In this document: in pieces, positions 1 to 24,000 of the stretch
Numbering within the stretch: the first letter of the stretch is position 1
Layout of the letters: the number at the start of each line of letters is the position of its first letter
DNA from: an uncultured Geobacter sp.
GTDB taxonomy: Bacteria > Desulfobacterota > Desulfuromonadia > Geobacterales > DSM-12255
Assembly: GCA_937860145.1 (NCBI GenBank)
Contig: CALMBF010000155.1
Coordinates: forward strand, 123,719 to 147,718
Length of the DNA stretch: 24,000 bases
Reading direction: 5' to 3'
Made by a program: the position numbers and the translations under genes
Notes under the pieces: model-generated
What the model saw: the letters and a program-made list of their open reading frames with translations, nothing else
What the model was told of the DNA's origin: nothing
The model's database searches: none

Positions 1-1
1 G

Positions 2-823
2 GTCATGCACAAGGGGGTCGAGTATCTGGAAGTTGTCCGGGCAGCCCGCTTCGGTTACGGCAAAGGGATGAACCCCTGCATCGACTGCCGGATCTTCCTG
101 CTGCGCAAGGCACGGGAGTACATGGTGGAGAGCGGGGCCGACTTCGTCATCACCGGTGAGGTGCTCGGCCAGCGCCCCATGAGCCAGCGCCGGGACACCC
201 TGAATATCATCGAGAAGGAGAGCGGTCTGGAAGGGCTTTTGCTCCGTCCGCTGTCTGCCAAGCATTTCACCCCGACCATTCCGGAGCGGGAAGGGTGGGT
301 GGACCGGGAGAAGCTGTTGGCCATGTCGGGACGCTCCCGCAAGGAACAGATCCATCTGGCCGATGAGCTGGATGTAAAGAACTATCCCTGTCCGGCCGGT
401 GGCTGCCTGCTGACCGAACCTGCTTTCGTGCCAAAAGTGAAGGATATCTTCGACCACTCTGCCGGGCTCAATGTCCGCGATTTCCGCTTGCTGAAACTGG
501 GACGCCATTTCCGCATCGGTCCGGATACCAAGGTGATTATTGCCCGTAACGAGGCTGAGAACCATCTTCTGGAGGGGGCCGTTCAGAGCGGAGAGGCGGT
601 ATTCCAGTGGCTGGAGGGGGGAAGCCCGGTCGGCGTGGTCATGGGGCATGTTGACGAGGCGCTGCTTGCTACTGCCGCCTCGATTCTCCTCCGCTACACC
701 AGGGCCCCGGCGGGCCGCAGCTGCCAGCTGCAGGTTACGGTAGACGGTGAGCAAAGGGAGTTTTCCCGGGTCAATACGTTCGAGGAAAAGGATATTGAAC
801 CGTATCGTGTCGGCGCGTCGTAA
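2..823 (+). CDS. PP-loop ATP pyrophosphatase, ThiI/MnmA-like tRNA sulfurtransferase family (5' end outside window)
   Basis: The frame is open from the window edge. Motifs NPCIDCR, ITGEVLGQRPMSQ, LRPLS and YPCPAGGCLL resemble PP-loop thiolation enzymes. TAA stop at 821-823, followed by a terminator. Confidence 0.6.
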   Translation, partial: VMHKGVEYLEVVRAARFGYGKGMNPCIDCRIFLLRKAREYMVESGADFVITGEVLGQRPMSQRRDTLNIIEKESGLEGLLLRPLSAKHFTPTIPEREGWVDREKLLAMSGRSRKEQIHLADELDVKNYPCPAGGCLLTEPAFVPKVKDIFDHSAGLNVRDFRLLKLGRHFRIGPDTKVIIARNEAENHLLEGAVQSGEAVFQWLEGGSPVGVVMGHVDEALLATAASILLRYTRAPAGRSCQLQVTVDGEQREFSRVNTFEEKDIEPYRVGAS

Positions 824-840
824 CAGCCATCCTTCGCAAC

Positions 841-876
841 AAAAAAGCCCCCGTGATTTTCATGGGGGCTTTTTTG
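841..876. terminator. Bidirectional intrinsic terminator between convergent genes
   Basis: aaaaaAGCCCCCgtgattttcatGGGGGCTttttt: a GC stem flanked by an A-run and a T-run, between the + CDS ending at 823 and the - CDS ending at 918. Confidence 0.85.
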
Positions 877-917
877 TCGGGTAACCGTGAACCGTTCTCT
901 TCACATGCCTATCGGTA

Positions 918-2459
918 TCAGACCGCCAGTTGTTCGGGATCGGCTGCCGGTCCGCTGTCGTGATAACGATCGTCGGTGATATAGGCGTACGGATCTTTCT
1001 CGTACCACTCGGCCCGGTACGGCAGCGGGGCATTCCCCAAGAGCCGCTGCTGGTAGGAGCGGTTGAGCAGATGCTTGGCAGATCGGCGCGCCACCTCGAA
1101 TGTCCCCTTGTACCCCAGATAGGTCTGCGGTGTCGCATACAGCGGGATGCAGGGCACGCCGAGCTTTGCAACCCAGGAGTTGCTGCCGCCATGGCCGACG
1201 TACAGGTCAGGCTTGGTCCTGTTGATCAGGTTCACCAGTTCGAATACCTGGGCCGTGGCCACGTTTACCTCCAGGTCCGGGTTGTCGCCTGCCGCCCGGA
1301 GATACAGGTCATCACCGAACTGGTCGTAATGGTGGGCCCTGAAGCCGATCACATTGGCGCCGAGCTCGTGGTAGAGCATTGCCATGGTGGCAACCCGCAT
1401 TTCCCCACCGCCGAGATAGACCCGCTTCCCCTTGATTATCTCGCAATAGCGGGCAATCCCCTTTTCCAGGGCGGCCTCTTCTGCGGCGATGAGCCGTTTG
1501 GCCTCTTCTTCCAGGCCGAAGTGGGCGGCGATCTTTTCCAGCCAGAGTGCGGTGTTGCGGATGCCGATGGGCATGGTATCGATGATGTAGGGTATGCCGT
1601 GTTTCTCCTTGAGGAAATCGAGAAAATAGTCATCATGGGTGGCGCAGATACTGACGTTCAGTGCAGCTTTGGTGATGTCGCGGAAGCTCTGTTCGTCGGA
1701 AAAGTGGGGGTAGACCTGCACCTTGAGCCCCAGGGCGCTTAGCAGCCGCTCCAGCTCGATCTCGTCGGGGCGGCCGATGGAGACGGCGTTGAACAGGTTG
1801 ACGGTCCGTTTGGCTTCTTCGTCTCGGATCTTTTGCTCACCTTCGTCCAGGTTCAGCTCCCTGGGGATGAAGTCGAGGAAACGGGCAAGACCGTGGTAGG
1901 CGGCATCGTATCCGGTGGCGGAGATGTGGGTGCGGAAGCCGGCGCAGTGCACCGGGACGACTCGGGCAGCCACCTGGGGCTGGACTTTGGCGGTTACTCC
2001 GTCCACATCGTCGCCAATGATGGCCGGGGTACAGGTGGTGATGATGAAGATGAGCTCCGGGCGATGACGGCGGTCGGCCTGGATGATGGCCGCGGCCAGT
2101 TTCTCCTCGCCGCCGTGGACCACGTCCGATTCGTCCAGGTTGGTGCTCCCCCAGATGATCCGGTCCTGTACCCGACCACGGGCTTTCTGGCCGATGCGGA
2201 ACATGCCGTCGAACTGTTGCAGCGAGCCGCCGCAGCCGGGGGGCGAATGCATCAGGACGTAGGCACCCGGGATGGTGCCGATGATGGTGAGCGCCAAGTT
2301 CATCTGGCAGCCGCCCGCCTGGGAGAAGGAGCGGCCGCTGTTCTGCAGGCAGCCGCCGCGGGAGCTCTTCACGAGCCCGTCGGAACAGCCGCCGTAGGCG
2401 TTACAGGTGCGCAGCCGGTTTTCCCTGACAGGGAGGACTTTCTGATCGGTATAAGCCAT
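918..2459 (-). CDS. Nitrogenase-like component 1 alpha-type subunit (NifD/NifE-like), paralog alpha3, 513 aa
   Basis: Start moved to the ATG at 2459, preceded by AGGAGA; the N-terminus MAYTDQKVLPVRENR aligns with the paralog at 17346. Motifs HSPPGCGG, TTCTPAIIGDD, VHCAGFR and SICATHDDY..KHGIP align to NifD C88, C154, the CEGFR region and C275. Confidence 0.9.
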   Translation of the reverse strand: MAYTDQKVLPVRENRLRTCNAYGGCSDGLVKSSRGGCLQNSGRSFSQAGGCQMNLALTIIGTIPGAYVLMHSPPGCGGSLQQFDGMFRIGQKARGRVQDRIIWGSTNLDESDVVHGGEEKLAAAIIQADRRHRPELIFIITTCTPAIIGDDVDGVTAKVQPQVAARVVPVHCAGFRTHISATGYDAAYHGLARFLDFIPRELNLDEGEQKIRDEEAKRTVNLFNAVSIGRPDEIELERLLSALGLKVQVYPHFSDEQSFRDITKAALNVSICATHDDYFLDFLKEKHGIPYIIDTMPIGIRNTALWLEKIAAHFGLEEEAKRLIAAEEAALEKGIARYCEIIKGKRVYLGGGEMRVATMAMLYHELGANVIGFRAHHYDQFGDDLYLRAAGDNPDLEVNVATAQVFELVNLINRTKPDLYVGHGGSNSWVAKLGVPCIPLYATPQTYLGYKGTFEVARRSAKHLLNRSYQQRLLGNAPLPYRAEWYEKDPYAYITDDRYHDSGPAADPEQLAV

Positions 2460-2526
2460 GGTGGTCTCCTTTCGTGGTCTTGCAATCTGTCCGTTAGTTG
2501 GAAGTTGCCGGAATGAGCGCATTAGG

Positions 2527-2636
2527 GCTATTTCGTCGAAATTCCTGCGAATGAAGCGTTAACAGTCGATGTTGTTTGAGCCCGTAGGGCGAGTTCATCG
2601 ACTGTAGCGAAATGAGCATGGAATTACAGAAATAGC
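2527..2636. repeat. About 110-nt imperfect inverted repeat (long stem-loop) in the beta3-alpha3 intergenic gap
   Basis: GCTATTTC (2527-2534) pairs with GAAATAGC (2629-2636). ACAGTCGATG (2562-2571) pairs with CATCGACTGT (2596-2605). Apical hairpin GCCCgtaGGGC at 2580-2590. Confidence 0.6.
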
Positions 2637-2683
2637 ACGTCAGCGCGAATGCAGGCGGCTTGCAACTGCCGCACTCCTCATCC

Positions 2684-4024
2684 TTATCGGCCCGGGATCG
2701 CGAACGACATCAGATCTTCCGCCAGGCTGAGGCCCCCACGATAACCGGCATACCCTTTGTTCATCACCACGCGGTTGTTGAGCGGAAAGCTGATCCCCAG
2801 GTGGCGGGCGCCGATGTTGGCGGCCAGTTCCCCTTCGATGGTGCTTCCCAGGATATAGGCCGGGCTAAAGATAGGCGCGTAGCGGTTGCCATCGGTAGCC
2901 GGCCAAAGTCTGGCCAGGTGGGCCGGGATCTGCCCCGCATCGGTTTCGAAGATGATCGTCGGCTGATAGCCGGACTCCAGGCGGTCGTAGCCGTCTATAA
3001 CCGCTGCGTGAAACTGTTCGTCCAGTCCGTCGCTCACCACCGCCAGATCGGTCAGCCAGCCCAGCTCTTCATTGAGAAAGCGGGTTATGGGGAGGGTTGT
3101 GGTGGCATTCCCCACCACCGCGGCATAGAACTGCATGTCTACATCGGTGAACAGGTCGCTCGAGCGTTCGAAGATGCGGTAGTAGAGATCATTTTCCCTG
3201 GCGATGACTGCTTCGGTGGCTTGCGGGTCAAGCCCAAGGGCGGCAGTCACCTCCCGCAGGAAACGGGCGGTGGCCACTGCCCCCACCGGCAGATCCACGA
3301 CTTTGAACGGGGTGGCGAAGCGTTCCTCGAACGTTCTGGCCGGGTCCACGCCATAAGCACGGGATACGACCAGATTGGCCGCTGCCGCCGGTGCACTCCG
3401 CAGGTTGTCCAAGGTTTCGTCCGGGGCGAATAAGGTGTTGACCTCCAGCCCCAGAAGCCCCAGCAGGCGCTTCAGCTCAAGCAGATCACCACGGAAAAAC
3501 GGGTCCTGACCCGGTACCAGTCCCCAGAGGTTGACGAGGCGGGTGTTTATCTCCGCTGCTGGCTTGAGGTAGTGGCGGAAGAGCCCGTCCAGCAGGAGAT
3601 CATACCCCTTGTAGGAGTTCCCCTTGAAACCGCCGGTCTCGATGCCGATCACCGGTATGCCGTTGTCCCGGTGCTCCTGGACCACCGACTGAATGTCATC
3701 GCCGATGATGTCGGTCATGCAGGCCGACACCACCACGTAGAGCTCGCCGTCCATCAGCTCATGGGTGGTGCGGATCTGCTCGCTCAAGCGGTCGCTGCCA
3801 CCGAACACCACCTCATTCTCGACGATGTTGGAGCCGGGGAGCGACGTGCCGCCGCAGTAGCCGGCCCCGTAAAAGCCGCTGCCGGCATAATGGGCCATGT
3901 GCAGGTTGCCGCCGCAGCCGCCGGAGCCATGAATGATCGGGATGGCTTTCGGCAGTGAGGTGATGGCGCTGAGCGCCCCTCCCAGGGCGCAGGTGAAGCG
4001 GGGGTGATCGATAGGGGTACTCAT
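2684..4024 (-). CDS. Nitrogenase-like component 1 beta-type subunit (NifK/NifN-like), paralog beta3, 446 aa
   Basis: Motifs FTCALGGAL, IIHGSGGCGG and SACMTDIIGDD match the three NifK P-cluster cysteine contexts. GGAGGA RBS before the ATG at 4024. Close paralog of 19075..20412. Confidence 0.9.
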   Translation of the reverse strand: MSTPIDHPRFTCALGGALSAITSLPKAIPIIHGSGGCGGNLHMAHYAGSGFYGAGYCGGTSLPGSNIVENEVVFGGSDRLSEQIRTTHELMDGELYVVVSACMTDIIGDDIQSVVQEHRDNGIPVIGIETGGFKGNSYKGYDLLLDGLFRHYLKPAAEINTRLVNLWGLVPGQDPFFRGDLLELKRLLGLLGLEVNTLFAPDETLDNLRSAPAAAANLVVSRAYGVDPARTFEERFATPFKVVDLPVGAVATARFLREVTAALGLDPQATEAVIARENDLYYRIFERSSDLFTDVDMQFYAAVVGNATTTLPITRFLNEELGWLTDLAVVSDGLDEQFHAAVIDGYDRLESGYQPTIIFETDAGQIPAHLARLWPATDGNRYAPIFSPAYILGSTIEGELAANIGARHLGISFPLNNRVVMNKGYAGYRGGLSLAEDLMSFAIPGR

Positions 4025-4051
4025 AAGTCCTCCGGTGCAGGTTGAAGTCTG

Positions 4052-4723
4052 TTAGTGAATTGCGCCAAAATCTGTTTCCAGTAGCACCATTCCCGGTGCA
4101 ATCTCGATAAACGAATCGCCGTCCCACGGGCCGTTGACGACCCGCCGCAACCATGCGTCGCGGCCGCCTATGGTCAGGAATTCCAGCCCCAGCAGCCCAG
4201 CCAGTTCGCGGCCGGTTGCCAGGTGCGCTGTTTCCCTGGGATGGCCGGTATGAACGAAAACAATGCGCCGGTAGGCATCGAACATGGTGGCCATCACCCG
4301 TTTTGCCTTCTGCTCGCCATATTTTTCCCGTACGCGCCGGTATTCGGAAAATACGGTCCGCTCCCCCTCCAGCCAGCCGCCGGAGAGGAAATAAGTCCCC
4401 TTTTCCTCACGGAGGAGTTCTTCATGGGTGTACCGGGACCCAAGGAGGAGCGGGATGCAGTCGTGGGCTCTCGGAATGAACAGCGGTATCCCTGGCGCAG
4501 TCAGTCCTGCCACCGCCCCGCCGCAGAGGCCGAAAGCCAGCACCACCCGGTCTCTACCAGTGGCGCTGGCAAGAACCGCGCGTAACTCCTCCCGCAGTTT
4601 GTCCGGCCAGCGGTGCAGCCCCATGGAGACAAAGTGGAAGATGACCGGGTGTGTCGGCGTTATTGCCAGAAGTTCTTCCTTCATGACGTCGCAGGCAATG
4701 ATGTGGGTAGGTGCGTCAGGCAT
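4052..4723 (-). CDS. DUF1638 domain protein, 223 aa
   Basis: The pattern IIACDVMKEEL...GLH..P..L...FGLCGG...AHDC...LGS...FLSGGW is typical of DUF1638. It lies 27 nt upstream of beta3 on the same strand. Confidence 0.7.
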   Translation of the reverse strand: MPDAPTHIIACDVMKEELLAITPTHPVIFHFVSMGLHRWPDKLREELRAVLASATGRDRVVLAFGLCGGAVAGLTAPGIPLFIPRAHDCIPLLLGSRYTHEELLREEKGTYFLSGGWLEGERTVFSEYRRVREKYGEQKAKRVMATMFDAYRRIVFVHTGHPRETAHLATGRELAGLLGLEFLTIGGRDAWLRRVVNGPWDGDSFIEIAPGMVLLETDFGAIH

Positions 4724-4755
4724 AAACAGTCATATCCGTTGTTGGTATGTGGAAA

Positions 4756-4807
4756 CAAAAAAACCGGAGATCTCCTGTGCGCACGTCACGCAGGGACCTC
4801 CGGTTTT
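4756..4807 (-). terminator. Intrinsic terminator after metK
   Basis: On the minus strand: AACCGGAG..(28 nt)..CTCCGGTT followed by TTTTTTT (the A-run at 4756-4763 on the plus strand). Confidence 0.7.
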
Positions 4808-4874
4808 CCGGTTGGCATGATTTCTCGATAAATTGTGTCGATTACACGTACAGCTCTCTGCACATATGGTGACT

Positions 4875-6056
4875 TCAGGCCAGCCTTGCAGCCCGGTCGA
4901 TGCGCTCCCAGGGGAGATCCAGGTCGTTCCTGCCGAAGTGGCCGTAGGCGGCGGTCTGGCGGTAGATGGGGCGGCGCAGGTCGAGCTGCTCGATGATGGC
5001 CGCCGGGCGGAGGTCAAAATTATCCCTGATGATCAGGGCGAGCTGTTCGTCCGACACCTTGCCGGTGCAGAATGAGTCGACGAACACCGCCACCGGCCGG
5101 GCCACGCCGATGGCGTAGGCGATCTGGATCTCAACCCGCGACGCCAGTCCGGCGGCAACCAGGTTCTTGGCCACGTAGCGGGCGGCATAGGCACCGGAGC
5201 GGTCCACCTTCGTGGGATCCTTGCCCGAGAAGGCACCGCCGCCGTGTCGGGCCACGCCGCCGTAGCTGTCGACGATGATCTTGCGGCCGGTGAGGCCGGC
5301 GTCGCCGTGGGGGCCGCCGACGACGAAGCGACCGGTGGGGTTGATGAAGAAACGGGTCTGGTTGTCCAACAGGTTCGCCGGGATCACCGGCTTGACGATA
5401 CGCTCGATGACGTCGCCGCGGATCTGCTCCAGCTCCACGTCGGGAGCGTGCTGGGTGGAGATGACCACCGTGTCGATCCGTGTCGGCGTGCCGTTTTCGA
5501 ACTGCACCGTCACCTGGCTCTTGCCGTCGGGGCGGAGGTAGCCGATTTCCCCTGATTTTCTGGCCGAGGCCAGCTTGCGGGTCAGGCCGTGGGCCAGGTG
5601 GATGCTGGTGGGGAGGTAGGCATCGGTCTCGTCGGTGGCGTAGCCGAAGACCATTCCCTGGTCACCGGCGCCGACGGAATCGAGATAGCCGTCATGGTCA
5701 ATGCCGGAGCGCTGCTCCAGGGCCGAGTTGACCCCTTGGGCGATATCGGGCGACTGCTGGTCAAGGGAAACCAGGACGGCACTGTGTTCGGCATCGAGCC
5801 CCAGTTCCGAGTTTGTGTAACCGACTTCAGTTATTGCGTCCCGGGCGACGCGAACGGCGTTGATCTGGGCAGTGGCCGAGGTCTCGCCGATGACGACGAC
5901 CAGGCCGGTGGTGACGCTGGTTTCGCAGGCGACGCGGGCAAGGGGATCTTTGTCGAGAAAAGCGTCGAGGATCGAGTCGGAGATGAAATCCGCCAGTTTG
6001 TCCGGGTGCCCTTCGGTGACCGATTCTGAAGTGAAGAGGTAGTTATGTGCCGGCAT
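4875..6056 (-). CDS. metK: S-adenosylmethionine synthetase, 393 aa
   Basis: [23 protein letters not shown]..., GAGDQG and the [11 protein letters not shown] motif. Start set at the ATG at 6056 with an AAGGAG RBS; the longer track ORF to 6347 covers the leader region. Confidence 0.95.
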
Positions 6057-6107
6057 TGCTGCTCCTTTCTGGTGATACCTTGAGTCGCATCCATGGTCTA
6101 TTCGCAT

Positions 6108-6165
6108 AAAAAAAGGCCAAGCAGGGTAGTGCATCCCGACTTGGCCTCCAGTGTGTCTGGTGGAA
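6108..6165 (-). promoter_or_regulatory. metK 5' leader: motif copy A (CCAGacacaCTGG-A-GGCCAAG...CTTGGCC-U7), candidate riboswitch or attenuator with an intrinsic terminator
   Basis: Read on the minus strand: cacaacggttccaCCAGacacaCTGGAGGCCAAGtcGGGatgcactaCCCtgCTTGGCCttttttt, ending 52 nt upstream of the metK ATG. Confidence 0.6.
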
Positions 6166-6223
6166 CCGTTGTGAATGTTCGAAGTGTGTCCGATCAATAT
6201 TTTCTGTGACCGTAGCAATTTAA

Positions 6224-6255
6224 ATCTTGACTTGTCAAGATAAAAAATATATATC
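6224..6255 (+). promoter_or_regulatory. Sigma70-like promoter (TTGACT-N15/17-TATATA/TATATC) overlapping the 18-bp palindrome ATCTTGACttGTCAAGAT
   Basis: TTGACT at 6227-6232 and TATATA at 6248-6253. The palindrome at 6224-6241 places TTGAC on both strands between divergent metK and the tautomerase operon. Confidence 0.5.
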
Positions 6256-6286
6256 CTACAAAAAATGTAGTTTATAACTGTCGCTC

Positions 6287-6333
6287 GCTGACCAGAGAAC
6301 TGGAGGCCGGAAAATCTTTTTCCGGCCTTTTTT
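6287..6333 (+). promoter_or_regulatory. Leader motif copy B (GCTGA-CCAGagaaCTGG-A-GGCCGG...CCGGCC-T6) upstream of the tautomerase gene
   Basis: It lies downstream of the predicted promoter and 35 nt upstream of the GTG at 6368. No plus-strand gene upstream needs a terminator here. Confidence 0.6.
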
Positions 6334-6367
6334 CGTTTCACAATCATACATCACAAAGGAGAGAAGC

Positions 6368-6556
6368 GTGCCGATTGTATCCATCGATTTTGGTTCAAAG
6401 CTGTCGAAAGAGCAGAAACAGGCCGTTGCCAAAGGGGTCACGGGGACGATTGCCGCGGCGACGGGCGTTCCGCAAGAGTCGGTCATCGTCATCATCAATG
6501 AGGTGGACAGGGATAATATTGCCAAGGCCGGGGTGCTGTTTTCCGACCGCACATAA
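6368..6556 (+). CDS. 4-oxalocrotonate tautomerase family protein, 62 aa
   Basis: GTG start with an AAGGAGAG RBS. N-terminal Met-Pro (MPIVSI...), the size and the ...KEQKQAVAKGVT... pattern are typical of the 4-OT family. Confidence 0.75.
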   Translation: MPIVSIDFGSKLSKEQKQAVAKGVTGTIAAATGVPQESVIVIINEVDRDNIAKAGVLFSDRT

Positions 6557-6579
6557 TTCAGCTGACAGGAGGATTGGAT

Positions 6580-8082
6580 ATGTTGAAACGAATAGTATCG
6601 GGAATAGTCGGCGTCATTGCCATCGCTGCCTCTGCATTCGCTGCCGACGTGACACTGAAGAGCCGGCTCGATCCGGTGATTGACCGTGCCATCAAGGATG
6701 AGCGGATTGTCGGCACGGTCGTTCTGGTCGCCAGGGATGGAAAACTGATTTACAAAAAGGCGGCCGGACTTGCCGATCGCGAGGCCAGGCGACCCGTGAC
6801 CCTGGATACGCAATTCCGTCTGGCGTCCCTGACCAAACCGATCGTTGCCGCGGCAACGGTTGCCCTGGCCGATGCGGAAATCTTCCGGCTCGACGATCCG
6901 GTGACCAGATGGTATCCGGAGTTCAAGCCGAAACTTGCCGACGGCAGGGAGCCGGATGTGACGGTTTATCAGCTGCTCTCCCACACTGCCGGACTCGGGT
7001 ACGGTTATCTGGAGTCAGGCAAAGGCCCTTACCACCAGGCCGGAGTATCCGACGGCTTCGACCGTTCCGTACCGTCACTGGACGAGAACCTGAAACGCCT
7101 TGCCAAGGCGCCGCTGCTTTATGAGCCGGGCACGGGCTGGTCCTATTCCATTGGCTACGAACTGCTCGGCGGGGTTCTTGAAAACGCCGGCAAGGGTAGA
7201 CTGCCCGCGGTTTTGCAGCGGACGGTGACCAAGCCGCTCGGTCTCAAGGCAACAACATTCACCCCTGCTGACAAGAAGCGCGTCGCTGCCCAGTACGCCT
7301 TTGCCATTCCGCGGCCGAAGCGTCTGGCCGACAGCGACACCATTGACGTCGGCAAGAGTCCGCTCCCTGTTGCTCCCGGCCGTGTCTTCGACCGGAAGGC
7401 CTACCCGTCTGCAGGCGCCGGTCTGGTCGGTACCGCAGAAGACTATCTCAAATTCCTGGAAGCCATCCGTCAGGGCGGAACACCGATTCTGGACAGTGCG
7501 GCGGTCTATTCGTTTACGACCAATTCCCTCGGGCTGATTACTTCACCAGCCCTGGGCAAAGGCTGGGGATACGGCTACGGCGTGGCGGTCCTGAAGAACC
7601 AGGGACTGGCGGAGTCGCTGCACGGTGTGGGGACCTGGCGGCTCAGCGGTGAATACGGCAGCCACTTCTGGGTGGATCCGCAGGCCGGTCTGACCGTGGT
7701 CGTGTTGACCAATACCGCCGGCGCCGGGACCCAGGAGCGCTTCAGTGACGACATCACCCGGGCGGTGTACGGCCCGGAGCGGAAGATAGCTCAGCCGACC
7801 GTCGACGGTATCCCCGTCACCACTGTTGTCGAGGGGAAAGCCTATAAATTCGTCCCCGAGGCAGTCAATGCGGCCAGTTTCAGCATCGCCAACAAGCCGT
7901 CCTGGGCCGCTTTCGACGCTGCCAGCGGCGCCCTGACCGGCACGCCGAAGACAGAAGATGTTGGCACCTACGGCGACATCGTGATCACCGCCACCAACAG
8001 CAGTGGTTCAGCGTCTCTCCCCGGCTTTGCCTTAACCGTCGCACCCGTTCCGCCGCCGGCCGCACCGGTAGCCGCAAAATAG
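6580..8082 (+). CDS. Secreted serine hydrolase (beta-lactamase/class C-like esterase family) with a C-terminal Ig-like domain, 500 aa
   Basis: ATG at 6580, 7 nt after AGGAGG. Signal-peptide-like N-terminus; SxxK motif ASLTKP; the C-terminal roughly 90 aa (KPSWAAFDAASGALTGTP...GTYGDIVITATN) looks like a bacterial Ig/cadherin-like repeat; Pro/Ala tail. Confidence 0.8.
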   Translation: MLKRIVSGIVGVIAIAASAFAADVTLKSRLDPVIDRAIKDERIVGTVVLVARDGKLIYKKAAGLADREARRPVTLDTQFRLASLTKPIVAAATVALADAEIFRLDDPVTRWYPEFKPKLADGREPDVTVYQLLSHTAGLGYGYLESGKGPYHQAGVSDGFDRSVPSLDENLKRLAKAPLLYEPGTGWSYSIGYELLGGVLENAGKGRLPAVLQRTVTKPLGLKATTFTPADKKRVAAQYAFAIPRPKRLADSDTIDVGKSPLPVAPGRVFDRKAYPSAGAGLVGTAEDYLKFLEAIRQGGTPILDSAAVYSFTTNSLGLITSPALGKGWGYGYGVAVLKNQGLAESLHGVGTWRLSGEYGSHFWVDPQAGLTVVVLTNTAGAGTQERFSDDITRAVYGPERKIAQPTVDGIPVTTVVEGKAYKFVPEAVNAASFSIANKPSWAAFDAASGALTGTPKTEDVGTYGDIVITATNSSGSASLPGFALTVAPVPPPAAPVAAK

Positions 8083-8194
8083 CGGGAGCTGGTACGATGA
8101 TCGTTCATCGTTAATCCGGTGGTTGAGCGGTGGCGGAGGAGGCACGTCATGCGAACGGAGTCACCGCTCAACTACCGACTGTGGAGAATCGTTC

Positions 8195-9016
8195 GTGATA
8201 CAACTTGATCTGGACACCCGGCTCCTGGCCGAAAATTATGACGAGCTGAGCGACTACCAGTTCGACAATGGTCGACGTCTACTGGAACTGCTCGATATCC
8301 GGCCCAACTCACGGGTCCTCGACATCGGCTGCGGTACGGGCCGTCTCGGGCTCCTGGTCGCGGAGTCCCTTGGTGACGACGGAAGGCTCATCGGCATTGA
8401 CCCTCTGCCCGAGCGGATCAGGATCGCCTGCAGCAAGAAGGCCCCGGCCAATGCGCGCTTTCAGGTCGGGGTGGGTGAGGACCTCGGTTTTCTCGACTGC
8501 GAGAGCATTGATGTCGTCTTTCTGAGTGCGGTATTCCACTGGATTGCCAACAAGGAGAAAGCGCTGCGGGAAATAGCCCGGGTGCTCAAGCCGGGGGGAC
8601 GGATCGGCCTTACCACGGGAGCCAGGGAGTTGGCCCGGGAAGCAACGTACCGCAAGATTACGGATCGGGTTCTGCTTCGCCTACCGTACAACAAGGTAGT
8701 CAATATCGAGGATTATGTCTTTACCCGGCACGGCGTTACCGCAACCCAGCTGGTACAGCACTTCCTCGGCGCCAAGCTGGCCGTGCAGAGCGTCGACATC
8801 CGCAAGCGATGCAAGTATTTCCGCAGCGGGATGGAGATTGTCGATTTTCTTGAATCGAGCACCTTCGGCAACTATCTGCAGCATGTGCCCGGCAACTTGC
8901 GGGAGGATGCCCGACGTGAGATCATTCTCGAGTTCGATAGCCTGAAGGCCGGTGGCCAGGTCGAGTTTACCGGGTTCACCATCTTTGCCGTGGCGGAGAA
9001 GCCGCTGGTGGATTGA
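8195..9016 (+). CDS. Class I SAM-dependent methyltransferase, paralog 1, 273 aa
   Basis: GTG at 8195 after GGAGAA. Motif I is VLDIGCGTGRLG. It aligns end to end (roughly half the residues identical by eye) with 16353..17171. The upstream part of the track ORF (from 8123) is unsupported. Confidence 0.8.
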   Translation: MIQLDLDTRLLAENYDELSDYQFDNGRRLLELLDIRPNSRVLDIGCGTGRLGLLVAESLGDDGRLIGIDPLPERIRIACSKKAPANARFQVGVGEDLGFLDCESIDVVFLSAVFHWIANKEKALREIARVLKPGGRIGLTTGARELAREATYRKITDRVLLRLPYNKVVNIEDYVFTRHGVTATQLVQHFLGAKLAVQSVDIRKRCKYFRSGMEIVDFLESSTFGNYLQHVPGNLREDARREIILEFDSLKAGGQVEFTGFTIFAVAEKPLVD

Positions 9017-9040
9017 ACCGCCGGCAAGCCGGGAGCTCAA

Positions 9041-10006
9041 GTGGATCATTTATCAGAAAGTATAGTCACGGCAGGTGAAACAGGAGTTGAATCCGTTTTC
9101 ATGGAGGATGAGCCCATCTCGTTACGCAGGGAAAACCGGACATTAGCCTATCTGGCACTTTTTTCCGGCGTTCTCTGCATCAGCGGCTCTGCCCTTTTCG
9201 TCAAGCTGGCCGCTGTCCCCGGCCCGGTGTCGGCCTTTTACCGCTTTCTGTTCACCGGTATTGTCCTGATACCCTGGTGGCTCGGCAGCGGTTCGTCCCG
9301 ACCGGACCGGTCGCAGCTCTGGCTATCTATCGCCGGCGGTCTGTTTCTCGGGCTGGACCTCTTCCTCTGGAACACCAGTATCATGCTCACCACTGCCTCG
9401 ACTGCCACCCTGCTGGGTAACAATGCGCCGATCTGGGTAGGCATCGGTGCGTCGCTTGTCTTCAAAGAGAAGCTGACCGGCCGCTACTGGTCCGGTCTGT
9501 CTCTCGCTCTGCTGGGAATGGTGCTGGTACTCGGGGCAGGAAACTGGCACTTGCCCGCAAGCAGCCGTGGGGACTTCCTGGCGGTTGCCGCCGGGTTTTT
9601 CTACGGCGCCTACCTGCTGACAACACAGAAAGCCCGCTCTATCGCGAATACCCTTACCTTCATGACCTTCTCGGTGGTGACGGGGGGGCTTTTGCTGCTG
9701 ATTCTAACCCTTGTCATGGGACTTCCCCTGACGGGCTACAGCGGCAGTTCCTGGTCCTATCTGGTTGCCTTGGCCCTGATATCACATCTCGGCGGCTGGC
9801 TGGGGGTCAACTATGCCCTGGGTTATCTGAAAGCCTCGGTGGTGTCGGTGTCGCTACTGTCTCAGGTCGTGGTCACGGTAGTTCTGGCCATGCCTCTTTT
9901 GGGTGAGCGGCTGAGCCTGCCGCAGCTGATCGGTGGTGGGCTGGTTCTCTCGGGTATCTACCTGGTCAACAGCCGGTGGTATAAAATTACAGAAAGGAGA
10001 ATCTAA
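9041..10006 (+). CDS. EamA/DMT-family transporter
   Basis: About ten hydrophobic segments with typical EamA repeat organisation. The start is uncertain (GTG at 9041 or ATG at 9101). Confidence 0.75.
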   Translation: MDHLSESIVTAGETGVESVFMEDEPISLRRENRTLAYLALFSGVLCISGSALFVKLAAVPGPVSAFYRFLFTGIVLIPWWLGSGSSRPDRSQLWLSIAGGLFLGLDLFLWNTSIMLTTASTATLLGNNAPIWVGIGASLVFKEKLTGRYWSGLSLALLGMVLVLGAGNWHLPASSRGDFLAVAAGFFYGAYLLTTQKARSIANTLTFMTFSVVTGGLLLLILTLVMGLPLTGYSGSSWSYLVALALISHLGGWLGVNYALGYLKASVVSVSLLSQVVVTVVLAMPLLGERLSLPQLIGGGLVLSGIYLVNSRWYKITERRI

Positions 10007-10545
10007 TGACCATGCTTGAACTGATAAGAAAACGCCGCAGTATTCGCACCTACACCGATGAGTCGATTGACCGGCAAACTCTTGAACTGCTGGTTGAAAC
10101 CCTGCTTAGAGCACCGTCGTCACGCAATAACCGCCCCTGGGAATTCATTGTGGTTGATGATCGGGACCTTCTGCAAAAGCTTTCGCTATCCAAGGCCCAC
10201 GGCTCTACCTTTCTAAAGGGCTCGCCTCTCGGAATCGTGGTCTGCGCCGACAGCACGAAATCCGATGTCTGGGTGGAGGACTGCTCTATCGCCGCAATCC
10301 TGGTGCAGATGACCGCCGAGTCTCTTGGATTGGGGAGTTGCTGGATTCAGATCCGCCAGCGTCCCCATGATGCTGACAGTTCAGCCGAGGCCTACGTTCA
10401 GCAGTTGCTAGGACTTCCGGAACATGTCAGGGTGGAATCTATCATTAGTATCGGCCATCCCCAGGAAAGACGGCCACCCTTGCGTGCCGACGAACTGCAG
10501 TATGACAAGGTGAAGCACAATCGTTACGACGAGCCGTTCAGTTGA
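10006..10545 (+). CDS. Nitroreductase-family flavoprotein, 179 aa
   Basis: RRSIRTYTDE...APSSRNNRPWEFIVV motif. The ATG overlaps the EamA stop (taATGa), suggesting translational coupling. Confidence 0.85.
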   Translation: MTMLELIRKRRSIRTYTDESIDRQTLELLVETLLRAPSSRNNRPWEFIVVDDRDLLQKLSLSKAHGSTFLKGSPLGIVVCADSTKSDVWVEDCSIAAILVQMTAESLGLGSCWIQIRQRPHDADSSAEAYVQQLLGLPEHVRVESIISIGHPQERRPPLRADELQYDKVKHNRYDEPFS

Positions 10546-10585
10546 TCATCTCCTAAAGGTAGTGTTTCGGGCAAACAATTAATAA

Positions 10586-10615
10586 TTGACGGGCAAACTG
10601 TTTTCGTGGTAATAA
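10586..10615 (+). promoter_or_regulatory. Candidate sigma70 promoter for the nifS-selD operon
   Basis: TTGACG-N17/18-GTAATA/TAATAA in an AT-rich gap, flanked by the direct repeat CGGGCAAAC at 10568-10576 and 10590-10598. Confidence 0.4.
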
Positions 10616-10658
10616 ATCTATAAACACGATAGATAATATAGTTACAAGGAGGGGCGCA

Positions 10659-12857
10659 GTGCATCCAGTGTATCTTGACTACAATGCAACTACTCCGGTT
10701 GACCCCCTGGTGGTTGATGAGCTGCTCCCCTGGTTGCAGGAAGGGTTCGGCAATCCATCCAGTAATCACCCGTACGGCCAGCGTGCCAAACATGCAGTGG
10801 AGCAGGCTCGTTCGCGGGTGGCGTCACTGCTTGGCGCGCATCCGGCGGAGATTATATTTACCAGCGGTGGTACCGAGGCAAACAATCAGGCGCTGATCGG
10901 GGTTGCCCTGGCCAACTGCGAGCGGGGTCGGCATATCATCACGTCGTCCATTGAACACCCGGCAGTCCTGAATCCGCTCCACTGGCTGGAGGGGCAGGGG
11001 TTCAACATCACCTATCTCCCCGTGGACAGCTCCGGACGGGTAGATCCGGAGACGTTGCGCCAGGCCATCACCTGCGAGACAATTCTCGTCAGCGTGATGC
11101 ATGCCAACAACGAGGTGGGGACTATCCAGCCGCTGGCCGAGATCGGCGCCATCGCCCGGGAACACGGCATTCTGCTGCACACCGATGCCGCCCAGTCGGT
11201 GGGGAAGATCCCGACGAGGGTGGATGAACTGGGGGTGGACCTGCTGACCATTGCCGGCCACAAGTTTTATGCCCCCAAGGGGATCGGCGCCCTCTATGTG
11301 CGCACGGGGGTGAAGATTGATCCCTACCTGCATGGCGCCGGACACGAAGGGGGCCGTCGGGCGGGGACCGAAAACGTCCCCTATATCGCCGCACTGGGTA
11401 AGGCGGCAGAACTGGCGGGCCAGCGGTTGGCCAGCGAAGGGGAGCGCATTCGTGAGCTGCGGGACCGCTTCCATGCCCGGCTGAACGAACTGGTTGACGG
11501 GGTCCTGCTGAATGGCCACCCCACCGAGCGCCTCCCCAACACTCTCAACATCAGCTTCAGCGACGTGGTCGGGGCTGATCTGCTGTCCCGTATTCCGGAG
11601 ATGGCCGCTTCCACCGGTTCGGCCTGTCATGACGGCAGCGGCGAGCTGTCCGGCGTGCTCAAGGCCATGGGGGTGCCACGGGAGCAGGGTTTCGGCGCCA
11701 TCCGCTTCAGCCTCGGCCGGCTTACCACCGCCGAGGAGCTGGAACGGGCAGCAGAGCTTGTTGCGACCAGGGTCAGGGAAATTCGCGCCATCCGGGGTGG
11801 TGTTTCCCATAATCACGTTCAGACCGGGCTCTCCGCCCTGGCTTCCTGCGCCGGTTGAGCGGCCAAGATAAGTCCTCAGGACCTGGCTCAAGTTTTGAGT
11901 CAGCTACCAAGCATTACCGACCCGAATGTACTCATCGGCACCAAAACCGCCGATGATGCCGCCGTTTACCGTGTGAACGATGATCTGGCCATCGTGCAGA
12001 CGGTGGACTACTTTACTCCGGTGGTGGACGACCCCTATCTGTTCGGCCAGATTACCGCTGCCAACTCCCTGTCCGATATCTATGCCATGGGGGCTACGCC
12101 TCTCTTTGCTCTGAACATAGCCGGGTTTCCATCCGATACGCTTCCCTTGGATGTTCTGGCCAGGATTCTCCAGGGGGGTGCTGACAAGGCGGCGGAAGCA
12201 GGCATCAGCATCATCGGCGGCCATACCATCAAGGATGCGGAGCCGAAATACGGCATGGCGGTCACCGCGGTGATCCATCCCGACCAGGTGATCAGTAACG
12301 CCGGGGCCAAACCGGGTGACCGGCTGATCCTCACCAAGCCGCTGGGAATCGGGATTATTACGACTGCCATGAAAAGCGGCAAGGTTACAGAAAAGACCGT
12401 TGCCGAAGTTGTCGCTGTCATGGCGAGTCTGAACAGGAGTGCCGCAGAGGCGATGGTTGTGGTCGGAGCCCATGCCTGCACCGACGTGACCGGTTTCGGA
12501 TTCCTCGGCCATCTTTCCGAAATGGTCCGTGGAAGCGGCGTCGGCGCGGTGATCAGCGTGTCGAGGGTGCCGGTGCTGGAAGAGGCCTGGAGTCTGGTGC
12601 GTGAGGGGATTGCTCCGGGCGGCAGCCGACGCAACCTGGAATTTTTGCGCGACCGGCTCACGGTAGAAACGGGTGTCAGCGAAGAGGAGCTGCTTGTCCT
12701 GGCCGATGCCCAGACCTCTGGCGGGTTGCTGATAGCATTGCCGGCAGACGACGTTGACCGGTTAGAGACGGAACTTGCCGGACGGGGTGTGACAGATGTT
12801 GCCGAAATCGGCGAGATTGTGGCCGATCCCGACAGCCGGATCACCCTGAGACCCTAG
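10659..12857 (+). CDS. selD: NifS-like cysteine desulfurase/selenocysteine lyase fused to selenophosphate synthetase; in-frame UGA (Sec) at 11856-11858; 732 aa
   Basis: GTG after AAGGAGG. The N-terminal domain has the PLP Lys context GHKFYAPKG and the active-site motif GSAC. Reading through the TGA gives ...SCAG-U-AAKISPQDLAQVL..., matching the SelD G-x-G-C/U-x-x-K-I-S-P active site. The rest is SelD-like (DDAAVY, VDYFTP, TDVTGFG). Confidence 0.8.
11859..11899 (+). other. Candidate SECIS-like stem-loop immediately 3' of the UGA
   Basis: GCCAagataaGTCCtcaGGACcTGGC at 11862-11887, followed by CTCAAgttTTGAG at 11887-11899. Confidence 0.4.
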
Positions 12858-12868
12858 GGATATCAGAC

Positions 12869-13645
12869 ATGGCAACCGGCTTGCAACTGGGCACCCTGTT
12901 CATGCTCGGCATGTCCGGAGGGTTTTTGTCCGGACTCCTGGGCATTGGCGGCGGCATTGTCATGCTGCCGCTCCTCATATCGCTGCCACAGTTAACGGGT
13001 TTTTCCATCGGTCTCCGTCCGGCTGTCGGGATTACCATGCTCCAGAGCCTGAGTGGATCCCTGTCGGGCATGCTGATCCATCGCAGGCACGATGTCTTCG
13101 ACGTTCCCCTTGCCCTCACGGTAGGGGTGTGCGCCGCTGCCGGATCAATGGGGGGAGCTCTCTTTTCCAGCCTGGTGAGTGAGCGGTGCATGGCGATCCT
13201 TTTTGCCGTGATGGCGTTAACAAGCCTGCTGCTTCTGCTCTTACCCGAATCCGGGGAGTTGCCATCAACTGATAGCACATGCCCGAAGCGCTTTCCTGCC
13301 GCATCGCTGCTGGGGGGTGGTGTCGGTTTTTGTGCCGGGATCATCGGCCAGGGGGGCGCATTCATCATCCTTCCCCTCTTGATTCATCTGCTGAAGGTAC
13401 CGGTGCGGACGGCAATCGGTACGACCGTCGCAGTCTCGTTTTTATCCGCAGCTGCCGGATTCATCGGTAAATGGAGCACCGGACAGGTCCCCCTGCTCTG
13501 GGGAGTCGCCGTGGCATCCGGAGCGCTGCTGGGGGGGCAGCTGGGGGGTATGGTCAGCCACCGGTTATCGACAATCACCCTGCGTCGAATCCTGTTCCTG
13601 GTGGTTGCGGTCAGCATGCTGCGTATATTTGCCCACGTCCTTTAG
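12869..13645 (+). CDS. TauE/SafE (DUF81) family anion exporter-like membrane protein, 258 aa
   Basis: Gly-rich TM1 (GGFLSGLLGIGGGIVMLPLL) and an internal repeat (GIIGQGGAFIILPLL) are typical of the TauE family. Confidence 0.75.
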   Translation: MATGLQLGTLFMLGMSGGFLSGLLGIGGGIVMLPLLISLPQLTGFSIGLRPAVGITMLQSLSGSLSGMLIHRRHDVFDVPLALTVGVCAAAGSMGGALFSSLVSERCMAILFAVMALTSLLLLLLPESGELPSTDSTCPKRFPAASLLGGGVGFCAGIIGQGGAFIILPLLIHLLKVPVRTAIGTTVAVSFLSAAAGFIGKWSTGQVPLLWGVAVASGALLGGQLGGMVSHRLSTITLRRILFLVVAVSMLRIFAHVL

Positions 13646-13699
13646 AAACCTTGCGGATTGCTATTGTCAGCGTAACTGAGACGTTAGCGGAGGTACTAC

Positions 13700-14287
13700 A
13701 TGCTTCTGTGGCACATCTTCATTCTCTTTACCCGGGTATCCCTGTTCTCCTGGGGAGGCGGACCTGCCTCCCTGGCGCTGATGCAACGGGAAACCACCAC
13801 TGCCCTCTGGAAGCCACCTGGTAGTGCCTCAACGTCTCCCTGGGTAACACCCCTGGAATTTTCCGATGCCGTGGCGGTGGGGAATGCACTTCCAGGACCG
13901 ATTGCACCCCAGGTTTCCGCCTATATTGGATATAAGATGGCCGGAGTGCCGGGTGCCGTCGCTGCTGCGGCCGGGACGGTACTGCCGACGACGATACTGA
14001 TGCTGTTCATGGTGGCCTGTTTTTTTCGCATCAAGGAGAGTCTGCTGGTCCAGTCCATGCTCCGGGCCGTCCGCCCGGTGGTGGTGGGACTGCTGCTCTG
14101 GACCGCCTATGACATGGCGATAACGGTTTTCGGGGTCAAACGGCTCGGGCTTGTGCAGTCGTTCTCCCTGGGATGGGATAAGCTGCTCATTGTGGCAGTG
14201 TCGTTTGCGGTACTGACCCTGACGGAAATCAATCCGGCCCTGGTTGTTCTGGTAGCGGCCGTAGCGGGCGGCGTGGTGTACCGTTGA
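13700..14287 (+). CDS. Chromate-transporter (CHR) family half-size protein, 195 aa
   Basis: FTRVSLFSWGGGPASLALMQRE and ...GNALPGPIAPQV... resemble short-chain ChrA proteins. Only one half-size gene is present. Confidence 0.7.
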   Translation: MLLWHIFILFTRVSLFSWGGGPASLALMQRETTTALWKPPGSASTSPWVTPLEFSDAVAVGNALPGPIAPQVSAYIGYKMAGVPGAVAAAAGTVLPTTILMLFMVACFFRIKESLLVQSMLRAVRPVVVGLLLWTAYDMAITVFGVKRLGLVQSFSLGWDKLLIVAVSFAVLTLTEINPALVVLVAAVAGGVVYR

Positions 14288-14352
14288 GGAACGTCAGTCG
14301 ACAGATGCGCAGCCGGGACAAAAGAAAAGCTTGGTGAGCAGGAGGGAGTTCT

Positions 14353-15816
14353 ATGGGCAATCGTAACCTGTTACGTGATCCGATCTGGCGAGGCGATGAA
14401 CTGGGAAAGGCACTTCCCGATTCGCTCCATGCCGTCTCCGTGGCGCTGCCGCATTGGCAGGACGTGGTTGGTTATGAGGAGAAGCGGCCCGAGGTGGTCA
14501 ATCGATTGCAATGCGGCTACCCCCGCTTCGTCATTCACCGCCTGGTGCAGGATCTGGCGCGGTTTATCGCCGGTGATCGCCCCTGCCTGCCGTTCCCTTC
14601 GCAGCACACGGCGCAGCAGTGCGTGGCTTTCATTCATCGCCAGAGCGGCGTCGAAGCTCAGGTGGTCGAGCGGGACGGGCAGTATGGTGTTGCCACGACC
14701 GACAGCGGTTACGACAGCCTCAAGGCTTTCTGGCAGCATACCGGCCTGATCGTCTCCACCCGCCGGGCCCAGTCGATATTGAGCGGTATCTCGCGGGTAC
14801 AATCTGATGATCGGGAAGTGCGGGATTCTCTTCGGCGACAGCTGGCCGGGTTGTACGACTGTTCTCCCGATGACGTATTCCTGCAGCCAACCGGCATGGC
14901 GGCCATGTTTGCCGCCCTGCGGGCGGTCATGCGGCGTACACCGGGCAGGCCGACGGTGCAGATCGGCTTCCCTTATGTGGATACGCTCAAGCTGCAGGAG
15001 AAATTCGGCCACGGCGCAACCCTGCTCCATGACCTCAACCATTGTACTGAAAACCTGCGTGCCCTTCTGCAACAAGGGGCTCTAGCCGGATGCTTCAGTG
15101 AGATTCCCGGTAACCCCTTGCTCGGATCTGCCGATCTGCGCGAGATCACCCCGATCCTGCGGGAGCACGGCGTGCCGCTGGTGGCCGACGACGTTGTTGC
15201 CACACCCCTGAACGTGGACCTCGGTTCCCATGCCGACCTGATCGCCACCAGCCTGACCAAATACATTTTCGGCAGGGGGGACGTCATGGGTGGCGCCCTG
15301 ATCTGCAACCCCCGCTCTCCCTATCACATCGAGCTTAGGGCCATTGCAACATCGCTGCACGAGGAGCTTCTCTGGCTTGATGATGCCGTGGTGCTGGAAG
15401 AGCAGATCGGCAGCTTTCCGGAGCGGATGCGGGTTCACAACCGTAACGGCCTGATCATTGCCGAACGGCTTCGCTCCCATCCTGCAGTTGAACAGGTCTG
15501 GTTTCCGAAATGGTCGTTCGGCGACGCCTACGAGGCGGTGCGCCGACCCGATGGCGGGTGGGGTTCCCTGGTCACCTTTCTGCCAAAGAACGCCGAGACC
15601 GCGTCACCCCGTATCTATGACAATCTTGAAGTTTGCAAGGGCCCGAGTCTGGGAACCAGCTTTACCCTGGCCTGTCCCTTTACCCTGCTGGCCCATTACA
15701 CTGAACTGGAGTGGGCTGAGGCCTGCGGGGTGCCGCGGTATCTGATCCGGCTCTCCGTGGGGCTCGAAGATCCGGAAGAACTCTGGGGCCGGATTGTCCG
15801 GGCGCTGGAAGCATAA
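14353..15816 (+). CDS. Cys/Met-metabolism PLP-dependent enzyme (cystathionine gamma-synthase-like, long Str2-type form), 487 aa
   Basis: The PLP-lysine context SLTKYIFGRGDVMGG, plus an N-terminal extension of roughly 100 aa with HAVSVALPHWQDVVGYEE. AGGAGG RBS. Confidence 0.75.
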   Translation: MGNRNLLRDPIWRGDELGKALPDSLHAVSVALPHWQDVVGYEEKRPEVVNRLQCGYPRFVIHRLVQDLARFIAGDRPCLPFPSQHTAQQCVAFIHRQSGVEAQVVERDGQYGVATTDSGYDSLKAFWQHTGLIVSTRRAQSILSGISRVQSDDREVRDSLRRQLAGLYDCSPDDVFLQPTGMAAMFAALRAVMRRTPGRPTVQIGFPYVDTLKLQEKFGHGATLLHDLNHCTENLRALLQQGALAGCFSEIPGNPLLGSADLREITPILREHGVPLVADDVVATPLNVDLGSHADLIATSLTKYIFGRGDVMGGALICNPRSPYHIELRAIATSLHEELLWLDDAVVLEEQIGSFPERMRVHNRNGLIIAERLRSHPAVEQVWFPKWSFGDAYEAVRRPDGGWGSLVTFLPKNAETASPRIYDNLEVCKGPSLGTSFTLACPFTLLAHYTELEWAEACGVPRYLIRLSVGLEDPEELWGRIVRALEA

Positions 15817-15876
15817 TTGAAAATGTGTTTCAGGTACAACAACCCGGTGCGACGGCTTTGAATCGCTTAAAAACAG

Positions 15877-15905
15877 TTGACACATACCTTTAATGGCAGT
15901 ATATA
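15877..15905 (+). promoter_or_regulatory. Strong sigma70-like promoter (TTGACA-N17-TATATA)
   Basis: TTGACA at 15877-15882 and TATATA at 15900-15905 in the AT-rich gap after the PLP-enzyme gene. Confidence 0.65.
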
Positions 15906-15955
15906 CGATATAAGTAATAGACATTATCGTTTATTTTGCCGAACAAAATATTTCA

Positions 15956-16000
15956 GCTGACCAGATAACTGGAGGCCAGGATTTTTCCTGGCCTTTTTTT
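15956..16000 (+). promoter_or_regulatory. Leader motif copy C (GCTGA-CCAGataaCTGG-A-GGCCAGG...CCTGGCC-T7)
   Basis: It lies about 45 nt downstream of the predicted transcription start and about 115 nt upstream of the Nfu start, in a leader-terminator arrangement. Confidence 0.65.
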
Positions 16001-16114
16001 GTTCATGACAGCTGCTGGAGACTGTAGAACTTAGTTCATGATTGAAGTTGTACATCAACAGGAGCTATACAACTTCAAGTGAATAAACGCATTGCCGATA
16101 GGGAGGATGAATAC

Positions 16115-16336
16115 ATGACTGCAGAGGTTGAAACTGTTCTGGATCTTGTCCGGCCAGCGTTACTGGCGGACGGGGGAAATGTGGAGCTGGTGGAGATTAC
16201 CGAGGATGGTTTTGTGAAGGTGCAGCTGACTGGAGCCTGTGGCCACTGTCCCATGTCGGCACAGACGCTTAAGTTAGGTGTTGAACGGACCCTGAAGAGC
16301 AAGCTCCCCTGGGTAAAAGGAGTGCTGTCAATTTAG
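16115..16336 (+). CDS. Nfu/NifU C-terminal-domain Fe-S cluster carrier protein, 73 aa
   Basis: ATG at 16115 after [24 protein letters not shown]...GACGHCPMS is the NifU C-terminal CxxC signature. Confidence 0.85.
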
Positions 16337-16352
16337 TTTTCCGGAGATAACG

Positions 16353-17171
16353 ATGATATCCCTTGCGCTTGATAACAGTAAACTCGCCAAAACCTACGAC
16401 GAAATCAGCGATTCCCAGTACGAGTCCGGCAAGAAGCTGCTTGCCGAACTCAAAGTCAAACCGGGTGAGACCGTGCTCGACATCGGCTGCGGCACCGGTC
16501 GGCTCGGACTCTACCTGCTCGATATTATCGGTCCGACCGGCCGTTTCATCGGCATCGATCCGCTGCCGGAGCGTATCAGTATTGCCAATGACAATAATGT
16601 TCACCCTAACGCCGAATTCCGTACCGGTGTGGCTGAAGACCTCTCGTTTCTGGGGAACAACAGCGTCGACCTGGTCTACCTGAGCGCCGTGTTCCACTGG
16701 GTACCCGATAAGCAGAAGGCATTGCAGGAGATCAGCCGGGTGTTGAAGCCGGGTGGCAGGATCGGTTTGACCACCAACGCCAAGGAGTTGGTTAAGGCGA
16801 CCACCCTCCGTTCCGTGACCACGGAGGTGTTATCTCGGGTTCCCTATCGCGGCCAAGTGGATGCCGAGGCTTTTGCCCCGACCCGCCACGGGGTGACAGC
16901 CACCCAGCTGGTTGAGCTCTTTCTCGATGCGGGATTCAGGGTTGCGGACGTCCGTGTCCTGGCCATCGAGCGTTTGTACCATACCGGACGTGATATCGTC
17001 GACTTTGCCGAAGCAAGTACCTTTGGCAATTACCTGAACCACGTGCCGGCAGATTTGCGGGATAAAGCCCGTTTTGACCTGGAGAGCGCCTTTGAGATAC
17101 TGCGTGGTGACGAGGGGATTCCGTTTCAGCTATATACACTTTTTGCCATTGCCGAAAAGATCGGCGCCTGA
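16353..17171 (+). CDS. Class I SAM-dependent methyltransferase, paralog 2, 272 aa
   Basis: Motif I is VLDIGCGTGRLG. Collinear with 8195..9016 (shared blocks LSAVFHW, VLKPGGRIGLTT, RHGVTATQLV, STFGNYL.HVP). Confidence 0.85.
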   Translation: MISLALDNSKLAKTYDEISDSQYESGKKLLAELKVKPGETVLDIGCGTGRLGLYLLDIIGPTGRFIGIDPLPERISIANDNNVHPNAEFRTGVAEDLSFLGNNSVDLVYLSAVFHWVPDKQKALQEISRVLKPGGRIGLTTNAKELVKATTLRSVTTEVLSRVPYRGQVDAEAFAPTRHGVTATQLVELFLDAGFRVADVRVLAIERLYHTGRDIVDFAEASTFGNYLNHVPADLRDKARFDLESAFEILRGDEGIPFQLYTLFAIAEKIGA

Positions 17172-17248
17172 CAGGGATGGATACATCTGGACTGCCTGGC
17201 TGATCTGATGATGGTCTGATGCGATAAAGTAATGGGTAATATTTTTGT

Positions 17249-17314
17249 GCTGACCGGCAAAGCCGGAGGTGCCTGATGCGCATGTGCGCATGGCCCTCCG
17301 GCTTTTCTTTTTTT
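17249..17314 (+). promoter_or_regulatory. Motif copy D (GCTGA-CCGGCaaaGCCGG-AGG) merged with a strong intrinsic terminator, between the methyltransferase and alpha1
   Basis: AAGCCGGAGG (17260-17269) pairs with CCTCCGGCTT (17295-17304), with an inner ATGCGCAtgTGCGCAT, followed by TTCTTTTTTT. The alpha1 RBS follows 20 nt later. Confidence 0.65.
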
Positions 17315-17345
17315 GCAACCGACAATAGAGGAGAGAGGTGTACGT

Positions 17346-18875
17346 ATGGGATTGAAAGAAGACCGGGTTGTCCCCGGCAGGGAAGACCGGGTAGCGGCCT
17401 GCATGGCCTATGGCGGCAGCGCCTGCAGTATCGGCGGCGAAAGCAAGGCATGTCTGAAGAACAGCGAGCGGGGTTTTTCCCAGGCCGGCATCTGCCAGCT
17501 ACTGCCGACCTTGGGGATGCTCCTGACCCTGCCGGATATTGCCGTGATCATCCATGGCGCCATCGGCTGCGGTTCTGCCGGGTTCGGTATGAATGTCAGT
17601 ATTCGCCTGCATCATCTGCTCCGCGGCAATCCCAATGCCAAGGACAGCCTATGGTTCAGTACCAACCTGGATGAGGCGGATGTGGTGCATGGCGGCGAAC
17701 AGCGGCTGGAGGAGACTATCCTCACTGTAAACGAACGCTACAAACCGAAATCCATCGTCGTGGTGCAGACCTGCACCCCGTCCATCATCGGCGATGATCT
17801 CGTGGGGGTGGTGGAAAAAGTCCGGCCGCTGGTGGAGGCCAACATACTCTATGCCCACTGCGAAGGGTTCAAGACCAAGGTCTGGGCCACCGGCTATGAC
17901 GTGGCTTTTCATGCCATGATTCACGGTTACATAGAAAAGGACAAGGAGGGGCCGCCGCCACGAAAAGCCCCCTGGCAACCGGGACAGCGGCCGACGGTCA
18001 ATGTCATCAACCTGGCCTCCGTCGGCAAGCCGGACGAGGAGGAGATCGAACGGCTCCTCAATGCCATCGGCATCGATGTGACCATCGGCCCCAACTTCGC
18101 CGACCGGGAAAAGGTGCGGCAGCTGACTCAGGCCGACCTGACGGTCAGCATCTGCCCGACCCATGACGACTACCTGGTCGATTACCTGCACACCGAGTAC
18201 GGCATCCCCTTCGTCCTGAAGGACATGCCGATCGGCCTGGAGAATACCCGCAACTGGTTGCTGGATATTGCGGGCAAATTCGGTCTGGAAAAGGAGGCGC
18301 TGGCCCTGATAGAGGCCGAGGAGGCCAGGGCGCGCACAGCGGTGGAGCGCTTCCTTCCCGTGCTGAAGGGGATCCGGGTATTTCTCTCCGCCGGTGAGTT
18401 CCGGGCGCTGGTTACCGGCGGGCTGTTCCAGGAGCTGGGGATGGAGATCGTCGGGGTACGCTCCTACCACCATGACGAGTTCGGCACCGATTTCTACGGC
18501 CGGCTGGTAAACGGTCAGCAGGGGAAGGACTTCCCGGTGGATATCGCCAATTTCCAGCCCTTCGAACTGGTCAATCTGTTGCAGCAGGTCAAGCCGGACC
18601 TCTTTGCCGGCCATATCTGGGACAACGCCTGGGCCGCCCGCCTCGGCTATCCCACCATCACCATCTTCCGCATCTTCGACTACTACGTCGGCTACCGCGG
18701 TTTCTATGAAGTGGCAAAAAAGGCGGCCCGCATCCTGCGCAACCATTCGTTCAATGCCAATCTGAGCAGAAACGTTACCGATGCCTACCGCCCGGAGTGG
18801 TATGAGCAGAACGCTTTCAAATACATCAAGTCAGGGCTGCCTGAGGGTCTGCAATCGGATACAGCTGCAGTGTAA
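17346..18875 (+). CDS. Nitrogenase-like alpha-type subunit (NifD/NifE-like), paralog alpha1, 509 aa
   Basis: ATG at 17346 after GGAGAGAGG. Motifs IHGAIGCGS, QTCTPSIIGDD, AHCEGFK and SICPTHDDY..EYGIP. Collinear with alpha3. Confidence 0.9.
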   Translation: MGLKEDRVVPGREDRVAACMAYGGSACSIGGESKACLKNSERGFSQAGICQLLPTLGMLLTLPDIAVIIHGAIGCGSAGFGMNVSIRLHHLLRGNPNAKDSLWFSTNLDEADVVHGGEQRLEETILTVNERYKPKSIVVVQTCTPSIIGDDLVGVVEKVRPLVEANILYAHCEGFKTKVWATGYDVAFHAMIHGYIEKDKEGPPPRKAPWQPGQRPTVNVINLASVGKPDEEEIERLLNAIGIDVTIGPNFADREKVRQLTQADLTVSICPTHDDYLVDYLHTEYGIPFVLKDMPIGLENTRNWLLDIAGKFGLEKEALALIEAEEARARTAVERFLPVLKGIRVFLSAGEFRALVTGGLFQELGMEIVGVRSYHHDEFGTDFYGRLVNGQQGKDFPVDIANFQPFELVNLLQQVKPDLFAGHIWDNAWAARLGYPTITIFRIFDYYVGYRGFYEVAKKAARILRNHSFNANLSRNVTDAYRPEWYEQNAFKYIKSGLPEGLQSDTAAV

Positions 18876-18909
18876 ATATACCTGATGACTATCAATTCTT
18901 CCGTAAATT

Positions 18910-19013
18910 CCTTCTCCCTCAGGGAGAAGGTGGCCTCAGGCCGGATGAGGGTGGTAACAGTGCCATTATGCACCATTTCCCCCTCACCCTAGCCCTCTCC
19001 CTCAGGGAGAGGG
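18910..19013. repeat. REP-like element: inverted pair of CCYTCTCCC-tca-GGGAGARGG hairpins in the alpha1-beta1 gap
   Basis: Hairpins at 18910-18930 and 18993-19013, plus GGCCtcaGGCC at 18932-18942. The two halves are approximately reverse-complementary. Confidence 0.65.
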
Positions 19014-19074
19014 GACTCTGTATAAGCTGTAGTGGCAGGTACGATTAAATTAATTACCAAGGAGTAACATCCAT

Positions 19075-20412
19075 ATGAGCACATTTATTGAACGCCCCCG
19101 CTACCAGTGCGCCCTCGGCGGCGCGCTGGTTACCATCAATGCCATTGAACGGGCAGTGGCAATTGTCCACGCTTCACCCGGGTGCGCTGCGGCTGCCGAT
19201 GGCGCCGCTGCCTTTGGCGGCGGCTACTGGGGGTCCACCGTCCACGACGGCCGGGCCACCCCGAGCAGTAACATCGTCGAGCGTGAAGTCATCTTCGGCG
19301 GTGAGGAGCGGCTTGCCGAGCAGATCAGCGCCACCCTCGATGTGGTCGACGCCGATCTCTACGCGGTCATCACCGGCTGCATGACCGACATCATCGGCGA
19401 CGATGTCCGCTCGGTGGTGAACGAGTTCCGCAGACAGGGGAAACCGGTCATAGTAGCCGAAACCGGCGGCTTCAAGGGAAACTCCACCGTCGGCTACGAA
19501 TTTCTCTGGGATGCACTGATCAACCAGTTCGTCTCAAAGGGGCTGCCGAAAAAAGACCGGCTGGTCAACATTTTCGGTGTGCTGCCGGTACAGGATGTTT
19601 TCTGGCGCGGCAACCTGCTCGAACTGAAAAGGCTGCTGTCAGCCATCGGCATCGAGGCCAACACCTTTGTTACCCCGTTCGATGACACCGCGTCGCTGAA
19701 AAACGCCTCCCAGGCGGCTCTTTCGATCGTCCTTTCCGATGTCCACGGTCAAAAGGCCGCCGCTCTTTTCGAGGAGGTACACGGGGTGCCGTATATCACC
19801 GAGTCCCTCCCGTTCGGCCCGACGGCGACGGAACGGTTCCTGCGCCGGATCGCAGAACTCTTCAACATCTCCTCGGCAAAGCTGAACCGGGTACTGAAGG
19901 AAGAGCGCCGGCACTATTACCAGTTCATCAATCCGCTGACCGATCTCTTTACCGACCAGGATTTCCAGCGTTTCGGCGTGGTCATCGGCAATGCCAATTA
20001 CGCTTACGCGGTGAGTCGCTTCATCGCCGACGATCTCGGCTGGATTCCCTATTTTGCGGCCATCACCGATATTCTGGATGAACAGCAGCAGGCAGCGGTA
20101 CTGGCGCGTTTTGCCACGATTCCCGAACAGGCGCGCCCCAAGGTCATTTTCGAGACCGACACCAGCCGGATCAGGGAGCGGCTGTTTGCCGAACTGGAAA
20201 AGGAGAATGATCCTTACGGGACCCCGATCAGTCCGGCATTCGTTATCGGCAGTAACCTCGACCGTCCTCTGGCTGCGGATCTGAAGGCCGGCTTCTGGGG
20301 CGTATCCTATCCGATTACCAACCGGGTTGTGACCGACCAGGGTTATCTCGGCTATCGTGGCGGCCTGCGCTTGGCGACCGAGGTTGTCAGCGCACTTGTT
20401 AGCAACCGATAA
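19075..20412 (+). CDS. Nitrogenase-like beta-type subunit (NifK/NifN-like), paralog beta1, 445 aa
   Basis: Motifs YQCALGGAL, IVHASPGCAA and TGCMTDIIGDD. AAGGAG RBS. Close paralog of beta3. Confidence 0.9.
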   Translation: MSTFIERPRYQCALGGALVTINAIERAVAIVHASPGCAAAADGAAAFGGGYWGSTVHDGRATPSSNIVEREVIFGGEERLAEQISATLDVVDADLYAVITGCMTDIIGDDVRSVVNEFRRQGKPVIVAETGGFKGNSTVGYEFLWDALINQFVSKGLPKKDRLVNIFGVLPVQDVFWRGNLLELKRLLSAIGIEANTFVTPFDDTASLKNASQAALSIVLSDVHGQKAAALFEEVHGVPYITESLPFGPTATERFLRRIAELFNISSAKLNRVLKEERRHYYQFINPLTDLFTDQDFQRFGVVIGNANYAYAVSRFIADDLGWIPYFAAITDILDEQQQAAVLARFATIPEQARPKVIFETDTSRIRERLFAELEKENDPYGTPISPAFVIGSNLDRPLAADLKAGFWGVSYPITNRVVTDQGYLGYRGGLRLATEVVSALVSNR

Positions 20413-20424
20413 AGGAGAGCATGT

Positions 20425-21897
20425 ATGGCAATCAATCTAAATCTTTCCGAAGCACCGATCCGCGAGGCTCGTCTCGGGGCCATCACCGGCTATAACGGTA
20501 CCCTCAAGGATCTGGTCAGCCGTAGCGGTTGCGGTGCAACGATCAATAACTGCGAGCGGAGTTTCAGCCAGACCAGTTCCTGCAGCTCCGGCTGTGCCCA
20601 GACCCTTCTGGCAAACATTGTCGATGCGGCAATTGTCAATCACGCTCCCATCGGCTGTGCCGGCGACACCATTTATCACAACATCGCCAACCATTACGGC
20701 CGCTTCTACCGTGGGCAGGATAACCGCAACATCCAGTTGATCAACACCAATATCGAAGAGTCGGACACGGTGTTCGGCGGTGCTGAAAAGCTGCGGGCCG
20801 GGATTCTGGAGGCATGGCGACGTTTCAAGCCGAAGGCGATTTTCGTCAGCACCTCCTGTGCCTCGGGGATTATCGGGGACGATATCAAGGGGGTTATCAG
20901 CGACCTGGGGGAAGAGGTCCCGATTCCGGTCATTCCGGTCTCCTGTGAAGGGTTTCGCAGCAAGGTCTGGGCCTCCGGATTCGATGCCGCCTTTCATGCG
21001 GTTCTGACCGGTATCGTCAAGCCTCCCCGGCGGTCACAGCCGAACCTGGTGAACATGGTCAACTTCCGTGGCAGTGCCCGGGAGTATATCACCCGACTGT
21101 TCGGCAGACTCGGCCTTGAGCCGCGCTTTATTCTCCCCTTTGCCTCGGTGGAGGAGCTGGAAACCATCTCCGAGGCGGCGGTGACCGCCACGGTCTGCAC
21201 CACCCTTGGCAGTTATATCGGCACGGCTCTGGAAGAGCAGTACGGCGTTCCCTATGTGAAAACCATTCCGCCCCACGGTGTTGCCGGTATCGAGGCCTGG
21301 CTGCGCGGCATCGCAGCTGCTGTCGGCAAGCAGGGTGAGGTGGAGGAGCTGATCGCCGAAGAGCGTGCCGCCACTGTCGACGATCTTGCCGAGATCCGTC
21401 GCCGCCTGGACGGAAAGACTGCCGTATTGGGGATGGGGCCCAGTTATGCCCAGTCTTACCTCGGGGTGCTGGAAGAGCTGGGGATAACGGTTCTGCACGC
21501 TGCCAGCTGGCACTATGACCAGCGTTATGACTATGGCGAGCAGCCGCCGGCCATTTTGCGCGCTGCCGGCCGGGAAGAGGACGTCACCTTCAGCGTCGGT
21601 GACCAGCAGCTGTTCGAGATCGGCAACAAGCTCTCCAGGGTCAAGCCCGATCTCTATTTCTCCCGTCACCCCGGCAGTTCGGTCTGGGGCGCCAAGCTGG
21701 GGATAACCGCTGTCCCGGTTATCGATGAGTACACCGCTTTCGGTCATCGTGGCCTTGTGAACTTCGGCTATCGGATCATCGATGCCCTGACCAACCGGCA
21801 CTTTGTCACCAAACTGGCGGAGCGGGTAACACTCCCCTACACGACCTGGTGGTTCGAACAGGACCCCTATTCATTTCTTGAGCAGGAGGTAATCTGA
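20425..21897 (+). CDS. Nitrogenase-like alpha-type subunit, divergent paralog alpha2, 490 aa
   Basis: Motifs NHAPIGCAGD, STSCASGIIGDD, VSCEGFRSKVWASGFDAAFHA and TVCTTLGSY..QYGVP. AAGGAGAG RBS 12 nt after the beta1 stop. Confidence 0.9.
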   Translation: MAINLNLSEAPIREARLGAITGYNGTLKDLVSRSGCGATINNCERSFSQTSSCSSGCAQTLLANIVDAAIVNHAPIGCAGDTIYHNIANHYGRFYRGQDNRNIQLINTNIEESDTVFGGAEKLRAGILEAWRRFKPKAIFVSTSCASGIIGDDIKGVISDLGEEVPIPVIPVSCEGFRSKVWASGFDAAFHAVLTGIVKPPRRSQPNLVNMVNFRGSAREYITRLFGRLGLEPRFILPFASVEELETISEAAVTATVCTTLGSYIGTALEEQYGVPYVKTIPPHGVAGIEAWLRGIAAAVGKQGEVEELIAEERAATVDDLAEIRRRLDGKTAVLGMGPSYAQSYLGVLEELGITVLHAASWHYDQRYDYGEQPPAILRAAGREEDVTFSVGDQQLFEIGNKLSRVKPDLYFSRHPGSSVWGAKLGITAVPVIDEYTAFGHRGLVNFGYRIIDALTNRHFVTKLAERVTLPYTTWWFEQDPYSFLEQEVI

Positions 21898-23213
21898 TGG
21901 CAGGACCGATAGAACAGATACGAAACGTCTGCGCCCTGGGCGCACTGCAGTCGGTGGTGGCGATTCAGCGGGCAATCCCCATAATCCATGCCGGCCCGGG
22001 GTGCGGACAGAAACTATGGAGCGGACTCTCCAACGGCAACGGTTTCCAGGGGGCGAGTTATGTCGGGGGTCATGCGGTTCCCTGCAGCAATGCTACGGAA
22101 AAGGAGGTGGTTTTCGGCGGCGAGGACAAGCTTCGGGAAACGGTGGAAAACACTCTCAAGGTCATGGATGGCGACCTCTTTGTGGTGTTGACCGGCTGCA
22201 CCTCCGACATCGTCGGCGATGATGTGGGGGAGGTGGTGCGCAGCTTCAAAAACAAAGGGACGCCAATCGTCTACGTGGAAACCGGTGGCTTCAAGGGTGA
22301 CAACTACTTTGGCCATGAACTGCTCTGGGAGGCGATTATCGAGCAGTTTCTGGAAAAATCAGACAGGATGGAGCAGGGGCTGGTGAATGTCTGGAGTGTC
22401 ATCCCCTATCAGGACCCCTACTGGACCGGTACCTTGCATGCCATTGCCGACCTGCTCCGCTCCATCGGGCTCAAGCCGAACATCATCTATGGACCGGGGG
22501 AAGGGGTCGCTTCGGTGCGCAAGATCCCGTCAGCCCAGTTTAACCTGCTCATCTCTCCTTGGGCCGGCCTGAAAACGGTCAAGCGACTGGAAGAGAAGTT
22601 CGGTACACCCTTTTTCCATTACCCGGCGCTCCCCATTGGTGCCACCGAGAGCGGCTCCTTCCTGCGGTCAGTCGGCAGCTTTGCCGGCATCCCGGTATCA
22701 CGGGTGGAGGAGACCATCAAACGGGAGGAGGAGCGTTACTATTATTACGTGGAGCGGTCAGCCGATCTGCTCTTCGAGACCCGCTTCCTCCCCGGCCATT
22801 TCGTTACCATTGCCGACAGCTTCTATTCCCTGGGCCTGACACGCTTCCTGATCAATGATCTGGGGCTGATTCCCGAAGTGCAGTTCGTTACCGAAGCCGT
22901 GCCTGAAGAGTTCCGGCCGCTGGTGGAGACGGAGTTCGCCAGGTTCGATGAAGGCCTGGTGTCGCCGGTGCACTACGGCGCCGATGGAGCAACGGTGCGT
23001 GACGAACTGGCGAAACACAAATTCCGCGAACGGCCACTCATTCTCGGCAGCAGCTGGGACCGGGTAATAGCCCGGGAACTGAAAGGGTATCCGTTGTCGG
23101 TCGCCATGCCGGTCAGCGACCGGCTGGTGCTGAGCCGCACCTATGCTGGCTATGACGGGGCGCTTCGGTTGACGGAGGATATCTACTCCGTGATCCTGGG
23201 CAGCTTCCAGTAG
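21897..23213 (+). CDS. Nitrogenase-like beta-type subunit, divergent paralog beta2, 438 aa
   Basis: Motifs NVCALGAL, IIHAGPGCGQ and TGCTSDIVGDD. The start overlaps the alpha2 stop (cTGATGg). Confidence 0.9.
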   Translation: MAGPIEQIRNVCALGALQSVVAIQRAIPIIHAGPGCGQKLWSGLSNGNGFQGASYVGGHAVPCSNATEKEVVFGGEDKLRETVENTLKVMDGDLFVVLTGCTSDIVGDDVGEVVRSFKNKGTPIVYVETGGFKGDNYFGHELLWEAIIEQFLEKSDRMEQGLVNVWSVIPYQDPYWTGTLHAIADLLRSIGLKPNIIYGPGEGVASVRKIPSAQFNLLISPWAGLKTVKRLEEKFGTPFFHYPALPIGATESGSFLRSVGSFAGIPVSRVEETIKREEERYYYYVERSADLLFETRFLPGHFVTIADSFYSLGLTRFLINDLGLIPEVQFVTEAVPEEFRPLVETEFARFDEGLVSPVHYGADGATVRDELAKHKFRERPLILGSSWDRVIARELKGYPLSVAMPVSDRLVLSRTYAGYDGALRLTEDIYSVILGSFQ

Positions 23214-23250
23214 CAGGTTGCTGAAAAACAGCCATCTCGCCACCGTCCTC

Positions 23251-23298
23251 GAAAGCCCCTTGTGCGGCGTAGCCCTGCTACGCCTCCGCGGGGCTTTC
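23251..23298 (+). terminator. Long GC-rich hairpin after beta2 (terminator-like, no U-tract)
   Basis: GAAAGCCCC (23251-23259) pairs with GGGGCTTTC (23290-23298), with an inner GCGGCGTAG/CTACGCC..CGC stem. Confidence 0.4.
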
Positions 23299-23354
23299 TG
23301 CGGGTGCGACGATCTGACTATTTTTGAGCAACCTGAGTTTTGAGAGCGTGATAC

Positions 23355-24000
23355 TTGTCGATAAGCGAAACAGAGAGCTACCAGCAGGCAAACCGGGCAC
23401 TGATCAGCCTGCTCTCCATCAACCTGCTGGCCGGGGTGGCGACCGGCATGCTGCAGATGACGATCCCGCTCTATGCCCTGTCACTCAAGGCAACCACCCT
23501 GCAGTTGGGCCTGATCGCCGGCGCCGTCGGCATCGGCATCGGCAGGCTGCTGGTGGTCATCCCGTCGGGAGTGCTCATCGACCGGTACGGGGCGCGCAGT
23601 CTCTTTGTCGCAAGCACCCTGGTCACGGCCATAGCCACTCTGGTACTCCTGTCAACAACCTCGACACTGACGCTGCTGGGGGTCCTGACCATACAGAGCA
23701 TGGGCCAGGCGATAGGATTTCTGGCCCTGCAGGCCGGATTCCTCAAGCGGCTCCCCTATCTCGGCAAAGCAAGGGCAGGGTGGCAGCGTGGCGCCACCCA
23801 GATCGGTTTCTATCTGATCGGTCCGGTGCTGTGCGGCATGCTGCTGCAGGAGAGTCGCTACGGGGTGGTTTTCGTCTCCGTCGGCGCCATCTTCTTCACG
23901 GAACTGGTAATTTCCTGGTATCGCCGCGTTTGCGGCGCCCGGGAGGTGCAGGATAGTCCCCATCGGTCCGAATCCGGTCAATTGGCGCGGTTCAGGGTGC
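23355..24000 (+). CDS. MFS transporter (3' end outside window); not in the supplied ORF track
   Basis: The frame is open from 23352 to the window end. My hand translation gives ...ALISLLSINLLAGVATGMLQMTIPLYALSL...GVLIDRYGARSLF... (MFS motif A between TM2 and TM3). The TTG start at 23355 is tentative. Confidence 0.65.
   Translation, partial: MSISETESYQQANRALISLLSINLLAGVATGMLQMTIPLYALSLKATTLQLGLIAGAVGIGIGRLLVVIPSGVLIDRYGARSLFVASTLVTAIATLVLLSTTSTLTLLGVLTIQSMGQAIGFLALQAGFLKRLPYLGKARAGWQRGATQIGFYLIGPVLCGMLLQESRYGVVFVSVGAIFFTELVISWYRRVCGAREVQDSPHRSESGQLARFRV

Follow-up and report, generated by a model that had tools for sequence, protein, structure and literature searches.

The methylthio-alkane reductase MarBHDK of R. 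rubrum (PDB 9fmg, 9d9u) is a nitrogenase-like (NFL) enzyme; the activity that defines such reductases is the conversion of DMS, EMS or methylthioethanol into methanethiol and a hydrocarbon. R. palustris carries several paralogous pairs in one genome beside sulfur-metabolism genes (marBHDK1, marKD2/marHB2 and nflDK3), of which marKD2 is already known to have the K-D order and nflDK3 has no H and B genes of its own; all of its NFL genes are up-regulated under sulfur limitation (bioRxiv 10.64898/2026.08.20.746119). Type 1 mlp clusters are reported to combine MtaA-like URO-D methyltransferases with a corrinoid protein and a RamA-type activase, within or close to MarHDK-like and sulfur/selenium genes; the mlp-linked homologues are termed group IV-A (PMC10418091), and Mar is termed IV-C (PMC13474568). 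In Phaeobacter inhibens, the split B12-dependent methionine synthase requires both a DUF1638 protein (PGA1_c13340) and a RamA-like protein (PMC5764234), and the MetH of Geobacter is without reactivation domain (PMC545781). As regards control by RNA, the GnfK/GnfR (ANTAR) system antiterminates nif genes in Geobacter sulfurreducens, with a binding that blocks terminator formation (PMC2995071), the HMP-PP (thiS motif) riboswitch has a terminator-embedded aptamer (PMC6478431), and Geobacter uses S-box elements for metIC and metX (PMC545781).

We analysed a stretch of 24,000 nt from an uncultured Geobacter sp. (GCA_937860145.1 CALMBF010000155.1:123719-147718), hereafter the window, with the minus-strand feature 918-4723 as its subject. 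The ORF listing and the Pfam searches gave the minus-strand order metK, hairpin with U-tract, DUF1638, beta3, a 224-nt gap and alpha3 (Table 1), the same that a sequence-only reading of this DNA had proposed. The spacing of about 30 nt claimed there between hairpin and DUF1638 was found to be 30-34 nt, from the U-tract to the ATG at 4723, and the claimed lack of a convincing promoter or strong ribosome-binding site also held: a sigma-70 consensus scan of positions 800-6700 gave no promoter, and the ribosome-binding site of DUF1638 is weak (aacggatatgactgtttATG). Beta3 is preceded by GGAGG. The true metK start lies at 6056 and is preceded by AGGAG at a distance of 8 nt. The longest ORF of alpha3 starts at 2522; this start was rejected, as homology with the paralogue begins at 2459, which is preceded by GGAG, and the gap thus measures 224 nt. 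It did not align with the corresponding gaps of loci L017 (152 nt) or L007 (about 40 nt), and covariance model R1 (see below) found no motif copy in it. The terminator closing the operon was detected via the terminator half of Thr_leader.

Table 1. Features of the metK-DUF1638-beta3-alpha3 region and leader elements in the window
Feature	Position	Strand	Support
Predicted bidirectional intrinsic terminator closing the operon	838..880	.	A-tract, GC hairpin, U-tract
alpha3, NflD/MarD-like, 513 aa	918..2459	-	Oxidored_nitro E 5e-78
Intercistronic gap, 224 nt	2460..2683	-	moderately structured, fold z -2.7; not conserved
beta3, NflK/MarK-like, 446 aa	2684..4024	-	Oxidored_nitro E 2e-62
DUF1638 protein, 223 aa	4052..4723	-	PF07796, E 4.6e-36
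DUF1638 operon leader: motif and strong terminator hairpin	4753..4821	-	R1 28.8 bits, E 4e-7
metK, S-adenosylmethionine synthetase, 393 aa	4875..6056	-	three S-AdoMet_synt Pfam domains
metK leader: CAC-variant motif (6162-6145) and overlapping terminator hairpin, U7	6108..6170	-	R1 26.0 bits, E 3e-6
Divergent promoter region, metK leader to tautomerase-operon leader	6171..6281	.	highly conserved with L097
Motif and terminator ahead of tautomerase/beta-lactamase-like/methyltransferase/EamA operon	6282..6338	+	R1 33.3 bits
Motif and terminator ahead of NifU-like gene and methyltransferase	15951..16001	+	R1 37.3 bits
Motif and terminator 30 nt ahead of alpha1 (start 17346)	17244..17314	+	R1 23.9 bits

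In the all-against-all BLASTP, alpha3 was 42% and 34% identical to the proteins at 17346 and 20425, and beta3 43% and 36% identical to those at 19075 and 21897. The window thus holds two further NFL pairs besides alpha3/beta3, so that the minus-strand pair is indeed a third, inverted one; a fourth pair lies just beyond the window end. The beta-before-alpha order, which had been noted as the reverse of nifDK and of the plus-strand cluster, is confirmed, but it does not set this locus apart, as the whole alpha3/beta3 clade has it. The best solved relative of alpha3 is MarD (9fmg_A/9d9u_A, E 3e-62; next match 4e-29), and that of beta3 is R. rubrum MarK (9d9u_C, E 1e-79; next match 4e-28), a homology exceeding that to all other solved nitrogenase-family proteins. 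All six P-cluster cysteines are retained: Cys51, Cys76 and Cys143 of alpha3 align with those of MarD, and Cys12, Cys37 and Cys102 of beta3 align with MarK cysteines at P-cluster ligand positions. The Cys/His pair holding the L-like cluster is also kept, with Cys272 and His423 of alpha3 aligned with MarD Cys270 and His429. We class the alpha3/beta3 pair as a Mar-like (methylthio-alkane-reductase-like) nitrogenase homologue, with all P-cluster and L-cluster ligands in place.

The locus shares with R. palustris the presence of several paralogous pairs in one genome, sulfur-metabolism neighbours, a K-D-ordered pair and pairs without their own H and B genes. It differs from the Mar systems in that its host is a member of the Geobacteraceae and not a purple bacterium, and in that the pair is headed by DUF1638 and not flanked by marB/marH. 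Moreover, the pair is only distantly similar to R. rubrum MarDK, and neither protein reached any NCBIfam nif/bch/cfb equivalog cutoff; at this low identity to characterised MarDK, any substrate of K3/D3 is putative. Neither the window nor the 39 kb of contig examined contained a NifH-like (MarH), NifB-like (MarB), corrinoid protein or RamA-like activase gene, so that gene neighbourhood is what suggests a functional link between DUF1638 and K3/D3. The loci of relatives do encode NifH-like and NifB-like partners nearby.

The DUF1638 protein scored 124.6 bits against PF07796 (gathering cutoff 27), and an alignment of 32 sequences showed conserved C11, H37, C67, H87, D88 and C89. Its AF2 model (pLDDT 90) had no fold match in the PDB. 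The pairing of DUF1638 with a nitrogenase-like enzyme had been regarded as unusual, with a check of co-occurrence across genomes proposed. The co-occurrence was found, and within the clade the pairing is not unusual: NFL genes lie within 10 kb in 23/39 DUF1638 loci at 45% identity or more, versus 4/41 below 45%. DUF1638 is followed by a beta3 orthologue (90-94% identical) in L098 and L099, and L097 begins likewise; in relatives it belongs to NifX-like/URO-D/DUF1638 operons beside nitrogenase-like enzymes. The pairing fits the published association of mlp corrinoid methyltransferases with MarHDK-like genes (PMC10418091). PGA1_c13340 belongs to the same Pfam family and is genetically linked to corrinoid methyl transfer and methionine synthesis; in contrast, the clade studied here neighbours nitrogenase-like and MtaA-like genes and not MetH pieces. 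DUF1638 probably assists corrinoid methyltransferase systems of the MtaA-like (URO-D) type as an accessory protein, and here it would have moved to the head of a K-D pair.

The gene sets of type 1 mlp clusters recur in the Sporomusa, Pelosinus and Heliobacterium loci, and the full set is present in Firmicutes relatives. The window resembles them in having selD; a cysteine desulfurase, TauE, a Cys/Met PLP enzyme and a NifX-like gene also belong to the island. Nevertheless, we rejected its assignment as a type 1 mlp cluster: a single MtaA/CmuA-type URO-D gene adjoins the window, the Geobacteraceae loci are without corrinoid protein or activase within 10 kb, and the Sporomusa corrinoid protein and activase used as phmmer queries gave no match in L001 or L005. 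DUF1638, a constant member in the loci examined, is not named as a component in the mlp description, and the leader motif presented below is not mentioned there (PMC10418091).

The hairpin between metK and DUF1638 (4811-4753; -34.4 kcal/mol, z -5.8) is GC-rich and followed by U7, as expected of an intrinsic terminator. Its base coincides with the 3' strand of a small conserved motif, with core at 4813-4797. The motif is a 7-bp hairpin, RYY(RA)CYRG-loop-CYGG(A)GGY, with a 2x1 internal loop and a loop of 3-6 nt; the 3' strand starts the terminator stem, and the 5' arm of the terminator began within it in 40/44 cases. The window has five copies and related loci about 50, among them orthologous leaders ahead of DUF1638 in L097, L098 and L099 and ahead of URO-D/DUF1638 in L017. 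The metK leader (-24.9 kcal/mol) has the same arrangement ahead of metK in L017, the tautomerase-operon leader has a terminator-like site at 6302-6330, and the alpha1 leader (-37.2 kcal/mol) aligns with that of DUF1638. Some leaders carry tandem copies.

The motif regular expression gave 71 matches versus about 3 in shuffles. The inner pair of P1b was AU in 27 cases, GC in 20 and GU in one, with zero mismatches, and the outer pair, which is outside the regular expression, was GC in 31, AU in 8 and GU in 4. Across the alignment 98.5% of the cells were paired, a value reached by 0/500 shuffles, and matches outside the seed alignment showed further pair types. Covariance model R1 scored the five window copies at 24-37 bits, against a background of at most 12.7 bits. 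Non-seed matches above 22 bits were confined to loci with nif-like genes, and loci without such genes gave only two matches, of about 20 bits. In total, the motif was present in 19/30 loci with nif-like genes versus 1/50 without (Fisher p = 8e-10). The first gene 3' of the motif was a NifB-like radical SAM gene in seven cases, URO-D, Oxidored_nitro or NifX-like in four each and DUF1638 in three; NifH, MetK, NifU and corrinoid protein genes were also found. All loci were collected via DUF1638, which biases this picture of the regulon; within this collection, the predicted element is placed ahead of nearly every operon of the sulfur-salvage gene set.

We then compared the motif with known RNA regulators. 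No Rfam family reached its gathering score across the 24-kb window, and the leaders searched against Rfam 15, including all SAM classes, the PyrR site and the T-box, gave nothing relevant at E <=5-10. The motif resembles the GnfR targets as a conserved RNA sequence just upstream of an intrinsic terminator, which it overlaps, in leaders of nitrogenase genes. ANTAR targets are two tandem hexaloop hairpins, whereas this motif is a single 7-bp hairpin, and it is found in Bacillota too. The GnfR site CAGGCAANGGCGCC is absent from all five window leaders, so this candidate was rejected; with 2 mismatches, it gave five matches elsewhere, near chance level. Neither an ANTAR gene nor any conserved regulator gene near the motif was seen in the loci examined. 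The motif is comparable to the HMP-PP riboswitch and the S-box/SAM-I regulon in being a very small conserved element merged with the terminator stem, used regulon-wide ahead of sulfur/methionine genes, including metK, with tandem copies in some leaders; it differs from HMP-PP and SAM classes in lacking any sequence or structure match to the Rfam 15 families. Since Geobacter metIC and metX already carry the S-box, the motif probably reads another signal. The hairpin is apparently a copy of an undescribed, conserved, RNA switch-like element. It has the features of a riboswitch, namely a covarying structured element, a 5' leader placement and a competing expression platform, with ligand binding putative; only about 10 of its positions are invariant and three of its unpaired bases conserved, and at this size a small-molecule pocket is not assured.

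Short repeated elements with a self-complementary CCGG core could also be operators that a transcription factor binds as DNA, or REP-like repeats carrying terminators by chance. Multicopy intergenic sequences abound in Geobacter genomes (PMC2700814), and a REP-like palindrome is present in the 18876-19074 gap. On the other hand, the motif always has the orientation of the downstream gene (median 76 nt from core end to start codon), compensatory changes keep its pairing (CCAG/CUGG, CUAG/CUGG, UCAG/CUGA), its overlap with the terminator has a fixed register, and its conservation from Desulfuromonadota to Bacillota is seen only beside nif-like genes. We thus consider an element acting other than as RNA very improbable. 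How transcripts reach the operon is a separate question. According to the sequence-only reading, the cluster may be expressed by read-through from metK. In its passive form, the hairpin would simply terminate metK, and a fixed share of the metK transcripts would leak through into DUF1638-beta3-alpha3 with no dedicated regulation. This agrees with the lack of a promoter-like site and the weak ribosome-binding site between hairpin and DUF1638, and with the metK-hairpin-operon synteny, which recurs in L017. Nevertheless, so strong a hairpin should leak little, and the covarying small hairpin overlapping it would be given no role. Furthermore, the same element precedes DUF1638 in L097 and L098, which have a divergent gene upstream of it and no metK, and it precedes many other operons, including those of alpha1, the NifU-like gene, the tautomerase and metK itself in the window. 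The hairpin is therefore not simply the metK terminator, and we judge passive leakage to be improbable.

Read-through as such is plausible: the 62-nt spacer from the metK stop to the motif contains no convincing promoter, and the region upstream of metK is homologous to that directly ahead of the DUF1638 leader in L097. In L097 the counterpart of 6171-6281, a region containing the palindrome TTGACAAGTCAA, has the tautomerase gene on one side and the DUF1638 leader on the other, without metK. The consensus scan, although negative, models Geobacteraceae promoters poorly, so a weak promoter in the 62-nt spacer is possible. It could give a short leader as in L098, with metK transcripts of minor importance; the element would then act only as an attenuator in the 5' leader of a DUF1638 operon transcribed on its own. 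In L019, L027, L028 and L098 the motif leaders have their own TTGACA-N17 promoter, which lies about 30 nt before the motif, and the flank ATCATGCCAACCGG is conserved among the window, L099 and L098. Against this, the window has TAATCG where L098 has its -10 box and no TTGACA-like -35, and metK transcripts would reach the same hairpin anyway and be subject to the same decision. Independent transcription is thus conceivable, if rather unlikely, and in the window genome transcripts most likely start at the metK promoter.

As the conserved motif overlaps the terminator, any read-through is most likely regulated antitermination and not leakage, and conditional antitermination most likely sets the expression of DUF1638-K3-D3. 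The metK-DUF1638 hairpin would be the operon's own leader attenuator, in which the small 7-bp hairpin and the base of the terminator have the former's 3' strand (AGGY) in common; this geometry suggests an antiterminator role. When a metabolite or an RNA-binding protein stabilises the small hairpin, the terminator could not form next to the U-tract, and transcription would run into DUF1638-K3-D3; otherwise it would stop (ON-type logic). Transcripts from the metK promoter would meet the element twice, first in the metK leader and again in the DUF1638 leader. Compared with R. palustris, where NFL genes are up-regulated under sulfur limitation, the locus differs in that an RNA leader element appears to exert the control.

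Taken as a whole, the reading that we favour has a somewhat better than even chance of being correct: positions 918-4723 would form a three-gene Mar-like operon, DUF1638-nflK3-nflD3, controlled by a leader attenuator and transcribed from the metK promoter, within a Geobacteraceae island for methyl-sulfur (possibly methyl-selenium) salvage. K3/D3 would form the catalytic part of a Group IV nitrogenase homologue of the Mar-like kind. Served by a NifH-like reductase and a NifB-like maturase whose genes would lie elsewhere, it may reductively cleave the C-S (or C-Se) bond of a small organic sulfur compound.

Open reading frame listing, Pfam, BLASTP and folding bore out in all points the gene order, the hairpin and the gap that the sequence-only reading had described downstream of metK (coordinates in the table). 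When the six nitrogenase-like (NFL) proteins of the window were compared with each other by BLASTP, they fell into three alpha-type and three beta-type proteins, alpha3 being 42% and 34% identical to the other two alphas and beta3 43% and 36% to the other two betas. Therefore, the minus-strand pair is arranged beta-alpha and both plus-strand pairs alpha-beta. The homology of alpha3 begins at its start (2459), with a GGAG ribosome-binding site upstream, and this start leaves a gap of 224 nt after beta3. No conserved element was found in this gap: the gaps of the relatives do not align, and no copy of the leader motif presented below is contained. The ribosome-binding site is weak for DUF1638 and strong for beta3 and alpha3, and the operon is closed by a bidirectional terminator (838-880). 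The hairpin between metK and DUF1638 (4811-4753, −34.4 kcal/mol, z −5.8) is followed by U7 and ends 30-34 nt before the DUF1638 ATG. A consensus scan of window positions 800-6700 found no sigma-70-like site. In metK itself, the JGI metagenome contig Ga0209725_1000015, which matches the window, carries (locus L001, ~9600) a 1-nt deletion relative to the window (~5124), ATCCAGATCGC against ATCCAATCGC, and metK is called there as two genes; the difference probably reflects an error in assembly, or the same organism assembled a second time.

Coordinates of the genes and of the leader motif copies (window positions unless a fetched locus, L, is named)
Feature	Position	Strand	Basis or context
metK	6056-4875	minus	ORF listing and Pfam
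DUF1638	4723-4052	minus	ORF listing and Pfam
beta3, 446-aa Oxidored_nitro protein	4024-2684	minus	ORF listing and Pfam
alpha3, 513-aa Oxidored_nitro protein	2459-918	minus	ORF listing and Pfam
Motif and terminator	6282-6338	plus	Ahead of tautomerase / beta-lactamase-like / methyltransferase / EamA operon
Motif and terminator	15951-16001	plus	Ahead of NifU-like gene plus methyltransferase
Motif and terminator	17244-17314	plus	Ahead of alpha1
Motif and terminator	6108-6170	minus	Ahead of metK
DUF2325 gene	L003 5614-5901		
DUF2325 gene	L027 5717-6001		
DUF2325 gene	L029 5683-5970		
DUF2325 gene	L077 ~14282-13990	minus	

The metK-DUF1638 hairpin is similar, flanks included, to the leader of alpha1 (17252-17314). 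The exact hairpin sequence, CCGGAGGTSCCTG, was found on this contig only, and the motif family was seen only once the pattern was relaxed: the expression [AG]AC[CT][GA]G-N3-6-C[CT]GGAGG gave 71 matches across the 1.6 Mb of loci searched, whereas shuffles gave 1-6. As a consensus, the motif reads 5'-R Y Y (R A) C Y R G [A-rich loop of 3-6 nt] C Y G G (A) G G Y-3'. Among 48 distinct copies the inner helix was 100% paired, with AU 27 times, GC 20, GU once and no mismatch at its variable pair. The outer helix, which lies outside the search expression, showed GC 31, AU 8, GU 4, CG 1 and UA 1 at its end pair, with three copies unpaired. Overall, 98.5% of the cells were paired, and none of 500 shuffles reached the observed pairing or covariation. 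A covariance model of the motif scored the five window copies at 24-37 bits and the rest of the window at 12.7 bits or less. Furthermore, among loci outside the seed, all matches above 22 bits came from loci that contain nif-like genes (L022, L023, L034 and L077), and the tandem copies of L077 brought new compensatory pair types (UCAG/CUGA and CUGG/CCAG). The only non-seed matches in loci without nif-like genes (L076, L060) were weak (~20 bits, E 0.005-0.009).

Across 80 genome loci, the motif was present in 19 of the 30 with nif-like genes and in one of the 50 without (Fisher p = 8e-10); model-only matches included, it reached about 24 of the 30. The end of the motif core lies a median of 76 nt before the start codon. 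The first gene 3' of the motif (n = 43) was a NifB-like radical SAM gene seven times, a URO-D, Oxidored_nitro or NifX-like gene four times each, and DUF1638 three times, with one case each of NifH-like, MetK, NifU, corrinoid protein, cysteine synthase-type PALP, cysteine desulfurase and molybdate-type MFS transporter. In the window, four further copies precede other operons (table); therefore, most of its operons appear to form one regulon. The sole locus without nif-like genes to hold several copies is L035, from Geomesophilobacter sediminis (391, 2326, 4915 and 5716), and the regulon may extend beyond NFL genes there. Downstream of the motif, which is often present there in two tandem copies, Sporomusa and other Bacillota have as first gene one for a ~95-aa DUF2325 protein, directly 5' of an NFL alpha gene; this family shows mild enrichment among loci with the motif (6 against 2).

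No Rfam 15 family matched any motif copy, either at the gathering score or at E of 5-10 or below, and a known RNA family was rejected for the hairpins and for the metK leader, as even relaxed E-values returned nothing relevant. The papers searched on riboswitches of nitrogenase-like genes or of Geobacter metK do not describe the motif, which may be described elsewhere.

The position of promoters in the relatives indicates what kind of element this is. In L098, where the gene upstream is divergent, a TTGACA-N17-GATAAA promoter lies ~30 nt 5' of the motif, and the same layout is found in L019, L027 and L028; therefore, the element is a device of the 5' leader. A promoter region that also serves a divergent tautomerase operon lies directly ahead of the DUF1638 leader in L097. 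This region is conserved in the window, including ATATATTTTTTATCTTGACAAGTCAAG...TAAATTGCTA.GGTCA, and is followed there by the metK leader, metK and the DUF1638 leader. The order in L017 is metK, motif, URO-D, DUF1638, membrane protein, K3 (beta3) and D3 (alpha3). The 62-nt spacer from the metK stop to the motif has TAATCG at the position of the L098 −10 box, with no −35, and neither a scan nor inspection by eye found a sigma-70 promoter in it. The most economical reading is that metK and its own leader copy lie inside the ancestral transcription unit, and that transcription reaches DUF1638-K3-D3 when the second element is read through in a regulated way. It is possible that a weak internal promoter drives the DUF1638 operon. 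Of the earlier suggestion that this operon is expressed by read-through of the metK terminator, the lack of a promoter match speaks for the read-through, while the hairpin proved to be a conserved, covarying leader motif rather than a plain metK terminator. The divergent promoter region, AT-rich and highly conserved (window 6171-6281, L097 5813-5905), also contains the palindrome TTGACAAGTCAA, which could be the operator for a DNA-binding regulator of both divergent operons.

The small hairpin overlaps a downstream intrinsic terminator (median −22 kcal/mol) in 40 of 44 copies, with the terminator's 5' arm starting within the hairpin's 3' strand. Once formed, the small hairpin would remove the base pairs adjoining the U-tract, and intrinsic terminators need the base pairs next to the U-tract for termination. 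Since the terminator is much more stable than the 7-bp hairpin, the leader alone should terminate, and therefore something must stabilise the hairpin for transcription to pass. The same logic is followed by the HMP-PP class, an ON-type riboswitch with a terminator-embedded aptamer (PMC6478431), and by GnfR, a protein antiterminator of the true nif genes in G. sulfurreducens (PMC2995071). GnfR/ANTAR control of the motif leaders was rejected, as the GnfR site is absent. Leader-peptide attenuation was also rejected: in the window copies, GGAGG could act as the Shine-Dalgarno sequence of a short ORF, but the start codon does not keep its position in L017 or L019.

Both the mechanism and the signal are proposals that we infer, and the stabilising factor could be a protein or a metabolite. 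The small size of the motif and the sequence conservation of its helices point to a protein-dependent antiterminator, which we consider somewhat more likely than a riboswitch. A clustering of all ORFs for enrichment in motif-bearing loci gave no cis-encoded regulator, returning only nif-like genes, antisense shadow ORFs, a methyltransferase and DUF2325. This lack of an enriched regulator gene nearby, the presence of the motif in two phyla and the tandem copies in several leaders are more in line with a riboswitch. Tentatively, and with rather less than even confidence, the motif could be the aptamer of a new, very small ON-type class embedded in the terminator, its ligand, taken jointly and at the same level, being a metabolite that signals demand for nitrogenase-like C-S (or C-Se) cleavage, or its supply. 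Under such a riboswitch, the cross-phylum regulon would comprise Mar-like enzymes, NifB-, NifX- and NifH-like maturation genes, MtaA-like methyltransferases, DUF1638 and metK. The signal is probably not simply SAM, because Geobacter already has S-box elements that control metIC and metX (PMC545781).

As for the enzyme, among proteins of solved structure alpha3 is closest to MarD (E 3e-62) and beta3 to MarK (E 1e-79) of the R. rubrum methylthio-alkane reductase (Mar; 9fmg, 9d9u), with E-values far better than those for true nitrogenases, NifEN or DPOR. In the alignments, the P-cluster cysteines are kept in alpha3 (C51, C76, C143) and in beta3 (C12, C37, C102), and alpha3 C272 and H423 correspond to Cys270 and His429, the L-like cluster ligands of MarD. 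None of the six window proteins reached the NCBIfam cutoff for any nif, vnf, anf, bch or cfb model. Together, these results argue for classing the six, by sequence, as uncharacterised Group IV NFL proteins of the Mar kind. Group IV enzymes are mostly of unknown substrate and in hosts without genetic tools, a gap named in a 2026 Chem Rev review (PMC13474568). R. palustris likewise has several Mar homologues per genome, the K-D order of alpha3/beta3 in its marKD2, and DK pairs, already described, without H and B genes of their own (bioRxiv 10.64898/2026.08.20.746119). On the same contig, ~7.5 kb past window position 24000, lies a fourth alpha/beta pair (L005 19520-21317), adjoined by Rrf2, DUF2292 and NosL-domain genes, with a motif-like site at L005 19439 that has no U-tract. 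The 199-nt alpha1-beta1 gap (18876-19074, plus strand) holds REP-like palindromes (CCCTCAGGGAGAAGG...CCCTCTCCCTCAGGGAGAGGGG) and no motif copy.

Gene order was compared by searching the NFL proteins of all fetched loci. The K-D order was found in all eight closest alpha3 relatives (L017, 91%; the Bacillota loci L025 and L032, ~52%; then L024, L044, L033, L030 and L007). The alpha1/beta1 clade (Geomonas subterranea, Sporomusa, Pelosinus) has D-K order, as has the alpha2/beta2 clade, in radical SAM-D-K units. The beta-alpha order is thus a trait of the alpha3/beta3 clade: real at this locus, as had been noted, and ordinary rather than unusual within the clade.

Of 39 genome loci that encode a DUF1638 with 45% identity or more to that of the window, 23 have NFL genes within 10 kb (adjacent in 7 of the 23), as do 4 of 41 loci below 45%; therefore, the co-occurrence that the sequence-only reading had left to be checked exists. 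The pairing, which it had called unusual, is ordinary within this clade, and forms part of the link that Kountz and Balskus (PMC10418091), who do not name DUF1638 among the components, reported between type 1 mlp (corrinoid-methyltransferase) clusters and MarHDK-like genes. In Phaeobacter inhibens, a split B12-dependent methionine synthase needs DUF1638 and a RamA-like activase (PMC5764234), and in Ruegeria DUF1638 is co-induced with RamA during growth on methylated amines. DUF1638 of the relatives lies amid genes for MtaA-like URO-D methyltransferases, corrinoid proteins and RamA-type proteins, NFL pairs, and NifB-like or NifX-like genes. The closest named relatives of the window protein are from Geomonas and Geotalea (Geobacteraceae). 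Geomonas has NifX-like, URO-D and DUF1638 genes in order, divergent from NifB-like-D2-K2; on the window contig, URO-D, NifX-like and flavodoxin-like genes form a convergent neighbour operon just left of position 1. In L098 and L099, a beta3 orthologue (90-94% identical) directly follows DUF1638, exactly as in the window, and L097 shows the same beginning of the operon before its contig ends. C11, H37, C67, H87, D88 and C89 are invariant or nearly so in the DUF1638 alignment, which suggests a metal or Fe-S site. The AlphaFold model has a pLDDT of 90, and a structure search found no solved relative. Between the NFL clusters, the window also carries (10659-15816, plus strand) a cysteine desulfurase/selenocysteine-lyase-like gene, selD, TauE, a chromate-transporter-family gene and a Cys/Met PLP enzyme gene; it thus holds selenium and NFL genes in one island, whereas Kountz and Balskus describe the selenium clade of mlp clusters as separate from the NFL-linked one (PMC10418091).

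In gene content, with its Mar-like NFL paralogues and mlp/DUF1638 neighbourhood, the locus is a member of kinds already known. What is new, and was discovered through the initial suspicion about the terminator, is a conserved, covarying, terminator-overlapping leader motif, absent from Rfam, that marks an NFL regulon including metK across phyla. Hairpins like the one 3' of metK are not to be taken in annotation for plain gene-end terminators. The shared element defines by sequence a regulon with DUF1638, MtaA-like methyltransferases and metK, and, in widespread anaerobes (Geobacteraceae, Sporomusa, Pelosinus and heliobacteria), joins corrinoid methyl transfer with nitrogenase-type C-S cleavage in a single controlled pathway. 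It also gives a handle on the signal that turns NFL enzymes on, be it a riboswitch ligand or an antiterminator protein. If the riboswitch reading is true, the ligand would point to the physiological substrate or product of these uncharacterised Group IV nitrogenase homologues.

Follow-up and report, generated by a model that had tools for sequence, protein, structure and literature searches.

Five leaders in a 24,000-nucleotide stretch of DNA from an uncultured Geobacter sp. (hereafter the window) carry the same conserved RNA element, a probable attenuator in which an intrinsic terminator is stacked on a short hairpin. The consensus of this leader element is GCUGA-CCRG-N4-5-CYGG-AGG, placed directly against the terminator. 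The five copies, and a terminator that serves as internal control, are as follows.

4757..4816, minus strand: leader copy L1, GCCAA-CCGG-AAAA-CCGG-AGG with terminator and U-run; precedes DUF1638-NflK1-NflD1
6108..6165, minus strand: leader copy L2, CCA-CCAG-ACACA-CUGG-AGG with terminator; precedes metK
6287..6333, plus strand: leader copy L3, GCUGA-CCAG-AGAA-CUGG-AGG with terminator; precedes the tautomerase-to-PLP operon
15956..16000, plus strand: leader copy L4, GCUGA-CCAG-AUAA-CUGG-AGG with terminator; precedes Nfu-MTase2
17249..17314, plus strand: leader copy L5, GCUGA-CCGG-CAAAG-CCGG-AGG with terminator; between MTase2 and NflD2
839..877, both strands: bidirectional intrinsic terminator between convergent genes, without the motif

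All five copies fit the arrangement of GCUGA, 4-bp hairpin and AGG terminator base, with variant 5' flanks in L1 and L2; in L1 the 3' strand of the hairpin is taken up by the terminator stem. The pattern CCRG-N4/5-CYGGAGG exhibits 6 matches in the window against 0.18 + 0.22 (about 0.4) expected from shuffled sequence. Five of the six belong to leaders and have a hairpin and a U-run behind them, and the sixth (20798) lies within a coding region, with a G.U pair and without a terminator. No further copy was found by the window scan; two extra copies are located on the same contig just beyond the window (L128, -16929; L001, +16101; three-digit numbers denote loci outside the window). The promoters of L3 and metK are divergent, and a TTGACA-17-TATATA promoter lies about 60 nt 5' of L4. 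A possible promoter-proximal DNA box (AAGTnnATAGAC/ATCGAC) is seen in some leaders only. The earlier note claimed that one and the same leader precedes the nitrogenase-like units and metK. The five copies and their excess over shuffles bear this out for every such unit; the tally of one copy per nitrogenase-like unit plus metK is too low, the count being five with the 6368-15816 operon also headed by a copy.

The hairpin covaries: CCAG/CUGG (60 copies), CCGG/CCGG (46) and CUGG/CCAG (4) are all observed, plus three G.U variants, G.U being tolerated and A.C absent. A metagenome scan left unbiased at the R/Y pair gave, for the copies followed by a U-run, 41 GC, 38 AU, 1 GU and 0 AC. In 103 of the 119 distinct copies, all three bases of AGG pair at the foot of the terminator stem. 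The motif is found also in Geobacterales, NC10, Dehalococcoidia, Firmicutes and viral contigs. As the motif pattern served to retrieve most of these loci, its fixed positions look more conserved than they are; free of this bias are only the R/Y pair, position -5 and the loci found by protein. A genome-wide scan with GCTGACCRG-N4-5-CYGGAGGYC returned 9 real loci out of 120 among the matches listed, which chance matches from high-GC actinobacteria dominate. One locus holds tandem copies (L002, -9500/-9407) and another three repeated intercistronic copies (L042).

Judged by their sequences, all three nitrogenase-like pairs are of the Mar type. Their genes are the following.

918..2459, minus strand: NflD1, Mar-type alpha-like; MarD ligand equivalents kept, Trp195 replaced by Ser
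2684..4024, minus strand: NflK1, beta-like; K-then-D gene order
17346..18875, plus strand: NflD2, Mar-type alpha-like; 193 bits to MarD
19075..20412, plus strand: NflK2; 273 bits to MarK
20425..21897, plus strand: NflD3, closest MarD homologue; 371 bits, E 1e-109
21897..23213, plus strand: NflK3, closest MarK homologue; 434 bits, E 7e-129

The best solved-structure match of all three is Rhodospirillum rubrum MarDK (9FMG). The alpha-like sequences score 193-371 bits to MarD, versus about 82 (D2) and 149 bits (D3) to NifD, and the beta-like sequences 273-434 bits to MarK versus about 65-76 to NifK; the pairs are closer to MarDK than to NifDK, NifEN or BchNB. The NCBIfam equivalog cut-offs for NifDK/NifEN are not reached (best 152-178 bits versus 486-654). 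With the MarDK ligand residues taken from PMC12552129, the P-cluster cysteines C66/C91/C158 of MarD are aligned and conserved in NflD1-3, and three Cys motifs matching C32/C56/C121 of MarK are present in NflK1-3. The [Fe8S9C] ligands Cys270 and loop-I His429 are kept in all three NflD, and NflD3 possesses the equivalents of Cys66/91/158, Cys270, Arg428 and His429, being the only one to keep Arg428. The P-cluster triads and the Cys270/His429 ligands are thus shared with MarBHDK of R. rubrum and R. palustris. R. palustris is also known to have several paralogous DK pairs in its genome and to induce Mar when sulfur is limiting; pair 1, with K ahead of D, is reminiscent of marKD2. The active sites differ from that of MarD, in that D3 does not keep Cys73/Gln74 and D1 has lost Trp195. 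Unlike in MarBHDK, no marH or marB adjoins any window pair: NifH-like and NifB-like genes were found neither in the window nor in 10 kb on either side. In relatives they are located elsewhere, the NifH-like gene in a cysK-DUF2292 operon.

The other genes behind the leaders are listed here.

4052..4723, minus strand: DUF1638 protein
4875..6059, minus strand: metK (SAM synthetase)
6368..15816, plus strand: probable single operon behind L3, with the next nine genes
6368-6556, plus strand: 4-OT tautomerase
6574-8082, plus strand: beta-lactamase-fold/He_PIG
8123-9016, plus strand: MTase1
9041-10006, plus strand: EamA
10006-10545, plus strand: nitroreductase
10659-12857, plus strand: NifS-Sec-SelD, a NifS-like cysteine desulfurase fused in frame to SelD
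12869-13645, plus strand: TauE
13700-14287, plus strand: ChrA-like
14353-15816, plus strand: Cys/Met PLP enzyme
16115..16336, plus strand: Nfu/NifU C-terminal-domain protein
16353..17171, plus strand: MTase2, class I SAM methyltransferase

The gene inventory of the earlier note (three Oxidored_nitro pairs, metK, an Nfu-like gene, NifS-Sec-SelD and transporters, namely EamA, TauE, ChrA-like and MFS) was recovered, and its two methyltransferases are indeed paralogous (53% identity). The L3 operon exhibits a possible internal promoter at 10546-10658. At the NifS/SelD joint, an in-frame TGA (11856-11858, Sec) reads CAG-U-AAKISP and falls in the N-terminal G-x-G-(C/U)-x-x-K loop of SelD, which scores 386 bits against a TIGR00476 cut-off of 125. 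A SECIS-like hairpin after the SelD UGA obtained no statistical support (z -1.3). A putative role of selenium has the Sec-SelD fusion as its sole basis. The family of the Cys/Met PLP enzyme was confirmed. It was rejected as a MetY orthologue, with 76 bits against the TIGR01326 cut-off of 495; its best match is BesB-like, likewise below cut-off.

Since one specific cis element is common to the motif-led units of the window, these are probably co-regulated. Genes 3' of the motif in Geobacterales and other lineages include SsuB/SsuA-type ABC transporters, cysK, metK and cysI/cysH/sat, as well as a NifX-like gene with a NifH-like gene, and corrinoid proteins at other loci. In relatives the neighbours of the nitrogenase-like genes are SsuA/NMT1-type ABC transporters, cysK, cysE, MetY-type enzymes, sat and cysH. 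The cluster as a whole is modular and its gene order is not fixed in relatives (L002, L106), contrary to the same-order conservation by which the earlier note would have checked its proposal. That proposal was a salvage or detoxification module in which nitrogenase-like enzymes act on methylated sulfur or selenium compounds under SAM or methionine control. It is only partly supported: the Mar-type pairs, the sulfur-assimilation neighbours and the shared element agree with it, and for a SAM/methionine signal there is no support. Salvage of methyl-sulfur and methyl-selenium has already been proposed for MarHDK-like genes (PMC10418091). In that study, on type I mlp clusters (corrinoid S/Se-methyltransferase clusters), such genes are proposed to act in this salvage together with methionine genes, SelD and URO-D-type methyltransferases. 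The window differs from these clusters in its class I SAM methyltransferases and DUF1638, and in having no corrinoid protein or RamA; their description is without this regulatory motif. A URO-D gene is located about 0.5 kb past the left window end (L128), and no mlp-type methyltransferase, corrinoid protein or activase lies inside. In one relative (L106), DUF1638 comes after a URO-D/MtaA-like methyltransferase.

The motif is closely linked to genes for a family of small proteins, DUF2292. It lies within 200 nt 3' of the ORF for 43 of 61 DUF2292-like ORFs. Conversely, for 30 of 104 terminator-linked copies a DUF2292-like ORF ends at most 250 nt 5' of the motif (median 29 nt), with stop-to-motif distances from 6 to 210 nt. 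The remaining copies (about 70%, all five window copies included) are orphans without an upstream ORF, as expected for a regulon. DUF2292 proteins picked by protein search alone (from Bacillaceae, Dorea, and gut and sludge contigs) exhibited the motif downstream in 4 of the 4 looked up, as did the 2 Geobacterales-type proteins from a separate protein search. Among viral contigs with the motif, 11 of 16 have a DUF2292-like ORF upstream (IMG/VR); a tblastn search of the INPHARED phage collection with a phage-type DUF2292 gave no match. Several copies, in InhA-type protease leaders and some phage-like loci, have no DUF2292 gene in the DNA covered by the analysis. DUF2292 genes are found behind SAM-I riboswitches (L042, L254) and cobalamin riboswitches (L130, L135, L138, L144, L167, L216), and these varied inputs fit a generic protein-RNA output module. 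In Geobacterales the gene lies within an Rrf2-cysK operon, with the order Rrf2 regulator, cysK, DUF2292, motif, nifH-like gene in relatives, which points to cysteine or sulfur status as the signal. No DUF2292 gene is present in the window, in L001/L128 or anywhere in the 38 kb of this contig that was covered; its presence in the source organism is presumed from relatives.

The L042 ORF and its database homologues ("YezD family") belong to PF10055, the sequence of which is conserved across phyla. DUF2292/YezD is related to the Pseudomonas sulfur-starvation protein OscA. OscA is the nearest curated NCBIfam model and shares the PF10055 membership and the sulfur-assimilation contexts; the partner ORFs score below its cut-off (37 versus 85 bits), and no member occurs in the window. 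The AlphaFold model of DUF2292 is of moderate confidence (pLDDT 69) and without significant structural neighbour, and a sequence search found no matching solved structure. In the searchable literature we found no function, mechanism or RNA link for DUF2292/YezD/OscA.

We favour, with modest confidence, the reading that the conserved attenuator is bound by DUF2292 and antiterminated under sulfur limitation, the whole constituting a sulfur-scavenging regulon; the binding, the direction and the signal are parts that we infer. The attenuator is probably no metabolite sensor, and DUF2292 (about 50-60 aa) is probably its regulator. In the predicted leader fold, GCUGA would be single-stranded, CCRG/CYGG would form the 4-bp hairpin, and AGG would make up the first three terminator base pairs. 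By default, transcription would end in the leader. The regulon would cover, in this Geobacterales organism, the three Mar-type pairs, methyltransferases, transporters, Fe-S and Se/S activation, and metK. Presumably on cysteine or sulfur limitation, the Rrf2-cysK-DUF2292 operon would be derepressed; DUF2292 would then bind the GCUGA/hairpin/AGG region and stop the terminator base from closing, with read-through at every motif copy. The NifH-like reductase, missing next to the three DK pairs, would come from the Rrf2-cysK-DUF2292 operon as well. The control could also run in the direction opposite to antitermination, and a small ligand may act with DUF2292 or in its place. We put forward only tentatively, as somewhat short of an even chance, the wider proposal that DUF2292/YezD/OscA is a widespread unrecognised antiterminator family, forming a portable module that broadcasts one input and, in Geobacterales, an organosulfur/metK master switch. 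The target of the family would be the GCUGA-hairpin-AGG element stacked on an intrinsic terminator, and the module would sit behind SAM-I riboswitches, cobalamin riboswitches, Rrf2-type repressors or phage promoters.

We regard it as unlikely that the motif is instead a riboswitch for a small metabolite (SAM, methionine or another sulfur metabolite) with a terminator-embedded aptamer, DUF2292 being a co-regulated passenger. The location is that of a SAM riboswitch, in the leaders of metK and sulfur-assimilation genes with a terminator as expression platform. Tandem copies, a riboswitch-like spread across phyla and a precedent for aptamer-terminator overlap (PMC6478431) also speak for it. SAM-I (S-box) regulons similarly control metK and sulfur/methionine genes by termination, and Geobacter S-boxes are used for metIC and metX (Rodionov 2004; PMC545781). 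However, the motif matches no model of a SAM riboswitch (SAM-I/S-box, II, III, IV, V, VI, SAM/SAH) or of the SAH riboswitch. Rfam 15 gave no family for the window at gathering score or E<=5, and for the isolated leaders (E<=10) only terminator-like matches far below cut-off; the same scans do detect true SAM-I elements in L042, L245, L235 and L254. In three of these (L042, L245, L254), a true S-box and the motif stand in series in one leader. Since the motif occurs 3' of SAM-I and cobalamin riboswitches, and also 5' of genes unconnected with sulfur (phage late-type and InhA-type protease genes), it does not itself specify SAM; the SAM signal of the earlier note is not supported. A conserved core of only about 20 nt with a variable loop is a further difficulty, and the riboswitch reading leaves unexplained the tight, repeated adjacency to one small-protein family.

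The HMP-PP (thiS) riboswitch resembles the motif in being very small, in having conserved nucleotides that reach the terminator base and in standing in tandem after another riboswitch (PMC6478431). We rejected it because the architecture differs: thiS occurs with thiamin genes only and has a conserved terminator loop, whereas the motif has a variable terminator interior, diverse gene contexts and a partner protein gene. The 50-genome survey of the Breaker laboratory lists the Geobacter motifs yjbM and nifV, and the present hairpin-terminator motif is absent from it. Two other leader readings were discarded. For leader-peptide attenuation at the conserved UGA, an upstream ORF is no commoner in its frame than in either of the others, and small ORFs that begin behind GGAGG are inconsistent from copy to copy. 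An antiterminator pairing of UGACC with GGUCA lacks covariation, as the A is invariant while the Y of AGGYC varies.

Quite improbable, in our view, is a genuine attenuator that answers to another trans factor (Rrf2, a CysK complex, an Hfq/CsrA-type protein or a small RNA), with DUF2292 playing its part elsewhere in sulfur starvation. A conserved single-stranded GCUGA and a GGAGG-like sequence would suit many RNA-binding factors, DUF2292 has no recognisable RNA-binding fold, and Rrf2 and cysK genes adjoin in Geobacterales; yet the Bacillaceae, cobalamin-riboswitch and phage contexts adjoin DUF2292, not Rrf2/cysK. A cis effect of translating the DUF2292 ORF, in which the ribosome at the stop codon would modulate the terminator and the protein would be irrelevant, would agree with the short median distance, but is scarcely credible given the spread of distances, the orphan copies and the conservation of the protein, a Pfam family, from phylum to phylum. 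That the copies are intrinsic terminators of the ordinary kind, or a repetitive or mobile intergenic element, without shared regulation, is largely refuted and most improbable: each copy does have a canonical terminator stem and U-run, the weak Rfam matches are terminator-like, and group II introns that home to terminators adjoin one copy (L106), but terminator stems differ while the 20 nt upstream are conserved with covariation across phyla, copies are always oriented to the downstream gene, the 839-877 terminator lacks the motif, and the excess over shuffles is strong, so that the generic terminator family named by the earlier note as its own refutation does not apply.

DUF2292-dependent antitermination would have parallels in protein-dependent attenuation. 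The targets of HutP (hut), PyrR (pyr), LicT-SacY (RAT) and ANTAR proteins are also short hairpins overlapping or abutting an intrinsic terminator, with multiple operons per regulon. As in hutP, the presumed regulator gene lies directly 5' of a target terminator, and as in pyr, intercistronic copies are repeated within one operon (three in L042). In contrast to those systems, the motif RNA exhibits no sequence or model similarity to their targets and no Rfam match, and the candidate protein, whose binding is putative, comes from an unrelated family of 50-60 aa.

Regulation of Mar-type systems has so far been known only through the LysR protein SalR of purple bacteria (PMC13474568), not through an RNA attenuator. 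Here, in a lineage of anaerobic metal reducers, probable RNA-level control ties three Mar-type pairs to S/Se activation and SAM synthesis. A concrete hypothesis also follows from the motif for the orphan family DUF2292/YezD/OscA, whose members are found in Bacillaceae cysH leaders, gut Firmicutes, Geobacterales, NC10 and phages. If the hypothesis is true, the tiny ORF that follows some SAM and B12 riboswitches would be explained, and the motif would be a marker for sulfur-starvation regulons in uncultured anaerobes and would help to locate new organosulfur and organoselenium enzymes.

The earlier note was correct in observing a shared leader motif: the window carries one hairpin-plus-terminator RNA motif five times in its aligned non-coding stretches. 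From 5' to 3', every copy consists of GCUGA, a 4-bp hairpin (CCRG-N4/5-CYGG), AGG, and a GC-rich hairpin with a U-run; the GCUGA flanks are variant in copies L1 and L2. L1 precedes the DUF1638-NflK1D1 unit, L2 metK, L3 the tautomerase operon, L4 the Nfu gene and L5 NflD2. The core pattern has six matches, where dinucleotide shuffles of the window predict about 0.4; the sixth, within a coding region, lacks a terminator, and a relaxed scan of the window gave zero additional copies. Two more copies lie just beyond the window on the same contig, the first heading a flavodoxin-cupin-NifX-like-UroD-ThiI-like operon and the second a lipoprotein/porin-like pair. The previously proposed gene inventory was confirmed by ORF listing together with Pfam and NCBIfam scans, as follows.

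918-2459 and 2684-4024, minus strand: NflD1 and NflK1, a nitrogenase-like pair
4052-4723, minus strand: DUF1638 gene
4875-6059, minus strand: metK
6368-6556, plus strand: 4-oxalocrotonate-tautomerase-like ORF
Plus strand: beta-lactamase-fold/He_PIG protein; methyltransferase 1; EamA transporter; nitroreductase
10659-12857, plus strand: NifS-like cysteine desulfurase-SelD in one frame, with an in-frame TGA at 11856-11858
Plus strand: TauE; ChrA-like transporter; Cys/Met-family PLP enzyme (14353-15816)
Plus strand: Nfu-like protein; methyltransferase 2
Plus strand: two further D/K pairs (NflD2/K2, NflD3/K3); start of an MFS transporter

Methyltransferase 2 is 53% identical to methyltransferase 1. 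The UGA (Sec) codon joins the NifS-like domain to SelD in frame ("...SCAG-U-AAKISP"), SelD scoring 386 bits (cut-off 125); JGI calls give two separate genes despite the single reading frame, and the 114-nt gap at 10546-10658 holds a putative promoter of this gene's own (TTGACG-17-TAATAA). At its N terminus the PLP enzyme is extended by about 150 aa, and its top curated model is BesB, a lyase of an alkyne-amino-acid pathway (210 bits, cut-off 800); it is neither a MetY orthologue nor a standard MetY, MetB or MetC. The truncated first gene (5-823), part of an operon led by the motif (L128 -16929, same contig as the window), codes for a ThiI/PP-loop ATPase whose C-terminal domain is the RNA-binding NFACT-R_2; a Pelobacter MAG (L086 6661-7755) shows DUF2292, the motif and a NifB-like fragment, then a ThiI/PP-loop plus NFACT-R_2 gene. 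In L128 the JGI calls split metK (7970-9150) into pieces of 340 and 72 aa, while the window ORF is whole; at a single fixed offset 6,487 of 14,024 positions mismatch between L128 and the window, with agreement over part of the overlap only, which suggests an indel. The 200-nt NflD2-NflK2 spacer (18876-19074) contains a palindrome (CTCCCTCAGGGAGA/G) twice and resembles a small inserted repeat; unlike this pair, NflD3 and NflK3 abut (stop at 21895-21897, ATG at 21897).

Two further features of the leaders deserve mention. The promoters of metK (L2) and of the tautomerase operon (L3) diverge, and across their overlapping -35 boxes, at about 6222-6242, lies a perfect palindrome, TCTTGACTTGTCAAGA; this palindrome is kept in the related locus L106 and may be a transcription-factor site providing a second level of control. 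A box resembling AAGTnnATAGAC / ATCGAC is found just 3' of the -10 in several motif-bearing leaders, not all (window 15925-15940, 6195-6205(-) and 4835-4845(-); L002 ~9875 and ~9525(-); L249/L252 ~9005), and also 5' of cysK in the Rrf2-cysK-DUF2292 loci described below; it could be an Rrf2 operator.

The identification of the motif as a SAM riboswitch was not borne out. A cmscan of the window against Rfam 15 returned nothing at gathering score or E<=5, and isolated leaders gave terminator look-alikes only, far under threshold; run on related loci, the same tool recovers true SAM-I and cobalamin riboswitches. Geobacter S-boxes have been found upstream of metIC and metX only (Rodionov et al., PMC545781), a 2026 review of nitrogen-fixation-like proteins makes no mention of riboswitches, and the motifs listed in a 50-genome ncRNA survey (one Geobacter included) differ from ours. 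We regard it as unlikely that the motif is itself a ligand-sensing RNA.

The surroundings of the motif elsewhere point to a protein partner. Several copies lie 170-400 nt 3' of a SAM-I or cobalamin riboswitch, and in two such leaders the small ORF between riboswitch and motif is Pfam DUF2292. An HMM built from ORFs in this position detected DUF2292-like ORFs in 65 loci, the motif lying within 200 nt 3' in 43 of 61 first-round matches. Seen from the motif, such an ORF ends within 250 nt 5' of 30 of 104 terminator-linked copies (median 29 nt, range 6-210 nt); the other 74, all window copies included, are "orphans". Since most loci came from the motif pattern, DUF2292 proteins were also fetched by protein search alone and their contigs inspected: the motif was 3' of DUF2292 in all six subfamilies tested. 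Contigs of Desulfuromonadales/Geobacterales type show the order Rrf2 regulator - cysK - DUF2292 - motif/terminator - NifH-like gene, with the DUF2292 start overlapping the cysK stop and, in one case, a full sulfate-assimilation cluster alongside. Other arrangements include SAM-I riboswitch - yezD - motif/terminator - cysH-cysP-sat-cysC (a Bacillaceae genome), cysK - DUF2292 - motif (CUGG/CCAG variant) - DUF1847 - NMT1 ABC transporter (Dorea), ABC transporter - DUF2292 - motif - ThiS/ThiF/rhodanese (a gut contig), and motif - DUF2292 - motif - radical-SAM (NifB-like) - NifH-like - NifX-like - NflD - NflK (a sludge contig). Among 16 viral contigs with the motif in IMG/VR, 11 have a same-strand DUF2292-like ORF upstream. 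In six AT-rich (Firmicutes-like) contigs (L130, L135, L138, L144, L167, L216) a cobalamin riboswitch is followed by a DUF2292 ORF, the motif/terminator and a large protein that is secreted or on the surface; here the module is put to a B12-linked use.

Across bacteria the motif acts as one half, the output, of a two-part module; DUF2292 is the other half, with inputs that differ between lineages. We favour protein-dependent antitermination, with binding of the RNA and the sign of its effect inferred, as somewhat the better bet. NCBI names the family "YezD"; its closest curated model, below cut-off, is the sulfur-starvation protein OscA. No mechanistic literature on DUF2292/YezD/OscA and no solved DUF2292 structure were found; no significant structural neighbour turned up for the AlphaFold model (helix plus beta-hairpin, moderate, pLDDT 69). 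The 38 kb read of the window's contig contain no DUF2292 gene. Some metagenome copies of the motif stand before phage-type genes (HNH, portal-like, small-terminase-like), before genes for InhA-type proteases (Bacillus cereus kind) or before those for large surface proteins. At L136, L159, L168 and L241 the motif and a long terminator precede a gene for an InhA-type (Bacillus cereus group-like) metalloprotease of about 800 aa, with no DUF2292 ORF in the DNA examined. Recognition by another trans factor seems improbable to us.

The possibility that the copies are plain terminators has very little to recommend it: a check for a generic terminator family instead found a conserved RNA element with covariation, and the motif is absent from the window's clear 3'-end terminator (839-877). 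In a metagenome scan with the third hairpin pair unconstrained (CTGACCRGAAAACYGGAGG), copies with a U-run had G-C 41 times, A-U 38, G.U once and A.C never. Stems anchored by UGA...AGG only were CCAG/CUGG (60), CCGG/CCGG (46), CUGG/CCAG (4), CCUG/CAGG (1) and three G.U variants. Two of the four hairpin pairs therefore covary, and covariation that allows wobble and excludes A.C is the signature of RNA pairing. AGG is wholly paired as the terminator base in 103 of 119 distinct copies and the motif hairpin appears in the minimum-free-energy fold of 76; terminator interiors show no sequence relationship between copies. For positions that the search patterns fixed, conservation is overstated. Cis translational coupling is equally hard to credit. 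A search for leader peptides ending at the conserved UGA gave no signal. The motif also occurs in Geobacter sp. SVR, other Geobacteraceae and Desulfuromonadaceae MAGs, Geomesophilobacter, a Pelobacter MAG and one Dehalococcoidales MAG; in Geotalea sp. SG265 a 21-kb stretch holds six copies, two of them in tandem, and a Ca. Methylomirabilis MAG has three within a cysI-yeiH-cysH-sat cluster. In other lineages it always points toward the downstream gene. Group II intron domains (Rfam RF02001, RF02005) occur at L106 1180-1353(-) and L252 4196-4438(-). The L106 intron 5' end (GUGCG...) directly follows the motif's terminator, 5' of the beta-lactamase-fold gene, a position that fits terminator-homing class C introns and confirms recognition of the hairpin as a terminator.

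All six Oxidored_nitro proteins stay below the NCBIfam cut-offs for NifD/K/E/N, for Bch and for Cfb. For the five compared with solved structures (NflK1 was not among them) the top match is R. rubrum MarDK (9FMG, 9D9U), at 371 bits for NflD3, 434 for NflK3, 214 for NflD1, 193 for NflD2 and 273 for NflK2, against 65-149 to NifD or NifK. The P-cluster cysteines, cofactor Cys270 and loop-I His429 (ligands as listed in the Mar structure paper) are kept in NflD1-3, and the three Cys motifs were found in the beta-like subunits. Pocket residues vary among the paralogues, which fits substrate specialisation such as is now reported for the two active Mar isozymes of R. palustris, where all NFL loci are sulfur-limitation-induced. 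Neither the window nor the 10 kb flanking it on each side (106 kb metagenome contig) contains a NifH-like or NifB-like gene. In relatives, orthologous pairs sit among SsuA-type transporters, MetY-type enzymes, cysK, cysE and NifH-like genes.

The genes 3' of the motif in Geobacterales and NC10 are those of sulfur assimilation: SsuB/SsuA(NMT1)-type transporters, cysK, metK, NifX-like, NifH-like, NflD, sulfite reductase, PAPS reductase and ATP sulfurylase. SAM as the signal finds no support, the motif matching no SAM riboswitch model and DUF2292 being wired to lineage-specific inputs. Under protein-dependent antitermination, the input in the window's lineage would most likely be cysteine or sulfur status, through the Rrf2-cysK operon, which would also supply the NifH-like reductase absent near the NflDK pairs. 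Of the regulon proposed in the earlier note, what stands without the SAM signal is a group of units that share one specific attenuator and plausibly encode an anaerobic set for organosulfur, possibly organoselenium, scavenging and assimilation. The chemistry proposed for it, in which Mar-like cleavage of C-S or C-Se bonds would feed methionine and SAM, extends published proposals.

Follow-up and report, generated by a model that had tools for sequence, protein, structure and literature searches.

A conserved hairpin overlapping intrinsic terminators of sulfur and methionine/cysteine genes in Geobacter and other anaerobes: a candidate ON-type attenuator, possibly operated by YezD

In a 24,000-nt stretch of DNA from an uncultured Geobacter sp., hereafter called the window, the gene metK and several of its neighbours are accompanied by a short hairpin that runs straight into an intrinsic terminator, which raises the question of what this element is, which genes it serves and what would decide whether transcription passes it. 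An earlier reading of the letters alone (the sequence-only reading) had described four copies, A to D, and had looked for the answer in a riboswitch sensing S-adenosylmethionine (SAM), S-adenosylhomocysteine (SAH) or methionine. The evidence presented here is computational throughout.

Results

Five copies of the element in the window

Copies A to D were recovered where that reading had placed them and with the hairpin-AGG-terminator form it had described. Its total of four did not hold, as a fifth copy, E, had been missed, and the window thus contains five copies of the hairpin and terminator element:

Copy A, 6167..6108, minus strand: metK leader; reads GGUUCCA-CCAG-ACACA-CUGG-AGG-CCAAG...CUUGGCC-U7
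Copy A hairpin, 6167..6143, minus strand: P1 CCAG/CUGG, loop ACACA; outer helix divergent (GG-UU-CC-A / A-GG-CC)
Copy A terminator, minus strand: stem 6147..6115, U-run 6114..6108; metK ATG at 6056
metK (S-adenosylmethionine synthetase), 4875..6056, minus strand: three S-AdoMet_synt domains; the gene under copy A
Copy B, 6287..6333, plus strand: reads GCUGA-CCAG-AGAA-CUGG-AGG-CCGG...CCGGCC-U6
Copy B hairpin, 6287..6307, plus strand: GCU-GA-CCAG-AGAA-CUGG-A-GGC; terminator 6304..6328 (13 pairs), U-run to 6333
Copy B operon, first part, from 6368, plus strand: tautomerase, beta-lactamase-like, methyltransferase, EamA, nitroreductase
Copy B operon, rest, to 15816, plus strand: cysteine desulfurase-like, SelD-like AIRS, TauE, chromate-transporter, Cys_Met_Meta_PP
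Copy C, 15956..16003, plus strand: hairpin GCU-GA-CCAG-AUAA-CUGG-A-GGC at 15956..15976; terminator 15971..15996, then U-run
Genes led by copy C, plus strand: NifU-like, 16079..16336; methyltransferase, 16353..17171
Copy D, 17249..17315, plus strand: hairpin GCU-GA-CCGG(C)-AAA-(G)CCGG-A-GGU at 17249..17270
Copy D terminator: 5' arm GCCGGAGG at 17262..17269 pairs with CCUCCGGC at 17295..17302; U-run to 17315
Copy D neighbours: methyltransferase gene on one side, four nitrogenase-like genes (17313..23213) on the other
Copy E, 4816..4757, minus strand: hairpin GCC-AA-CCGG-AAAA-CCGG-A-GGU at 4816..4796
Copy E terminator, minus strand: CCGGAGGUCCCUG...CAGGAGAUCUCCGG, reaching 4764; U-run 4763..4757
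Copy E neighbours: metK stop at 4875; DUF1638 (4723..4052) and a nitrogenase-like gene (4024..2684)

An intrinsic terminator, i.e. a GC-rich stem-loop followed by a U-run, is present at all five copies, and that of copy D contains the entire 3' half of the hairpin. The arrangement at copy E is repeated in a relative (locus L001, 11243..11269). A covariance model scored copies C, B, E, D and A at 35.2, 34.7, 27.3, 20.1 and 18.2 bits, copy A being the weakest, with E-values from 1e-8 to 2e-3 and the next best match in the window at 12.2 bits; since all five copies were in the training set of the model, independent support for the motif comes from its conservation in other genomes. The exact 17-base core of copies B and C was found two times, where shuffles predict 0.08.

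Distribution of the element

The element was found at at least about 180 loci, with more than 200 distinct copies, in Desulfuromonadales, Bacillota, Chloroflexota, Nitrospirota and metagenomes. The description of a fixed core joined to a free but compensating terminator, in a conserved cis-regulatory leader, was borne out. The metK leaders of three relatives (L001, L003 and L004) conserve the core in the canonical form of the motif, and both helices covary. Among the matches listed in a genome-wide pattern scan, 110 of 122 ran directly into a hairpin and T-run, whereas in the control, a shorter pattern on viral contigs, a terminator was found at only 12 of 120 among the matches listed. About 90% of the copies strictly adjoin a terminator.

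An ordinary family of intrinsic terminators, or a dispersed repeat of a REP-like or mobile kind, would be a non-regulatory account of such numbers, and copies D and E as well as many Bacillota copies are indeed intergenic, a position in which a plain terminator would be no surprise. We consider this account very improbable. The terminator stems are wholly different in sequence while the upstream 21 nt are fixed across phyla, the association with sulfur and methionine/cysteine genes is specific, and neither flanking repeats nor transposase genes were seen around the copies. Moreover, the 5' leaders that contain copies A, B and C directly follow promoters, and a terminator that always worked at such a place would shut the operon off.

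Structure of the hairpin and its competition with the terminator

The hairpin of 21-22 nt has the consensus 5'-R C Y N A [C Y R G] A-rich loop [C Y R G] A G G Y-3' and folds into a 3-bp outer helix (P1b), a 2x1 internal loop (N and A opposite A), a 4-bp helix (P1) and an A-rich apical loop. The unpaired A-1 and A18 and the paired G19 and G20 are fixed, the apical loop varies (AAAA, ACAA, AUAA, ACACA and others), and the sequence 5' of position -5 is not conserved.

Covariation supports both P1 and P1b as predicted helices. In motif-neighbour copies the outer pair -5:+21 is AU in 18, GC in 23, GU in 3 and unpaired in 1. When positions -5..-3 and +21 were left free in the pattern used to sample metagenomes, this pair was formed in 58 of 63 terminator-linked matches (GC 39, AU 7, UG 7, GU 3, CG 2), and 51 terminator-less matches, mostly chance matches in coding regions, showed no such pairing pattern; matches in viral contigs contribute U-A. 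The inner pairs of P1 covary as CG/UA/UG and AU/GC, and in the flank-anchored search, to which this count is confined, all three inner pairs were formed in 226 of 236 terminator-linked matches against 59 of 300 other matches.

An extension of P1b to -6:+22 was rejected, 45 of 97 cells being unpaired. Some subfamilies extend P1b past -5:+21, for example with UUGACU/AGGUCAA.

The 3' strand of the hairpin, (G)AGGY, doubles as the bottom of the 5' arm of the terminator, where its partner is (C)CCU just before the U-run, and the hairpin and the complete terminator are hence mutually exclusive. Only 4-8 nt are shared between the two, the terminator tip is not conserved, and G-U pairs reach into the U-run. 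The sequence-only reading had likewise proposed mutually exclusive folds, but had let the central CUGG pair with CCAG/CCGG further downstream; this pairing is not general because the terminator arms vary freely. The actual switch is AGGY, whose partner is the upstream RCY when P1b forms and the CCU in the 3' arm when the terminator does. In minimum-energy folds of 152 leaders, A18-Y21 was bound to the terminator 3' arm in 146-148 and P1b was kept in 3, whereas the hairpin folded in isolation formed P1b in 150 of the 152, with median energies of -7.2 kcal/mol for the hairpin versus -23.6 for the terminator. The five window copies show the same competition.

By default, the far stronger terminator would displace the weak P1b and transcription would stop. 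If a trans-acting factor clamped the hairpin, the bottom 4-5 pairs of the terminator beside the U-tract could not form, and RNA polymerase would proceed into the sulfur-acquisition and methionine/cysteine genes. Since it is the conserved hairpin that competes with the terminator, the anatomy points to an ON-type antiterminator, and not to the OFF logic that a SAM sensor had implied. Such a module, 22 nt plus a terminator of free sequence, is compact and portable and would be attractive for engineering.

Relation to known RNA families

No family of Rfam 15 matched the element, neither in the whole window at gathering score nor in three short stretches by E-value. SAM/SAH (RF01727) was not listed at E<=10 in the E-value scans, which included 5950-6450 and 15935-16010, the window scans gave terminator-like noise at most, and a scan of 18 Bacillota loci returned only cobalamin riboswitches, which are unrelated. 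The RNA motif is likewise not described in the literature that we searched on the motif sequence, sulfur and metK riboswitches, Breaker-lab discovery, DUF2292/YezD and OscA. The element is thus undescribed in Rfam and in this literature, with no paper or database entry found.

These scans bear directly on the idea of a SAM-, SAH- or methionine-sensing OFF riboswitch akin to the SAM/SAH class, in which the ligand favours the terminator. One copy does stand at metK, and the element shares with the SAM/SAH riboswitch its small size and a position upstream of this gene; S-box regulons of Firmicutes also combine metK with sulfur genes. That the element is no S-box (SAM-I) was correctly noted from the sequence, and the covariance scan suggested at that time gave no clean match to any defined family, the SAM-SAH, SAM-I, SAM-II, SAM-V, SAM-VI and SAH models remaining silent even at E<=10. 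The SAM/SAH riboswitch is an H-type pseudoknot, whose hairpin loop is paired to the 3' tail or the Shine-Dalgarno region. In contrast, we found no conserved 3' complement to the variable loops of the present hairpin that could form a loop-to-3'-tail pseudoknot, the AGG being followed by a terminator of free sequence, and the element uses this transcription terminator instead of Shine-Dalgarno sequestration. It also occurs in different taxa and with dozens of non-metK genes, and a third (anti-terminator) element is absent, as the hairpin itself competes with the terminator. The string ACAACGGUUCC of copy A is missing from orthologous metK leaders, and ACAACGG, which had been taken as a possible sign of the SAM/SAH class, is not conserved in them. 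Hence the proposed control of metK together with methionine and sulfur genes stands, while kinship with the SAM/SAH class does not, and we give a SAM-type OFF switch next to no credence.

Genes served by the element

The first genes downstream of the element encode NMT1-type binding proteins (14), MetK (13), rhodanese (10), MetY (9), NifH-like proteins (8), Rrf2 (6) and others, to which clustering across whole loci adds components of ABC transporters together with radical SAM, CysK, nitrogenase-like and URO-D genes. Judged by gene content, this is a sulfur-acquisition and methionine/cysteine regulon, with MetK, MetY, CysK, sulfonate-type ABC transporters, rhodanese and nitrogenase-like sulfur-salvage enzymes as members; no thiamin family is among the top 25 families of the downstream-gene census. 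Little is understood of how Geobacter, Desulfuromonas, many Clostridia, Dehalococcoidia and other anaerobes control their sulfur assimilation, and the element would define a regulon that crosses these groups and covers sulfate uptake and corrinoid/radical-SAM enzymes besides the members just named. It would also mark clusters of nitrogenase-like and methyltransferase genes as sulfur-starvation genes, which may help in assigning their substrates.

A DUF2292/YezD gene precedes many hairpins

In many loci a small ORF of the DUF2292/YezD/OscA family (PF10055) stands directly 5' of the hairpin. The fetched loci contain 63 DUF2292 ORFs (Pfam E about 1e-17), 49 of which have a hairpin within 200 nt downstream of the stop on the same strand and 2 of which have one upstream; choosing the loci by the motif inflates the share of YezD genes with the motif but does not account for this 49:2 polarity. 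With the stricter terminator criterion the median gap from stop to hairpin is 21 nt. When loci were chosen by the protein alone, the hairpin was downstream in three of five locus types and one gene further on in a fourth. Counted from the RNA, 41 of 201 hairpins (about 20%) have a YezD gene directly upstream, and a single YezD gene often stands in a cluster with several hairpins (e.g., loci L136 and L314).

The DUF2292 proteins are small (about 50-60 aa) and basic (median pI 9.2), and homologues of the upstream ORFs are named 'YezD family protein' in their sources. Against PF10055 (cut-off 22), three of five ORFs scored 63-65 bits and a fourth 44.7, the Tissierellales subtype being just below with 20.4. 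Scores of 33-42 bits against the NCBIfam OscA equivalog, whose cut-off is 85, make them relatives and not orthologues of OscA, and the YezD subfamilies are only about 30-40% identical to one another. We know of no DUF2292 member with an established molecular function. In Pseudomonas, oscA heads the oscA-sbp transcription unit for sulfate uptake, and its expression rises under sulfur starvation or with chromate, the function of OscA being unknown (PMC2996968, PMC3596284).

An ORF that ends about 21 nt before the hairpin reproduces the layout of hutP and pyrR, and this favours protein-mediated antitermination over a riboswitch. The genes of the regulators hutP, pyrR and bglG lie immediately 5' of their own target terminators. 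A metabolite ligand has accordingly ceased to be the leading idea, given the DUF2292/YezD gene immediately 5' of the hairpin at many loci. We tentatively propose that the element is a factor-stabilised antiterminator hairpin fused to an intrinsic terminator, an ON-type attenuator with YezD as its likely factor. The motif, its structure and covariation, its mutual exclusivity with the terminator, the regulon and the order of yezD and hairpin are shown by the sequences, whereas the direction of regulation, the binding of YezD and the identity of the signal are inferred. The factor would most likely be the small basic DUF2292/YezD/OscA protein, presumably in a state that depends on sulfur starvation. 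Encoded 5' of one hairpin-terminator, YezD would reach the remaining copies in trans, all five described here among them; such action must be assumed for the window copies, as neither the 24-kb window nor the closest relatives' 21-kb loci contain a DUF2292 ORF.

The HutP, BglG and PyrR systems are alike in having a small regulator-like gene immediately 5' of a regulated terminator with further copies served in trans, and the RAT elements of BglG/LicT are also short imperfect hairpins with an internal loop over the 5' arm of a terminator. However, DUF2292 has no CAT/PRD, HutP or PyrR domain, and the hairpin is unrelated in sequence to RAT elements, UAG repeats or the PyrR binding loop, for which Rfam gave no PyrR match. 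PyrR is a termination-promoting protein, whereas the present element should prevent termination. Pfam searches of the window genes, the downstream genes and the locus-wide clusters revealed neither a CAT-PRD antiterminator protein nor PTS sugar genes.

Several observations speak against YezD as the factor, among them its absence from the window and the closest relatives and the mere fifth of hairpins with the gene directly upstream. The RNA core is nearly invariant across phyla whereas YezD is so diverged, and the same invariance would be shown by a metabolite aptamer. The gene yezD could also be conserved simply because it opens operons for sulfur starvation, a regulated intercistronic terminator then following it. 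Finally, AlphaFold gave a mediocre model for YezD (pLDDT 72), which showed no similarity to known RNA-binding folds, and no solved relative was found. If the YezD reading is true, the family, with thousands of members and a phenotype in sulfur starvation and chromate, would gain a testable molecular function, and a previously unrecognised, phylum-spanning master switch of sulfur acquisition in anaerobes would have been found.

A miniature riboswitch as an alternative

The hairpin might instead be a miniature ON-type riboswitch, in which its 22 nt, perhaps with the first pairs of the terminator, bind a metabolite or ion that signals sulfur shortage; candidate ligands would be O-acetylserine, O-acetylhomoserine or another precursor that piles up when sulfide is scarce. 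By analogy with the HMP-PP (thiS) riboswitch, a ligand at the 2x1 internal loop could lock P1b and block completion of the terminator. We regard this riboswitch reading as rather doubtful. It agrees with a core that is almost invariant in Desulfuromonadales, Bacillota, Chloroflexota, Nitrospirota and other groups, with two covarying helices and the fixed A-1, A18, G19 and G20, with a coherent metabolic regulon behind a conserved structured RNA in 5' leaders, and with the about 80% of copies that have no adjacent YezD gene. The use of more than one expression context (a terminator at about 90% of copies, terminator-less tandems elsewhere) would likewise suit a riboswitch. The HMP-PP riboswitch is a terminator-embedded aptamer with ON logic and a narrow kinetic decision window, so that the overlap of aptamer and terminator base, the G-U pairs to the U-run and the ON logic are validated elsewhere (PMC6478431). 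Like it, the present element is a very small conserved element overlapping an intrinsic terminator, with mutually exclusive folds, G-U pairs into the U-run and a predicted ON logic whose decision would fall within a narrow kinetic window. It differs in having a separate upstream hairpin, another sequence and fold and no Rfam match, in serving sulfur and methionine/cysteine genes and not thiamin genes, and in its suspected protein partner.

On the other hand, a selective pocket would have to be built from a scant seven base pairs and three loop nucleotides, with an apical loop that varies, and an RNA acting alone would leave the 49:2 polarity of YezD unexplained. Leaders with 5-7 hairpins are unlike known riboswitch layouts, and the data point to no ligand that could be named. 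If the riboswitch is true, the hairpin would be among the smallest known natural aptamers. Taking both possibilities together, it is probable that either the YezD family comprises new small RNA-binding antiterminators, forming a sulfur switch that spans phyla of anaerobes, or the hairpin is a tiny aptamer for a starvation metabolite.

Terminator-less and tandem copies

Terminator-less versions of the hairpin occur in 5' UTRs, where a role in antitermination is impossible. These versions would suit another trans factor (a protein, an sRNA, or the ribosome by way of GGAGG) or a processing or stability element, YezD then being a co-located member of the regulon. The GAGG/GGAGG core resembles a Shine-Dalgarno sequence, and the search for an RNA-binding fold in YezD gave none. 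We nevertheless consider this unlikely. Clustering of ORFs of at least 70 aa from about 120 loci, a cut-off that leaves out ORFs of YezD size, gave only transport and enzyme genes and Rrf2, with no RNA-binding domain found and no other conserved candidate gene, and no conserved complementary sequence indicated an sRNA. In addition, the adjacency to terminators and a covariation that keeps the competing helix indicate antitermination. Inspection by eye of terminator-less leaders (L138/L171 and L366-368) for an expression platform sequestering the Shine-Dalgarno sequence gave nothing convincing.

IRE/IRP and CsrA-type systems act on translation or stability. With these the element shares the use of one small hairpin either singly, by an expression signal, or in arrays, but it has no sequence relation to them and differs in that its effect would be on termination. 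Multiple hairpins are a better fit to a protein-binding site than to a one-ligand aptamer: Clostridium leaders carry tandem arrays of 5-7 complete hairpins each without a terminator, one such array forming the leader of a methionine/cysteine-rich protein, and porin genes are preceded by double hairpins.

Five hairpin-terminator copies in the window

A 21-22 nt RNA hairpin, consisting of an inner helix (P1) and an outer helix (P1b) and fused to an intrinsic terminator, occurs five times in the window, in each case ahead of the genes named:

6167..6108, minus strand: copy A, GGUUCCA-CCAG-ACACA-CUGG-AGG-CCAAG...CUUGGCC-UUUUUUU, read in the sequence; metK, copy 52 nt upstream of the start codon (6056)
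6287..6333, plus strand: copy B, GCUGA-CCAG-AGAA-CUGG-AGG-CCGGAAAA..UUUUCCGGCC-UUUUUU, read in the sequence; long operon of ten genes, beginning with a 62-aa tautomerase, beta-lactamase-like, methyltransferase, EamA and nitroreductase, the other five being class-V aminotransferase, AIR-synthase-related (SelD-like), TauE, chromate-transporter family and Cys/Met PLP enzyme
15956..16003: copy C; NifU-like and methyltransferase genes
17249..17315: copy D; four nitrogenase-like genes
4816..4757, minus strand: copy E, between the metK stop codon and the DUF1638 gene, found by regular expression and covariance model; DUF1638 and a nitrogenase-like gene

Copies A to D had been recognized in the sequence-only reading and lie where it placed them, with C and D as it described; its count of four fell short by copy E. 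The exact core common to B and C occurs twice, against 0.08 occurrences expected from shuffles, and a covariance model scored the five copies at 35.2, 34.7, 27.3, 20.1 and 18.2 bits, with the next match at 12.2. Since all five copies were included in the training alignment of this model, the real test lies outside the window. The lowest score belongs to copy A (6141..6167), in which the outer helix is divergent (GG-UU-CC-A instead of GCUGA).

The divergent metK/tautomerase promoter region also holds a perfect inverted repeat at 6226..6243 (ATCTTGAC-TT-GTCAAGAT) with overlapping TTGACA and TTGACT -35-like hexamers, one per strand; the repeat may serve as the core of a bidirectional promoter or as an operator for a transcription factor. 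A near-identical promoter block is present in one relative (L128).

Conservation and structure of the hairpin

The best named matches of the window's MetK were from Desulfuromonadaceae, Oryzomonas and Geobacter, pointing to Desulfuromonadales/Geobacterales, and the metK loci of three relatives with MetK identities of 84-88% were fetched. All three carry the motif in the metK leader (e.g., GCUGACCAGAAAAACUGGAGG-CCGGGGG... in locus L003) and, unlike window copy A, retain the canonical outer-helix form, while their other copies precede beta-lactamase-like, URO-D/DUF1638/nitrogenase-like and Fer4/ABC/NifH-like genes. A pattern scan with GCTGACCAGAAAA(N)CTGGAGG, using one genome per species, returned at least 122 matches. 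The earlier proposal of a conserved leader holds. Among the matches listed, 110 of 122 were followed directly by a GC-rich hairpin and T-run under a strict criterion, and the majority of the others by a weaker hairpin and T-run. The 80 listed records comprised about 45 relatives of Geobacter/Desulfuromonas, 25 Bacillota (including Clostridium, Pseudobutyrivibrio, Tissierellales, Syntrophomonas, Pelotomaculum, Heliobacterium and Thermincola), 4 Chloroflexota and one each of Nitrospirota, Syntrophorhabdus and Auribacterota. In a control with a shorter pattern on viral contigs, a terminator followed only 12 of 120 among the matches listed (total at least 120); since these matches mostly lack one, the terminator linkage belongs to the real element and not to the pattern. 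About ten IMG/VR contigs classed as viral (among them L018, L021, L064, L081, L090, L092, L101, L109 and L110) carry genuine-looking hairpin-terminator copies, some with U-A or U-G as the outer pair.

With positions counted from where the inner helix begins, the motif is R(-5) C(-4) Y(-3) N(-2) A(-1) [C Y R G] loop [C Y R G] A18 G19 G20 Y21, and no conservation was seen 5' of position -5 in the pattern-scan matches. P1 has 4 bp and covaries at its two central pairs (CG 82, UA 11, UG 5; AU 83, GC 15). This covariation is not a search artefact, because with the flanks alone anchored all three free inner pairs formed in 226 of 236 terminator-linked matches versus 59 of 300 others. P1b has 3 bp (-5:+21, -4:G20 and -3:G19) and is separated from P1 by a 2x1 internal loop in which N(-2) and A(-1) face A18; the apical loop is 4-5 nt long, A-rich and otherwise variable. 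In copies neighbouring the pattern matches, where -5 and +21 were unselected in the search, the outer pair was A-U in 18, G-C in 23, G-U in 3 and other in 1. An independent metagenome sample, searched with GACCAGAAAACTGGAGG so that -5 to -3 and +21 were free, gave 63 terminator-linked matches with GC 39, AU 7, UG 7, GU 3, CG 2 and five non-pairs, position -4 being C in 55; the outer-pair pattern was absent from the 51 matches without a terminator, which lie mostly in coding regions. The viral-contig examples add U-A outer pairs. A further pair, -6:+22, is not general, being unpaired in 45 of 97 cells.

Comparison of the whole window with Rfam 15 found no family that reached its gathering score. 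When short stretches were searched in E-value mode, the sole matches were low-scoring terminator alignments to sRNA terminators, with none to SAM-SAH, SAM-II, SAM-V, SAM-VI, SAH, S-box, HMP-PP or PyrR, in agreement with the sequence-only reading that an S-box core is lacking. The SAM/SAH riboswitch identity that it had raised is not supported: ACAACGGUUCC, the string in copy A that prompted it, is absent from the metK leaders of the three relatives, and the SAM-SAH model has no match. We found no description of the motif in the full-text literature searched, including the Breaker-lab genome-wide discovery papers and comparative genomics of methionine regulation; most subscription journals fall outside this scope, so that an earlier description is possible.

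Competition between hairpin and terminator

The terminator start always takes in A18, reaching G17 in many copies and C14 in D and E, and in every case its 3' arm finishes with CCU or CCUC directly ahead of the U-run; the nucleotides at the base of the terminator are therefore shared with the hairpin, as its 3' strand. When 152 distinct leaders were folded to minimum energy, A18-Y21 paired with the terminator 3' arm in 146-148 and P1b was left in 3, whereas the isolated hairpin formed P1b in 150 of 152. Median energies were -7.2 kcal/mol for the hairpin versus -23.6 for the terminator, and the five window copies folded in the same way. Alternative pairing had been proposed from the sequence, and the general idea holds, but the pairing specified does not: the competing bases are A18-Y21 with the terminator 3' arm.

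No third conserved element is present in the leaders, so the layout is not the aptamer, anti-terminator and terminator of an OFF switch, the logic implied previously; the anatomy is that of an antiterminator. By default the unaided hairpin would be outcompeted by the terminator, while clamping of the hairpin by some factor would cost the terminator 4-5 pairs beside the U-tract, and termination should then fail. The anatomy thus suggests that expression would be ON when the hairpin is bound, and a factor-stabilised antiterminator hairpin is the best-supported and a probable mechanism. The closest architecture is the HMP-PP riboswitch, whose ON-state fold lies within an intrinsic terminator and is incompatible with it, and which likewise involves G-U pairs with the U-run (PMC6478431); sequence, fold and gene set all differ from those of the present hairpin. 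The kind of mechanism is already known. As far as can be determined, the RNA family is unannotated, as is the proposed role of DUF2292, a small-protein family discussed below.

Genes downstream of the hairpin

The first downstream genes (n = 144) encode NMT1/THI5-type binding proteins (14), MetK (13), rhodanese (10), Cys/Met PLP enzymes such as MetY (9), NifH-like proteins (8), Rrf2, ABC ATPases, porin O/P and radical SAM proteins (6 each) and Nitro_FeMo-Co (5), and clustering of all ORFs in the loci added permeases, CysK-type PALP enzymes (25 loci), nitrogenase-like proteins (19) and URO-D methyltransferases (12). Together these genes are a sulfur-acquisition and Met/Cys regulon. The general idea of methionine-related control, suggested earlier for metK behind copy A, holds, and an ON-type element would be consistent with the regulon being induced when sulfur is short.

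The window carries five nitrogenase component-1-like genes in 24 kb (2684..4024 and 17313..23213; compare 13923..17014 in the metK locus L001), accompanied by DUF1638, methyltransferase, SelD-like AIRS, class-V aminotransferase, TauE and chromate-transporter family genes. The entire nitrogenase-like/methyltransferase set sits behind hairpin-terminators and resembles methyltransferase clusters with MarHDK-like genes (PMC10418091). Another frequent target is a radical-SAM protein of about 420-435 aa (26 loci; e.g., L136 3763..5070 and L186 1201..2445), often followed by a conserved 163-aa ORF (12 loci; e.g., L186 2458..2949) with no Pfam match.

Hairpins without a terminator

Clostridium arbusti and a Clostridium MAG carry tandem arrays of 5-7 complete hairpins, P1b included in each and with no terminator after them, in the 5' UTR of an extremely Met- and Cys-rich protein of 153-154 aa (MQTKIMGSNMNKMMGKGMMMNNGMGMMDMPM...CCDCMMSMMECGCNAVMCMNNTPVCCC):

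L198, 6216..6029, minus strand: tandem array
L202, 3319..3114, minus strand: tandem array
L133, 663..816, plus strand: tandem array

This protein may store sulfur, bind metal or be the precursor of a peptide, and its control would sensibly be opposite in sense to that of scavenging genes. Two tandem hairpins with no clear terminator also occur in L366-L368 (about 2700..2800) and in L313/L357, directly after a gene of the YezD family (DUF2292) and upstream of genes for porin O/P and a sulfate-binding protein. The first hairpin of the L366-L368-type pair has an outer helix extended to 7-8 bp. Between the two lies an ACUCCU segment that could base-pair with the Shine-Dalgarno sequence downstream, pointing to possible control of translation in these leaders. 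The terminator-less cases show that the hairpin including P1b is the functional unit on its own, and such multi-site arrays are more typical of protein-binding sites.

YezD as a candidate hairpin-binding protein

All fetched loci were searched for the 48-aa ORF of L166 described below, and small ORFs related to it turned up beside the motif in metagenomes as well as in relatives of Geobacter, Bacillota, Chloroflexota, Nitrospirota and Auribacterota. Pfam assigns these ORFs to DUF2292 (PF10055; E down to 3e-18). They also show a similarity, below the cut-off, to the NCBIfam 'sulfur starvation response protein OscA', and their homologues are named 'YezD family protein' in public sources. A hairpin lies within 200 nt downstream of the stop codon on the same strand in 49 of 63 DUF2292 ORFs (median gap 21 nt under a stricter terminator criterion) and within 300 nt upstream in 2 of 63; conversely, 41 of 201 hairpins, about one in five, have a YezD gene directly upstream, and clusters with a single YezD often contain several hairpins. 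As the loci behind the 49 of 63 had been selected by the RNA motif, a second set was fetched by protein alone: the hairpin follows YezD in L364/L365, L366-L368 and L369/L370, lies one gene further along in L371/L372 and is absent from L363. In several relatives (L141, L147 and L193) YezD is directly upstream of the metK hairpin, an arrangement absent from the window; the window has no DUF2292 ORF, so there the factor would act in trans.

The antiterminator regulator genes hutP, pyrR and bglG each lie immediately 5' of a terminator they control, and the YezD gene takes the same position. The DUF2292 ORFs are basic (median pI 9.2) and almost devoid of cysteine. An AlphaFold model of YezD has an N-terminal helix followed by short strands, with a mean pLDDT of only 72. 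Foldseek against PDB gave no match below E = 0.7, and there is no solved relative. We tentatively propose YezD as the factor holding the hairpin, at somewhat less than even probability. Conservation is far higher in the RNA core than in the YezD protein, as would also be seen for a metabolite aptamer, and stabilisation by a small metabolite is a less likely alternative; the remaining probability falls to another factor or a non-regulatory element. YezD might also simply be the conserved first gene of sulfur-starvation operons. In Pseudomonas, the oscA-sbp unit for sulfate uptake begins with oscA, which encodes a small protein described as of unknown function; sulfur starvation and chromate both induce oscA, and chromate resistance requires it (PMC2996968, PMC3596284).

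In Tissierellales-type loci, an Rfam scan of the Bacillota set located cobalamin riboswitches that precede the motif by 300-550 nt, which links the hairpin to corrinoid biology besides sulfur. In L166 (1687..2260) the order is cobalamin riboswitch (RF00174), its terminator, a 48-aa YezD-like ORF, the hairpin-terminator 25 nt past the stop codon of this ORF, and a secreted DUF4430 protein. The order recurs in L127, L135, L157, L161, L179 and L196; the 48-aa subtype reads ...YGEIRIIVQD..PIRVEEIKKSIKL, and in L127 the hairpin is flanked by two YezD paralogues.

Follow-up and report, generated by a model that had tools for sequence, protein, structure and literature searches.

The window analysed here is a stretch of DNA of 24,000 nucleotides in which a cysteine desulfurase-like frame and a SelD-like frame are separated by a TGA at 11856–11858. 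The locus raises the question of whether this triplet ends one gene or encodes selenocysteine (Sec) inside a longer one. An earlier note, made from the sequence, had proposed a single NifS-SelD polypeptide containing Sec. This proposal gained support from the presence of the TGA in 9 loci, from at least 33 database proteins that end at it and from Cys-containing homologs, and also from purifying selection shared by both halves in one frame, a covarying hairpin compliant with the bacterial SECIS (bSECIS) model, and a dip in synonymous variability. With a probability of roughly 0.88, judged from such comparisons, positions 10659–12857 of the plus strand are one gene for a ~78-kDa, 732-residue NifS-SelD selenoprotein.

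The NifS-SelD concept has been published since 2008, and this work therefore confirms and extends a known design and does not report a new one. The passages on Geobacter sp. FRC-32 in Zhang et al. (2008, PMC2398784) and Mariotti et al. (2015, PMC4561486) describe a NifS-SelD protein with a CxxU motif, which is the Geobacter precedent that the earlier note had mentioned. According to these passages, the FRC-32 protein has an N-terminal COG1104/NifS-like and a C-terminal SelD part in one ORF with Sec in CxxU, and its host belongs to the same bacterial family; the junction C397-A-G-U400 of the window, within a single 732-codon frame, is likewise a CxxU (PMC2398784). FRC-32 is named there as the sole Sec case, whereas we found at least 9 loci, at least 33 database proteins, and four other named isolates, and the host of the window is an uncultured Geobacteraceae-like bacterium. 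A SECIS element for the FRC-32 gene was not described in those passages of the two papers (PMC2398784, PMC4561486). The additions made here are that the Sec form defines a whole Geobacteraceae clade, that public annotation still splits the gene, and a description of the gene neighbourhood.

Limits of the gene and its public annotation

Translation of the plus strand gave one frame from a GTG at 10659 to a TAG at 12855–12857, broken solely by the TGA at 11856–11858. The complete coding sequence of the fusion (10659–12857) comprises 732 codons and the TAG, with the TGA, read as Sec, at codon 400. These limits agree exactly with the earlier description of a 399-aa ORF ending at the TGA, a second ORF in the same frame from a TTG at 11895, and a 732-aa product with the UGA at codon 400. 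Across the gap between the 399-codon ORF (GTG 10659 to TGA 11856–11858) and the second ORF, the frame reads ...LSALASCAG-*-AAKISPQDLAQVLSQLPSITDPNVLIG... without a shift. A Shine-Dalgarno sequence, AGGAGG (10647–10652, plus strand), was read off the sequence 6 nt 5' of the GTG. The orthologs of the fusion comprise 731–734 codons with ATG starts and have the N-terminus xPxYLDYNATT in common with the window, and the full-length Cys-type homologs are 732–761 aa long.

In public annotation the gene is divided into products of 399 and 320 aa (JGI) or of 399 and 339 or 355 aa (NCBI). The split corresponds to a reading in which a NifS protein stops at the TGA and SelD begins separately at an internal start. 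The genes of the NCBI isolates are indeed annotated as overlapping in-frame genes, the ORF callers' 320-aa 'SelD' of JGI starts at the TTG (11895–11897, plus strand), and separate neighbouring selD and nifS-like genes are known from some Bacillota/Firmicutes and deltaproteobacterial MAGs (L059, L070, and L071). However, a product begun at the TTG would lack both Sec400 and Lys403, which confirms the note's remark that the 11895 ORF is without the active-site motif, and the TTG falls inside the SECIS stem, within the 3' arm of hairpin H2 described below. The overlapping SelD genes of NCBI start at CTG or ATT codons that lie 6 or 22 codons 5' of the TGA, lack a Shine-Dalgarno sequence, and are inconsistent in position; no internal start is conserved. 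ATG, GTG, and TTG are all absent from the frame within 40 codons 5' of the TGA in the window and in L118, and the note's statement that SelD has no separate start holds for canonical in-frame starts over this distance. Furthermore, the close Cys-type orthologs are continuous 732-residue ORFs. We consider two separate proteins very unlikely.

If the gene is read as one, JGI, NCBI, and generic ORF callers give a truncated 'cysteine desulfurase' together with a SelD that either lacks its active site or has an implausible CTG/ATT start. The mis-annotation extends to at least 33 database proteins, some of them in named isolate genomes, and censuses of SelD, selenium use, and selenoproteomes in Geobacteraceae are consequently affected. 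Further candidates for TGA read-through within the window were not convincing: that at 9014 was rejected as two adjacent genes with a common frame, and that leading into EamA was rejected because EamA has a GTG start of its own.

Domains and active sites of the predicted enzyme

Both domains named in the earlier note were recovered by profile searches. The N-terminal domain (10659–11792, plus strand; residues 1–378) is an intact IscS/NifS-type (group I) PLP-dependent cysteine desulfurase or selenocysteine-lyase-type domain that matches Pfam Aminotran_5 at 5.4e-80 and E. coli IscS (1p3w) at 1.9e-102 over residues 3–377. It combines the class-V aminotransferase fold with a PLP lysine and a catalytic cysteine loop. 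The PLP-binding Lys202 lies in an AGHK motif (codon at 11262–11264, plus strand), and the catalytic Cys323, which is expected to carry the persulfide or perselenide (codon at 11625–11627, plus strand), corresponds in the alignment to the SGSAC-loop cysteine of IscS (1p3w/3lvj). The scores against TIGR03402 NifS (484 bits; cut-off 530.75), TIGR02006 IscS (417 bits; cut-off 643), and the selenocysteine lyase SclA profile NF040779 (136.9 bits; cut-off 525) were all under the respective cut-offs. By these scores the domain is placed as a superfamily member in neither of the named equivalogs, NifS and IscS. A selenocysteine-lyase-like specificity had been considered on the basis of the ACH loop and was dropped; the PDB matches place the loop nearest IscS, and therefore no specificity is claimed for the domain.

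The two domains are joined by a hypervariable linker (11793–11825, plus strand; residues 379–389), whose variability is 0.62/0.88/1.0 at the three codon positions. The linker varies at all three positions while the flanking domains do not, and its sequence differs among orthologs, yet the frame stays open through it.

The SelD (selenide, water dikinase) domain (11826–12854, plus strand; residues 390–732) is intact and was matched by TIGR00476 with 385.8 bits (cut-off 125) from profile position 12, by NF002098 with 348 bits (cut-off 299), by both Pfam AIRS and AIRS_C, and by the structures 3u0o and 2yye at about 1e-70. The UGA for Sec400 (11856–11858, plus strand) aligns with Cys17 of E. coli SelD and Lys403 (11865–11867, plus strand) with Lys20 in the alignment to 3u0o; the UGA thus stands at the catalytic position, where the note had placed it. 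Without read-through of the UGA, the product would lack both the catalytic Cys/Sec and the Lys of the glycine-rich N-terminal loop of SelD, since the 11895 ORF contains neither. Cys397, the first residue of CxxU (11847–11849, plus strand), is present in the Geobacteraceae clade (7 of 121 fusions), and Gly occupies its place in the distant Cys-type fusions. Lys202, Cys323, Cys or Sec at 400, and Lys403 are invariant across all 121 fusions, as are Asp432, Asp433, Asp450, Asp473, Asp609, and Asn469, the presumed ATP- and metal-site residues of the family.

We propose the following route from gene to product. Translation would begin at GTG 10659 behind the AGGAGG, hairpin H2 (11883–11903) would recruit SelB-Sec-tRNA(Sec) to UGA 11856 for the insertion of selenocysteine, and translation would then run on to the TAG at 12855. 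The IscS/NifS-type domain, with PLP on Lys202, may release selenium from free selenocysteine, or sulfur from free cysteine, and the mobile Cys323 loop would bear the selenium as a perselenide. Beyond the ~11-residue linker that connects the desulfurase domain to SelD, a flexible loop at the N-terminus of SelD (C397-A-G-U400-A-A-K403) may take up the selenium, and the AIRS-fold core would use ATP to phosphorylate it to selenophosphate, which supplies selenium for Sec-tRNA, selenouridine, and other products that contain the element. The fusion would make permanent a hand-off that is done in trans by E. coli NifS-like proteins and SelD. The single frame, the complete set of catalytic residues in both domains, the conserved UGA with Cys in its place in homologs, the SECIS-type hairpin, and purifying selection on both halves were observed, whereas the insertion of Sec at UGA 11856, the physiological substrate, and direct channelling of selenium between the domains are inferred. 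A covalently joined desulfurase and SelD would be the cleanest natural argument that NifS-type perselenide, and not free selenide, feeds SelD. The in vivo selenium donor is still called incompletely resolved in a 2026 review (PMC13188914), and the cultured carriers G. pickeringii and the Geotalea species make the question testable.

Conservation of the TGA and the hairpin behind it

The TGA was found in the same frame in 8 other independent loci, and thus in all 9 Sec-type loci when the window is included; each has more than 400 open codons 5' of the TGA and 332 codons 3' of it. The Sec-type loci include those of four Geobacteraceae isolates, Geobacter pickeringii, Geotalea toluenoxydans, Geotalea sp. 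SG265, and Geomesophilobacter sediminis, and one is from a complete isolate genome; the nearest named relatives of the window organism are ~80% identical. At least 33 database proteins terminate at the invariant tail TGLSALASCAG, though the linker just before it varies. Among the matches listed, all 120 full-length fusions of the other type (at least 120 in total) have Cys at the UGA position, and the nearest of them are 74–78% identical. The close Cys-type loci L087 and L107 have TGT or TGC in place of TGA and are unbroken 732-residue ORFs. Among the matches listed from a genome scan with generic IscS peptide patterns, every fusion was of the Cys type and the other entries were plain NifS genes; the source genome and the Sec-type relatives were not among them. 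A pattern scan of metagenomes added one further Sec-type fusion (L102), and most of its matches were stand-alone Cys SelDs with a CGGCAAK loop. These comparisons indicate that the recurrence of the TGA in the same frame in 8 other loci is not due to chance, and that the Sec form of NifS-SelD is the defining form of a whole Geobacteraceae clade. An in-frame UGA that aligns with the Cys of homologs and is conserved in orthologs is the pattern expected of a selenoprotein.

Both halves of the gene are under purifying selection. Variability at the three codon positions was alike in both halves (0.36/0.23/0.91 vs 0.32/0.24/0.87), and the third-position entropy was lowest at codons 397–417 (0.26–0.46, against a mean of 0.95 for the gene). 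These values bear on the reading in which the TGA is an artefact of sequencing, or else a nonsense mutation that arose recently in a Cys-type fusion, which is suggested by the single base (TGY vs TGA) that separates the codon from that of the Cys-type fusions with 74–78% identity. However, the TGA is present in two independent assemblies of the source organism as well as in the 8 further loci, one of them a complete isolate genome; purifying selection is undiminished in the half 3' of the TGA; and this half begins with a specific RNA structure and constraint on synonymous sites. A sequencing error or a pseudogene is thus exceedingly improbable.

The RNA structure in question is the core hairpin H2 (11883–11903, plus strand), a 9-bp stem CUGGCUCAA/UUGAGUCAG with the apical loop GUU at 11892–11894. 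Its predicted energy is -9.8 kcal/mol (z = -4.28), and none of 200 shuffles was as stable. The bSECIS model (PMC13188914) describes an apical loop of 3–9 nt with G in its first two positions (G[G|U]), a stem of 4–16 bp, a UGA–loop spacing of 16–37 nt, and an MFE of at most -7.5 kcal/mol. H2 lies within all of these bounds (PMC13188914), and its loop is 33 nt 3' of the UGA, close to the upper limit of the spacing (16–37 nt). By comparison, the stem at 11862–11887 that the note had regarded as the SECIS gave -6.0 kcal/mol (z = -0.71), with 40 of 200 shuffles equal or better, and its UCA loop is without G, so that it falls outside the energy and loop bounds of the bSECIS model. We rejected this stem; the element conserved in the orthologs is that at 11883–11903.

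Across the 9 loci, 96.3% of the H2 cells were paired, compared with 14–42% in slide controls. Compensatory changes were found in two pairs and 6 of the 9 stem pairs were invariant among these 9 closely related sequences; in one of the compensated pairs, a synonymous substitution is matched by a replacement of Ser by Gly. The covariation score was reached by 2 of 500 shuffles. The evolutionary support is modest, because only 9 related sequences contribute to it. H2 falls where synonymous variation is lowest in the gene, in the dip directly after the UGA. It also coincides with a conserved peptide, DLAQVLSQL, and is retained in part in the close Cys-type locus L087, and coding constraint therefore explains part of its conservation. 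No Rfam SECIS family matched the region, either at the gathering threshold or with E ≤ 10 allowed, and the sole match was a spurious snoRNA (E = 2.5); the SECIS elements of bacteria vary widely, and existing models capture them poorly (PMC12013277). A second hairpin, H1 (11853–11874, plus strand; GGYUGAG...CUCAGUC), which contains the UGA itself, was found in the RNAalifold consensus. It is intact in 8 of the 9 loci and weakened in the window, where two pairs are broken because ATA (Ile404) replaces the CTC (Leu) of the others.

The UGA may have a further role, in which many ribosomes terminate at 11856, yielding a separate desulfurase of 399 residues, while the rest go on to produce the fusion. 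The balance between free NifS and NifS-SelD would then follow the selenium supply, with positive feedback, because Sec-tRNA synthesis needs SelD activity. Bacterial Sec insertion is inefficient and competes with release factor 2, as is known from E. coli. The UGA stands exactly at the domain boundary, so that termination there would leave an entire desulfurase followed by a tail of 21 residues; stand-alone relatives of the NifS clade without SelD exist at 69–74% identity (L050, L054, and L055); and Cys has taken the place of Sec in close relatives, a change that would abolish the switch and implies that both states are viable. On the other hand, such feedback is common to any Sec-containing SelD, and the catalytic site alone accounts for where the UGA lies. 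The tail TGLSALASCAG forms the first strand and loop of SelD, which explains its conservation without any need for a truncated protein to use it. We regard a dual output as possible but rather unlikely, and it would extend the single-selenoprotein reading, not replace it.

Neighbourhood and relatives of the fusion

The gene next to the fusion encodes a TauE/SafE-family (TSUP) permease (12869–13645, plus strand; Pfam TauE, 2.5e-42), begins 11 nt 3' of it, and is probably in the same operon. A TauE gene also directly follows the fusion in L117, L119, and L123 and is absent beside 54 distant Cys-type fusions. Around the fusion, the window contains three nitrogenase-like D/K pairs, DUF1638, MetK, two methyltransferases, a BesB-like PLP enzyme, and NifU. 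URO-D/DUF1638 or nitrogenase-like genes flank the fusion in L117–L122, but in none of the 54 distant Cys-type loci. In the Geobacteraceae clade, the fusion gene is placed amid nitrogenase-like, methyl-sulfur, and methyl-selenium salvage genes. Among 50 loci of distant Cys-type fusions, there was no conserved neighbour except mnmH (tRNA 2-selenouridine synthase), which lies directly 5' of the fusion in 3 of the 50 and lends indirect support to the synthesis of selenophosphate by the predicted fusions. Within the 24-kb window, selA, selB, selC, and tRNA genes were absent; the passages on FRC-32 in Mariotti et al. (2015, PMC4561486) report Sec machinery for that genome.

This setting would also fit a more specialised role, in which the Sec-type fusion is the selenium entry of an anaerobic organo-selenium/organo-sulfur salvage island and not a housekeeping SelD. 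Nitrogenase-like (Mar-type) reductases and corrinoid/URO-D methyltransferase modules would act on methylated selenium compounds to free selenide or seleno-amino acids, uptake or export might fall to the TauE permease and to ABC transporters, the fusion would turn the freed selenium straight into selenophosphate, and the UGA would tie the output of the fused enzyme to selenium status. Salvage of methyl-selenide has been proposed for related clusters in a preprint (PMC10418091). We regard this role as possible but unlikely.

The selenoprotein proposed here has relatives at several levels. Two prokaryotic instances are given by Mariotti et al. (2015, PMC4561486); in the database, the Cys-type NifS-SelD proteins now number at least 120 cluster representatives, with at least 50 genome loci confirmed. 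These fusions, from Chloroflexota, Zixibacteria, Bacteroidota, KSB1, and others, have the same domain order, a length of 732–761 aa, and all catalytic residues invariant, but they contain Cys in a loop G-L-G-C-A-C-K instead of C-x-G-U-A-A-K and have neither a SECIS nor a conserved neighbourhood. NifS-SPS has also been reported in Naegleria and Acanthamoeba. In regard to separate proteins, NifS-like proteins hand selenium to SelD (Lacourciere et al. 2000, as cited in PMC4561486). The same two activities in series have been proposed for E. coli IscS, CsdA, and SufS/CsdB with SelD as separate proteins, whereas the two domains of the window are covalently joined. The Enterococcus faecalis selD-sclA operon, as mentioned in PMC13188914, also encodes separate proteins, and the desulfurase domain of the window is nearest to IscS (1.9e-102) and not of the SclA type (137 bits vs a cut-off of 525). 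The Ndh-SelD fusions, as outlined in the pertinent parts of PMC2398784 and PMC4561486, likewise have an N-terminal accessory domain on SelD; however, the partner is NADH-dehydrogenase-like, the motif invariably contains Cys (CxxC), and another accessory chemistry is predicted. The window protein scored 141 bits against TIGR04369, used for the comparison with Ndh-SelD, under the cut-off of 700. The stand-alone Sec SelD of Aquifex aeolicus (PDB 2yye/2zod) shares the G-U-A-A-K loop, the AIRS fold (about 1e-70), and the UGA position, but is without a fused selenium-delivery domain. Another stand-alone Sec SelD, L109, has the C-A-G-U motif found in the window.

Reading frame and domains of the fusion

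The window carried a single 732-codon frame at 10659-12857 on the plus strand, which was preceded by AGGAGG 6 nt 5' of its GTG start, interrupted only by the TGA at 11856-11858 (codon 400) and terminated by the TAG at 12855-12857. The ORF track divided this frame into 399 aa from GTG 10659 and 320 aa from TTG 11895, as the earlier note had claimed in describing one gene split at 11856. Translation gave the junction peptide ...TGLSALASCAG-[TGA]-AAKISPQDLAQVLSQLPSITDPNVLIG..., identical to that in the note, and the 320-aa product missed both the Sec/Cys and the Lys of the active site, as had been stated there.

Over residues 1-378, the product is an IscS/NifS-type PLP enzyme of class V (Pfam Aminotran_5, 5.4e-80). 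The desulfurase half matched E. coli IscS (PDB 1p3w) at 1.9e-102, with Cys323 aligned opposite the cysteine of the SGSAC loop, and scored 484 bits against NCBIfam NifS, slightly below the cut-off of 530.75. The domain is IscS-like, and it scored far under the SclA model. Two database desulfurases, P0148 (612 aa) and P0220 (574 aa), were 73-76% identical to this domain and carried a SAM-methyltransferase partner, not SelD; therefore, the NifS clade of the window is fused to different partners. Separate neighbouring selD and nifS-like genes, with selD first, the order opposite to the fusion, were found at L059, L070, and L071 (two Bacillota/Firmicutes MAGs and one deltaproteobacterial MAG). These nifS-like genes were 56-61% identical to that of the window, and the pairs are the unfused counterpart of the fusion.

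The residues following the TGA matched SelD (TIGR00476, 386 bits versus a cut-off of 125) from profile position 12. Residue-by-residue alignment to E. coli SelD (3u0o) placed the TGA on Cys17, the catalytic position that the note had assigned to it, and Lys403 on Lys20. The G-C/U-A-A-K loop is the same as that of Aquifex aeolicus SelD (2yye/2zod). In an alignment of 121 fusions, PLP-Lys202, Cys323, Cys/Sec400, Lys403, and five Asp and one Asn of SelD were invariant. A stand-alone Sec-containing SelD was also observed at L109 (minus strand, match 122-163; GLTQFVSCAG-TGA-AAKVGPEDL, only 18 codons upstream); it shares the C-A-G-U-A-A-K loop, and thus the CxxU loop is not confined to the fusion.

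The architecture has already been published, and the window copy is a newly added member. Zhang et al. 2008 (PMC2398784) report a NifS-SelD with a CxxU motif in Geobacter sp. FRC-32, and Mariotti et al. 2015 (PMC4561486) describe two prokaryotic NifS-SPS fusions with Sec machinery in those genomes, as well as fusions in Naegleria and Acanthamoeba. C397-A-G-U400 of the window is the motif published for FRC-32; therefore, the interpretation in the note as a NifS-SelD selenoprotein, which our results support, and its cautious reference to a Geobacter precedent were both right.

Conservation and annotation of the TGA

At least 120 full-length fusions, 732-761 aa long, were recovered with the read-through product as query. 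Each of those listed carries Cys where the window has the TGA, and the nearest among them were 74-78% identical. With the 399-aa half as query, the search yielded approximately 30 clusters of 396-400-aa "cysteine desulfurases" (33 sequences including cluster members), the closest named relatives being Geobacter pickeringii and Geotalea species (~80% identity). All 33 terminated with an invariant TGLSALASCAG following a variable linker (GGVSHNHVQ, ADTGGDLAR, KDNRDLER, and others). We examined the DNA for eight: Geobacter pickeringii CP009788.1, Geotalea toluenoxydans, Geotalea sp. SG265, Geomesophilobacter sediminis, and four metagenomic contigs. The TGA occupied the identical codon in all eight, with >400 open codons 5' in each and 332-337 open codons 3' in seven; L121 was open for 213 codons up to the contig end. 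Two close Cys-type loci had TGT or TGC instead. Among eight full-length Sec-type genes, the codon-position variabilities of the two halves were the same (0.36/0.23/0.91 vs 0.32/0.24/0.87); the 11-residue linker was hypervariable, and no part of the protein was more conserved than the loop around the UGA (0.13/0.00/0.65). These comparisons argue for decoding of the TGA and show, as a further addition of this analysis, that the Sec form is a clade and not a singleton.

Within 40 codons 5' of the TGA, no in-frame ATG, GTG, or TTG was present in the window, in agreement with the claim that a stand-alone SelD start is absent, or in L118; such codons in the remaining Sec-type loci were not conserved in position. 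The separate SelD annotated by NCBI in isolates (L117, 11180-12199; L118, 11132-12199; L119, 11177-12196; L120, 7180-8199) overlaps the desulfurase in frame and starts at CTG (6 codons 5' of the TGA) or ATT (22 codons 5'), with no Shine-Dalgarno sequence at these starts. The starts look like artefacts from fitting a start onto a Sec-containing SelD model. The separate SelD calls in isolate genomes are a systematic mis-annotation of the fused selenoprotein, an error newly shown here to persist.

RNA structure at the junction

The observation in the note was real except for its hairpin coordinates. The stem-loop proposed at 11862-11887 was rejected as a SECIS; it reached only -6.0 kcal/mol (z = -0.71) with a UCA loop, and the conserved hairpin lies elsewhere. 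RNAalifold on nine Sec-type junctions gave two hairpins, H1 (11853-11874), which contains the UGA, and H2 (11883-11903). The window has ATA (Ile404) at 11868-11870, where the other eight genes have CTC (Leu), and two H1 pairs are broken; H1 is thus weakened in the window and is probably dispensable for recoding.

H2 (CUGGCUCAA-GUU-UUGAGUCAG) had -9.8 kcal/mol and z = -4.28, and none of 200 shuffles was as good. The bSECIS model of a 2026 review (PMC13188914) specifies a loop of 3-9 nt opened by G[G|U], a stem of 4-16 bp, 16-37 nt from the UGA, and an MFE <= -7.5 kcal/mol; H2 agrees with it on every point, with a spacing of 33 nt. Across nine related sequences only, of a hairpin that also encodes a conserved peptide, 96.3% of the alignment cells were paired, versus 14-42% with slid partners, and two pairs showed compensatory changes: A-U to G-C in Geotalea sp. 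SG265, and U-A to C-G in L121 (a synonymous Ala change and a Ser-to-Gly replacement). The third codon position was free in the loop (U/G/C) and almost fixed in the stem. Synonymous variation along the gene was lowest in codons 397-417 (mean third-position entropy 0.26-0.46 vs 0.95 overall), which held 12 of the 15 lowest-entropy windows. In the Cys-type relatives, H2 was partly retained (L087) or disrupted (L107), and their junctions showed no folding advantage over shuffles (z = +0.67 and -0.08). No match to an Rfam family was obtained. We place the putative SECIS-type element at H2, an addition of this analysis.

Proposed selenium role and genomic neighbourhood

As judged from sequence, the desulfurase and SelD are both intact and share one frame, in which a predicted Sec codon falls in the selenium-accepting loop and is accompanied by a SECIS-type element. 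The chemistry proposed here follows what is established for IscS/NifS and SelD. With PLP as cofactor, the desulfurase would free selenium from selenocysteine as a perselenide on Cys323 and pass it to the C397/U400 loop, after which SelD would form selenophosphate in an ATP-dependent reaction. PMC4561486, citing Lacourciere 2000, has NifS-like proteins supplying selenium to SelD; the 2026 review (PMC13188914) regards the in vivo donor as still unresolved. MnmH (tRNA 2-selenouridine synthase; 381 bits, cut-off 241) was encoded directly 5' of the Cys-type fusion, on the same strand, at 3 of 50 distant loci (L017, 4957-5982, and two others), an adjacency that supports a genuine selenium role of the fusion family.

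In the window, a TauE/TSUP permease gene lies 11 nt 3' of the fusion, and one also follows it in L117, L119, and L123. Three nitrogenase-like D/K pairs (918-4024, minus strand; 17313-23213, plus strand) comprise six Oxidored_nitro genes, all far under the NifD/K/E/N cut-offs (e.g., 178 bits vs 486), and no NifH-like gene was seen within the window. Nitrogenase-like genes also occur near the fusion in L117, L118, L119, L121, L122, and the close Cys-type L107. Genes for DUF1638, MetK, two ArsM-like SAM methyltransferases, a BesB-like Cys/Met PLP enzyme (210 bits, cut-off 800), and a NifU-like protein occupy 4052-6347 (minus strand), 8123-9016, 14353-15816, and 16079-17171; EamA, a nitroreductase, and a chromate-transporter half are further neighbours. 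URO-D genes are found at L118 and L120, in the latter with DUF1638 immediately 5' of the fusion. None of the TauE, nitrogenase-like, or URO-D/DUF1638 neighbours occurred at the 54 distant Cys-type loci, and this clade-specific context is new here. The window flanks and the URO-D genes of L118 and L120 resemble the 'mlp' clusters of a preprint (PMC10418091), in which related clusters of URO-D/corrinoid genes, frequently located close to MarHDK-like genes, are proposed to function in methyl-sulfur/methyl-selenium salvage. This resemblance suggests that the Geobacteraceae fusion may serve such a salvage pathway.

The TGA at 9014, which closes a methyltransferase gene, is in frame with the EamA gene that comes next (314 and 329 codons). 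A second selenoprotein at 9014-9043 is unlikely; the shared frame is apparently a coincidence because the proteins are unrelated and EamA begins at a GTG of its own (9041).

The window was 99.995% identical to JGI metagenome contig Ga0209725_1000015 (sample 3300025144, 106.7 kb), the sole difference being an indel at 5124 in metK (minus strand), where one C of the window is missing from the contig (GATCTGGATC and GATTGGATC, respectively). The contig metK is split into 72 and 340 aa and the window ORF is intact; therefore, the window and the contig come from separate assemblies of one organism.

What the first reader, a model, noticed from the sequence alone, without database searches (positions are those of the whole stretch)
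15877..16000. Copy C: promoter, structured leader, motif and terminator ahead of the Nfu-methyltransferase-nitrogenase-like operon
A near-consensus TTGACA-N17-TATATA promoter is followed by a leader of about 90 nt. The leader has two hairpins (GATAtaagtaatagacatTATC and TATTTTGccgaaCAAAATA), then GCTGA-CCAGataaCTGG-A and the terminator GGCCAGG/CCTGGCC-T7. A terminator placed after a strong promoter and before the first gene only makes sense as conditional termination. This puts the plus-strand nitrogenase-like operon under the same signal as metK.
Basis: seen in the sequence. Interest (0 to 1): 0.75.

Follow-up and report, generated by a model that had tools for sequence, protein, structure and literature searches.

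The report
Sulfur-regulon antiterminator hairpin with terminator
The flagged leader is one of five copies in this window of a tiny, very conserved RNA hairpin that overlaps a transcription terminator; the same element sits ahead of sulfur-acquisition genes in more than ten bacterial phyla, matches no Rfam family, and probably acts as a switch that lets transcription through when sulfur is scarce.

Summary
The sequence features are real. TTGACA-N17-TATATA lies at 15877-15905, the motif GCUGA-CCAG-AUAA-CUGG-A-GGC at 15956-15976, and the terminator GGCCAGGA/UCCUGGCC-U7 at 15974-16000. The motif is a 21-nt hairpin: P1 is GCU/GGC, the internal loop is GA/A, P2 is 4 bp and the loop is 4-5 nt. Its 3' strand forms the base of the terminator's 5' arm. 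A covariance model finds exactly five copies in the window: ahead of metK, after metK, ahead of the divergent operon, ahead of Nfu-methyltransferase, and inside that operon before the nitrogenase-like genes. These come from Geobacteraceae, Actinomycetota, Bacillota, Chloroflexota, Nitrospirota, Terriglobia and others. The sites precede sulfonate or sulfate transporters, cysK, metK, sulfite reductase, ATP sulfurylase, tauD and nitrogenase-like genes. Rfam 15 has no matching family. The only precedent found is an unnamed 2010 attenuator cluster in bacilli. A DUF2292/YezD/OscA-like small-protein gene lies 6-170 nt upstream of the hairpin in 39 loci. Best reading: an ON-type, sulfur-limitation attenuator. 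The effector is unknown; the DUF2292 protein is favoured, and a tiny riboswitch is the main rival.

The parts
15877..15905 (+). Putative sigma-70 promoter of copy C: TTGACA (15877-15882), 17-nt spacer, TATATA (15900-15905). The predicted start is near 15912.
   Evidence: Read directly from the sequence. It is not listed by the promoter scan because the -10 lacks the final T. Unverified.
15956..15976 (+). Copy C antiterminator hairpin. P1 is GCU(15956-58)/GGC(15974-76). The internal loop is GA(15959-60)/A(15973). P2 is CCAG(15961-64)/CUGG(15969-72). The loop is AUAA.
   Evidence: The covariance model scores it at 36.8 bits, E = 3.6e-8. Alone it folds exactly this way at -7.3 kcal/mol, z = -3.7. 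Covariation was counted.
15974..16000 (+). Copy C intrinsic terminator: GGCCAGGA / UCCUGGCC followed by U7. Its first three nucleotides are the 3' strand of P1.
   Evidence: Terminator scan. Folds at -19.1 kcal/mol, z = -4.8. In the full leader the terminator replaces P1.
16115..23213 (+). Operon controlled by copies C and D: NifU-like (16115-16336), methyltransferase (16353-17171) and four Oxidored_nitro genes (17346-18875, 19075-20412, 20425-21897, 21897-23213).
   Evidence: Pfam scans. The start of the first nitrogenase-like gene was re-set to ATG 17346, downstream of copy D.
17249..17316 (+). Copy D, inside the operon: GCUGA-CCGG-CAAAG-CCGG-A-GGU plus a terminator. The terminator's 3' arm CCUCCGGC pairs with GCCGGAGG, which is the 3' half of the hairpin.
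   Evidence: Covariance model 20.2 bits, E = 0.0013. Sequence. The fold at -37.3 kcal/mol shows the terminator consuming P1 and P2.
6108..6165 (-). Copy A, the metK leader: UUCCA-CCAG-ACACA-CUGG-A-GGC plus the terminator GGCCAAG...CUUGGCC-U7. The metK ATG is at 6056.
   Evidence: Covariance model 26.1 bits. Sequence, fold, and metK domains.
6287..6333 (+). Copy B, the leader of the divergent operon (small tautomerase-like ORF at 6369, through to the Cys/Met PLP enzyme ending at 15816): GCUGA-CCAG-AGAA-CUGG-A-GGC plus a terminator.
   Evidence: Covariance model 34 bits. Sequence, terminator scan.
4757..4816 (-). Copy E, between metK (stop at 4875) and DUF1638 with two Oxidored_nitro genes: GCCAA-CCGG-AAAA-CCGG-A-GGU plus a terminator that pairs with the whole 3' half of the hairpin.
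   Evidence: Covariance model 26.2 bits. Sequence. Folds at -34.4 kcal/mol.

Best explanation
**What it is**
- Copy C is a transcription attenuator from a widespread, apparently undescribed family.
- The first structure that nascent RNA can form is a 21-nt hairpin: P1 is G-Y-Y/G-G-Y, the internal loop is N-A/A, P2 is 4 bp, and the loop is 4-5 nt.
- The 3' strand of the hairpin is also the base of the 5' arm of a strong intrinsic terminator, or in copies D and E half of that arm.

**How it most likely works**
- Left alone, the terminator (-19 to -37 kcal/mol) displaces the weak hairpin (-7 kcal/mol) and transcription stops before the genes.
- When an effector holds the hairpin closed, the base of the terminator cannot form and RNA polymerase reads through. 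It is therefore an ON switch.
- The genes under its control are almost all sulfur-acquisition or Cys/Met/SAM genes, so the effector should report sulfur limitation.
- All five window copies would respond together: metK, the two nitrogenase-like clusters, and the transporter/SelD-like/PLP operon.
- The most likely effector is a trans-acting small protein of the DUF2292/YezD/OscA-like family. Its gene sits immediately upstream of the hairpin in many phyla, the same layout as hutP, licT and glcT. That gene is not in this window.

**Shown versus inferred**
- Shown: the motif, its pairing, its overlap with the terminator, its distribution, its gene context, and its linkage to DUF2292.
- Inferred: that termination is conditional, the ON logic, the sulfur signal, and the identity of the effector.
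For: **Copies and distribution**
- The window holds five copies and no other covariance-model hit above 14 bits.
- The three bases upstream of the searched pattern that form the 5' strand of P1 are G-Y-Y in 115 of 127 sites, so this conservation is independent of the search.

**Pairing**
- 98% of pair positions form standard pairs across 144 sequences.
- P1 shows G-C changing to A-U six times. P2 shows A-U changing to G-C fourteen times.
- Further P2 variants are CUGG/CCAG and CUCG/CGAG, UUGG/CCAA and UCGG/CCGA in Bacillus ssu leaders, and CUAG/CUAG in B. mycoides.
- G-U pairs, fixed strand orientation and fixed adjacency to terminators place the element at the RNA level.

**Overlap with the terminator**
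- All five window copies show it, as does L132.

**Gene context**
- Downstream genes include NMT1-type ABC transporters, TauE, TauD, PALP/CysK, metK, NIR_SIR, ATP-sulfurylase, rhodanese, NifH-, NifB- and NifDK-like genes, and URO-D.
- In Actinomycetota and Bacillus a promoter lies directly upstream of the hairpin.

**Signal is probably not SAM**
- SAM-I riboswitches occur in the same operons at other positions.
- Geobacter uses S-boxes for metIC and metX (PMC545781).

**DUF2292 linkage**
- The small protein matches PF10055. Its nearest NCBIfam model is 'sulfur starvation response protein OscA'.
- The gene is present in 53 of 118 loci. In 39 of them it ends 6-170 nt upstream of the hairpin on the same strand.
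- Divergent copies are also seen in Terriglobia.
- Samples chosen by DUF2292 alone, without reference to the motif, also carry the motif: G. daltonii, B. mycoides and Bacillus sp. N5-665.
Against: - No expression, termination or binding data were available.
- DUF2292 is not basic. Its predicted fold, one helix plus a beta-hairpin at pLDDT 71, matches no known RNA-binding protein.
- In G. daltonii the DUF2292 genes directly precede NifH-like genes with no hairpin in between.
- In some Actinomycetota the DUF2292 gene lies downstream of the hairpin.
- Many sites have no DUF2292 gene nearby. These include all five in this window (tblastn) and the Bacillus and Paenibacillus ssu or tauD leaders.
- DUF2292 could therefore simply be a co-regulated member of the sulfur-starvation regulon.
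- How a roughly 45-residue domain with no conserved cysteine would sense sulfur is unknown.
- Most sites were collected with a pattern that fixes P2 and the GGCC...GGCC-UUUU frame. This inflates apparent conservation and limits the observable covariation.
Confidence: 0.42

Rival explanations
1. The hairpin is a very small riboswitch. It binds a small sulfur-status metabolite directly, for example O-acetylserine or N-acetylserine accumulating under sulfide shortage, or another Cys/Met pathway intermediate. The ligand-bound hairpin blocks the terminator. DUF2292 is only a co-regulated gene.
For: - About 17 of 21 nucleotides are nearly invariant across ten or more phyla, as is typical of aptamers.
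- The element works as a self-contained unit a few nucleotides from the transcription start in Actinomycetota.
- It occurs at many sites with no DUF2292 gene nearby.
- Compact precedents exist. The HMP-PP riboswitch has a terminator-embedded aptamer (PMC6478431 abstract). The preQ1-I and guanidine-II riboswitches are small too (from my own knowledge).
- It occurs in tandem with SAM-I riboswitches, as in two-input riboswitch arrangements.
Against: - A 7-bp hairpin with a 2x1 internal loop and a variable terminal loop offers little room for a selective pocket.
- No pseudoknot or other tertiary partner is conserved. The upstream flank and the loop both vary.
- The first internal-loop base varies: G 112, C 7, A 5, U 3.
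- The P2 sequence changes freely in Bacillus.
- This reading does not explain the tight upstream linkage of DUF2292.
Confidence: 0.27
2. The hairpin is held closed, or opened, by another trans-acting factor: a different RNA-binding protein, a small RNA, or a general factor such as NusA. Conditional attenuation is real, but neither DUF2292 nor a metabolite is the direct effector.
For: - The general attenuator anatomy is supported.
- Neither candidate effector has direct support.
- Rrf2-type (CymR/IscR-like) regulators lie in 17 of the loci, which shows that other sulfur regulators are nearby.
Against: - No other gene family is linked to the hairpin across phyla in the all-ORF clustering.
- Rrf2 proteins are DNA-binding repressors (established knowledge).
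- CsrA and Hfq are absent from Actinomycetota (established knowledge).
Confidence: 0.12
3. Copy C is just the ordinary terminator of the upstream operon, which ends at 15816. Alternatively, promoter plus roughly 90 nt plus terminator encode a small trans-acting RNA. In either case the conserved hairpin is a stability or termination-efficiency module, not a sensor.
For: - The terminator lies 158 nt downstream of the PLP-enzyme stop codon.
- A promoter, a short transcript and a strong terminator are the anatomy of an sRNA gene.
- Relaxed Rfam hits in the region are all sRNA 3' ends that match only the terminator.
Against: - Copies A and B face each other in a divergent intergenic region with no upstream gene to terminate.
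- Copies D and E sit between genes of one operon.
- metK has no room for another promoter after its terminator.
- In other phyla the unit follows promoters directly and always precedes same-strand sulfur genes.
- A pure terminator module would not need a conserved strand that competes with its own stem.
Confidence: 0.08
4. The conserved sequence is a DNA operator for a dimeric transcription factor (the CCAG-N4-5-CTGG inverted repeat) placed just downstream of promoters.
For: - It contains a short inverted repeat.
- In Actinomycetota it lies 10-15 bp after the -10 element, where repressors often bind.
Against: - Pairing relies on G-U wobbles (U3-G and the CUGG/CCGG variants), which are not complementary in DNA.
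- Orientation relative to the downstream gene and to the terminator is invariant.
- The distance from the promoter ranges from about 10 to more than 70 nt, and some copies lie inside operons.
- The spacer length varies between 4 and 5.
- The flanks GCTGA and AGGCC are not symmetric.
Confidence: 0.03

Closest known systems
HutP / hut operon, and the LicT, SacY and GlcT RAT systems (protein-dependent antitermination in Bacillus)
   Same: - In the RAT systems a short imperfect hairpin overlaps the 5' arm of an intrinsic terminator, and binding of a protein to it allows read-through (PMC5393181 and PMC3575810 abstracts). HutP works at a terminator lying between hutP and the hut structural genes (PMC2425495 abstract).
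- The regulator gene lies directly upstream of its own target terminator (hutP-terminator-hutH, licT-RAT-bglP, from my own knowledge). The layout here is the same: DUF2292 gene, then hairpin and terminator, then sulfur genes.
   Different: - There is no sequence similarity to RAT, and there are no XAG repeats.
- DUF2292 has no CAT/PRD or HutP domain and no shown RNA-binding activity.
- The element spans more than ten phyla and controls a sulfur regulon. A 2025 review of RNA-binding antiterminators does not mention sulfur, cysteine or methionine (PMC12591593).
HMP-PP (thiS motif) riboswitch
   Same: It is an unusually small sensing element almost embedded in an otherwise classic terminator stem, giving a very compact switch (PMC6478431 abstract).
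   Different: - Rfam models give no hit here.
- The consensus and the gene context are different.
- Ligand binding by the present hairpin has not been shown, and the hairpin is smaller still.
SAM-I (S-box) regulon
   Same: It is a termination-control system for Met/Cys genes in many leaders of one genome (established knowledge). It occurs in the same operons as the motif.
   Different: - The S-box aptamer has about 108 positions and a four-way junction.
- It was not detected at any motif site.
- Co-occurrence in tandem argues that the two elements read different signals.
Unnamed attenuator cluster upstream of sulfonate ABC transporter operons in bacilli (Naville & Gautheret 2010, PMC2965389), and the B. 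subtilis ssu leader terminator (van der Ploeg et al. 2001, Mol Microbiol 39:1356)
   Same: - The B. cereus-group and B. licheniformis ssu leader sequences in that paper's Table S3 contain GCUGA-UUGG/UCGG...CCAA/CCGA-A-GGC followed by a terminator. They belong to the same family.
- The title of the 2001 paper states that ssu is regulated at the level of termination (reference seen).
   Different: - The 2010 paper only notes a 'common element' with a possible link to sulfonate metabolism. It gives no structure, distribution or mechanism.
- The 2001 paper could not be read, and I did not check whether the B. subtilis leader carries the motif.
ANTAR antiterminator targets
   Same: A protein-stabilised antiterminator that competes with a terminator (PMC3369931 abstract).
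   Different: ANTAR sites are two tandem hairpins with hexanucleotide loops. Here there is a single hairpin with a variable 4-5-nt loop, and the conserved bases lie in the stems and the internal loop.

Membership tests
GCUGA-hairpin-AGGC sulfur attenuator (family defined here) | P1 is 5'-G-Y-Y paired with G-G-Y-3'. The internal loop is N-A / A. P2 is 4 bp. The loop is 4-5 nt. | tested here: met
   Copy C is GCU-GA-CCAG-AUAA-CUGG-A-GGC. It is the best covariance-model hit in the window at 36.8 bits, and it folds as modelled.
GCUGA-hairpin-AGGC sulfur attenuator (family defined here) | The 3' strand of the hairpin is shared with the 5' arm of an intrinsic terminator that follows at once. | tested here: met
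   GGC at 15974-15976 is both the 3' strand of P1 and the start of the terminator stem.
GCUGA-hairpin-AGGC sulfur attenuator (family defined here) | Located upstream of, and on the same strand as, sulfur-acquisition or Cys/Met/SAM genes. | tested here: met
   NifU-like, methyltransferase and four nitrogenase-like genes lie downstream. NifH-, NifB- and NifDK-like genes are recurrent targets elsewhere. Nitrogenase-like enzymes serve sulfur salvage (PMC11423573 abstract; PMC10418091).
GCUGA-hairpin-AGGC sulfur attenuator (family defined here) | Read-through depends on sulfur status. | not testable with these tools
   No expression data are available.
Intrinsic (Rho-independent) terminator | A G+C-rich stem-loop followed at once by a U-tract. 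| tested here: met
   Nine to eleven pairs followed by U7, at -19.1 kcal/mol.
Sigma-70 promoter | -35 TTGACA and -10 TATAAT with a 16-18-nt spacer, and a mapped start site. | tested here: inconclusive
   The -35 matches 6 of 6 and the spacer is 17 nt. The -10 is TATATA, 4 of 6, without the conserved final T, so the scan does not call it. There is no start-site mapping.
SAM riboswitches (SAM-I, II, III, IV, V, VI and SAM/SAH; Rfam) | A match to the family covariance model. | tested here: not met
   No hit at the gathering threshold or at E <= 10 in the window, or in a 161-nt sub-scan. SAM-I hits in related loci lie at other positions.
Any Rfam 15 family (4227 models, including thiS/HMP-PP, T-box, preQ1 and guanidine) | A match to a family covariance model at the motif. 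| tested here: not met
   The only hits are spurious ones driven by the terminator.
RAT / BglG-LicT antitermination | A RAT consensus hairpin of about 29 nt and a CAT-PRD protein. | tested here: not met
   The consensus is different and only 21 nt long. No CAT-PRD gene appears among the conserved neighbours. The comparison with the RAT consensus is from memory.
ANTAR target RNA | Two tandem hairpins with hexaloops (A at position 1, G at position 4), the second overlapping the terminator. | tested here: not met
   There is a single hairpin with a variable 4-5-nt loop.
Riboswitch (generic) | Direct and selective binding of a metabolite by the RNA. | not testable with these tools
   This needs in-line probing, ITC or in vitro transcription.
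DUF2292/YezD-dependent antitermination (hypothetical) | A DUF2292 gene in the same genome, and the protein binding the hairpin. | not tested
   No PF10055 gene lies in the 24-kb window, and the rest of the genome is unavailable. Linkage is seen in 53 of 118 related loci. Binding is untested.

The most novel reading that the evidence does not exclude
The 21-nt hairpin is itself a riboswitch. It would be the smallest known natural aptamer and the first to read a cysteine-branch or sulfur-starvation metabolite, such as O-acetylserine. It would turn on the whole sulfur-acquisition regulon, including nitrogenase-like sulfur-salvage enzymes and metK, in more than ten phyla.
Probability: 0.25. Interest if true: 0.95.

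Novelty: new variant of a known kind. Interest (0 to 1): 0.82.

Why it matters
- Sulfur assimilation control is known through CysB/Cbl, CymR, the S-box and T-boxes, but only in a few model lineages.
- This element would be a single shared post-initiation switch for sulfate and sulfonate uptake, Cys and Met synthesis, SAM synthesis and nitrogenase-like sulfur-salvage enzymes. It would operate in Geobacteraceae, Actinomycetota, Bacillota, Chloroflexota, Nitrospirota, Acidobacteriota and other phyla.
- It gives a direct handle on when the poorly understood nitrogenase-like (Mar/Nfl-type) clusters are expressed.
- It may explain the termination-level control of the Bacillus ssu operon reported in 2001.
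- It assigns a testable role to DUF2292/YezD/OscA, a family of more than 5,000 small proteins of unknown function.
- Either outcome would be new: a new family of small antiterminator proteins, or a record-small riboswitch.
- The unit of about 45 nt would also be a compact part for synthetic biology.

Tried and rejected
**Searches that gave nothing useful**
- Rfam at the gathering threshold and at E <= 10, on the window, on a 161-nt sub-window and on 18 related loci. Nothing matched at the motif.
- An exact-protein look-up of the window's MetK. It is not on record.
- A metagenome scan anchored on the methyltransferase. It gave only nine distant loci (24-51% identity), none with the motif.
- Ten literature searches. 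They covered riboswitch plus sulfur terms, methylthio-alkane reductase, antitermination, sequence strings, the delta-proteobacterial regulon paper, O-acetylserine and ssu. No description of the motif turned up beyond one sentence and the sequences in PMC2965389.
- The 2001 ssu paper is not held in the library.

**Structural ideas rejected**
- Extending P1 by one or two pairs. These positions pair in only 44% and 39% of sequences.
- A leader-peptide mechanism. The leader has no ORF, and where a DUF2292 ORF precedes the hairpin, its stop codon is usually 20 or more nt from P1.
- The conserved GGAGG acting as a Shine-Dalgarno sequence for a hidden ORF. No start codon follows at a suitable spacing.
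- A T-box-like pairing of UGGA with a tRNA 3' end. It is incompatible with the CCGG, CUAG and CCAA variants.

**DUF2292 structure**
- A sequence search of the PDB and a Foldseek search with an AlphaFold model gave nothing informative.

**Other**
- The weak resemblance between the window's metK leader and the 3' end of a DUF2292 gene in L030 is not convincing. The local alignment is gapped and scores 63.
- The NFACT-R_2 protein at 5-823 is not linked to the motif elsewhere. It occurs in one locus only.
Full report
**1. Observation**

- TTGACA lies at 15877-15882, followed by a 17-nt spacer and TATATA at 15900-15905.
- GCTGA-CCAG-ATAA-CTGG-A lies at 15956-15973.
- The terminator is GGCCAGGA/TCCTGGCC at 15974-15993, followed by seven T at 15994-16000.

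The terminator scan lists the terminator. It folds at -19.1 kcal/mol with z = -4.8.

Two details are weaker.
- The -10 hexamer matches the consensus at only 4 of 6 positions and lacks the final T, so the promoter scan does not report the site.
- The two AT-rich leader hairpins are absent from the minimum-free-energy fold. That part of the leader is not conserved in related sites.

**2. The motif recurs five times in the window**

Pattern searches found the core on both strands where none is expected by chance. A covariance model built from 144 related sequences, run without filters, finds exactly five sites.

| Copy | Coordinates (strand) | Bits | Position |
|---|---|---|---|
| C | 15950-15980 (+) | 36.8 | Ahead of NifU-like and methyltransferase |
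| B | 6281-6311 (+) | 34.0 | Leader of the divergent operon |
| E | 4822-4792 (-) | 26.2 | Between metK and DUF1638 plus two nitrogenase-like genes |
| A | 6171-6140 (-) | 26.1 | metK leader |
| D | 17243-17274 (+) | 20.2 | Between the methyltransferase and the first nitrogenase-like gene |

The next hit scores 13.9 bits and lies inside a coding region. Each of the five is intergenic and is followed at once by a strong terminator.

Pfam assigns the surrounding genes as follows:
- metK, six Oxidored_nitro genes, NifU, two paralogous methyltransferases and DUF1638;
- EamA, a nitroreductase, a class-V aminotransferase and a SelD-like AIRS protein;
- TauE, a chromate-transporter-family protein and a Cys/Met PLP enzyme.

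The window is about 75-78% identical at the DNA level to a Geobacteraceae MAG.

**3. The motif is widespread**

The loci come from the following groups:
- Geobacteraceae and Desulfuromonadales, often with several sites per contig;
- about 25 Actinomycetota MAGs;
- Bacillota, including Paenibacillus, Thermoactinomyces, Metabacillus, Clostridium, Ruminiclostridium and Syntrophomonas;
- Terriglobia, Nitrospirota, Chloroflexota, Armatimonadota, Rokubacteria, Methylomirabilales, Omnitrophota and others.

The three bases just upstream of the pattern that form the 5' strand of P1 were not searched for. They are G-Y-Y (mostly GCU) in 115 of 127 terminator-verified sites. This conservation is independent of the search.

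The covariance model finds three to five copies per 8-kb locus in several Geobacteraceae.

**4. Structure**

GCU pairs with the GGC that begins the terminator. The element is therefore a 21-nt hairpin: P1 has 3 bp, the internal loop is N-A/A, P2 has 4 bp, and the loop has 4-5 nt. Alone it folds exactly this way at -7.3 kcal/mol.

Pair counts on 144 distinct sequences are:
- 98% of pair positions form standard pairs;
- the outer P1 pair is G-C 124, A-U 6 and G-U 3;
- the two other P1 pairs vary only between C and U opposite G;
- the third P2 pair is A-U 129, G-C 14 and G-U 1.

The search pattern fixed most of P2, so the most telling variants come from sites found by other routes.
- CUGG/CCAG, CUGG/CCGG and CUCG/CGAG came from a relaxed search.
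- UUGG/CCAA and UCGG/CCGA occur in Bacillus cereus-group and B. licheniformis ssu leaders published in 2010.
- CUAG/CUAG occurs in B. mycoides.

Extending P1 further is not supported. G-U pairs, strict orientation and strict adjacency to a terminator place the element at the RNA level rather than the DNA level.

**5. What it controls**

I clustered the ORFs within 3 kb downstream of 124 sites and annotated the clusters with Pfam. O-acetylhomoserine sulfhydrylase was recognised by sequence.

| Downstream gene family | Sites or loci |
|---|---|
| NMT1-type sulfonate ABC transporters | about 39 |
| NifB-like radical SAM | 11 |
| NifH-like | 11 |
| TauE | 9 |
| Nitrogenase D/K-like | 8 |
| CysK-type PALP | 8 |
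| metK | 7 |
| URO-D (MtaA-like) methyltransferases | 6 |
| Sulfite reductase | 4 |
| Rhodanese | 4 |
| TauD | 3 |
| ATP sulfurylase, O-acetylhomoserine sulfhydrylase | present, not counted |

This is a sulfur-acquisition regulon. Nitrogenase-like enzymes of this kind are implicated in anaerobic sulfur salvage (PMC11423573 abstract; PMC10418091).

In many Actinomycetota a TTGACA-N17-18-TANNNT promoter ends only 10-15 nt before the hairpin. In the Bacillus ssu leaders a consensus promoter also lies directly upstream. The hairpin plus the terminator is therefore the whole regulatory RNA. No larger aptamer is needed.

**6. Logic of the switch**

In copies A, B and C the terminator stem begins with the 3' strand of P1. 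In copies D and E, and in the B. cereus-group ssu leaders, the 3' arm of the terminator pairs with the entire 3' half of the hairpin. The conserved structure and the terminator are mutually exclusive.

The terminator is much more stable (-19 to -37 against -7 kcal/mol), so termination is the default. The conserved hairpin must be stabilised to give read-through. This makes it an ON switch, and for this regulon the signal should be sulfur limitation. These last steps are inference.

The signal is probably not SAM, for three reasons.
- SAM-I riboswitches occur elsewhere in the same operons in Clostridium loci.
- A SAM-I riboswitch lies immediately upstream of the motif in B. mycoides.
- Geobacter species already use S-boxes for metIC and metX (PMC545781).

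**7. Comparison with known families**

Rfam 15 has no match at any motif site. The only hits there are spurious sRNA matches to the terminator.

The consensus differs from RAT, ANTAR and HutP sites. A 2025 review of RNA-binding antiterminators never mentions sulfur, cysteine or methionine. The Geobacter motifs named in the passages of a 2024 ncRNA survey that I read are different ones (yjbM and nifV); that paper's text never mentions metK, cysK or sulfonate.

The only precedent I found is one sentence in Naville & Gautheret 2010. [quoted passage not shown] Their Table S3 sequences contain this motif.

The title of van der Ploeg et al. 2001 states that the B. subtilis ssu genes are regulated at initiation and termination. 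I could not read that paper or test the B. subtilis leader.

**8. An unexpected partner**

Clustering all ORFs in the loci revealed a small protein of about 45-76 aa. Its conserved core is R-x-G-x-V-x-L-x-[VI]-Q-D-G-x-V-x-Q-I-x-x-x-E-K-x-R.
- It belongs to Pfam DUF2292, with E-values from 5e-14 to 2e-17.
- NCBI names the family 'YezD family protein'.
- The nearest NCBIfam model is 'sulfur starvation response protein OscA', matched below its cutoff.

The gene occurs in 53 of the 118 loci. In 39 of them it ends 6-170 nt upstream of the hairpin on the same strand. These loci come from Geobacteraceae, Actinomycetota, Chloroflexota, Nitrospirota, Bacillota, Armatimonadota, Methylomirabilales and others. 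Divergent copies sit in the same place in Terriglobia.

Samples chosen through the protein, without reference to the motif, also carry the motif.
- Geotalea daltonii has Rrf2, Sbp, DUF2292, a NifH-like gene, the motif, a radical SAM gene, DUF2292, a NifH-like gene and CysK, in that order.
- B. mycoides and Bacillus sp. N5-665 have a SAM-I riboswitch, yezD, then the motif with its terminator, then cysH-sat-cysC.

A regulator gene placed directly upstream of its own target terminator is the layout of hutP, licT and glcT (from my own knowledge).

There is evidence against a direct role.
- DUF2292 is not basic.
- Its AlphaFold model is one helix plus a beta-hairpin at pLDDT 71, and it matches nothing informative.
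- Many sites have no DUF2292 gene nearby, including all five in this window.

**9. Verdict**

Copy C is a genuine member of a widespread, apparently uncatalogued family of sulfur-regulon attenuators.

| Claim | Probability |
|---|---|
| General attenuator model | about 0.85 |
| Effector is the DUF2292/YezD/OscA-like protein | about 0.4 |
| Effector is a small molecule (a very small riboswitch) | about 0.27 |
| Effector is another trans-acting factor | about 0.12 |
| Non-regulatory or sRNA reading | about 0.08 |
| DNA operator | about 0.03 |

The mechanism type is known: an antiterminator competing with a terminator. The RNA family, its regulon and its candidate protein partner are new as far as I could determine.

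**10. Limits**

- Most sites were collected with a pattern that fixes P2 and the terminator frame.
- There is no expression or binding evidence.
- Subscription-journal literature is not covered.

Noticed in passing
window 4757-4816 (-), 6108-6165 (-), 6287-6333 (+), 17249-17316 (+): Four more copies of the same hairpin-plus-terminator unit (E, A, B, D). Copies D and E lie inside operons. In both, the terminator pairs with the whole 3' half of the hairpin, and both use the variant CCGG/CCGG with GGU.
   Followed up: yes
related loci L006-L118 (e.g. L030:5595-5825, L064, L113); L128; L132:4019-4162: A DUF2292/YezD/OscA-like small-protein gene lies directly upstream of the hairpin in 39 loci from many phyla. 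It is absent from the window. It is a candidate trans-acting partner, or alternatively just a co-regulated sulfur-starvation gene.
   Followed up: partly
L132:3837-4235 (Bacillus mycoides p31); L028 and L077 (Clostridium): SAM-I riboswitches and the new motif occur in series in one operon. In B. mycoides the order is S-box, yezD, motif, cysH-sat-cysC. In Clostridium it is metK, motif, a nifB-like gene, then an S-box. This suggests two different inputs.
   Followed up: partly
window 16043-16078 (+): A perfect 9-bp inverted repeat, GAAGTTGTA...TACAACTTC, lies between the copy C terminator and the NifU-like start codon. It could be an RNA hairpin or a protein-binding palindrome.
   Followed up: no
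window 838-878: A strong terminator that can work in both directions (AAAAAAGCCCCCGTGATTTTCATGGGGGCTTTTTTG) lies between the convergent genes at 5-823 and 918-2522. It caused spurious Thr/Phe-leader Rfam hits.
   Followed up: no
window 8123-9016 and 16353-17171; 17313-23213 and 918-4024: The window holds paralogous methyltransferase genes, with 70-87% identity over several stretches at a constant 8158-nt offset. It also holds six Oxidored_nitro genes in three D/K-like pairs with internal repeats. This indicates duplicated nitrogenase-like modules.
   Followed up: no
window 10659-14287: A class-V aminotransferase (cysteine desulfurase or selenocysteine lyase-like), a SelD-like AIRS protein, TauE and a chromate-transporter-family gene lie in the operon behind copy B. 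The regulon may cover selenium as well as sulfur.
   Followed up: no
L062:6538-6640; L118:6300-6448 (Actinomycetota): Motif variants (GUUGA-CCGG-...-CCGG-A-GGC, in tandem in L118) lack a clear U-tract terminator. Their 5' strand can instead pair with a segment just upstream of the Shine-Dalgarno sequence of a sulfate-binding-protein gene. This may be a translational expression platform.
   Followed up: partly
L020:2926-3001; L073:1490-1560: Tandem or partially duplicated hairpins sit ahead of a single terminator in Actinomycetota MAGs.
   Followed up: no
17 loci, e.g. L095:1359-1811, L128:2424-2885, L014:4164-4601: Rrf2-family (CymR/IscR-like) regulator genes lie next to motif-controlled operons. 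In L095 the motif directly precedes one.
   Followed up: no
window 17313-17345: The mechanical ORF start (TTG at 17313) of the first nitrogenase-like gene overlaps the copy D terminator. The likely true start is ATG at 17346, behind a GAGGAGAGAGG ribosome-binding site.
   Followed up: yes

What the first reader, a model, noticed from the sequence alone, without database searches (positions are those of the whole stretch)
17221..17314. Copy D: second checkpoint inside the operon, between the methyltransferase and alpha1
Between the methyltransferase stop (17171) and the alpha1 RBS lies GCTGA-CCGGCaaaGCCGG-AGG. Here the 3' arm of the small hairpin is also the 5' arm of a long, near-perfect terminator (17260-17304 plus TTCTTTTTTT), so the two structures are mutually exclusive. 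Two further blocks match copy C: CGATAaAGTAATgG (17222-17235) against CGATAtAAGTAATaG (15906-15920), and AATATTT just before GCTGA. Similarity that extends beyond the core supports a genuine RNA family with an upstream element. It also implies two-tier control: Nfu and the methyltransferase first, then the alpha/beta genes.
Basis: seen in the sequence. Interest (0 to 1): 0.7.

Follow-up and report, generated by a model that had tools for sequence, protein, structure and literature searches.

The report
Conserved hairpin–terminator switch before sulfur genes
Copy D is a real member of a widespread, apparently undescribed RNA on/off element: a tiny conserved hairpin competes with a transcription terminator in front of sulfur, methionine and nitrogenase-like genes, and in other genomes it usually sits right behind the gene for an uncharacterised small protein (YezD/DUF2292) that may be its partner.

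Summary
At 17247-17315 a 26-nt hairpin (-13.4 kcal/mol) shares its 3' half with a strong intrinsic terminator (-35.4 kcal/mol plus a U-tract).

The hairpin has a 5-bp outer helix P1, a GA/A internal loop, an inner helix P2 (CCGG/CCGG) and an A-rich loop. It is one of exactly five copies in the window. Chance predicts about 0.05.

The same element occurs in Firmicutes, Spirochaetes, Desulfuromonadales, Nitrospirota and other phyla. Compensatory changes in both helices support the structure. No Rfam 15 family matches it, and my literature searches found no description.

Downstream genes include ssuA, cysK, metY, metK, metN, sulfate-binding proteins, an APS reductase and nitrogenase-like genes.

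The element is tightly and directionally linked to a small upstream gene, YezD (Pfam DUF2292):
- 58 of 80 yezD genes are followed by it.
- 53 of 117 copies are preceded by yezD.

In copy C that block resembles a DNA operator placed right after the promoter. In D it looks like a decayed relic of one.

Best reading (0.45): a factor-dependent antiterminator, with YezD as the likely factor, laid out like HutP or GlcT. The main rival is a small ON riboswitch. The "second checkpoint" reading is plausible.

The parts
17247..17251 (+). Copy D, P1 5' strand (GUGCU)
   Evidence: Pairs with 17268-17272 in the MFE fold. The equivalent helix covaries in relatives.
17252..17253 (+). Copy D, 5' side of the internal loop (GA). 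The A is invariant in the family.
   Evidence: Alignments A2 and A4. The extra copies show G>C,A at the first position and A always at the second.
17254..17266 (+). Copy D, P2 hairpin: CCGG(C)-AAA-(G)CCGG with an A-rich loop
   Evidence: P2 pairs 2 and 3 covary in the family: GC/AU 41:35 and CG/UA/UG 72:3:3.
17267..17267 (+). Copy D, single bulged A on the 3' side (invariant)
   Evidence: Alignments A2 and A4
17268..17272 (+). Copy D, P1 3' strand (GGUGC), which is also part of the terminator 5' arm
   Evidence: In 101 of 117 relatives the two Gs are paired within the terminator fold.
17259..17305 (+). Copy D, intrinsic terminator stem-loop
   Evidence: -35.4 kcal/mol, z = -6.3. The stem CCGGAGG...CCUCCGG is conserved in the orthologous leaders L002, L003 and L004.
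17306..17315 (+). Copy D, U-tract (UUCUUUUUUU)
17222..17235 (+). Probably a degenerate relic of promoter/operator DNA, not an RNA element.
15956..16001 (+). Copy C (5' leader of nfu and the methyltransferase gene): hairpin 15956-15976, then terminator and U-tract
   Evidence: R1 33.2 bits; terminator listed; folds
15877..15920 (+). Promoter of copy C (TTGACA-17-TATATA), followed by the operator-like block CGATATAAGTAATAG (15906-15920)
   Evidence: Read; palindrome family
6287..6333 (+). Copy B (leader of the operon that starts with the tautomerase gene): hairpin 6287-6307, then terminator
   Evidence: R1 31.6 bits; terminator
6229..6270 (+). Promoter of copy B (TTGACT-17-TATATC) and the palindrome CTACAAAAAATGTAG (6256-6270)
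6108..6171 (-). Copy A (metK leader). Variant with CA in place of GA and an ACACA loop; includes terminator and U-tract.
   Evidence: R1 21.3 bits; sequence
4757..4822 (-). Copy E, between the metK stop codon (4875) and the DUF1638 start (4723). Like D, its terminator includes the P2 3' arm.
   Evidence: R1 30.1 bits; hairpin -7.8 and terminator -29.3 kcal/mol

Best explanation
Copy D is a conditional transcription attenuator.

**How it works.** As the RNA is made, a small hairpin forms first. It has P1 (5 bp, closed by a U-G pair), a GA/A internal loop, P2 (CCGG/CCGG) and an A-rich loop. Its 3' half is also the 5' arm of a much stronger intrinsic terminator. Left alone, the terminator should displace the weak P1 and stop transcription before alpha1. 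Read-through needs a factor that recognises the conserved hairpin and holds P1 closed.

**The likely factor.** I take the factor to be the small protein YezD (DUF2292), acting in trans and probably carrying the metabolic signal itself, a sulfur or methionine status ligand. In other genomes its gene lies immediately upstream of this hairpin, as hutP, glcT and pyrR lie upstream of their RNA targets.

**Position in this window.** D gates the four nitrogenase-like genes downstream of copy C. It descends from what is the promoter-proximal leader of the alpha1 operon in related genomes.

**Shown:** the family, its structure, the hairpin/terminator competition, the gene associations and the yezD linkage.

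**Inferred:** that a factor is needed, that the factor is YezD, that binding gives read-through rather than termination, and what the signal is.
For: **Structure and competition.**
- D's hairpin and terminator overlap, at -13.4 versus -35.4 kcal/mol.
- In 117 relatives the means are -10.1 versus -20.2 kcal/mol. In 101 of 117 the P1 3' strand is paired within the terminator fold.

**Family.**
- There are 5 copies in the window against about 0.05 expected, and 11 more in three orthologous loci.
- The two bases 5' of the pattern were not searched for, yet they are C-U in 101 and 110 of 127 copies.

**Covariation.**
- Alignment A2: 90.7% of cells paired against 82.1% shuffled; covariation score 0.384 against 0.224; 0 of 500 shuffles reach either value; slid controls give 50% or less.
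- Alignment A4, mostly copies found next to yezD genes and therefore not chosen by the exact pattern: 84.2% against 80.4%, and 0.248 against 0.159; 0 of 500.
- A-C never occurs at the R/Y pair, although the search pattern allowed it.

**Regulon**: SsuA 8, CysK 7, NifB-like 7, JAB/desampylase 6, homocysteine synthase 5, MetN 5, nitrogenase-like 4, NifH-like 3, MetK 3 and sulfate-binding protein 3, plus an APS reductase and a glycyl-radical enzyme related to sulfonate enzymes.

**YezD link.**
- 53 of 117 copies have a DUF2292 ORF ending 160 nt or less upstream, mostly within 6-45 nt. Only 1 of 117 has one downstream.
- Starting from the protein, 58 of 80 yezD genes are followed by a model hit within 200 nt, mostly 17-52 nt.
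- The pair keeps together in front of different cargo. In Geobacterales the cargo is sbp, nifH-like genes or metK. In Firmicutes it is B12-related or surface proteins, behind a cobalamin riboswitch.

**Orthologous leaders.** The alpha1 operons in L002, L003 and L004 start with the same element.
Against: - No YezD gene lies in the window or in about 80 kb of orthologous loci that hold 16 copies. Any action there must be in trans. The contig of L004 does carry a yezD (L197).
- YezD has no recognisable RNA-binding domain. The AlphaFold2 model shows only a helix plus a beta-hairpin (pLDDT 75). Foldseek against the PDB and a PDB sequence search gave nothing.
- 22 of 80 yezD genes lack a clear copy, and more than half of the copies lack an adjacent yezD.
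- Adjacency could mean only that both belong to one regulon.
- Broad cross-phylum conservation of a small RNA next to genes of one pathway is also what a metabolite riboswitch looks like.
- Polarity is not established. A factor that binds P2 and keeps P1 open would promote termination instead.
- No expression or binding data exist.
Confidence: 0.45

Rival explanations
1. A metabolite-sensing ON riboswitch with a tiny aptamer embedded in the terminator. A small molecule that builds up under sulfur, cysteine or methionine limitation binds the GA/A internal loop, locks P1 and prevents termination. Candidates are O-acetylserine, N-acetylserine and O-acetylhomoserine. YezD would be only a co-regulated first gene.
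For: - Spread across phyla, with invariant unpaired bases and a conserved U-G pair beside the loop.
- A coherent sulfur/methionine regulon.
- Several copies are promoter-proximal 5' leaders with no yezD nearby: window copies A, B and C.
- The HMP-PP riboswitch is a precedent for a very small terminator-embedded ON aptamer (PMC6478431).
- Tandem placement behind cobalamin riboswitches resembles known two-input riboswitch arrangements.
Against: - Riboswitches are not known to sit preferentially behind one particular small gene. Here 72% of yezD genes are followed by the element, with strict polarity and regardless of the downstream cargo.
- A 3-nt internal loop in a 9-bp hairpin is a very small pocket.
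- The sequence-conserved AAAA loop has no obvious RNA partner and looks more like a protein contact.
- The B12-related cargo in Firmicutes does not fit a purely sulfur-related ligand.
Confidence: 0.27
2. The same RNA with opposite polarity. Under sulfur-replete conditions a factor (YezD or another) binds P2 and the flanking conserved bases, keeps P1 open and so promotes termination, in the manner of TRAP or PyrR. Without the factor, the hairpin that forms first allows partial read-through.
For: - P1 and the base of the terminator compete for the same 3-5 nt with similar local stability, so the balance could be tipped either way.
- Repression by an end product is the usual logic for biosynthetic regulons.
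Against: - P1 is short (often 3 bp in Geobacterales) and the terminators are about 10 kcal/mol stronger. Termination should therefore already be the default without help.
- P1 covaries, which means the paired state is under selection.
Confidence: 0.13
3. An unregulated element: a partial terminator or processing/stability hairpin. It would merely set the ratio between upstream genes (yezD, nfu and the methyltransferase, metK) and downstream genes, or would be a repeated intergenic element with no sensing role.
For: - It often lies between genes of one operon (D, E and the yezD cases).
- It always carries a terminator.
- There are several copies per genome.
Against: - A plain terminator needs no invariant hairpin upstream.
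- The P1 5' strand mimics the end of the terminator 3' arm and covaries with it.
- The core is conserved across phyla.
- It is restricted to one functional class of genes.
- It also occurs in true 5' leaders (B, C).
Confidence: 0.08
4. Leader-ORF (translation-coupled) attenuation. Ribosomes finishing the yezD ORF control whether P1 forms.
For: In 7 of 53 cases the UGA of the conserved CUGA is the yezD stop codon. Many other stop codons lie within 6-30 nt of it.
Against: - The spacing is variable, from about -1 up to roughly 160-200 nt.
- YezD is a conserved folded domain with no Cys/Met codon bias.
- Window copies B and C have no upstream ORF, and D and E follow unrelated genes.
Confidence: 0.05

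Closest known systems
HMP-PP riboswitch (thiS motif; Atilho et al. 2019, PMC6478431)
   Same: - It is a very small conserved element largely embedded in a classic intrinsic terminator.
- The alternative structure opens the terminator base next to the U-tract.
- It is an ON switch and is often a second gate behind another riboswitch.
   Different: - The sequence and structure consensus differ. No Rfam match was found in the window or in 36 related loci.
- The regulon is thiamin versus sulfur/methionine.
- Here the conserved part is a separate hairpin 5' of the terminator.
- No ligand has been shown here, and here there is a linked protein gene.
HutP/hut, GlcT/ptsG (RAT) and PyrR/pyr attenuation systems of Bacillus (from established knowledge)
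   Same: - The regulator gene lies directly upstream of a terminator whose formation is controlled by protein binding to an overlapping RNA hairpin.
- PyrR operons have several attenuators in series within one operon, like C then D, and A then E.
   Different: - YezD (about 60 aa, helix plus beta-hairpin) has no similarity to HutP, to CAT/PRD antiterminators or to PyrR.
- The RNA consensus is different.
- Binding is untested.
S-box (SAM-I) and T-box regulons of Firmicutes (from established knowledge)
   Same: They control much the same genes by transcription attenuation: metK, metY, metN, cysK, sulfate assimilation and methionine synthesis genes.
   Different: - No SAM-class or T-box covariance model matches.
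- The element is about 5 times smaller.
- The conserved structure is the antiterminator, which implies the opposite ligand logic (ON) or a protein partner.
Phage lambda N / boxB
   Same: A short hairpin with an A-rich 4-5 nt loop is used in antitermination and recognised by a small protein helix (resemblance recalled from memory).
   Different: - boxB works within a processive antitermination complex, not by competing with one terminator.
- There is no internal loop and no sequence similarity was tested.
- This is a lead only.

Membership tests
Hairpin-terminator family defined here (covariance model R1) | P1 closed by a Y-G pair, with R-C-U / G-G-Y strands | tested here: met
   D has GUGCU/GGUGC. 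The family pattern is shown.
Hairpin-terminator family defined here (covariance model R1) | Internal loop 5'-NA-3' / 5'-A-3', P2 CCRG/CYGG, and an A-rich 4-5 nt loop | tested here: met
   D has GA / A, CCGG/CCGG and CAAAG. R1 scores it 30.0 bits, E about 1e-6.
Hairpin-terminator family defined here (covariance model R1) | P1 3' strand is part of the 5' arm of an intrinsic terminator followed by a U-tract | tested here: met
   for D. This holds in 101 of 117 relatives. A T-run is present in 78 of 85 copies of alignment A4.
Hairpin-terminator family defined here (covariance model R1) | YezD/DUF2292 gene immediately upstream (frequent, not universal) | tested here: not met
   None in the window. 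D follows a methyltransferase gene. The feature is met in 45-72% of relatives.
Any Rfam 15 family, including SAM-I/II/III/IV/V/VI, SAM/SAH, SAH, T-box, HMP-PP (thiS), sul1, NMT1 and PyrR | Score at or above the family gathering threshold, or any relevant hit at E<=10 | tested here: not met
   - No gathering-level hit in the window.
- Only terminator-driven sRNA noise at E<=10.
- Nothing at the motif in 36 related loci.
Intrinsic (Rho-independent) terminator | Stable GC-rich stem-loop directly followed by a U-tract | tested here: met
   17259-17305, -35.4 kcal/mol, then UUCUUUUUUU
Metabolite-binding riboswitch (general) | Conserved structured RNA with an expression platform upstream of genes of one pathway | tested here: met
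Metabolite-binding riboswitch (general) | Direct, selective binding of a small molecule without protein | not testable with these tools
   Needs in-line probing, ITC or in vitro transcription.
Protein-dependent antitermination (HutP, BglG/GlcT-RAT, PyrR type) | Regulator gene adjacent to an RNA target that overlaps a terminator | tested here: inconclusive
   There is strong, polar adjacency of yezD and the hairpin in relatives. No yezD lies in this window, and binding is untested.
Protein-dependent antitermination (HutP, BglG/GlcT-RAT, PyrR type) | Regulator homologous to a known RNA-binding antiterminator family | tested here: not met
   Only PF10055 DUF2292 matches. There is no PDB sequence or fold match.
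Leader-peptide attenuation | Short regulatory ORF, rich in the sensed amino acid, overlapping the alternative structures | tested here: not met
   No such ORF lies before B, C or D. The yezD stop codon sits at a variable distance from the motif.

The most novel reading that the evidence does not exclude
YezD/DUF2292, a widespread small protein with no known function, founds a new class of RNA-binding transcription (anti)terminators. Together with this 21-nt hairpin it forms a portable protein-RNA cassette that gates sulfur acquisition, cysteine, methionine and SAM synthesis, nitrogenase-like organosulfur reductases and some B12-related operons across many bacterial phyla. The alternative reading is nearly as novel: the hairpin is the smallest known ON riboswitch and the first to sense a sulfur-starvation metabolite.
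Probability: 0.4. Interest if true: 0.88.

Novelty: new variant of a known kind. Interest (0 to 1): 0.8.

Why it matters
- **Sulfur regulation.** Apart from SAM/SAH riboswitches and T-boxes, no RNA-level regulator of sulfur assimilation or cysteine synthesis is known. Outside a few model organisms, the signals that switch on sulfonate and sulfate uptake, cysK, metY and the recently discovered nitrogenase-like organosulfur reductases are obscure.
- **A testable handle.** This element gives a sequence-defined, experimentally testable handle on that regulon in Geobacterales, Clostridia, Negativicutes, spirochaetes and others.
- **A function for DUF2292.** It gives the first concrete functional hypothesis for the DUF2292/YezD family.
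- **Annotation.** It allows sulfur-responsive operons to be annotated in metagenomes.
- **This locus.** The nitrogenase-like genes here would be under at least two, perhaps three, stacked controls: a promoter operator, copy C and copy D.

Tried and rejected
- **Known RNA families.** Rfam at gathering threshold on the window and on 36 related loci, and at E<=10 on both leader regions, gave nothing relevant. Membership in the SAM, SAH, T-box, thiS, sul1, NMT1 and PyrR families is therefore rejected.
- **Upstream RNA element shared by C and D.** The similarity is weak, out of register and absent elsewhere. It is better explained as promoter/operator DNA.
- **Internal promoter before D.** No consensus site lies between 17171 and 17247. 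The only promoter-like hit nearby (17074-17101) is within chance expectation: 5 found against 6.5 expected. Orthologous leaders have a TTGACA box that D lacks.
- **Leader peptide or small ORF after GGAGG.** In D an ATG follows GGAGG (ORF 17276-17674), but the other copies have none.
- **Pseudoknot between the A-rich loop and U-rich flanks.** No consistent U-run lies upstream in the family.
- **YezD structure.** There is no PDB sequence hit. The AlphaFold2 model shows only a helix plus a hairpin, and Foldseek gives nothing better than E = 2, so the structure is uninformative.
- **Literature.** Exact-sequence searches, and searches on sulfur, riboswitch, DUF2292, YezD and gene-name motifs, found no description.
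- **Ligand identity.** It cannot be inferred computationally. O-acetylserine and the other candidates are guesses from regulon logic.

Full report
**1. Observation**

The sequence is as described:
- The methyltransferase ORF ends at 17171 and alpha1 starts at 17346.
- Between them lie GUGCU-GA-CCGGC-AAA-GCCGG-A-GGUGC (17247-17272), a long stem-loop (17259-17305) and UUCUUUUUUU (17306-17315).

ViennaRNA folds:
- The 30-nt piece folds as ..(((((..(((((...))))).))))).. at -13.4 kcal/mol.
- The terminator folds at -35.4 kcal/mol (z = -6.3).
- The two share 17259-17272, so only one can exist at a time.

**2. D is one of five copies**

- A script and then a covariance model found exactly five copies in the window:

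| Copy | Position | Strand | Location |
|---|---|---|---|
| A | 6108-6171 | - | metK leader |
| B | 6287-6333 | + | leader of the operon that starts with the tautomerase gene |
| C | 15956-16001 | + | nfu / methyltransferase leader |
| D | 17247-17315 | + | between the methyltransferase gene and alpha1 |
| E | 4757-4822 | - | between metK and DUF1638 |

- The core ACCRG-N4/5-CYGGAGG occurs 5 times against 0.05 expected.
- The next-best model hit in the window scores 8.7 bits, against 21-33 bits for the five copies.

**3. Source and genes**

- The window comes from a JGI metagenome contig.
- The closest named relative of alpha1 is Geotalea sp. SG265, at 81% identity.
- Minus strand: two nitrogenase-like genes, DUF1638 and metK.
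- Plus strand, B operon: tautomerase, beta-lactamase-family protein, methyltransferase, EamA, nitroreductase, class-V aminotransferase, AIRS/SelD-like, TauE, chromate-transporter-like and a Cys/Met PLP enzyme.
- Then come Nfu, a methyltransferase and four nitrogenase-like genes.

**4. The family and its structure**

Distribution:
- Three orthologous loci (L002-L004) hold 11 further copies.
- Folding with the terminator 3' arm removed gave the same two-helix hairpin in nearly all of them.
- The hits come from Clostridia, Lachnospiraceae, Negativicutes, Peptococcaceae, Thermoactinomyces, Paenibacillus, Treponema, Geobacter/Desulfuromonadales, Nitrospirota, Omnitrophota, Pirellulaceae, Methylomonas and others.

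Evidence that these are one real family:
- The two bases before the pattern were not searched for, yet they are C (101 of 127) and U (110 of 127). They pair with the GG after the bulged A.
- The third P1 pair is GC 64, AU 38, GU 13.
- The R/Y pair of P2 is GC or AU, once GU and never A-C, although the pattern allowed any combination.
- Pair counts on A2: 90.7% paired against 82.1% shuffled; covariation 0.384 against 0.224; 0 of 500 shuffles; slid registers 50% or less.
- Pair counts on A4, mostly copies found next to yezD genes: 84.2% against 80.4%, 0.248 against 0.159; 0 of 500. These include CUGG/CCAG and U-A variants.
- Extra copies found by the model show CUAG/CUAG as well.

Invariant features are the A 5' of P2, the single bulged A, the first and last P2 pairs, and a nearly always A-rich 4-5 nt loop.

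**5. Relation to the terminator**

- In 101 of 117 copies the two Gs of the P1 3' strand are paired in the terminator fold.
- Mean energies are -20.2 kcal/mol for the terminator and -10.1 for the hairpin.
- In 23 of 117 copies the P2 3' arm is also inside the terminator, as in D and E.
- Of 85 copies in A4, 61 have T5 and 17 more have T4 within 80 nt.
- The conserved hairpin is therefore an antiterminator, and it is too weak to win unaided.

**6. Not a known RNA family**

- Rfam 15 gave no hit at the motif in the window or in 36 related loci, and only terminator-driven noise at E<=10.
- Literature searches by sequence and by topic found no description.
- The nearest architecture is the HMP-PP riboswitch, a terminator-embedded ON switch.

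**7. Regulon**

The first downstream ORFs of 110 copies match the following:

| Family | Copies |
|---|---|
| SsuA-family binding proteins | 8 |
| DUF4430 | 8 |
| CysK | 7 |
| NifB-like | 7 |
| JAB/desampylase | 6 |
| Homocysteine synthase | 5 |
| MetN | 5 |
| Radical SAM | 5 |
| Nitrogenase-like | 4 |
| NifH-like | 3 |
| MetK | 3 |
| Sulfate-binding proteins | 3 |

Single cases include an APS reductase and a glycyl-radical enzyme related to sulfonate enzymes. This is a sulfur-acquisition and cysteine/methionine/SAM regulon, with a B12-related fringe in Firmicutes.

**8. The YezD link**

- In 8 of 36 Rfam-scanned loci a cobalamin riboswitch lies 90-325 nt upstream of the motif.
- In 7 of those 8 the gap holds a small ORF with the conserved sequence ...YG.V.I.IQDGK.VQI.K.EK.RL. 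This is Pfam DUF2292, the YezD family.
- A local HMM found 60 such ORFs in the 119 pattern loci.
- 53 of 117 motif copies have one ending 160 nt or less upstream, mostly within 6-45 nt. In 7 cases the motif's UGA is the ORF's stop codon.
- Only one copy has a yezD downstream.
- I also started from the protein, which is unbiased with respect to the RNA. In a metagenome scan, 58 of 80 yezD genes are followed by a model hit within 200 nt. Several of the rest carry degenerate versions.
- The cargo behind yezD plus motif varies: sulfate-binding protein, nifH-like genes and metK in Geobacterales; CbiS-like and unknown membrane or surface proteins in Firmicutes.
- YezD is uncharacterised in the searchable literature.
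- It has no PDB relative. It models as one helix plus a beta-hairpin with no informative fold match.
- The window and L001-L004 contain no yezD. The contig of L004 has one about 15 kb away (L197). Another contig of the window's own metagenome has yezD followed by a variant motif (L151).

**9. Copy D in its own lineage**

- The alpha1 operons of L002, L003 and L004 begin with the same D-type element: GACCGG...CCGGAGGUG.C ... CCUCCGG-U-tract.
- In those loci it is preceded by a TTGACA promoter and an operator-like sequence.
- In the window the aligned stretch has lost the TTGACA box, and no consensus promoter lies between 17171 and 17247.
- D therefore looks like a former primary leader that now acts as an internal gate behind copy C.
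- The A, metK, E arrangement on the other strand is the same design.

**10.

- The C/D block similarity is marginal and out of register.
- A 15-bp palindrome, CTATA-N5-TATAG, recurs right after -10 boxes of rrf2, cysK and sbp genes in Geobacterales loci. It also occurs at window 6256-6270 and 10618-10632.
- C's block sits in that position (15906-15920, directly after TATATA 15900-15905). On the other strand it reads CTATT-ACTTA-TATCG.
- D's block is a degenerate version with a 4-nt spacer.
- I read these blocks as DNA operator material for a candidate Rrf2-type sulfur regulator, not as part of the RNA.

**11. Mechanism**

Shown:
- A conserved, covarying antiterminator hairpin overlaps an intrinsic terminator.
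- It is associated with sulfur and methionine genes.
- It has a polar linkage to yezD.

Inferred:
- Termination is the default.
- A factor that stabilises P1 gives read-through.
- The factor is YezD, acting in trans on copies such as A-E.
- The physiological signal is sulfur or methionine limitation.

My probabilities:

| Hypothesis | Probability |
|---|---|
| YezD-dependent antitermination | 0.45 |
| Protein-independent ON riboswitch | 0.27 |
| Factor-promoted termination | 0.13 |
| Unregulated element | 0.08 |
| Translation-coupled attenuation | 0.05 |

**12. Verdict**

- The "upstream RNA element" is not supported.
- The finding opens onto a widespread, apparently undescribed cis-regulatory RNA and a candidate function for DUF2292.
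- No expression or binding data were available, so function remains inferred.

Noticed in passing
window 4757-4822 (- strand): A fifth copy (E) of the hairpin-terminator element lies between the metK stop codon and the DUF1638 start. It mirrors D as an internal gate before nitrogenase-like genes.
   Followed up: yes
window 6256-6270, 10618-10632, 15906-15920; L004 3632; L002 9530; many of L124-L203: A 15-bp DNA palindrome, CTATA-N5-TATAG, lies directly after -10 boxes of rrf2, cysK, sbp and other sulfur genes in Geobacterales loci. It is a candidate operator of an Rrf2 (CymR/IscR-like) regulator, which would add a DNA-level layer on top of the RNA element.
   Followed up: partly
window 6229-6240: The perfect palindrome TTGACTTGTCAA is shared by the divergent promoter regions of metK (copy A) and of the copy-B operon. 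Each half reads as a -35 box for one strand.
   Followed up: no
L010, L012, L024, L025, L055, L058, L060, L065: In Firmicutes a cobalamin riboswitch lies 90-325 nt upstream of the motif, usually with a yezD ORF in between. Downstream lie CbiS-like, DUF4430 or large surface proteins. L010 has two yezD paralogues flanking one copy.
   Followed up: partly
window 18876-19074: The 200-nt gap between alpha1 and the next nitrogenase-like gene holds two near-identical GC-rich palindromes (CCTTCTCCC-TCA-GGGAGAAGG and CCCTCTCCC-TCA-GGGAGAGGG). They look like REP-type intergenic repeats. The gap is 64 nt in L002 and 36 nt in L004.
   Followed up: no
window 10659-15816: The copy-B operon carries a class-V aminotransferase (cysteine desulfurase/selenocysteine lyase type), an AIRS/SelD-like gene, TauE, a chromate-transporter-like gene and a Cys/Met PLP enzyme. 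This hints at selenium or unusual sulfur chemistry next to the nitrogenase-like genes.
   Followed up: no
YezD alignment A3 (Geobacterales clade): These YezD proteins end in an almost invariant ...H.DGSGI tail after the DUF2292 core. The proteins contain essentially no Cys or Met apart from the initiator.
   Followed up: no
L002 9385-9418 and 9479-9511 (- strand): Two copies lie in tandem before one gene. The second is weaker (17.6 bits, G-A in place of G-G) and lacks a clear U-tract. It may be a decaying or cooperative tandem.
   Followed up: no
window 17276-17674: An ATG lies 6 nt after D's GGAGG and opens a 132-codon ORF, out of frame with alpha1. It is probably spurious, because the other copies have no such ATG.
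   Followed up: partly

Follow-up and report, generated by a model that had tools for sequence, protein, structure and literature searches.

The window, that is the whole stretch of 24,000 nucleotides analysed, contains four consecutive plus-strand genes in the order α-β-α-β (17346–23213) that match PF00148 (nitrogenase component 1) with Pfam E values of 1e-61 to 1e-78, and a third pair of PF00148 genes on the minus strand, as the earlier note had described. The features of the region are the following:

918..2459, minus strand: α3, 513 aa, equivalent of Heliophilum NflD2 (MarD, 214 bits)
2684..4024, minus strand: β3, 446 aa (PF00148, E=2.3e-62; MarK, 272 bits)
4052..4723, minus strand: DUF1638 gene, directly upstream of β3 (PF07796, E=4.6e-36)
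4875..6059, minus strand: MetK (SAM synthetase), first in the string metK-DUF1638-β3-α3 (TIGR01034, E=2e-168)
10659..12857, plus strand: NifS-SelD read-through fusion, with the NifS and SelD ORFs in one frame
14353..15816, plus strand: Cys/Met-metabolism PLP enzyme (PF01053, E=1.4e-34)
16079/16115-16336, plus strand: Nfu/NifU-C-domain Fe-S carrier (PF01106, E=2.6e-25)
16353..17171, plus strand: class-I SAM methyltransferase MT_B (Methyltransf_11/25/31 matches)
17260..17314, plus strand: GC-rich hairpin with a U-tract behind it, in the gap from MT_B to α1, from folding
17346..18875, plus strand: α1, NflD/MarD-like, 509 aa, in a clade of its own (PF00148, E=8.6e-76)
18908..19015, plus strand: long inverted-repeat element within the spacer of 199 nt that separates α1 from β1 (fold -63 kcal/mol, z=-4.3)
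19075..20412, plus strand: β1, NflK/MarK-like partner of α1, 445 aa (PF00148, E=3.5e-67)
20425..21897, plus strand: α2, 490 aa, equivalent of Heliophilum NflD3 (MarD 9FMG_A, 371 bits)
21897..23213, plus strand: β2, partner of α2, 438 aa (MarK 9D9U_C, 434 bits)
23355..24000, plus strand: MFS transporter, cut at the window end, the first conserved downstream gene (PF07690)

The spacing between β1 and α2 is 12 nt and the start of β2 overlaps the stop of α2. The minus-strand pair has the K-then-D order, with β3 transcribed ahead of α3. The start of α1 agrees with the JGI gene call; the ATG of α3 at 2459 is preceded by a ribosome-binding site, AAAGGAG, and its exact product is already on record, while the likely start of MetK is Met97 of a long ORF. 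The earlier note had counted three pairs, which is correct for the window but not for the locus, where a fourth pair (α4β4) is located on the same contig about 8 kb beyond the window. Its claim that the first pair is nearer to the minus-strand pair than to the second is borne out by the pairwise identities, which are 42% for α1-α3 against 31% for α1-α2, and 43% for β1-β3 against 35% for β1-β2.

All six window proteins have MarDK of methylthio-alkane reductase (Mar), which cleaves carbon-sulfur bonds in sulfur scavenging, as their best PDB match (9FMG, the MarDK2H2 complex of Rhodospirillum rubrum, or 9D9U), with 193–434 bits against at most 150 bits for any Nif, Vnf or Anf chain, and the proposal that MarDK is the closest characterised enzyme is thus well founded. 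For α1 the match to MarD 9FMG_A is 193 bits, compared to no more than 110 bits for any nitrogenase α chain, and for β1 the match to MarK 9D9U_C is 273 bits. The identity to R. rubrum MarD and MarK in BLASTP is 31% for α1 and 35% for β1, 41 and 47% for α2 and β2, and 30–35% overall for the pairs other than α2β2. No pair reached the cut-off of any Nif, Bch or Cfb family in the profile search, the scores with the NifD/K/E/N, Vnf and Anf equivalog models being 3- to 10-fold under the cut-offs, and by the family models the proteins lie outside canonical NifDK, NifEN, DPOR/COR and CfbD. In an NJ tree built without Group IV-A, IV-D, IV-E and IV-F reference sequences all α proteins fall in one clade with 100% support, separate from NifD, VnfD and 9P1X; α2 groups with MarD (99% bootstrap) inside a 100% subclade of its own, and the tree together with the comparison to Mar shows α1, α3 and α4 as a sister clade that branches far deeper, with identities of about 30%. 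By sequence, all the pairs are Group IV members of the nitrogen-fixation-like (NFL) family, with MarDK nearest to them.

Aligned to MarD, all four α proteins keep the three P-cluster cysteines, Cys270 and the MarD-type Loop-I histidine (His429), and all four β proteins keep three cysteines, which in β1 are Cys12, Cys37 and Cys102. In α1 the residues Cys50/75/143, Cys270 and His423 are invariant among 18 orthologs of 64–81% identity from Geobacterales, Firmicutes and Armatimonadota. Since the cluster-ligand residues are kept on both sides, all the pairs look catalytic. The MarD residues to which a part in substrate handling has been ascribed (M70, C73, Y98, I101, H194, S196 and F374) differ in every α here, Trp195 is a serine in α3, and the Arg-His motif of Loop I is kept in α2, with Arg428 being absent in α1 and α3.

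MarBHDK of R. rubrum (Group IV-C NFL; 9FMG, 9D9U) shares with the present pairs the six P-cluster cysteines, the two cofactor ligands and a sulfur assimilation theme, and with α2 also Arg428, but it differs in its substrate-channel and active-site residues and is a single DK pair, whereas here there are several without an adjacent marH or marB. In L029, a Firmicutes MAG, there are true Mar orthologs, identical in their active-site residues and separate from α2. Another parallel is the NflDK1–5 locus of Heliophilum fasciatum and Heliomicrobium gestii (PMC9147875), where Group IV DK pairs are likewise clustered with sulfonate-type ABC transporters and URO-D. The α2β2 pair, which forms a sister subclade of true MarDK, matches H. 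fasciatum NflDK3 (56/53% identity), α3β3 corresponds to NflDK2 (52/51%), which likewise has K ahead of D and adjoins URO-D, and the counterpart of the fourth pair is NflDK4, β4 being 63% identical to heliobacterial NflK4. The α1β1 pair has no counterpart in that locus and constitutes a separate clade, present in Geobacterales and Firmicutes; the heliobacterial cluster, in turn, carries its own nflH, a nifB-nifX fusion and an Nfa-like NflDK1, none of which was seen in 45 kb here, and the present host belongs to the Geobacteraceae.

In Rhodopseudomonas palustris, with Mar1, Mar2 (marKD2 and marHB2) and NflDK3 (10.64898/2026.08.20.746119), there are also multiple Mar-like DK pairs per genome in sulfur-gene surroundings, one in the K-D order and one, nflDK3, without its own H or B. 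Those paralogs are 52–65% identical to Mar1 and arose inside the Mar clade, unlike α1, α3 and α4 at about 30%. The earlier note left open whether the clade had been described, and these heliobacterial and R. palustris reports of multi-copy clustered NflDK answer this in part; multi-copy clusters of Mar-like nitrogenase-family enzymes are of a kind known already from other anaerobes. The type 1 mlp clusters with MarHDK-like genes (10.1101/2023.07.31.551370) correspond to the URO-D/B12-binding/RACo/NifH/NifX clusters in which α4-type pairs occur, but α1β1α2β2 lie outside any such cluster and no corrinoid protein or RACo gene was seen in 45 kb. Isethionate reductase IsrBHDK (Group IV-F) is another NFL enzyme that cleaves C-S bonds for sulfur assimilation, with sulfonate and taurine transporters; by its description IsrDK is set apart from all the pairs here in not having the conserved P-cluster and L-cluster ligands.

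We consider it fairly probable, at roughly 60%, that the locus is an organosulfur-assimilation island encoding several paralogous catalytic components of Mar-lineage Group IV NFL reductases. Each pair would form a DK-type α2β2 heterotetramer acting as the catalytic component, in which the α/β interface would hold a P-cluster, while Cys270 and the Loop-I histidine of α would bind an L-cluster-type [Fe8S9C] cofactor. Electrons would come from a MarH-type ATP-dependent Fe protein encoded elsewhere in the genome, and the cofactor from a radical-SAM enzyme of the NifB/MarB type, aided by a NifX-like carrier, the gene of which is found just left of the window; NifB is able to replace MarB. Each pair might reductively cut the C-S bond of a different small organosulfur substrate, and the methanethiol, sulfide or sulfite released could be used by the Cys/Met PLP enzyme and MetK encoded nearby. 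The α2β2 pair is closest to true MarDK, with a different substrate channel, and α1β1 and α3β3 belong to the sister clade. Group IV NFL genes are associated with sulfur metabolism genes, and in R. palustris sulfur limitation induces every Mar-like locus, the paralogs acting on different substrates (10.64898/2026.08.20.746119). Against the organosulfur reading stand the changed substrate-handling residues of the α proteins and a result of the same study, in which R. palustris NflDK3, 52–56% identical to Mar1, was inactive on all tested volatile organosulfur compounds; activity can therefore not be assumed from homology.

The neighbours are SAM, sulfur and selenium genes, as had been noted: besides MetK, NifS, SelD and the Cys/Met PLP enzyme, the window and flanks encode TauE, EamA, URO-D, which with DUF1638 flanks α3β3, and two methyltransferases, MT_B being 53% identical to MT_A (8123-9016). 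Genetic evidence connects DUF1638 with methionine synthesis that depends on corrinoids (10.1101/192971). Neither a SAM riboswitch nor any other that senses sulfur was found, which counts against the organosulfur reading. The NifS-SelD fusion has an in-frame TGA (selenocysteine) at 11856-11858, in the SelD active-site motif ...SCAG-U-AAKISP.... Located 4.5 kb upstream of α1, and recurring as NifS and SelD within 10 kb of α1 in three of nine other Geobacterales loci, it could point to an organoselenium or methylated-metalloid reductase, in which α1β1, together with the two ArsM-like methyltransferases and NifS-SelD, would act on methylated selenium compounds by cutting C-Se bonds, supplying selenide to SelD or detoxifying. 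Corrinoid methyltransferase clusters with MarHDK-like genes have been tied to methyl-selenium and methyl-sulfur metabolism by Kountz & Balskus (10.1101/2023.07.31.551370), but there the MarHDK-like genes belong with the non-selenium cluster clade. The SelD/methyltransferase association is moreover missing in all Firmicutes α1 loci and in the closest MAG, SelD is required anyway for ordinary selenoprotein synthesis, and the methyltransferases are without specific family assignment (for MT_B no NCBIfam family above cut-off, and generic PDB matches), which makes this role unlikely.

The organosulfur reading calls for an Fe protein in trans. Neither the window nor the gene calls of its flanks include a Fer4_NifH or radical-SAM gene, and both the GKGGIGKS-type P-loop and the NifB CxxxCxxC signature are missing from every frame of these about 45 kb, so that the claimed lack of such genes in 24 kb extends to the flanks. 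This is true of the locus but not of the clade, for in another genome (L070) the α1 ortholog comes directly after two such genes, one for a radical-SAM protein with the NifB motif and one of the Fer4_NifH family, whose product matches MarH best in the PDB (407 bits, with the best NifH at 252). In other genomes α4-type pairs are commonly within NifX-MarH-DUF1847-ABC(NMT1)-DK clusters; Geotalea sp. SG265 and the closest MAG have no MarH at the usual NifX-MarH-DUF1847 position, and there is none in about 45 kb here either, so that these loci offer no electron donor for the lineage, which counts against the organosulfur reading. These absences might point to decaying or orphan paralogs, non-functional for want of a dedicated Fe protein, but the chance of this is slight, as every ORF is intact, the ligands are invariant in the α1 orthologs, the genes are tightly spaced and the α1-β1-α2-β2 block is syntenic in four genomes.

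In the four-gene layout, which is like that of nifDKEN, the earlier note had seen a catalytic DK pair next to a NifEN-like pair that would serve as a scaffold for the cofactor or mature it. The NifE model does score marginally above NifD for α1 (160 and 157 bits) and α3 (165 and 161), with the reverse for α2, but all this is far under the NifE and NifN cut-offs (505 and 327 bits). In the NifEN structure NifN retains only one of the three P-cluster cysteines, whereas β1 and β2 have all three, and α1 and α2 both have the cofactor ligands. Among the 16 genomes with sufficient downstream sequence, α1β1 occurs without α2β2 in 12, and α2-type pairs stand alone in heliobacteria. An EN step is not needed, because the L-type cluster that Mar has as its cofactor contains neither Mo nor homocitrate. 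The scaffold analogy is thus largely refuted, with a very small chance of being right. There is hardly any chance that the pairs fix nitrogen, as an Nfa-like alternative nitrogenase or extra nifDK/nifEN copies, for despite their full set of P-cluster and Cys/His cofactor ligands, and the MarD-type histidine shared with Group IV-A Nfa, which may fix N2 weakly, their equivalog scores are far too low, NifD Gln191 and His195 are replaced (Trp/Ser and Phe/Tyr), no nifH, nifB, nifV or PII gene is near in the window and flanks among the sulfur rather than nitrogen neighbours, and MarDK does not reduce N2.

Conservation of the neighbourhood is partial: the string MFS-Grx-unk311-unk460 lies downstream of the α/β genes in related Geobacterales, whereas Nfu, methyltransferase and selenium genes vary even between close relatives and are not supported as a defining trait. 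Among 15 related loci Nfu is upstream of α1 in only two and MT_B in four. Both are indeed upstream here, but that they lead the operon is doubtful, because a strong hairpin and U-tract (17260–17314; the fold of 17230-17345 has -45.4 kcal/mol, z=-3.3) resembling an intrinsic terminator or an attenuator separates MT_B from α1. Another terminator-like hairpin, at 15971-15996, follows the Cys/Met PLP enzyme gene. In the α1-β1 spacer CTCCCTCAGGGAG occurs twice against 0.04 expected, and the corresponding spacer in Geotalea is only about 63 nt.

The six nitrogenase-like proteins of the window are Group IV nitrogen-fixation-like (NFL) DK-type subunits of the methylthio-alkane reductase (Mar) lineage, with complete ligand sets for the P-cluster and the L-cluster, and with a probability of about 60% we take them to be reductases that cleave C-S bonds for sulfur assimilation. 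They constitute two pairs on the plus strand and one on the minus strand:

17346-18875, plus strand, α1, PF00148 (nitrogenase component 1)
19075-20412, plus strand, β1, PF00148
20425-21897, plus strand, α2, PF00148
21897-23213, plus strand, β2, PF00148
2684-4024, minus strand, β3, PF00148, precedes α3
918-2459, minus strand, α3, PF00148, start placed by its AAAGGAG ribosome-binding site, product identical to one on record

The Pfam E-values of the six proteins are 1e-61 to 1e-78, and chance matches to PF00148 are therefore no concern. A 534-aa ORF for α3 was rejected because its product is not on record, whereas the 513-aa start has both the ribosome-binding site and the recorded product. The first pair is closer to the minus-strand pair than to the second, as stated in the earlier note, with identities of 42% (α1-α3) and 43% (β1-β3) versus 31% (α1-α2) and 35% (β1-β2).

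A further ~21 kb of flanking sequence was obtained from the JGI metagenome contig 3300025144 Ga0209725_1000015 (106,750 bp), which at its right-hand locus is identical to the window over the 12.1 kb compared. The metK gene near 5124 is intact in the window but has an indel in the JGI copy at the left-hand locus, where it is called as two fragments (340 + 72 aa), and the window is therefore another assembly of the same organism. The right flank contains, in order, an MFS transporter, a glutaredoxin (Grx), conserved proteins of 311 and 460 aa (unk311 and unk460) that have no Pfam match, a PCYCGC-like protein, a NosL-domain protein, Rrf2, DUF2292 and a fourth NflDK-type pair. The left flank contains a ThiI-like gene, a URO-D (MtaA-like) methyltransferase, a NifX-like cofactor-binding protein (PF02579), a cupin, a flavodoxin-like protein, an ABC transporter and NosL. 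Positions are given for the loci to the right (L001) and left (L002) of the window, other L numbers being related loci in other genomes:

L001 12879-16472, module of Grx, ~311-aa, ~460-aa and PCYCGC-like proteins, found also in L003, L013-L015 and L017
L001 19520-21317, minus strand, α4β4, about 7.5-9.3 kb past the window end, preceded by the DUF2292 and Rrf2 genes
L002 12788-14321, URO-D and NifX-like genes, just beyond α3

Mar chains are the top PDB match for all six proteins (9FMG_A or 9D9U_A for every α, 9D9U_C for every β), in agreement with the earlier view of Mar as the closest analogue; 9FMG is the MarDK2H2 complex of Rhodospirillum rubrum (PMC12552129). The scores against MarD are 193, 371 and 214 bits for α1, α2 and α3, and against MarK 273, 434 and 272 bits for β1, β2 and β3; nitrogenase α chains in the PDB do not exceed 110 bits with α1 and α3, or about 150 bits with α2. 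In BLASTP, α2/β2 share 41/47% identity with R. rubrum MarD/MarK, and the other pairs 30-31% (α) and 35% (β). All six proteins stay below the NCBIfam cut-offs for NifD/K/E/N, Vnf, Anf, BchN/B/Y/Z and CfbD. Their highest score, 178 bits versus cut-offs of 268-1229, belongs to a nitrogenase (NifDK/VnfDK/AnfDK) equivalog, with cut-offs of 486-874, and all BchN/B/Y/Z and CfbD scores are at or below 104 bits (cut-offs 268-912). By these scores the proteins lie outside the canonical Nif, DPOR/COR and CfbD families, whose clades the earlier note had kept in view. Canonical NifD has Gln191 and His195 near the cofactor, and the aligned positions here hold Trp/Ser and Phe/Tyr, not Gln/His.

The alignment shows that the P-cluster cysteines are kept throughout, in the RrMarD Cys66/91/158 columns of α1-α4 and the RrMarK Cys32/56/121 columns of β1-β4. 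Also kept are MarD Cys270 and the Loop-I His429 that holds the [Fe8S9C] cluster (PMC12552129), as C270/H423 in α1, C258/H415 in α2, C272/H423 in α3, and likewise in the α4-type proteins. The P-cluster cysteines, Cys270 and the Loop-I His are invariant across 18 α1 orthologs with 64-81% identity. The presence of ligands in every pair sets them apart from Isr (IsrDK, Group IV-F) as described in review, which is without conserved P-/L-cluster ligands and whose IsrB has a radical-SAM domain only. Arg428 beside His429 has been proposed as a Mar hallmark (PMC12552129); it is found only in α2, while α1, α3 and the α4-type proteins have Gly-His and a one-residue deletion. At ten active-site and channel residues of MarD (M70, C73, Y98, I101, H194, W195, S196, F199, F374, H375) α2 has C/T/H/A/V/W/A/F/W/H, and α1 and α3 are further apart from MarD than α2. 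A protein in a Firmicutes MAG (L029) matches MarD at all ten, indicating that true Mar orthologs can be recognised and that α2 is not one of them.

In a neighbour-joining tree of the α proteins (481 columns, 100 bootstraps, rooted on NifD 9HBC, VnfD 5N6Y and 9P1X), whose references exclude Groups IV-A/D/E/F, all Mar-like α sequences form a single clade (100%) apart from these outgroups. In clade A (99%) the R. rubrum MarD subclade is sister to one (100%) in which α2 groups with proteins from Geobacterales, heliobacteria, Clostridium and Paenibacillus. Clade B (100%) divides into three subclades, one for α1 (100%), one for α3 (50%), made up of pairs with K-D order, and one for α4 (67-99%); the β tree has the same shape. 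Several nifDK-like copies are not unusual where Group IV enzymes occur (PMC9147875), and counterparts are found in Heliophilum fasciatum (Hf), the pairs of that locus being named by a gene numbering that agrees with the published figure legend (PMC9147875):

α2β2, Hf NflDK3, 56/53% identity
α3β3, Hf NflDK2, 52/51% identity, with K-D order and a URO-D neighbour in common
β4, Hf NflK4, 63% identity

The URO-D protein in L002 is 54% identical to the one adjoining Hf NflDK2. Unlike these pairs, α1β1 has no counterpart in the H. fasciatum Nfl locus. The roles of NflDK2-4 are given as unknown in PMC9147875. A first reading of α2β2 as the MarDK ortholog, from the PDB bit scores, was discarded on the identity of 41/47%, the other channel residues, and the correspondence to Hf NflDK3 and not to NflDK5, the Heliophilum pair that is grouped with MarDK in PMC9147875.

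No Fer4_NifH gene, radical-SAM gene, GKGGIGKS-type P-loop or NifB motif is present in the window plus flanks (~45 kb), so that the lack of NifH- and NifB-type genes first reported for the 24 kb extends to the ~21 kb around it, and the region is unlike the MarBHDK cluster in having no detected marB or marH. Such genes are found beside related pairs elsewhere. In a Myxococcales MAG (L070) the α1 ortholog comes directly after a Fer4_NifH gene, with MarH (9FMG_D, 407 bits) as best PDB match and 252 bits to the best NifH, and a radical-SAM gene carrying the NifB motif HLPVxPxCNIxCxFC; a NifB-motif gene is also located near α1 in L016. The α4β4 pair belongs to a clade commonly found elsewhere within corrinoid-methyltransferase or NifX-MarH clusters, and these are of two kinds. 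One has the layout NifX-MarH-DUF1847-ABC(NMT1)-DK, which a search with the MarH-like protein of Geobacter sp. SVR also found in two JGI loci from other samples, and the other has URO-D, a B12-binding protein and RACo, often with NifB too. NifX-MarH-DUF1847 is present in Geobacter sp. SVR and another Geobacterales contig (L079 1273-2281, L006 579-1930); at the NifX-DUF1847 position of the closest MAG and Geotalea sp. SG265 (L007 4139-5371, L082 9644-11554) MarH is absent and the NifX-like gene is kept. The H and B genes beside α1 and α4-type pairs indicate that the family as a whole is, judged by gene context, a two-component, NifB-dependent system like Mar.

If the pairs are C-S-cleaving reductases, each should assemble into a tetramer of two α and two β subunits, to be reduced by a MarH-type Fe protein that hydrolyses ATP. 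The [Fe8S9C] cofactor would derive from NifB or MarB, possibly delivered by the NifX-like protein. The tetramer would cut the C-S bond of a small organosulfur compound imported by the neighbouring transporters, and the sulfur product would then enter methionine and SAM synthesis. MarB of R. rubrum is replaceable by NifB, and reduction of DMS, EMS or MT-EtOH to methanethiol and a hydrocarbon is characteristic of MarDK (Group IV-C). Sulfur limitation induces all three Mar-like loci of R. palustris, where Mar1 and Mar2 differ in substrates, and NflDK3 comes without a dedicated H or B gene and has no known substrate (10.64898/2026.08.20.746119). That α1, α2 and α3 differ in their channel residues speaks for different substrates here as well.

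A scan of one genome per species gave 70 loci, annotated against a local reference set. The nearest GTDB genome is the Geobacteraceae MAG SOY_65_metabat_437 (α1 93% identical), and α1 is found at 81% identity in the cultured Geotalea sp. SG265 and Geomesophilobacter sediminis Red875. Orthologs of α1β1 (65-93%) are found in Geobacterales, in Firmicutes including Sporomusa, Pelotomaculum and Desulfosporosinus, and in one Armatimonadota and one Myxococcales MAG. The Grx-unk311-unk460-PCYCGC-like module follows α1β1(α2β2) in five of the six Geobacterales loci with enough sequence, and MFS-Grx-unk311-unk460 is located directly 3' of α1β1 where α2β2 is absent. The neighbourhood drawn in the earlier note is not a constant one, with Nfu upstream of α1 in 2/15 and a methyltransferase in 4/15 of the loci with enough upstream sequence, NifS and SelD within 10 kb of α1 in 3/9 Geobacterales loci, and all of these absent near α1 in the Firmicutes loci of the scan. 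The closest MAG has NiFe hydrogenase genes upstream of α1. In Sporomusa sp. KB1 (L004 13757-20331) α1β1 lies amid NMT1-type ABC transporter genes, and after the pair come genes of the BcrAD_BadFG activase and HGD-D dehydratase families, which belong to a further ATP-driven system for low-potential electrons.

A role of α1β1 in organoselenium metabolism is possible but improbable, as the NifS-SelD(Sec) fusion and the methyltransferases are only variably linked to the pair and MarHDK-like genes are linked to the non-selenium clade of mlp clusters (10.1101/2023.07.31.551370). We regard it as unlikely that the α1β1 clade constitutes a distinct catalytic class of L-cluster reductase, without Arg428 and with channel residues of its own, which would act on neither isethionate nor any known substrate of Mar but, as one candidate, on a methylated selenium or sulfonium compound that the neighbouring SAM methyltransferases and NifS-SelD produce or consume, and which in this lineage might take electrons from a source other than a dedicated MarH. 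Nitrogen fixation is argued against by the family scores, the active-site residues and the gene context, and decay into non-functional pairs by the intact ORFs and invariant ligands. The earlier note drew an analogy in which one pair is catalytic and the adjoining one a NifEN-like scaffold. A NifEN scaffold would have fewer ligands and always occur together with the DK pair that it serves. This analogy fails because full Cys/His ligand sets are kept in the pairs, an L-type cofactor requires no EN step, and the pairs occur independently, with α1β1 lacking α2β2 in 12 of the 16 genomes that have 3 kb or more of downstream sequence; the scores are also low, 160-165 bits for NifE (cut-off 505) and 29-42 for NifN (cut-off 327). 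The α1β1α2β2 tandem is found in 4/16, namely Geotalea sp. SG265, Geomesophilobacter sediminis, the closest MAG and a Clostridia MAG, a count that includes L023.

P- and L-clusters of the nitrogenase type were once held to be exclusive to nitrogen fixation, until Mar showed that they serve in C-S cutting too. A main open problem, according to a 2026 review, is what the remaining Group IV NFL clades do, and four such pairs are present here within one island of a Geobacteraceae genome. The α1β1α2β2 locus is a candidate for finding new NFL substrates, and the cultured Geomesophilobacter sediminis Red875 and Geotalea sp. SG265, which have the same block, are possible hosts for transcriptomics, genetics and purification. 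If each paralogue cleaves a different organosulfur compound, new anaerobic sulfur-cycling routes would follow, and with them a release of methane, ethylene or other hydrocarbons in sediments and waterlogged soils. The enzyme family, clustered DK paralogues, some without their own Fe protein (PMC9147875, 10.64898/2026.08.20.746119), and the association with sulfur and methyl-sulfur/selenium gene clusters (10.1101/2023.07.31.551370) have been published previously. As far as the literature could be searched, we found no prior description of the α1β1 clade, the tandem α1β1α2β2 unit in Geobacterales or the Grx-unk311-unk460 module.

The remaining genes of the window encode MetK, a DUF1638 protein, EamA, a nitroreductase, NifS, SelD, TauE, a chromate-transporter-like protein and a Cys/Met PLP enzyme, and an Nfu-type gene and a class-I SAM methyltransferase are located 5' of α1, a sulfur, SAM and selenium setting as described before. 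The DUF1638 gene is directly upstream of β3, and this family has a genetic link to corrinoid-dependent methionine synthesis (10.1101/192971). The methyltransferases at 8123-9016 and 16353-17171 are ArsM/UbiE-like paralogues, 53% identical and 7 kb apart, and neither reaches a specific NCBIfam cut-off. The NifS and SelD ORFs (10659-12857) are in the same frame and joined by a TGA at 11856-11858, at the SelD active-site position (…SCAG-U-AAKISP…), and seem to be one gene, for a NifS-SelD fusion selenoprotein of ~730 aa. The intergenic elements are:

838-901, hairpin with U- and A-tracts, in the gap where α3 and the ThiI-like gene converge
15971-15996, terminator-like hairpin after the PLP gene
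17260-17314, GC-rich 45-nt hairpin and U-tract in the methyltransferase-α1 gap, -45 kcal/mol, z=-3.3
18908-19015, large inverted repeat inside the 199-nt α1-β1 spacer

The β1-α2 gap is 12 nt, α2 overlaps β2, and there is a strong hairpin 3' of β2. From this tight spacing and the hairpin positions, α1β1α2β2 are probably one transcription unit and Nfu and the methyltransferase may form a separate one; both genes, once thought to lead the operon, are parted from α1 by the hairpin and U-tract at 17260-17314. With 199 nt, the α1-β1 spacer is longer than the ~63 nt of Geotalea, and its repeat, which includes two copies of CTCCCTCAGGGAG, is possibly a REP-like insertion. An Rfam scan detected no riboswitch in the window, and its sole match, a Thr_leader at 838-901, is under the gathering score and corresponds to the hairpin after α3, which is most simply a bidirectional terminator.
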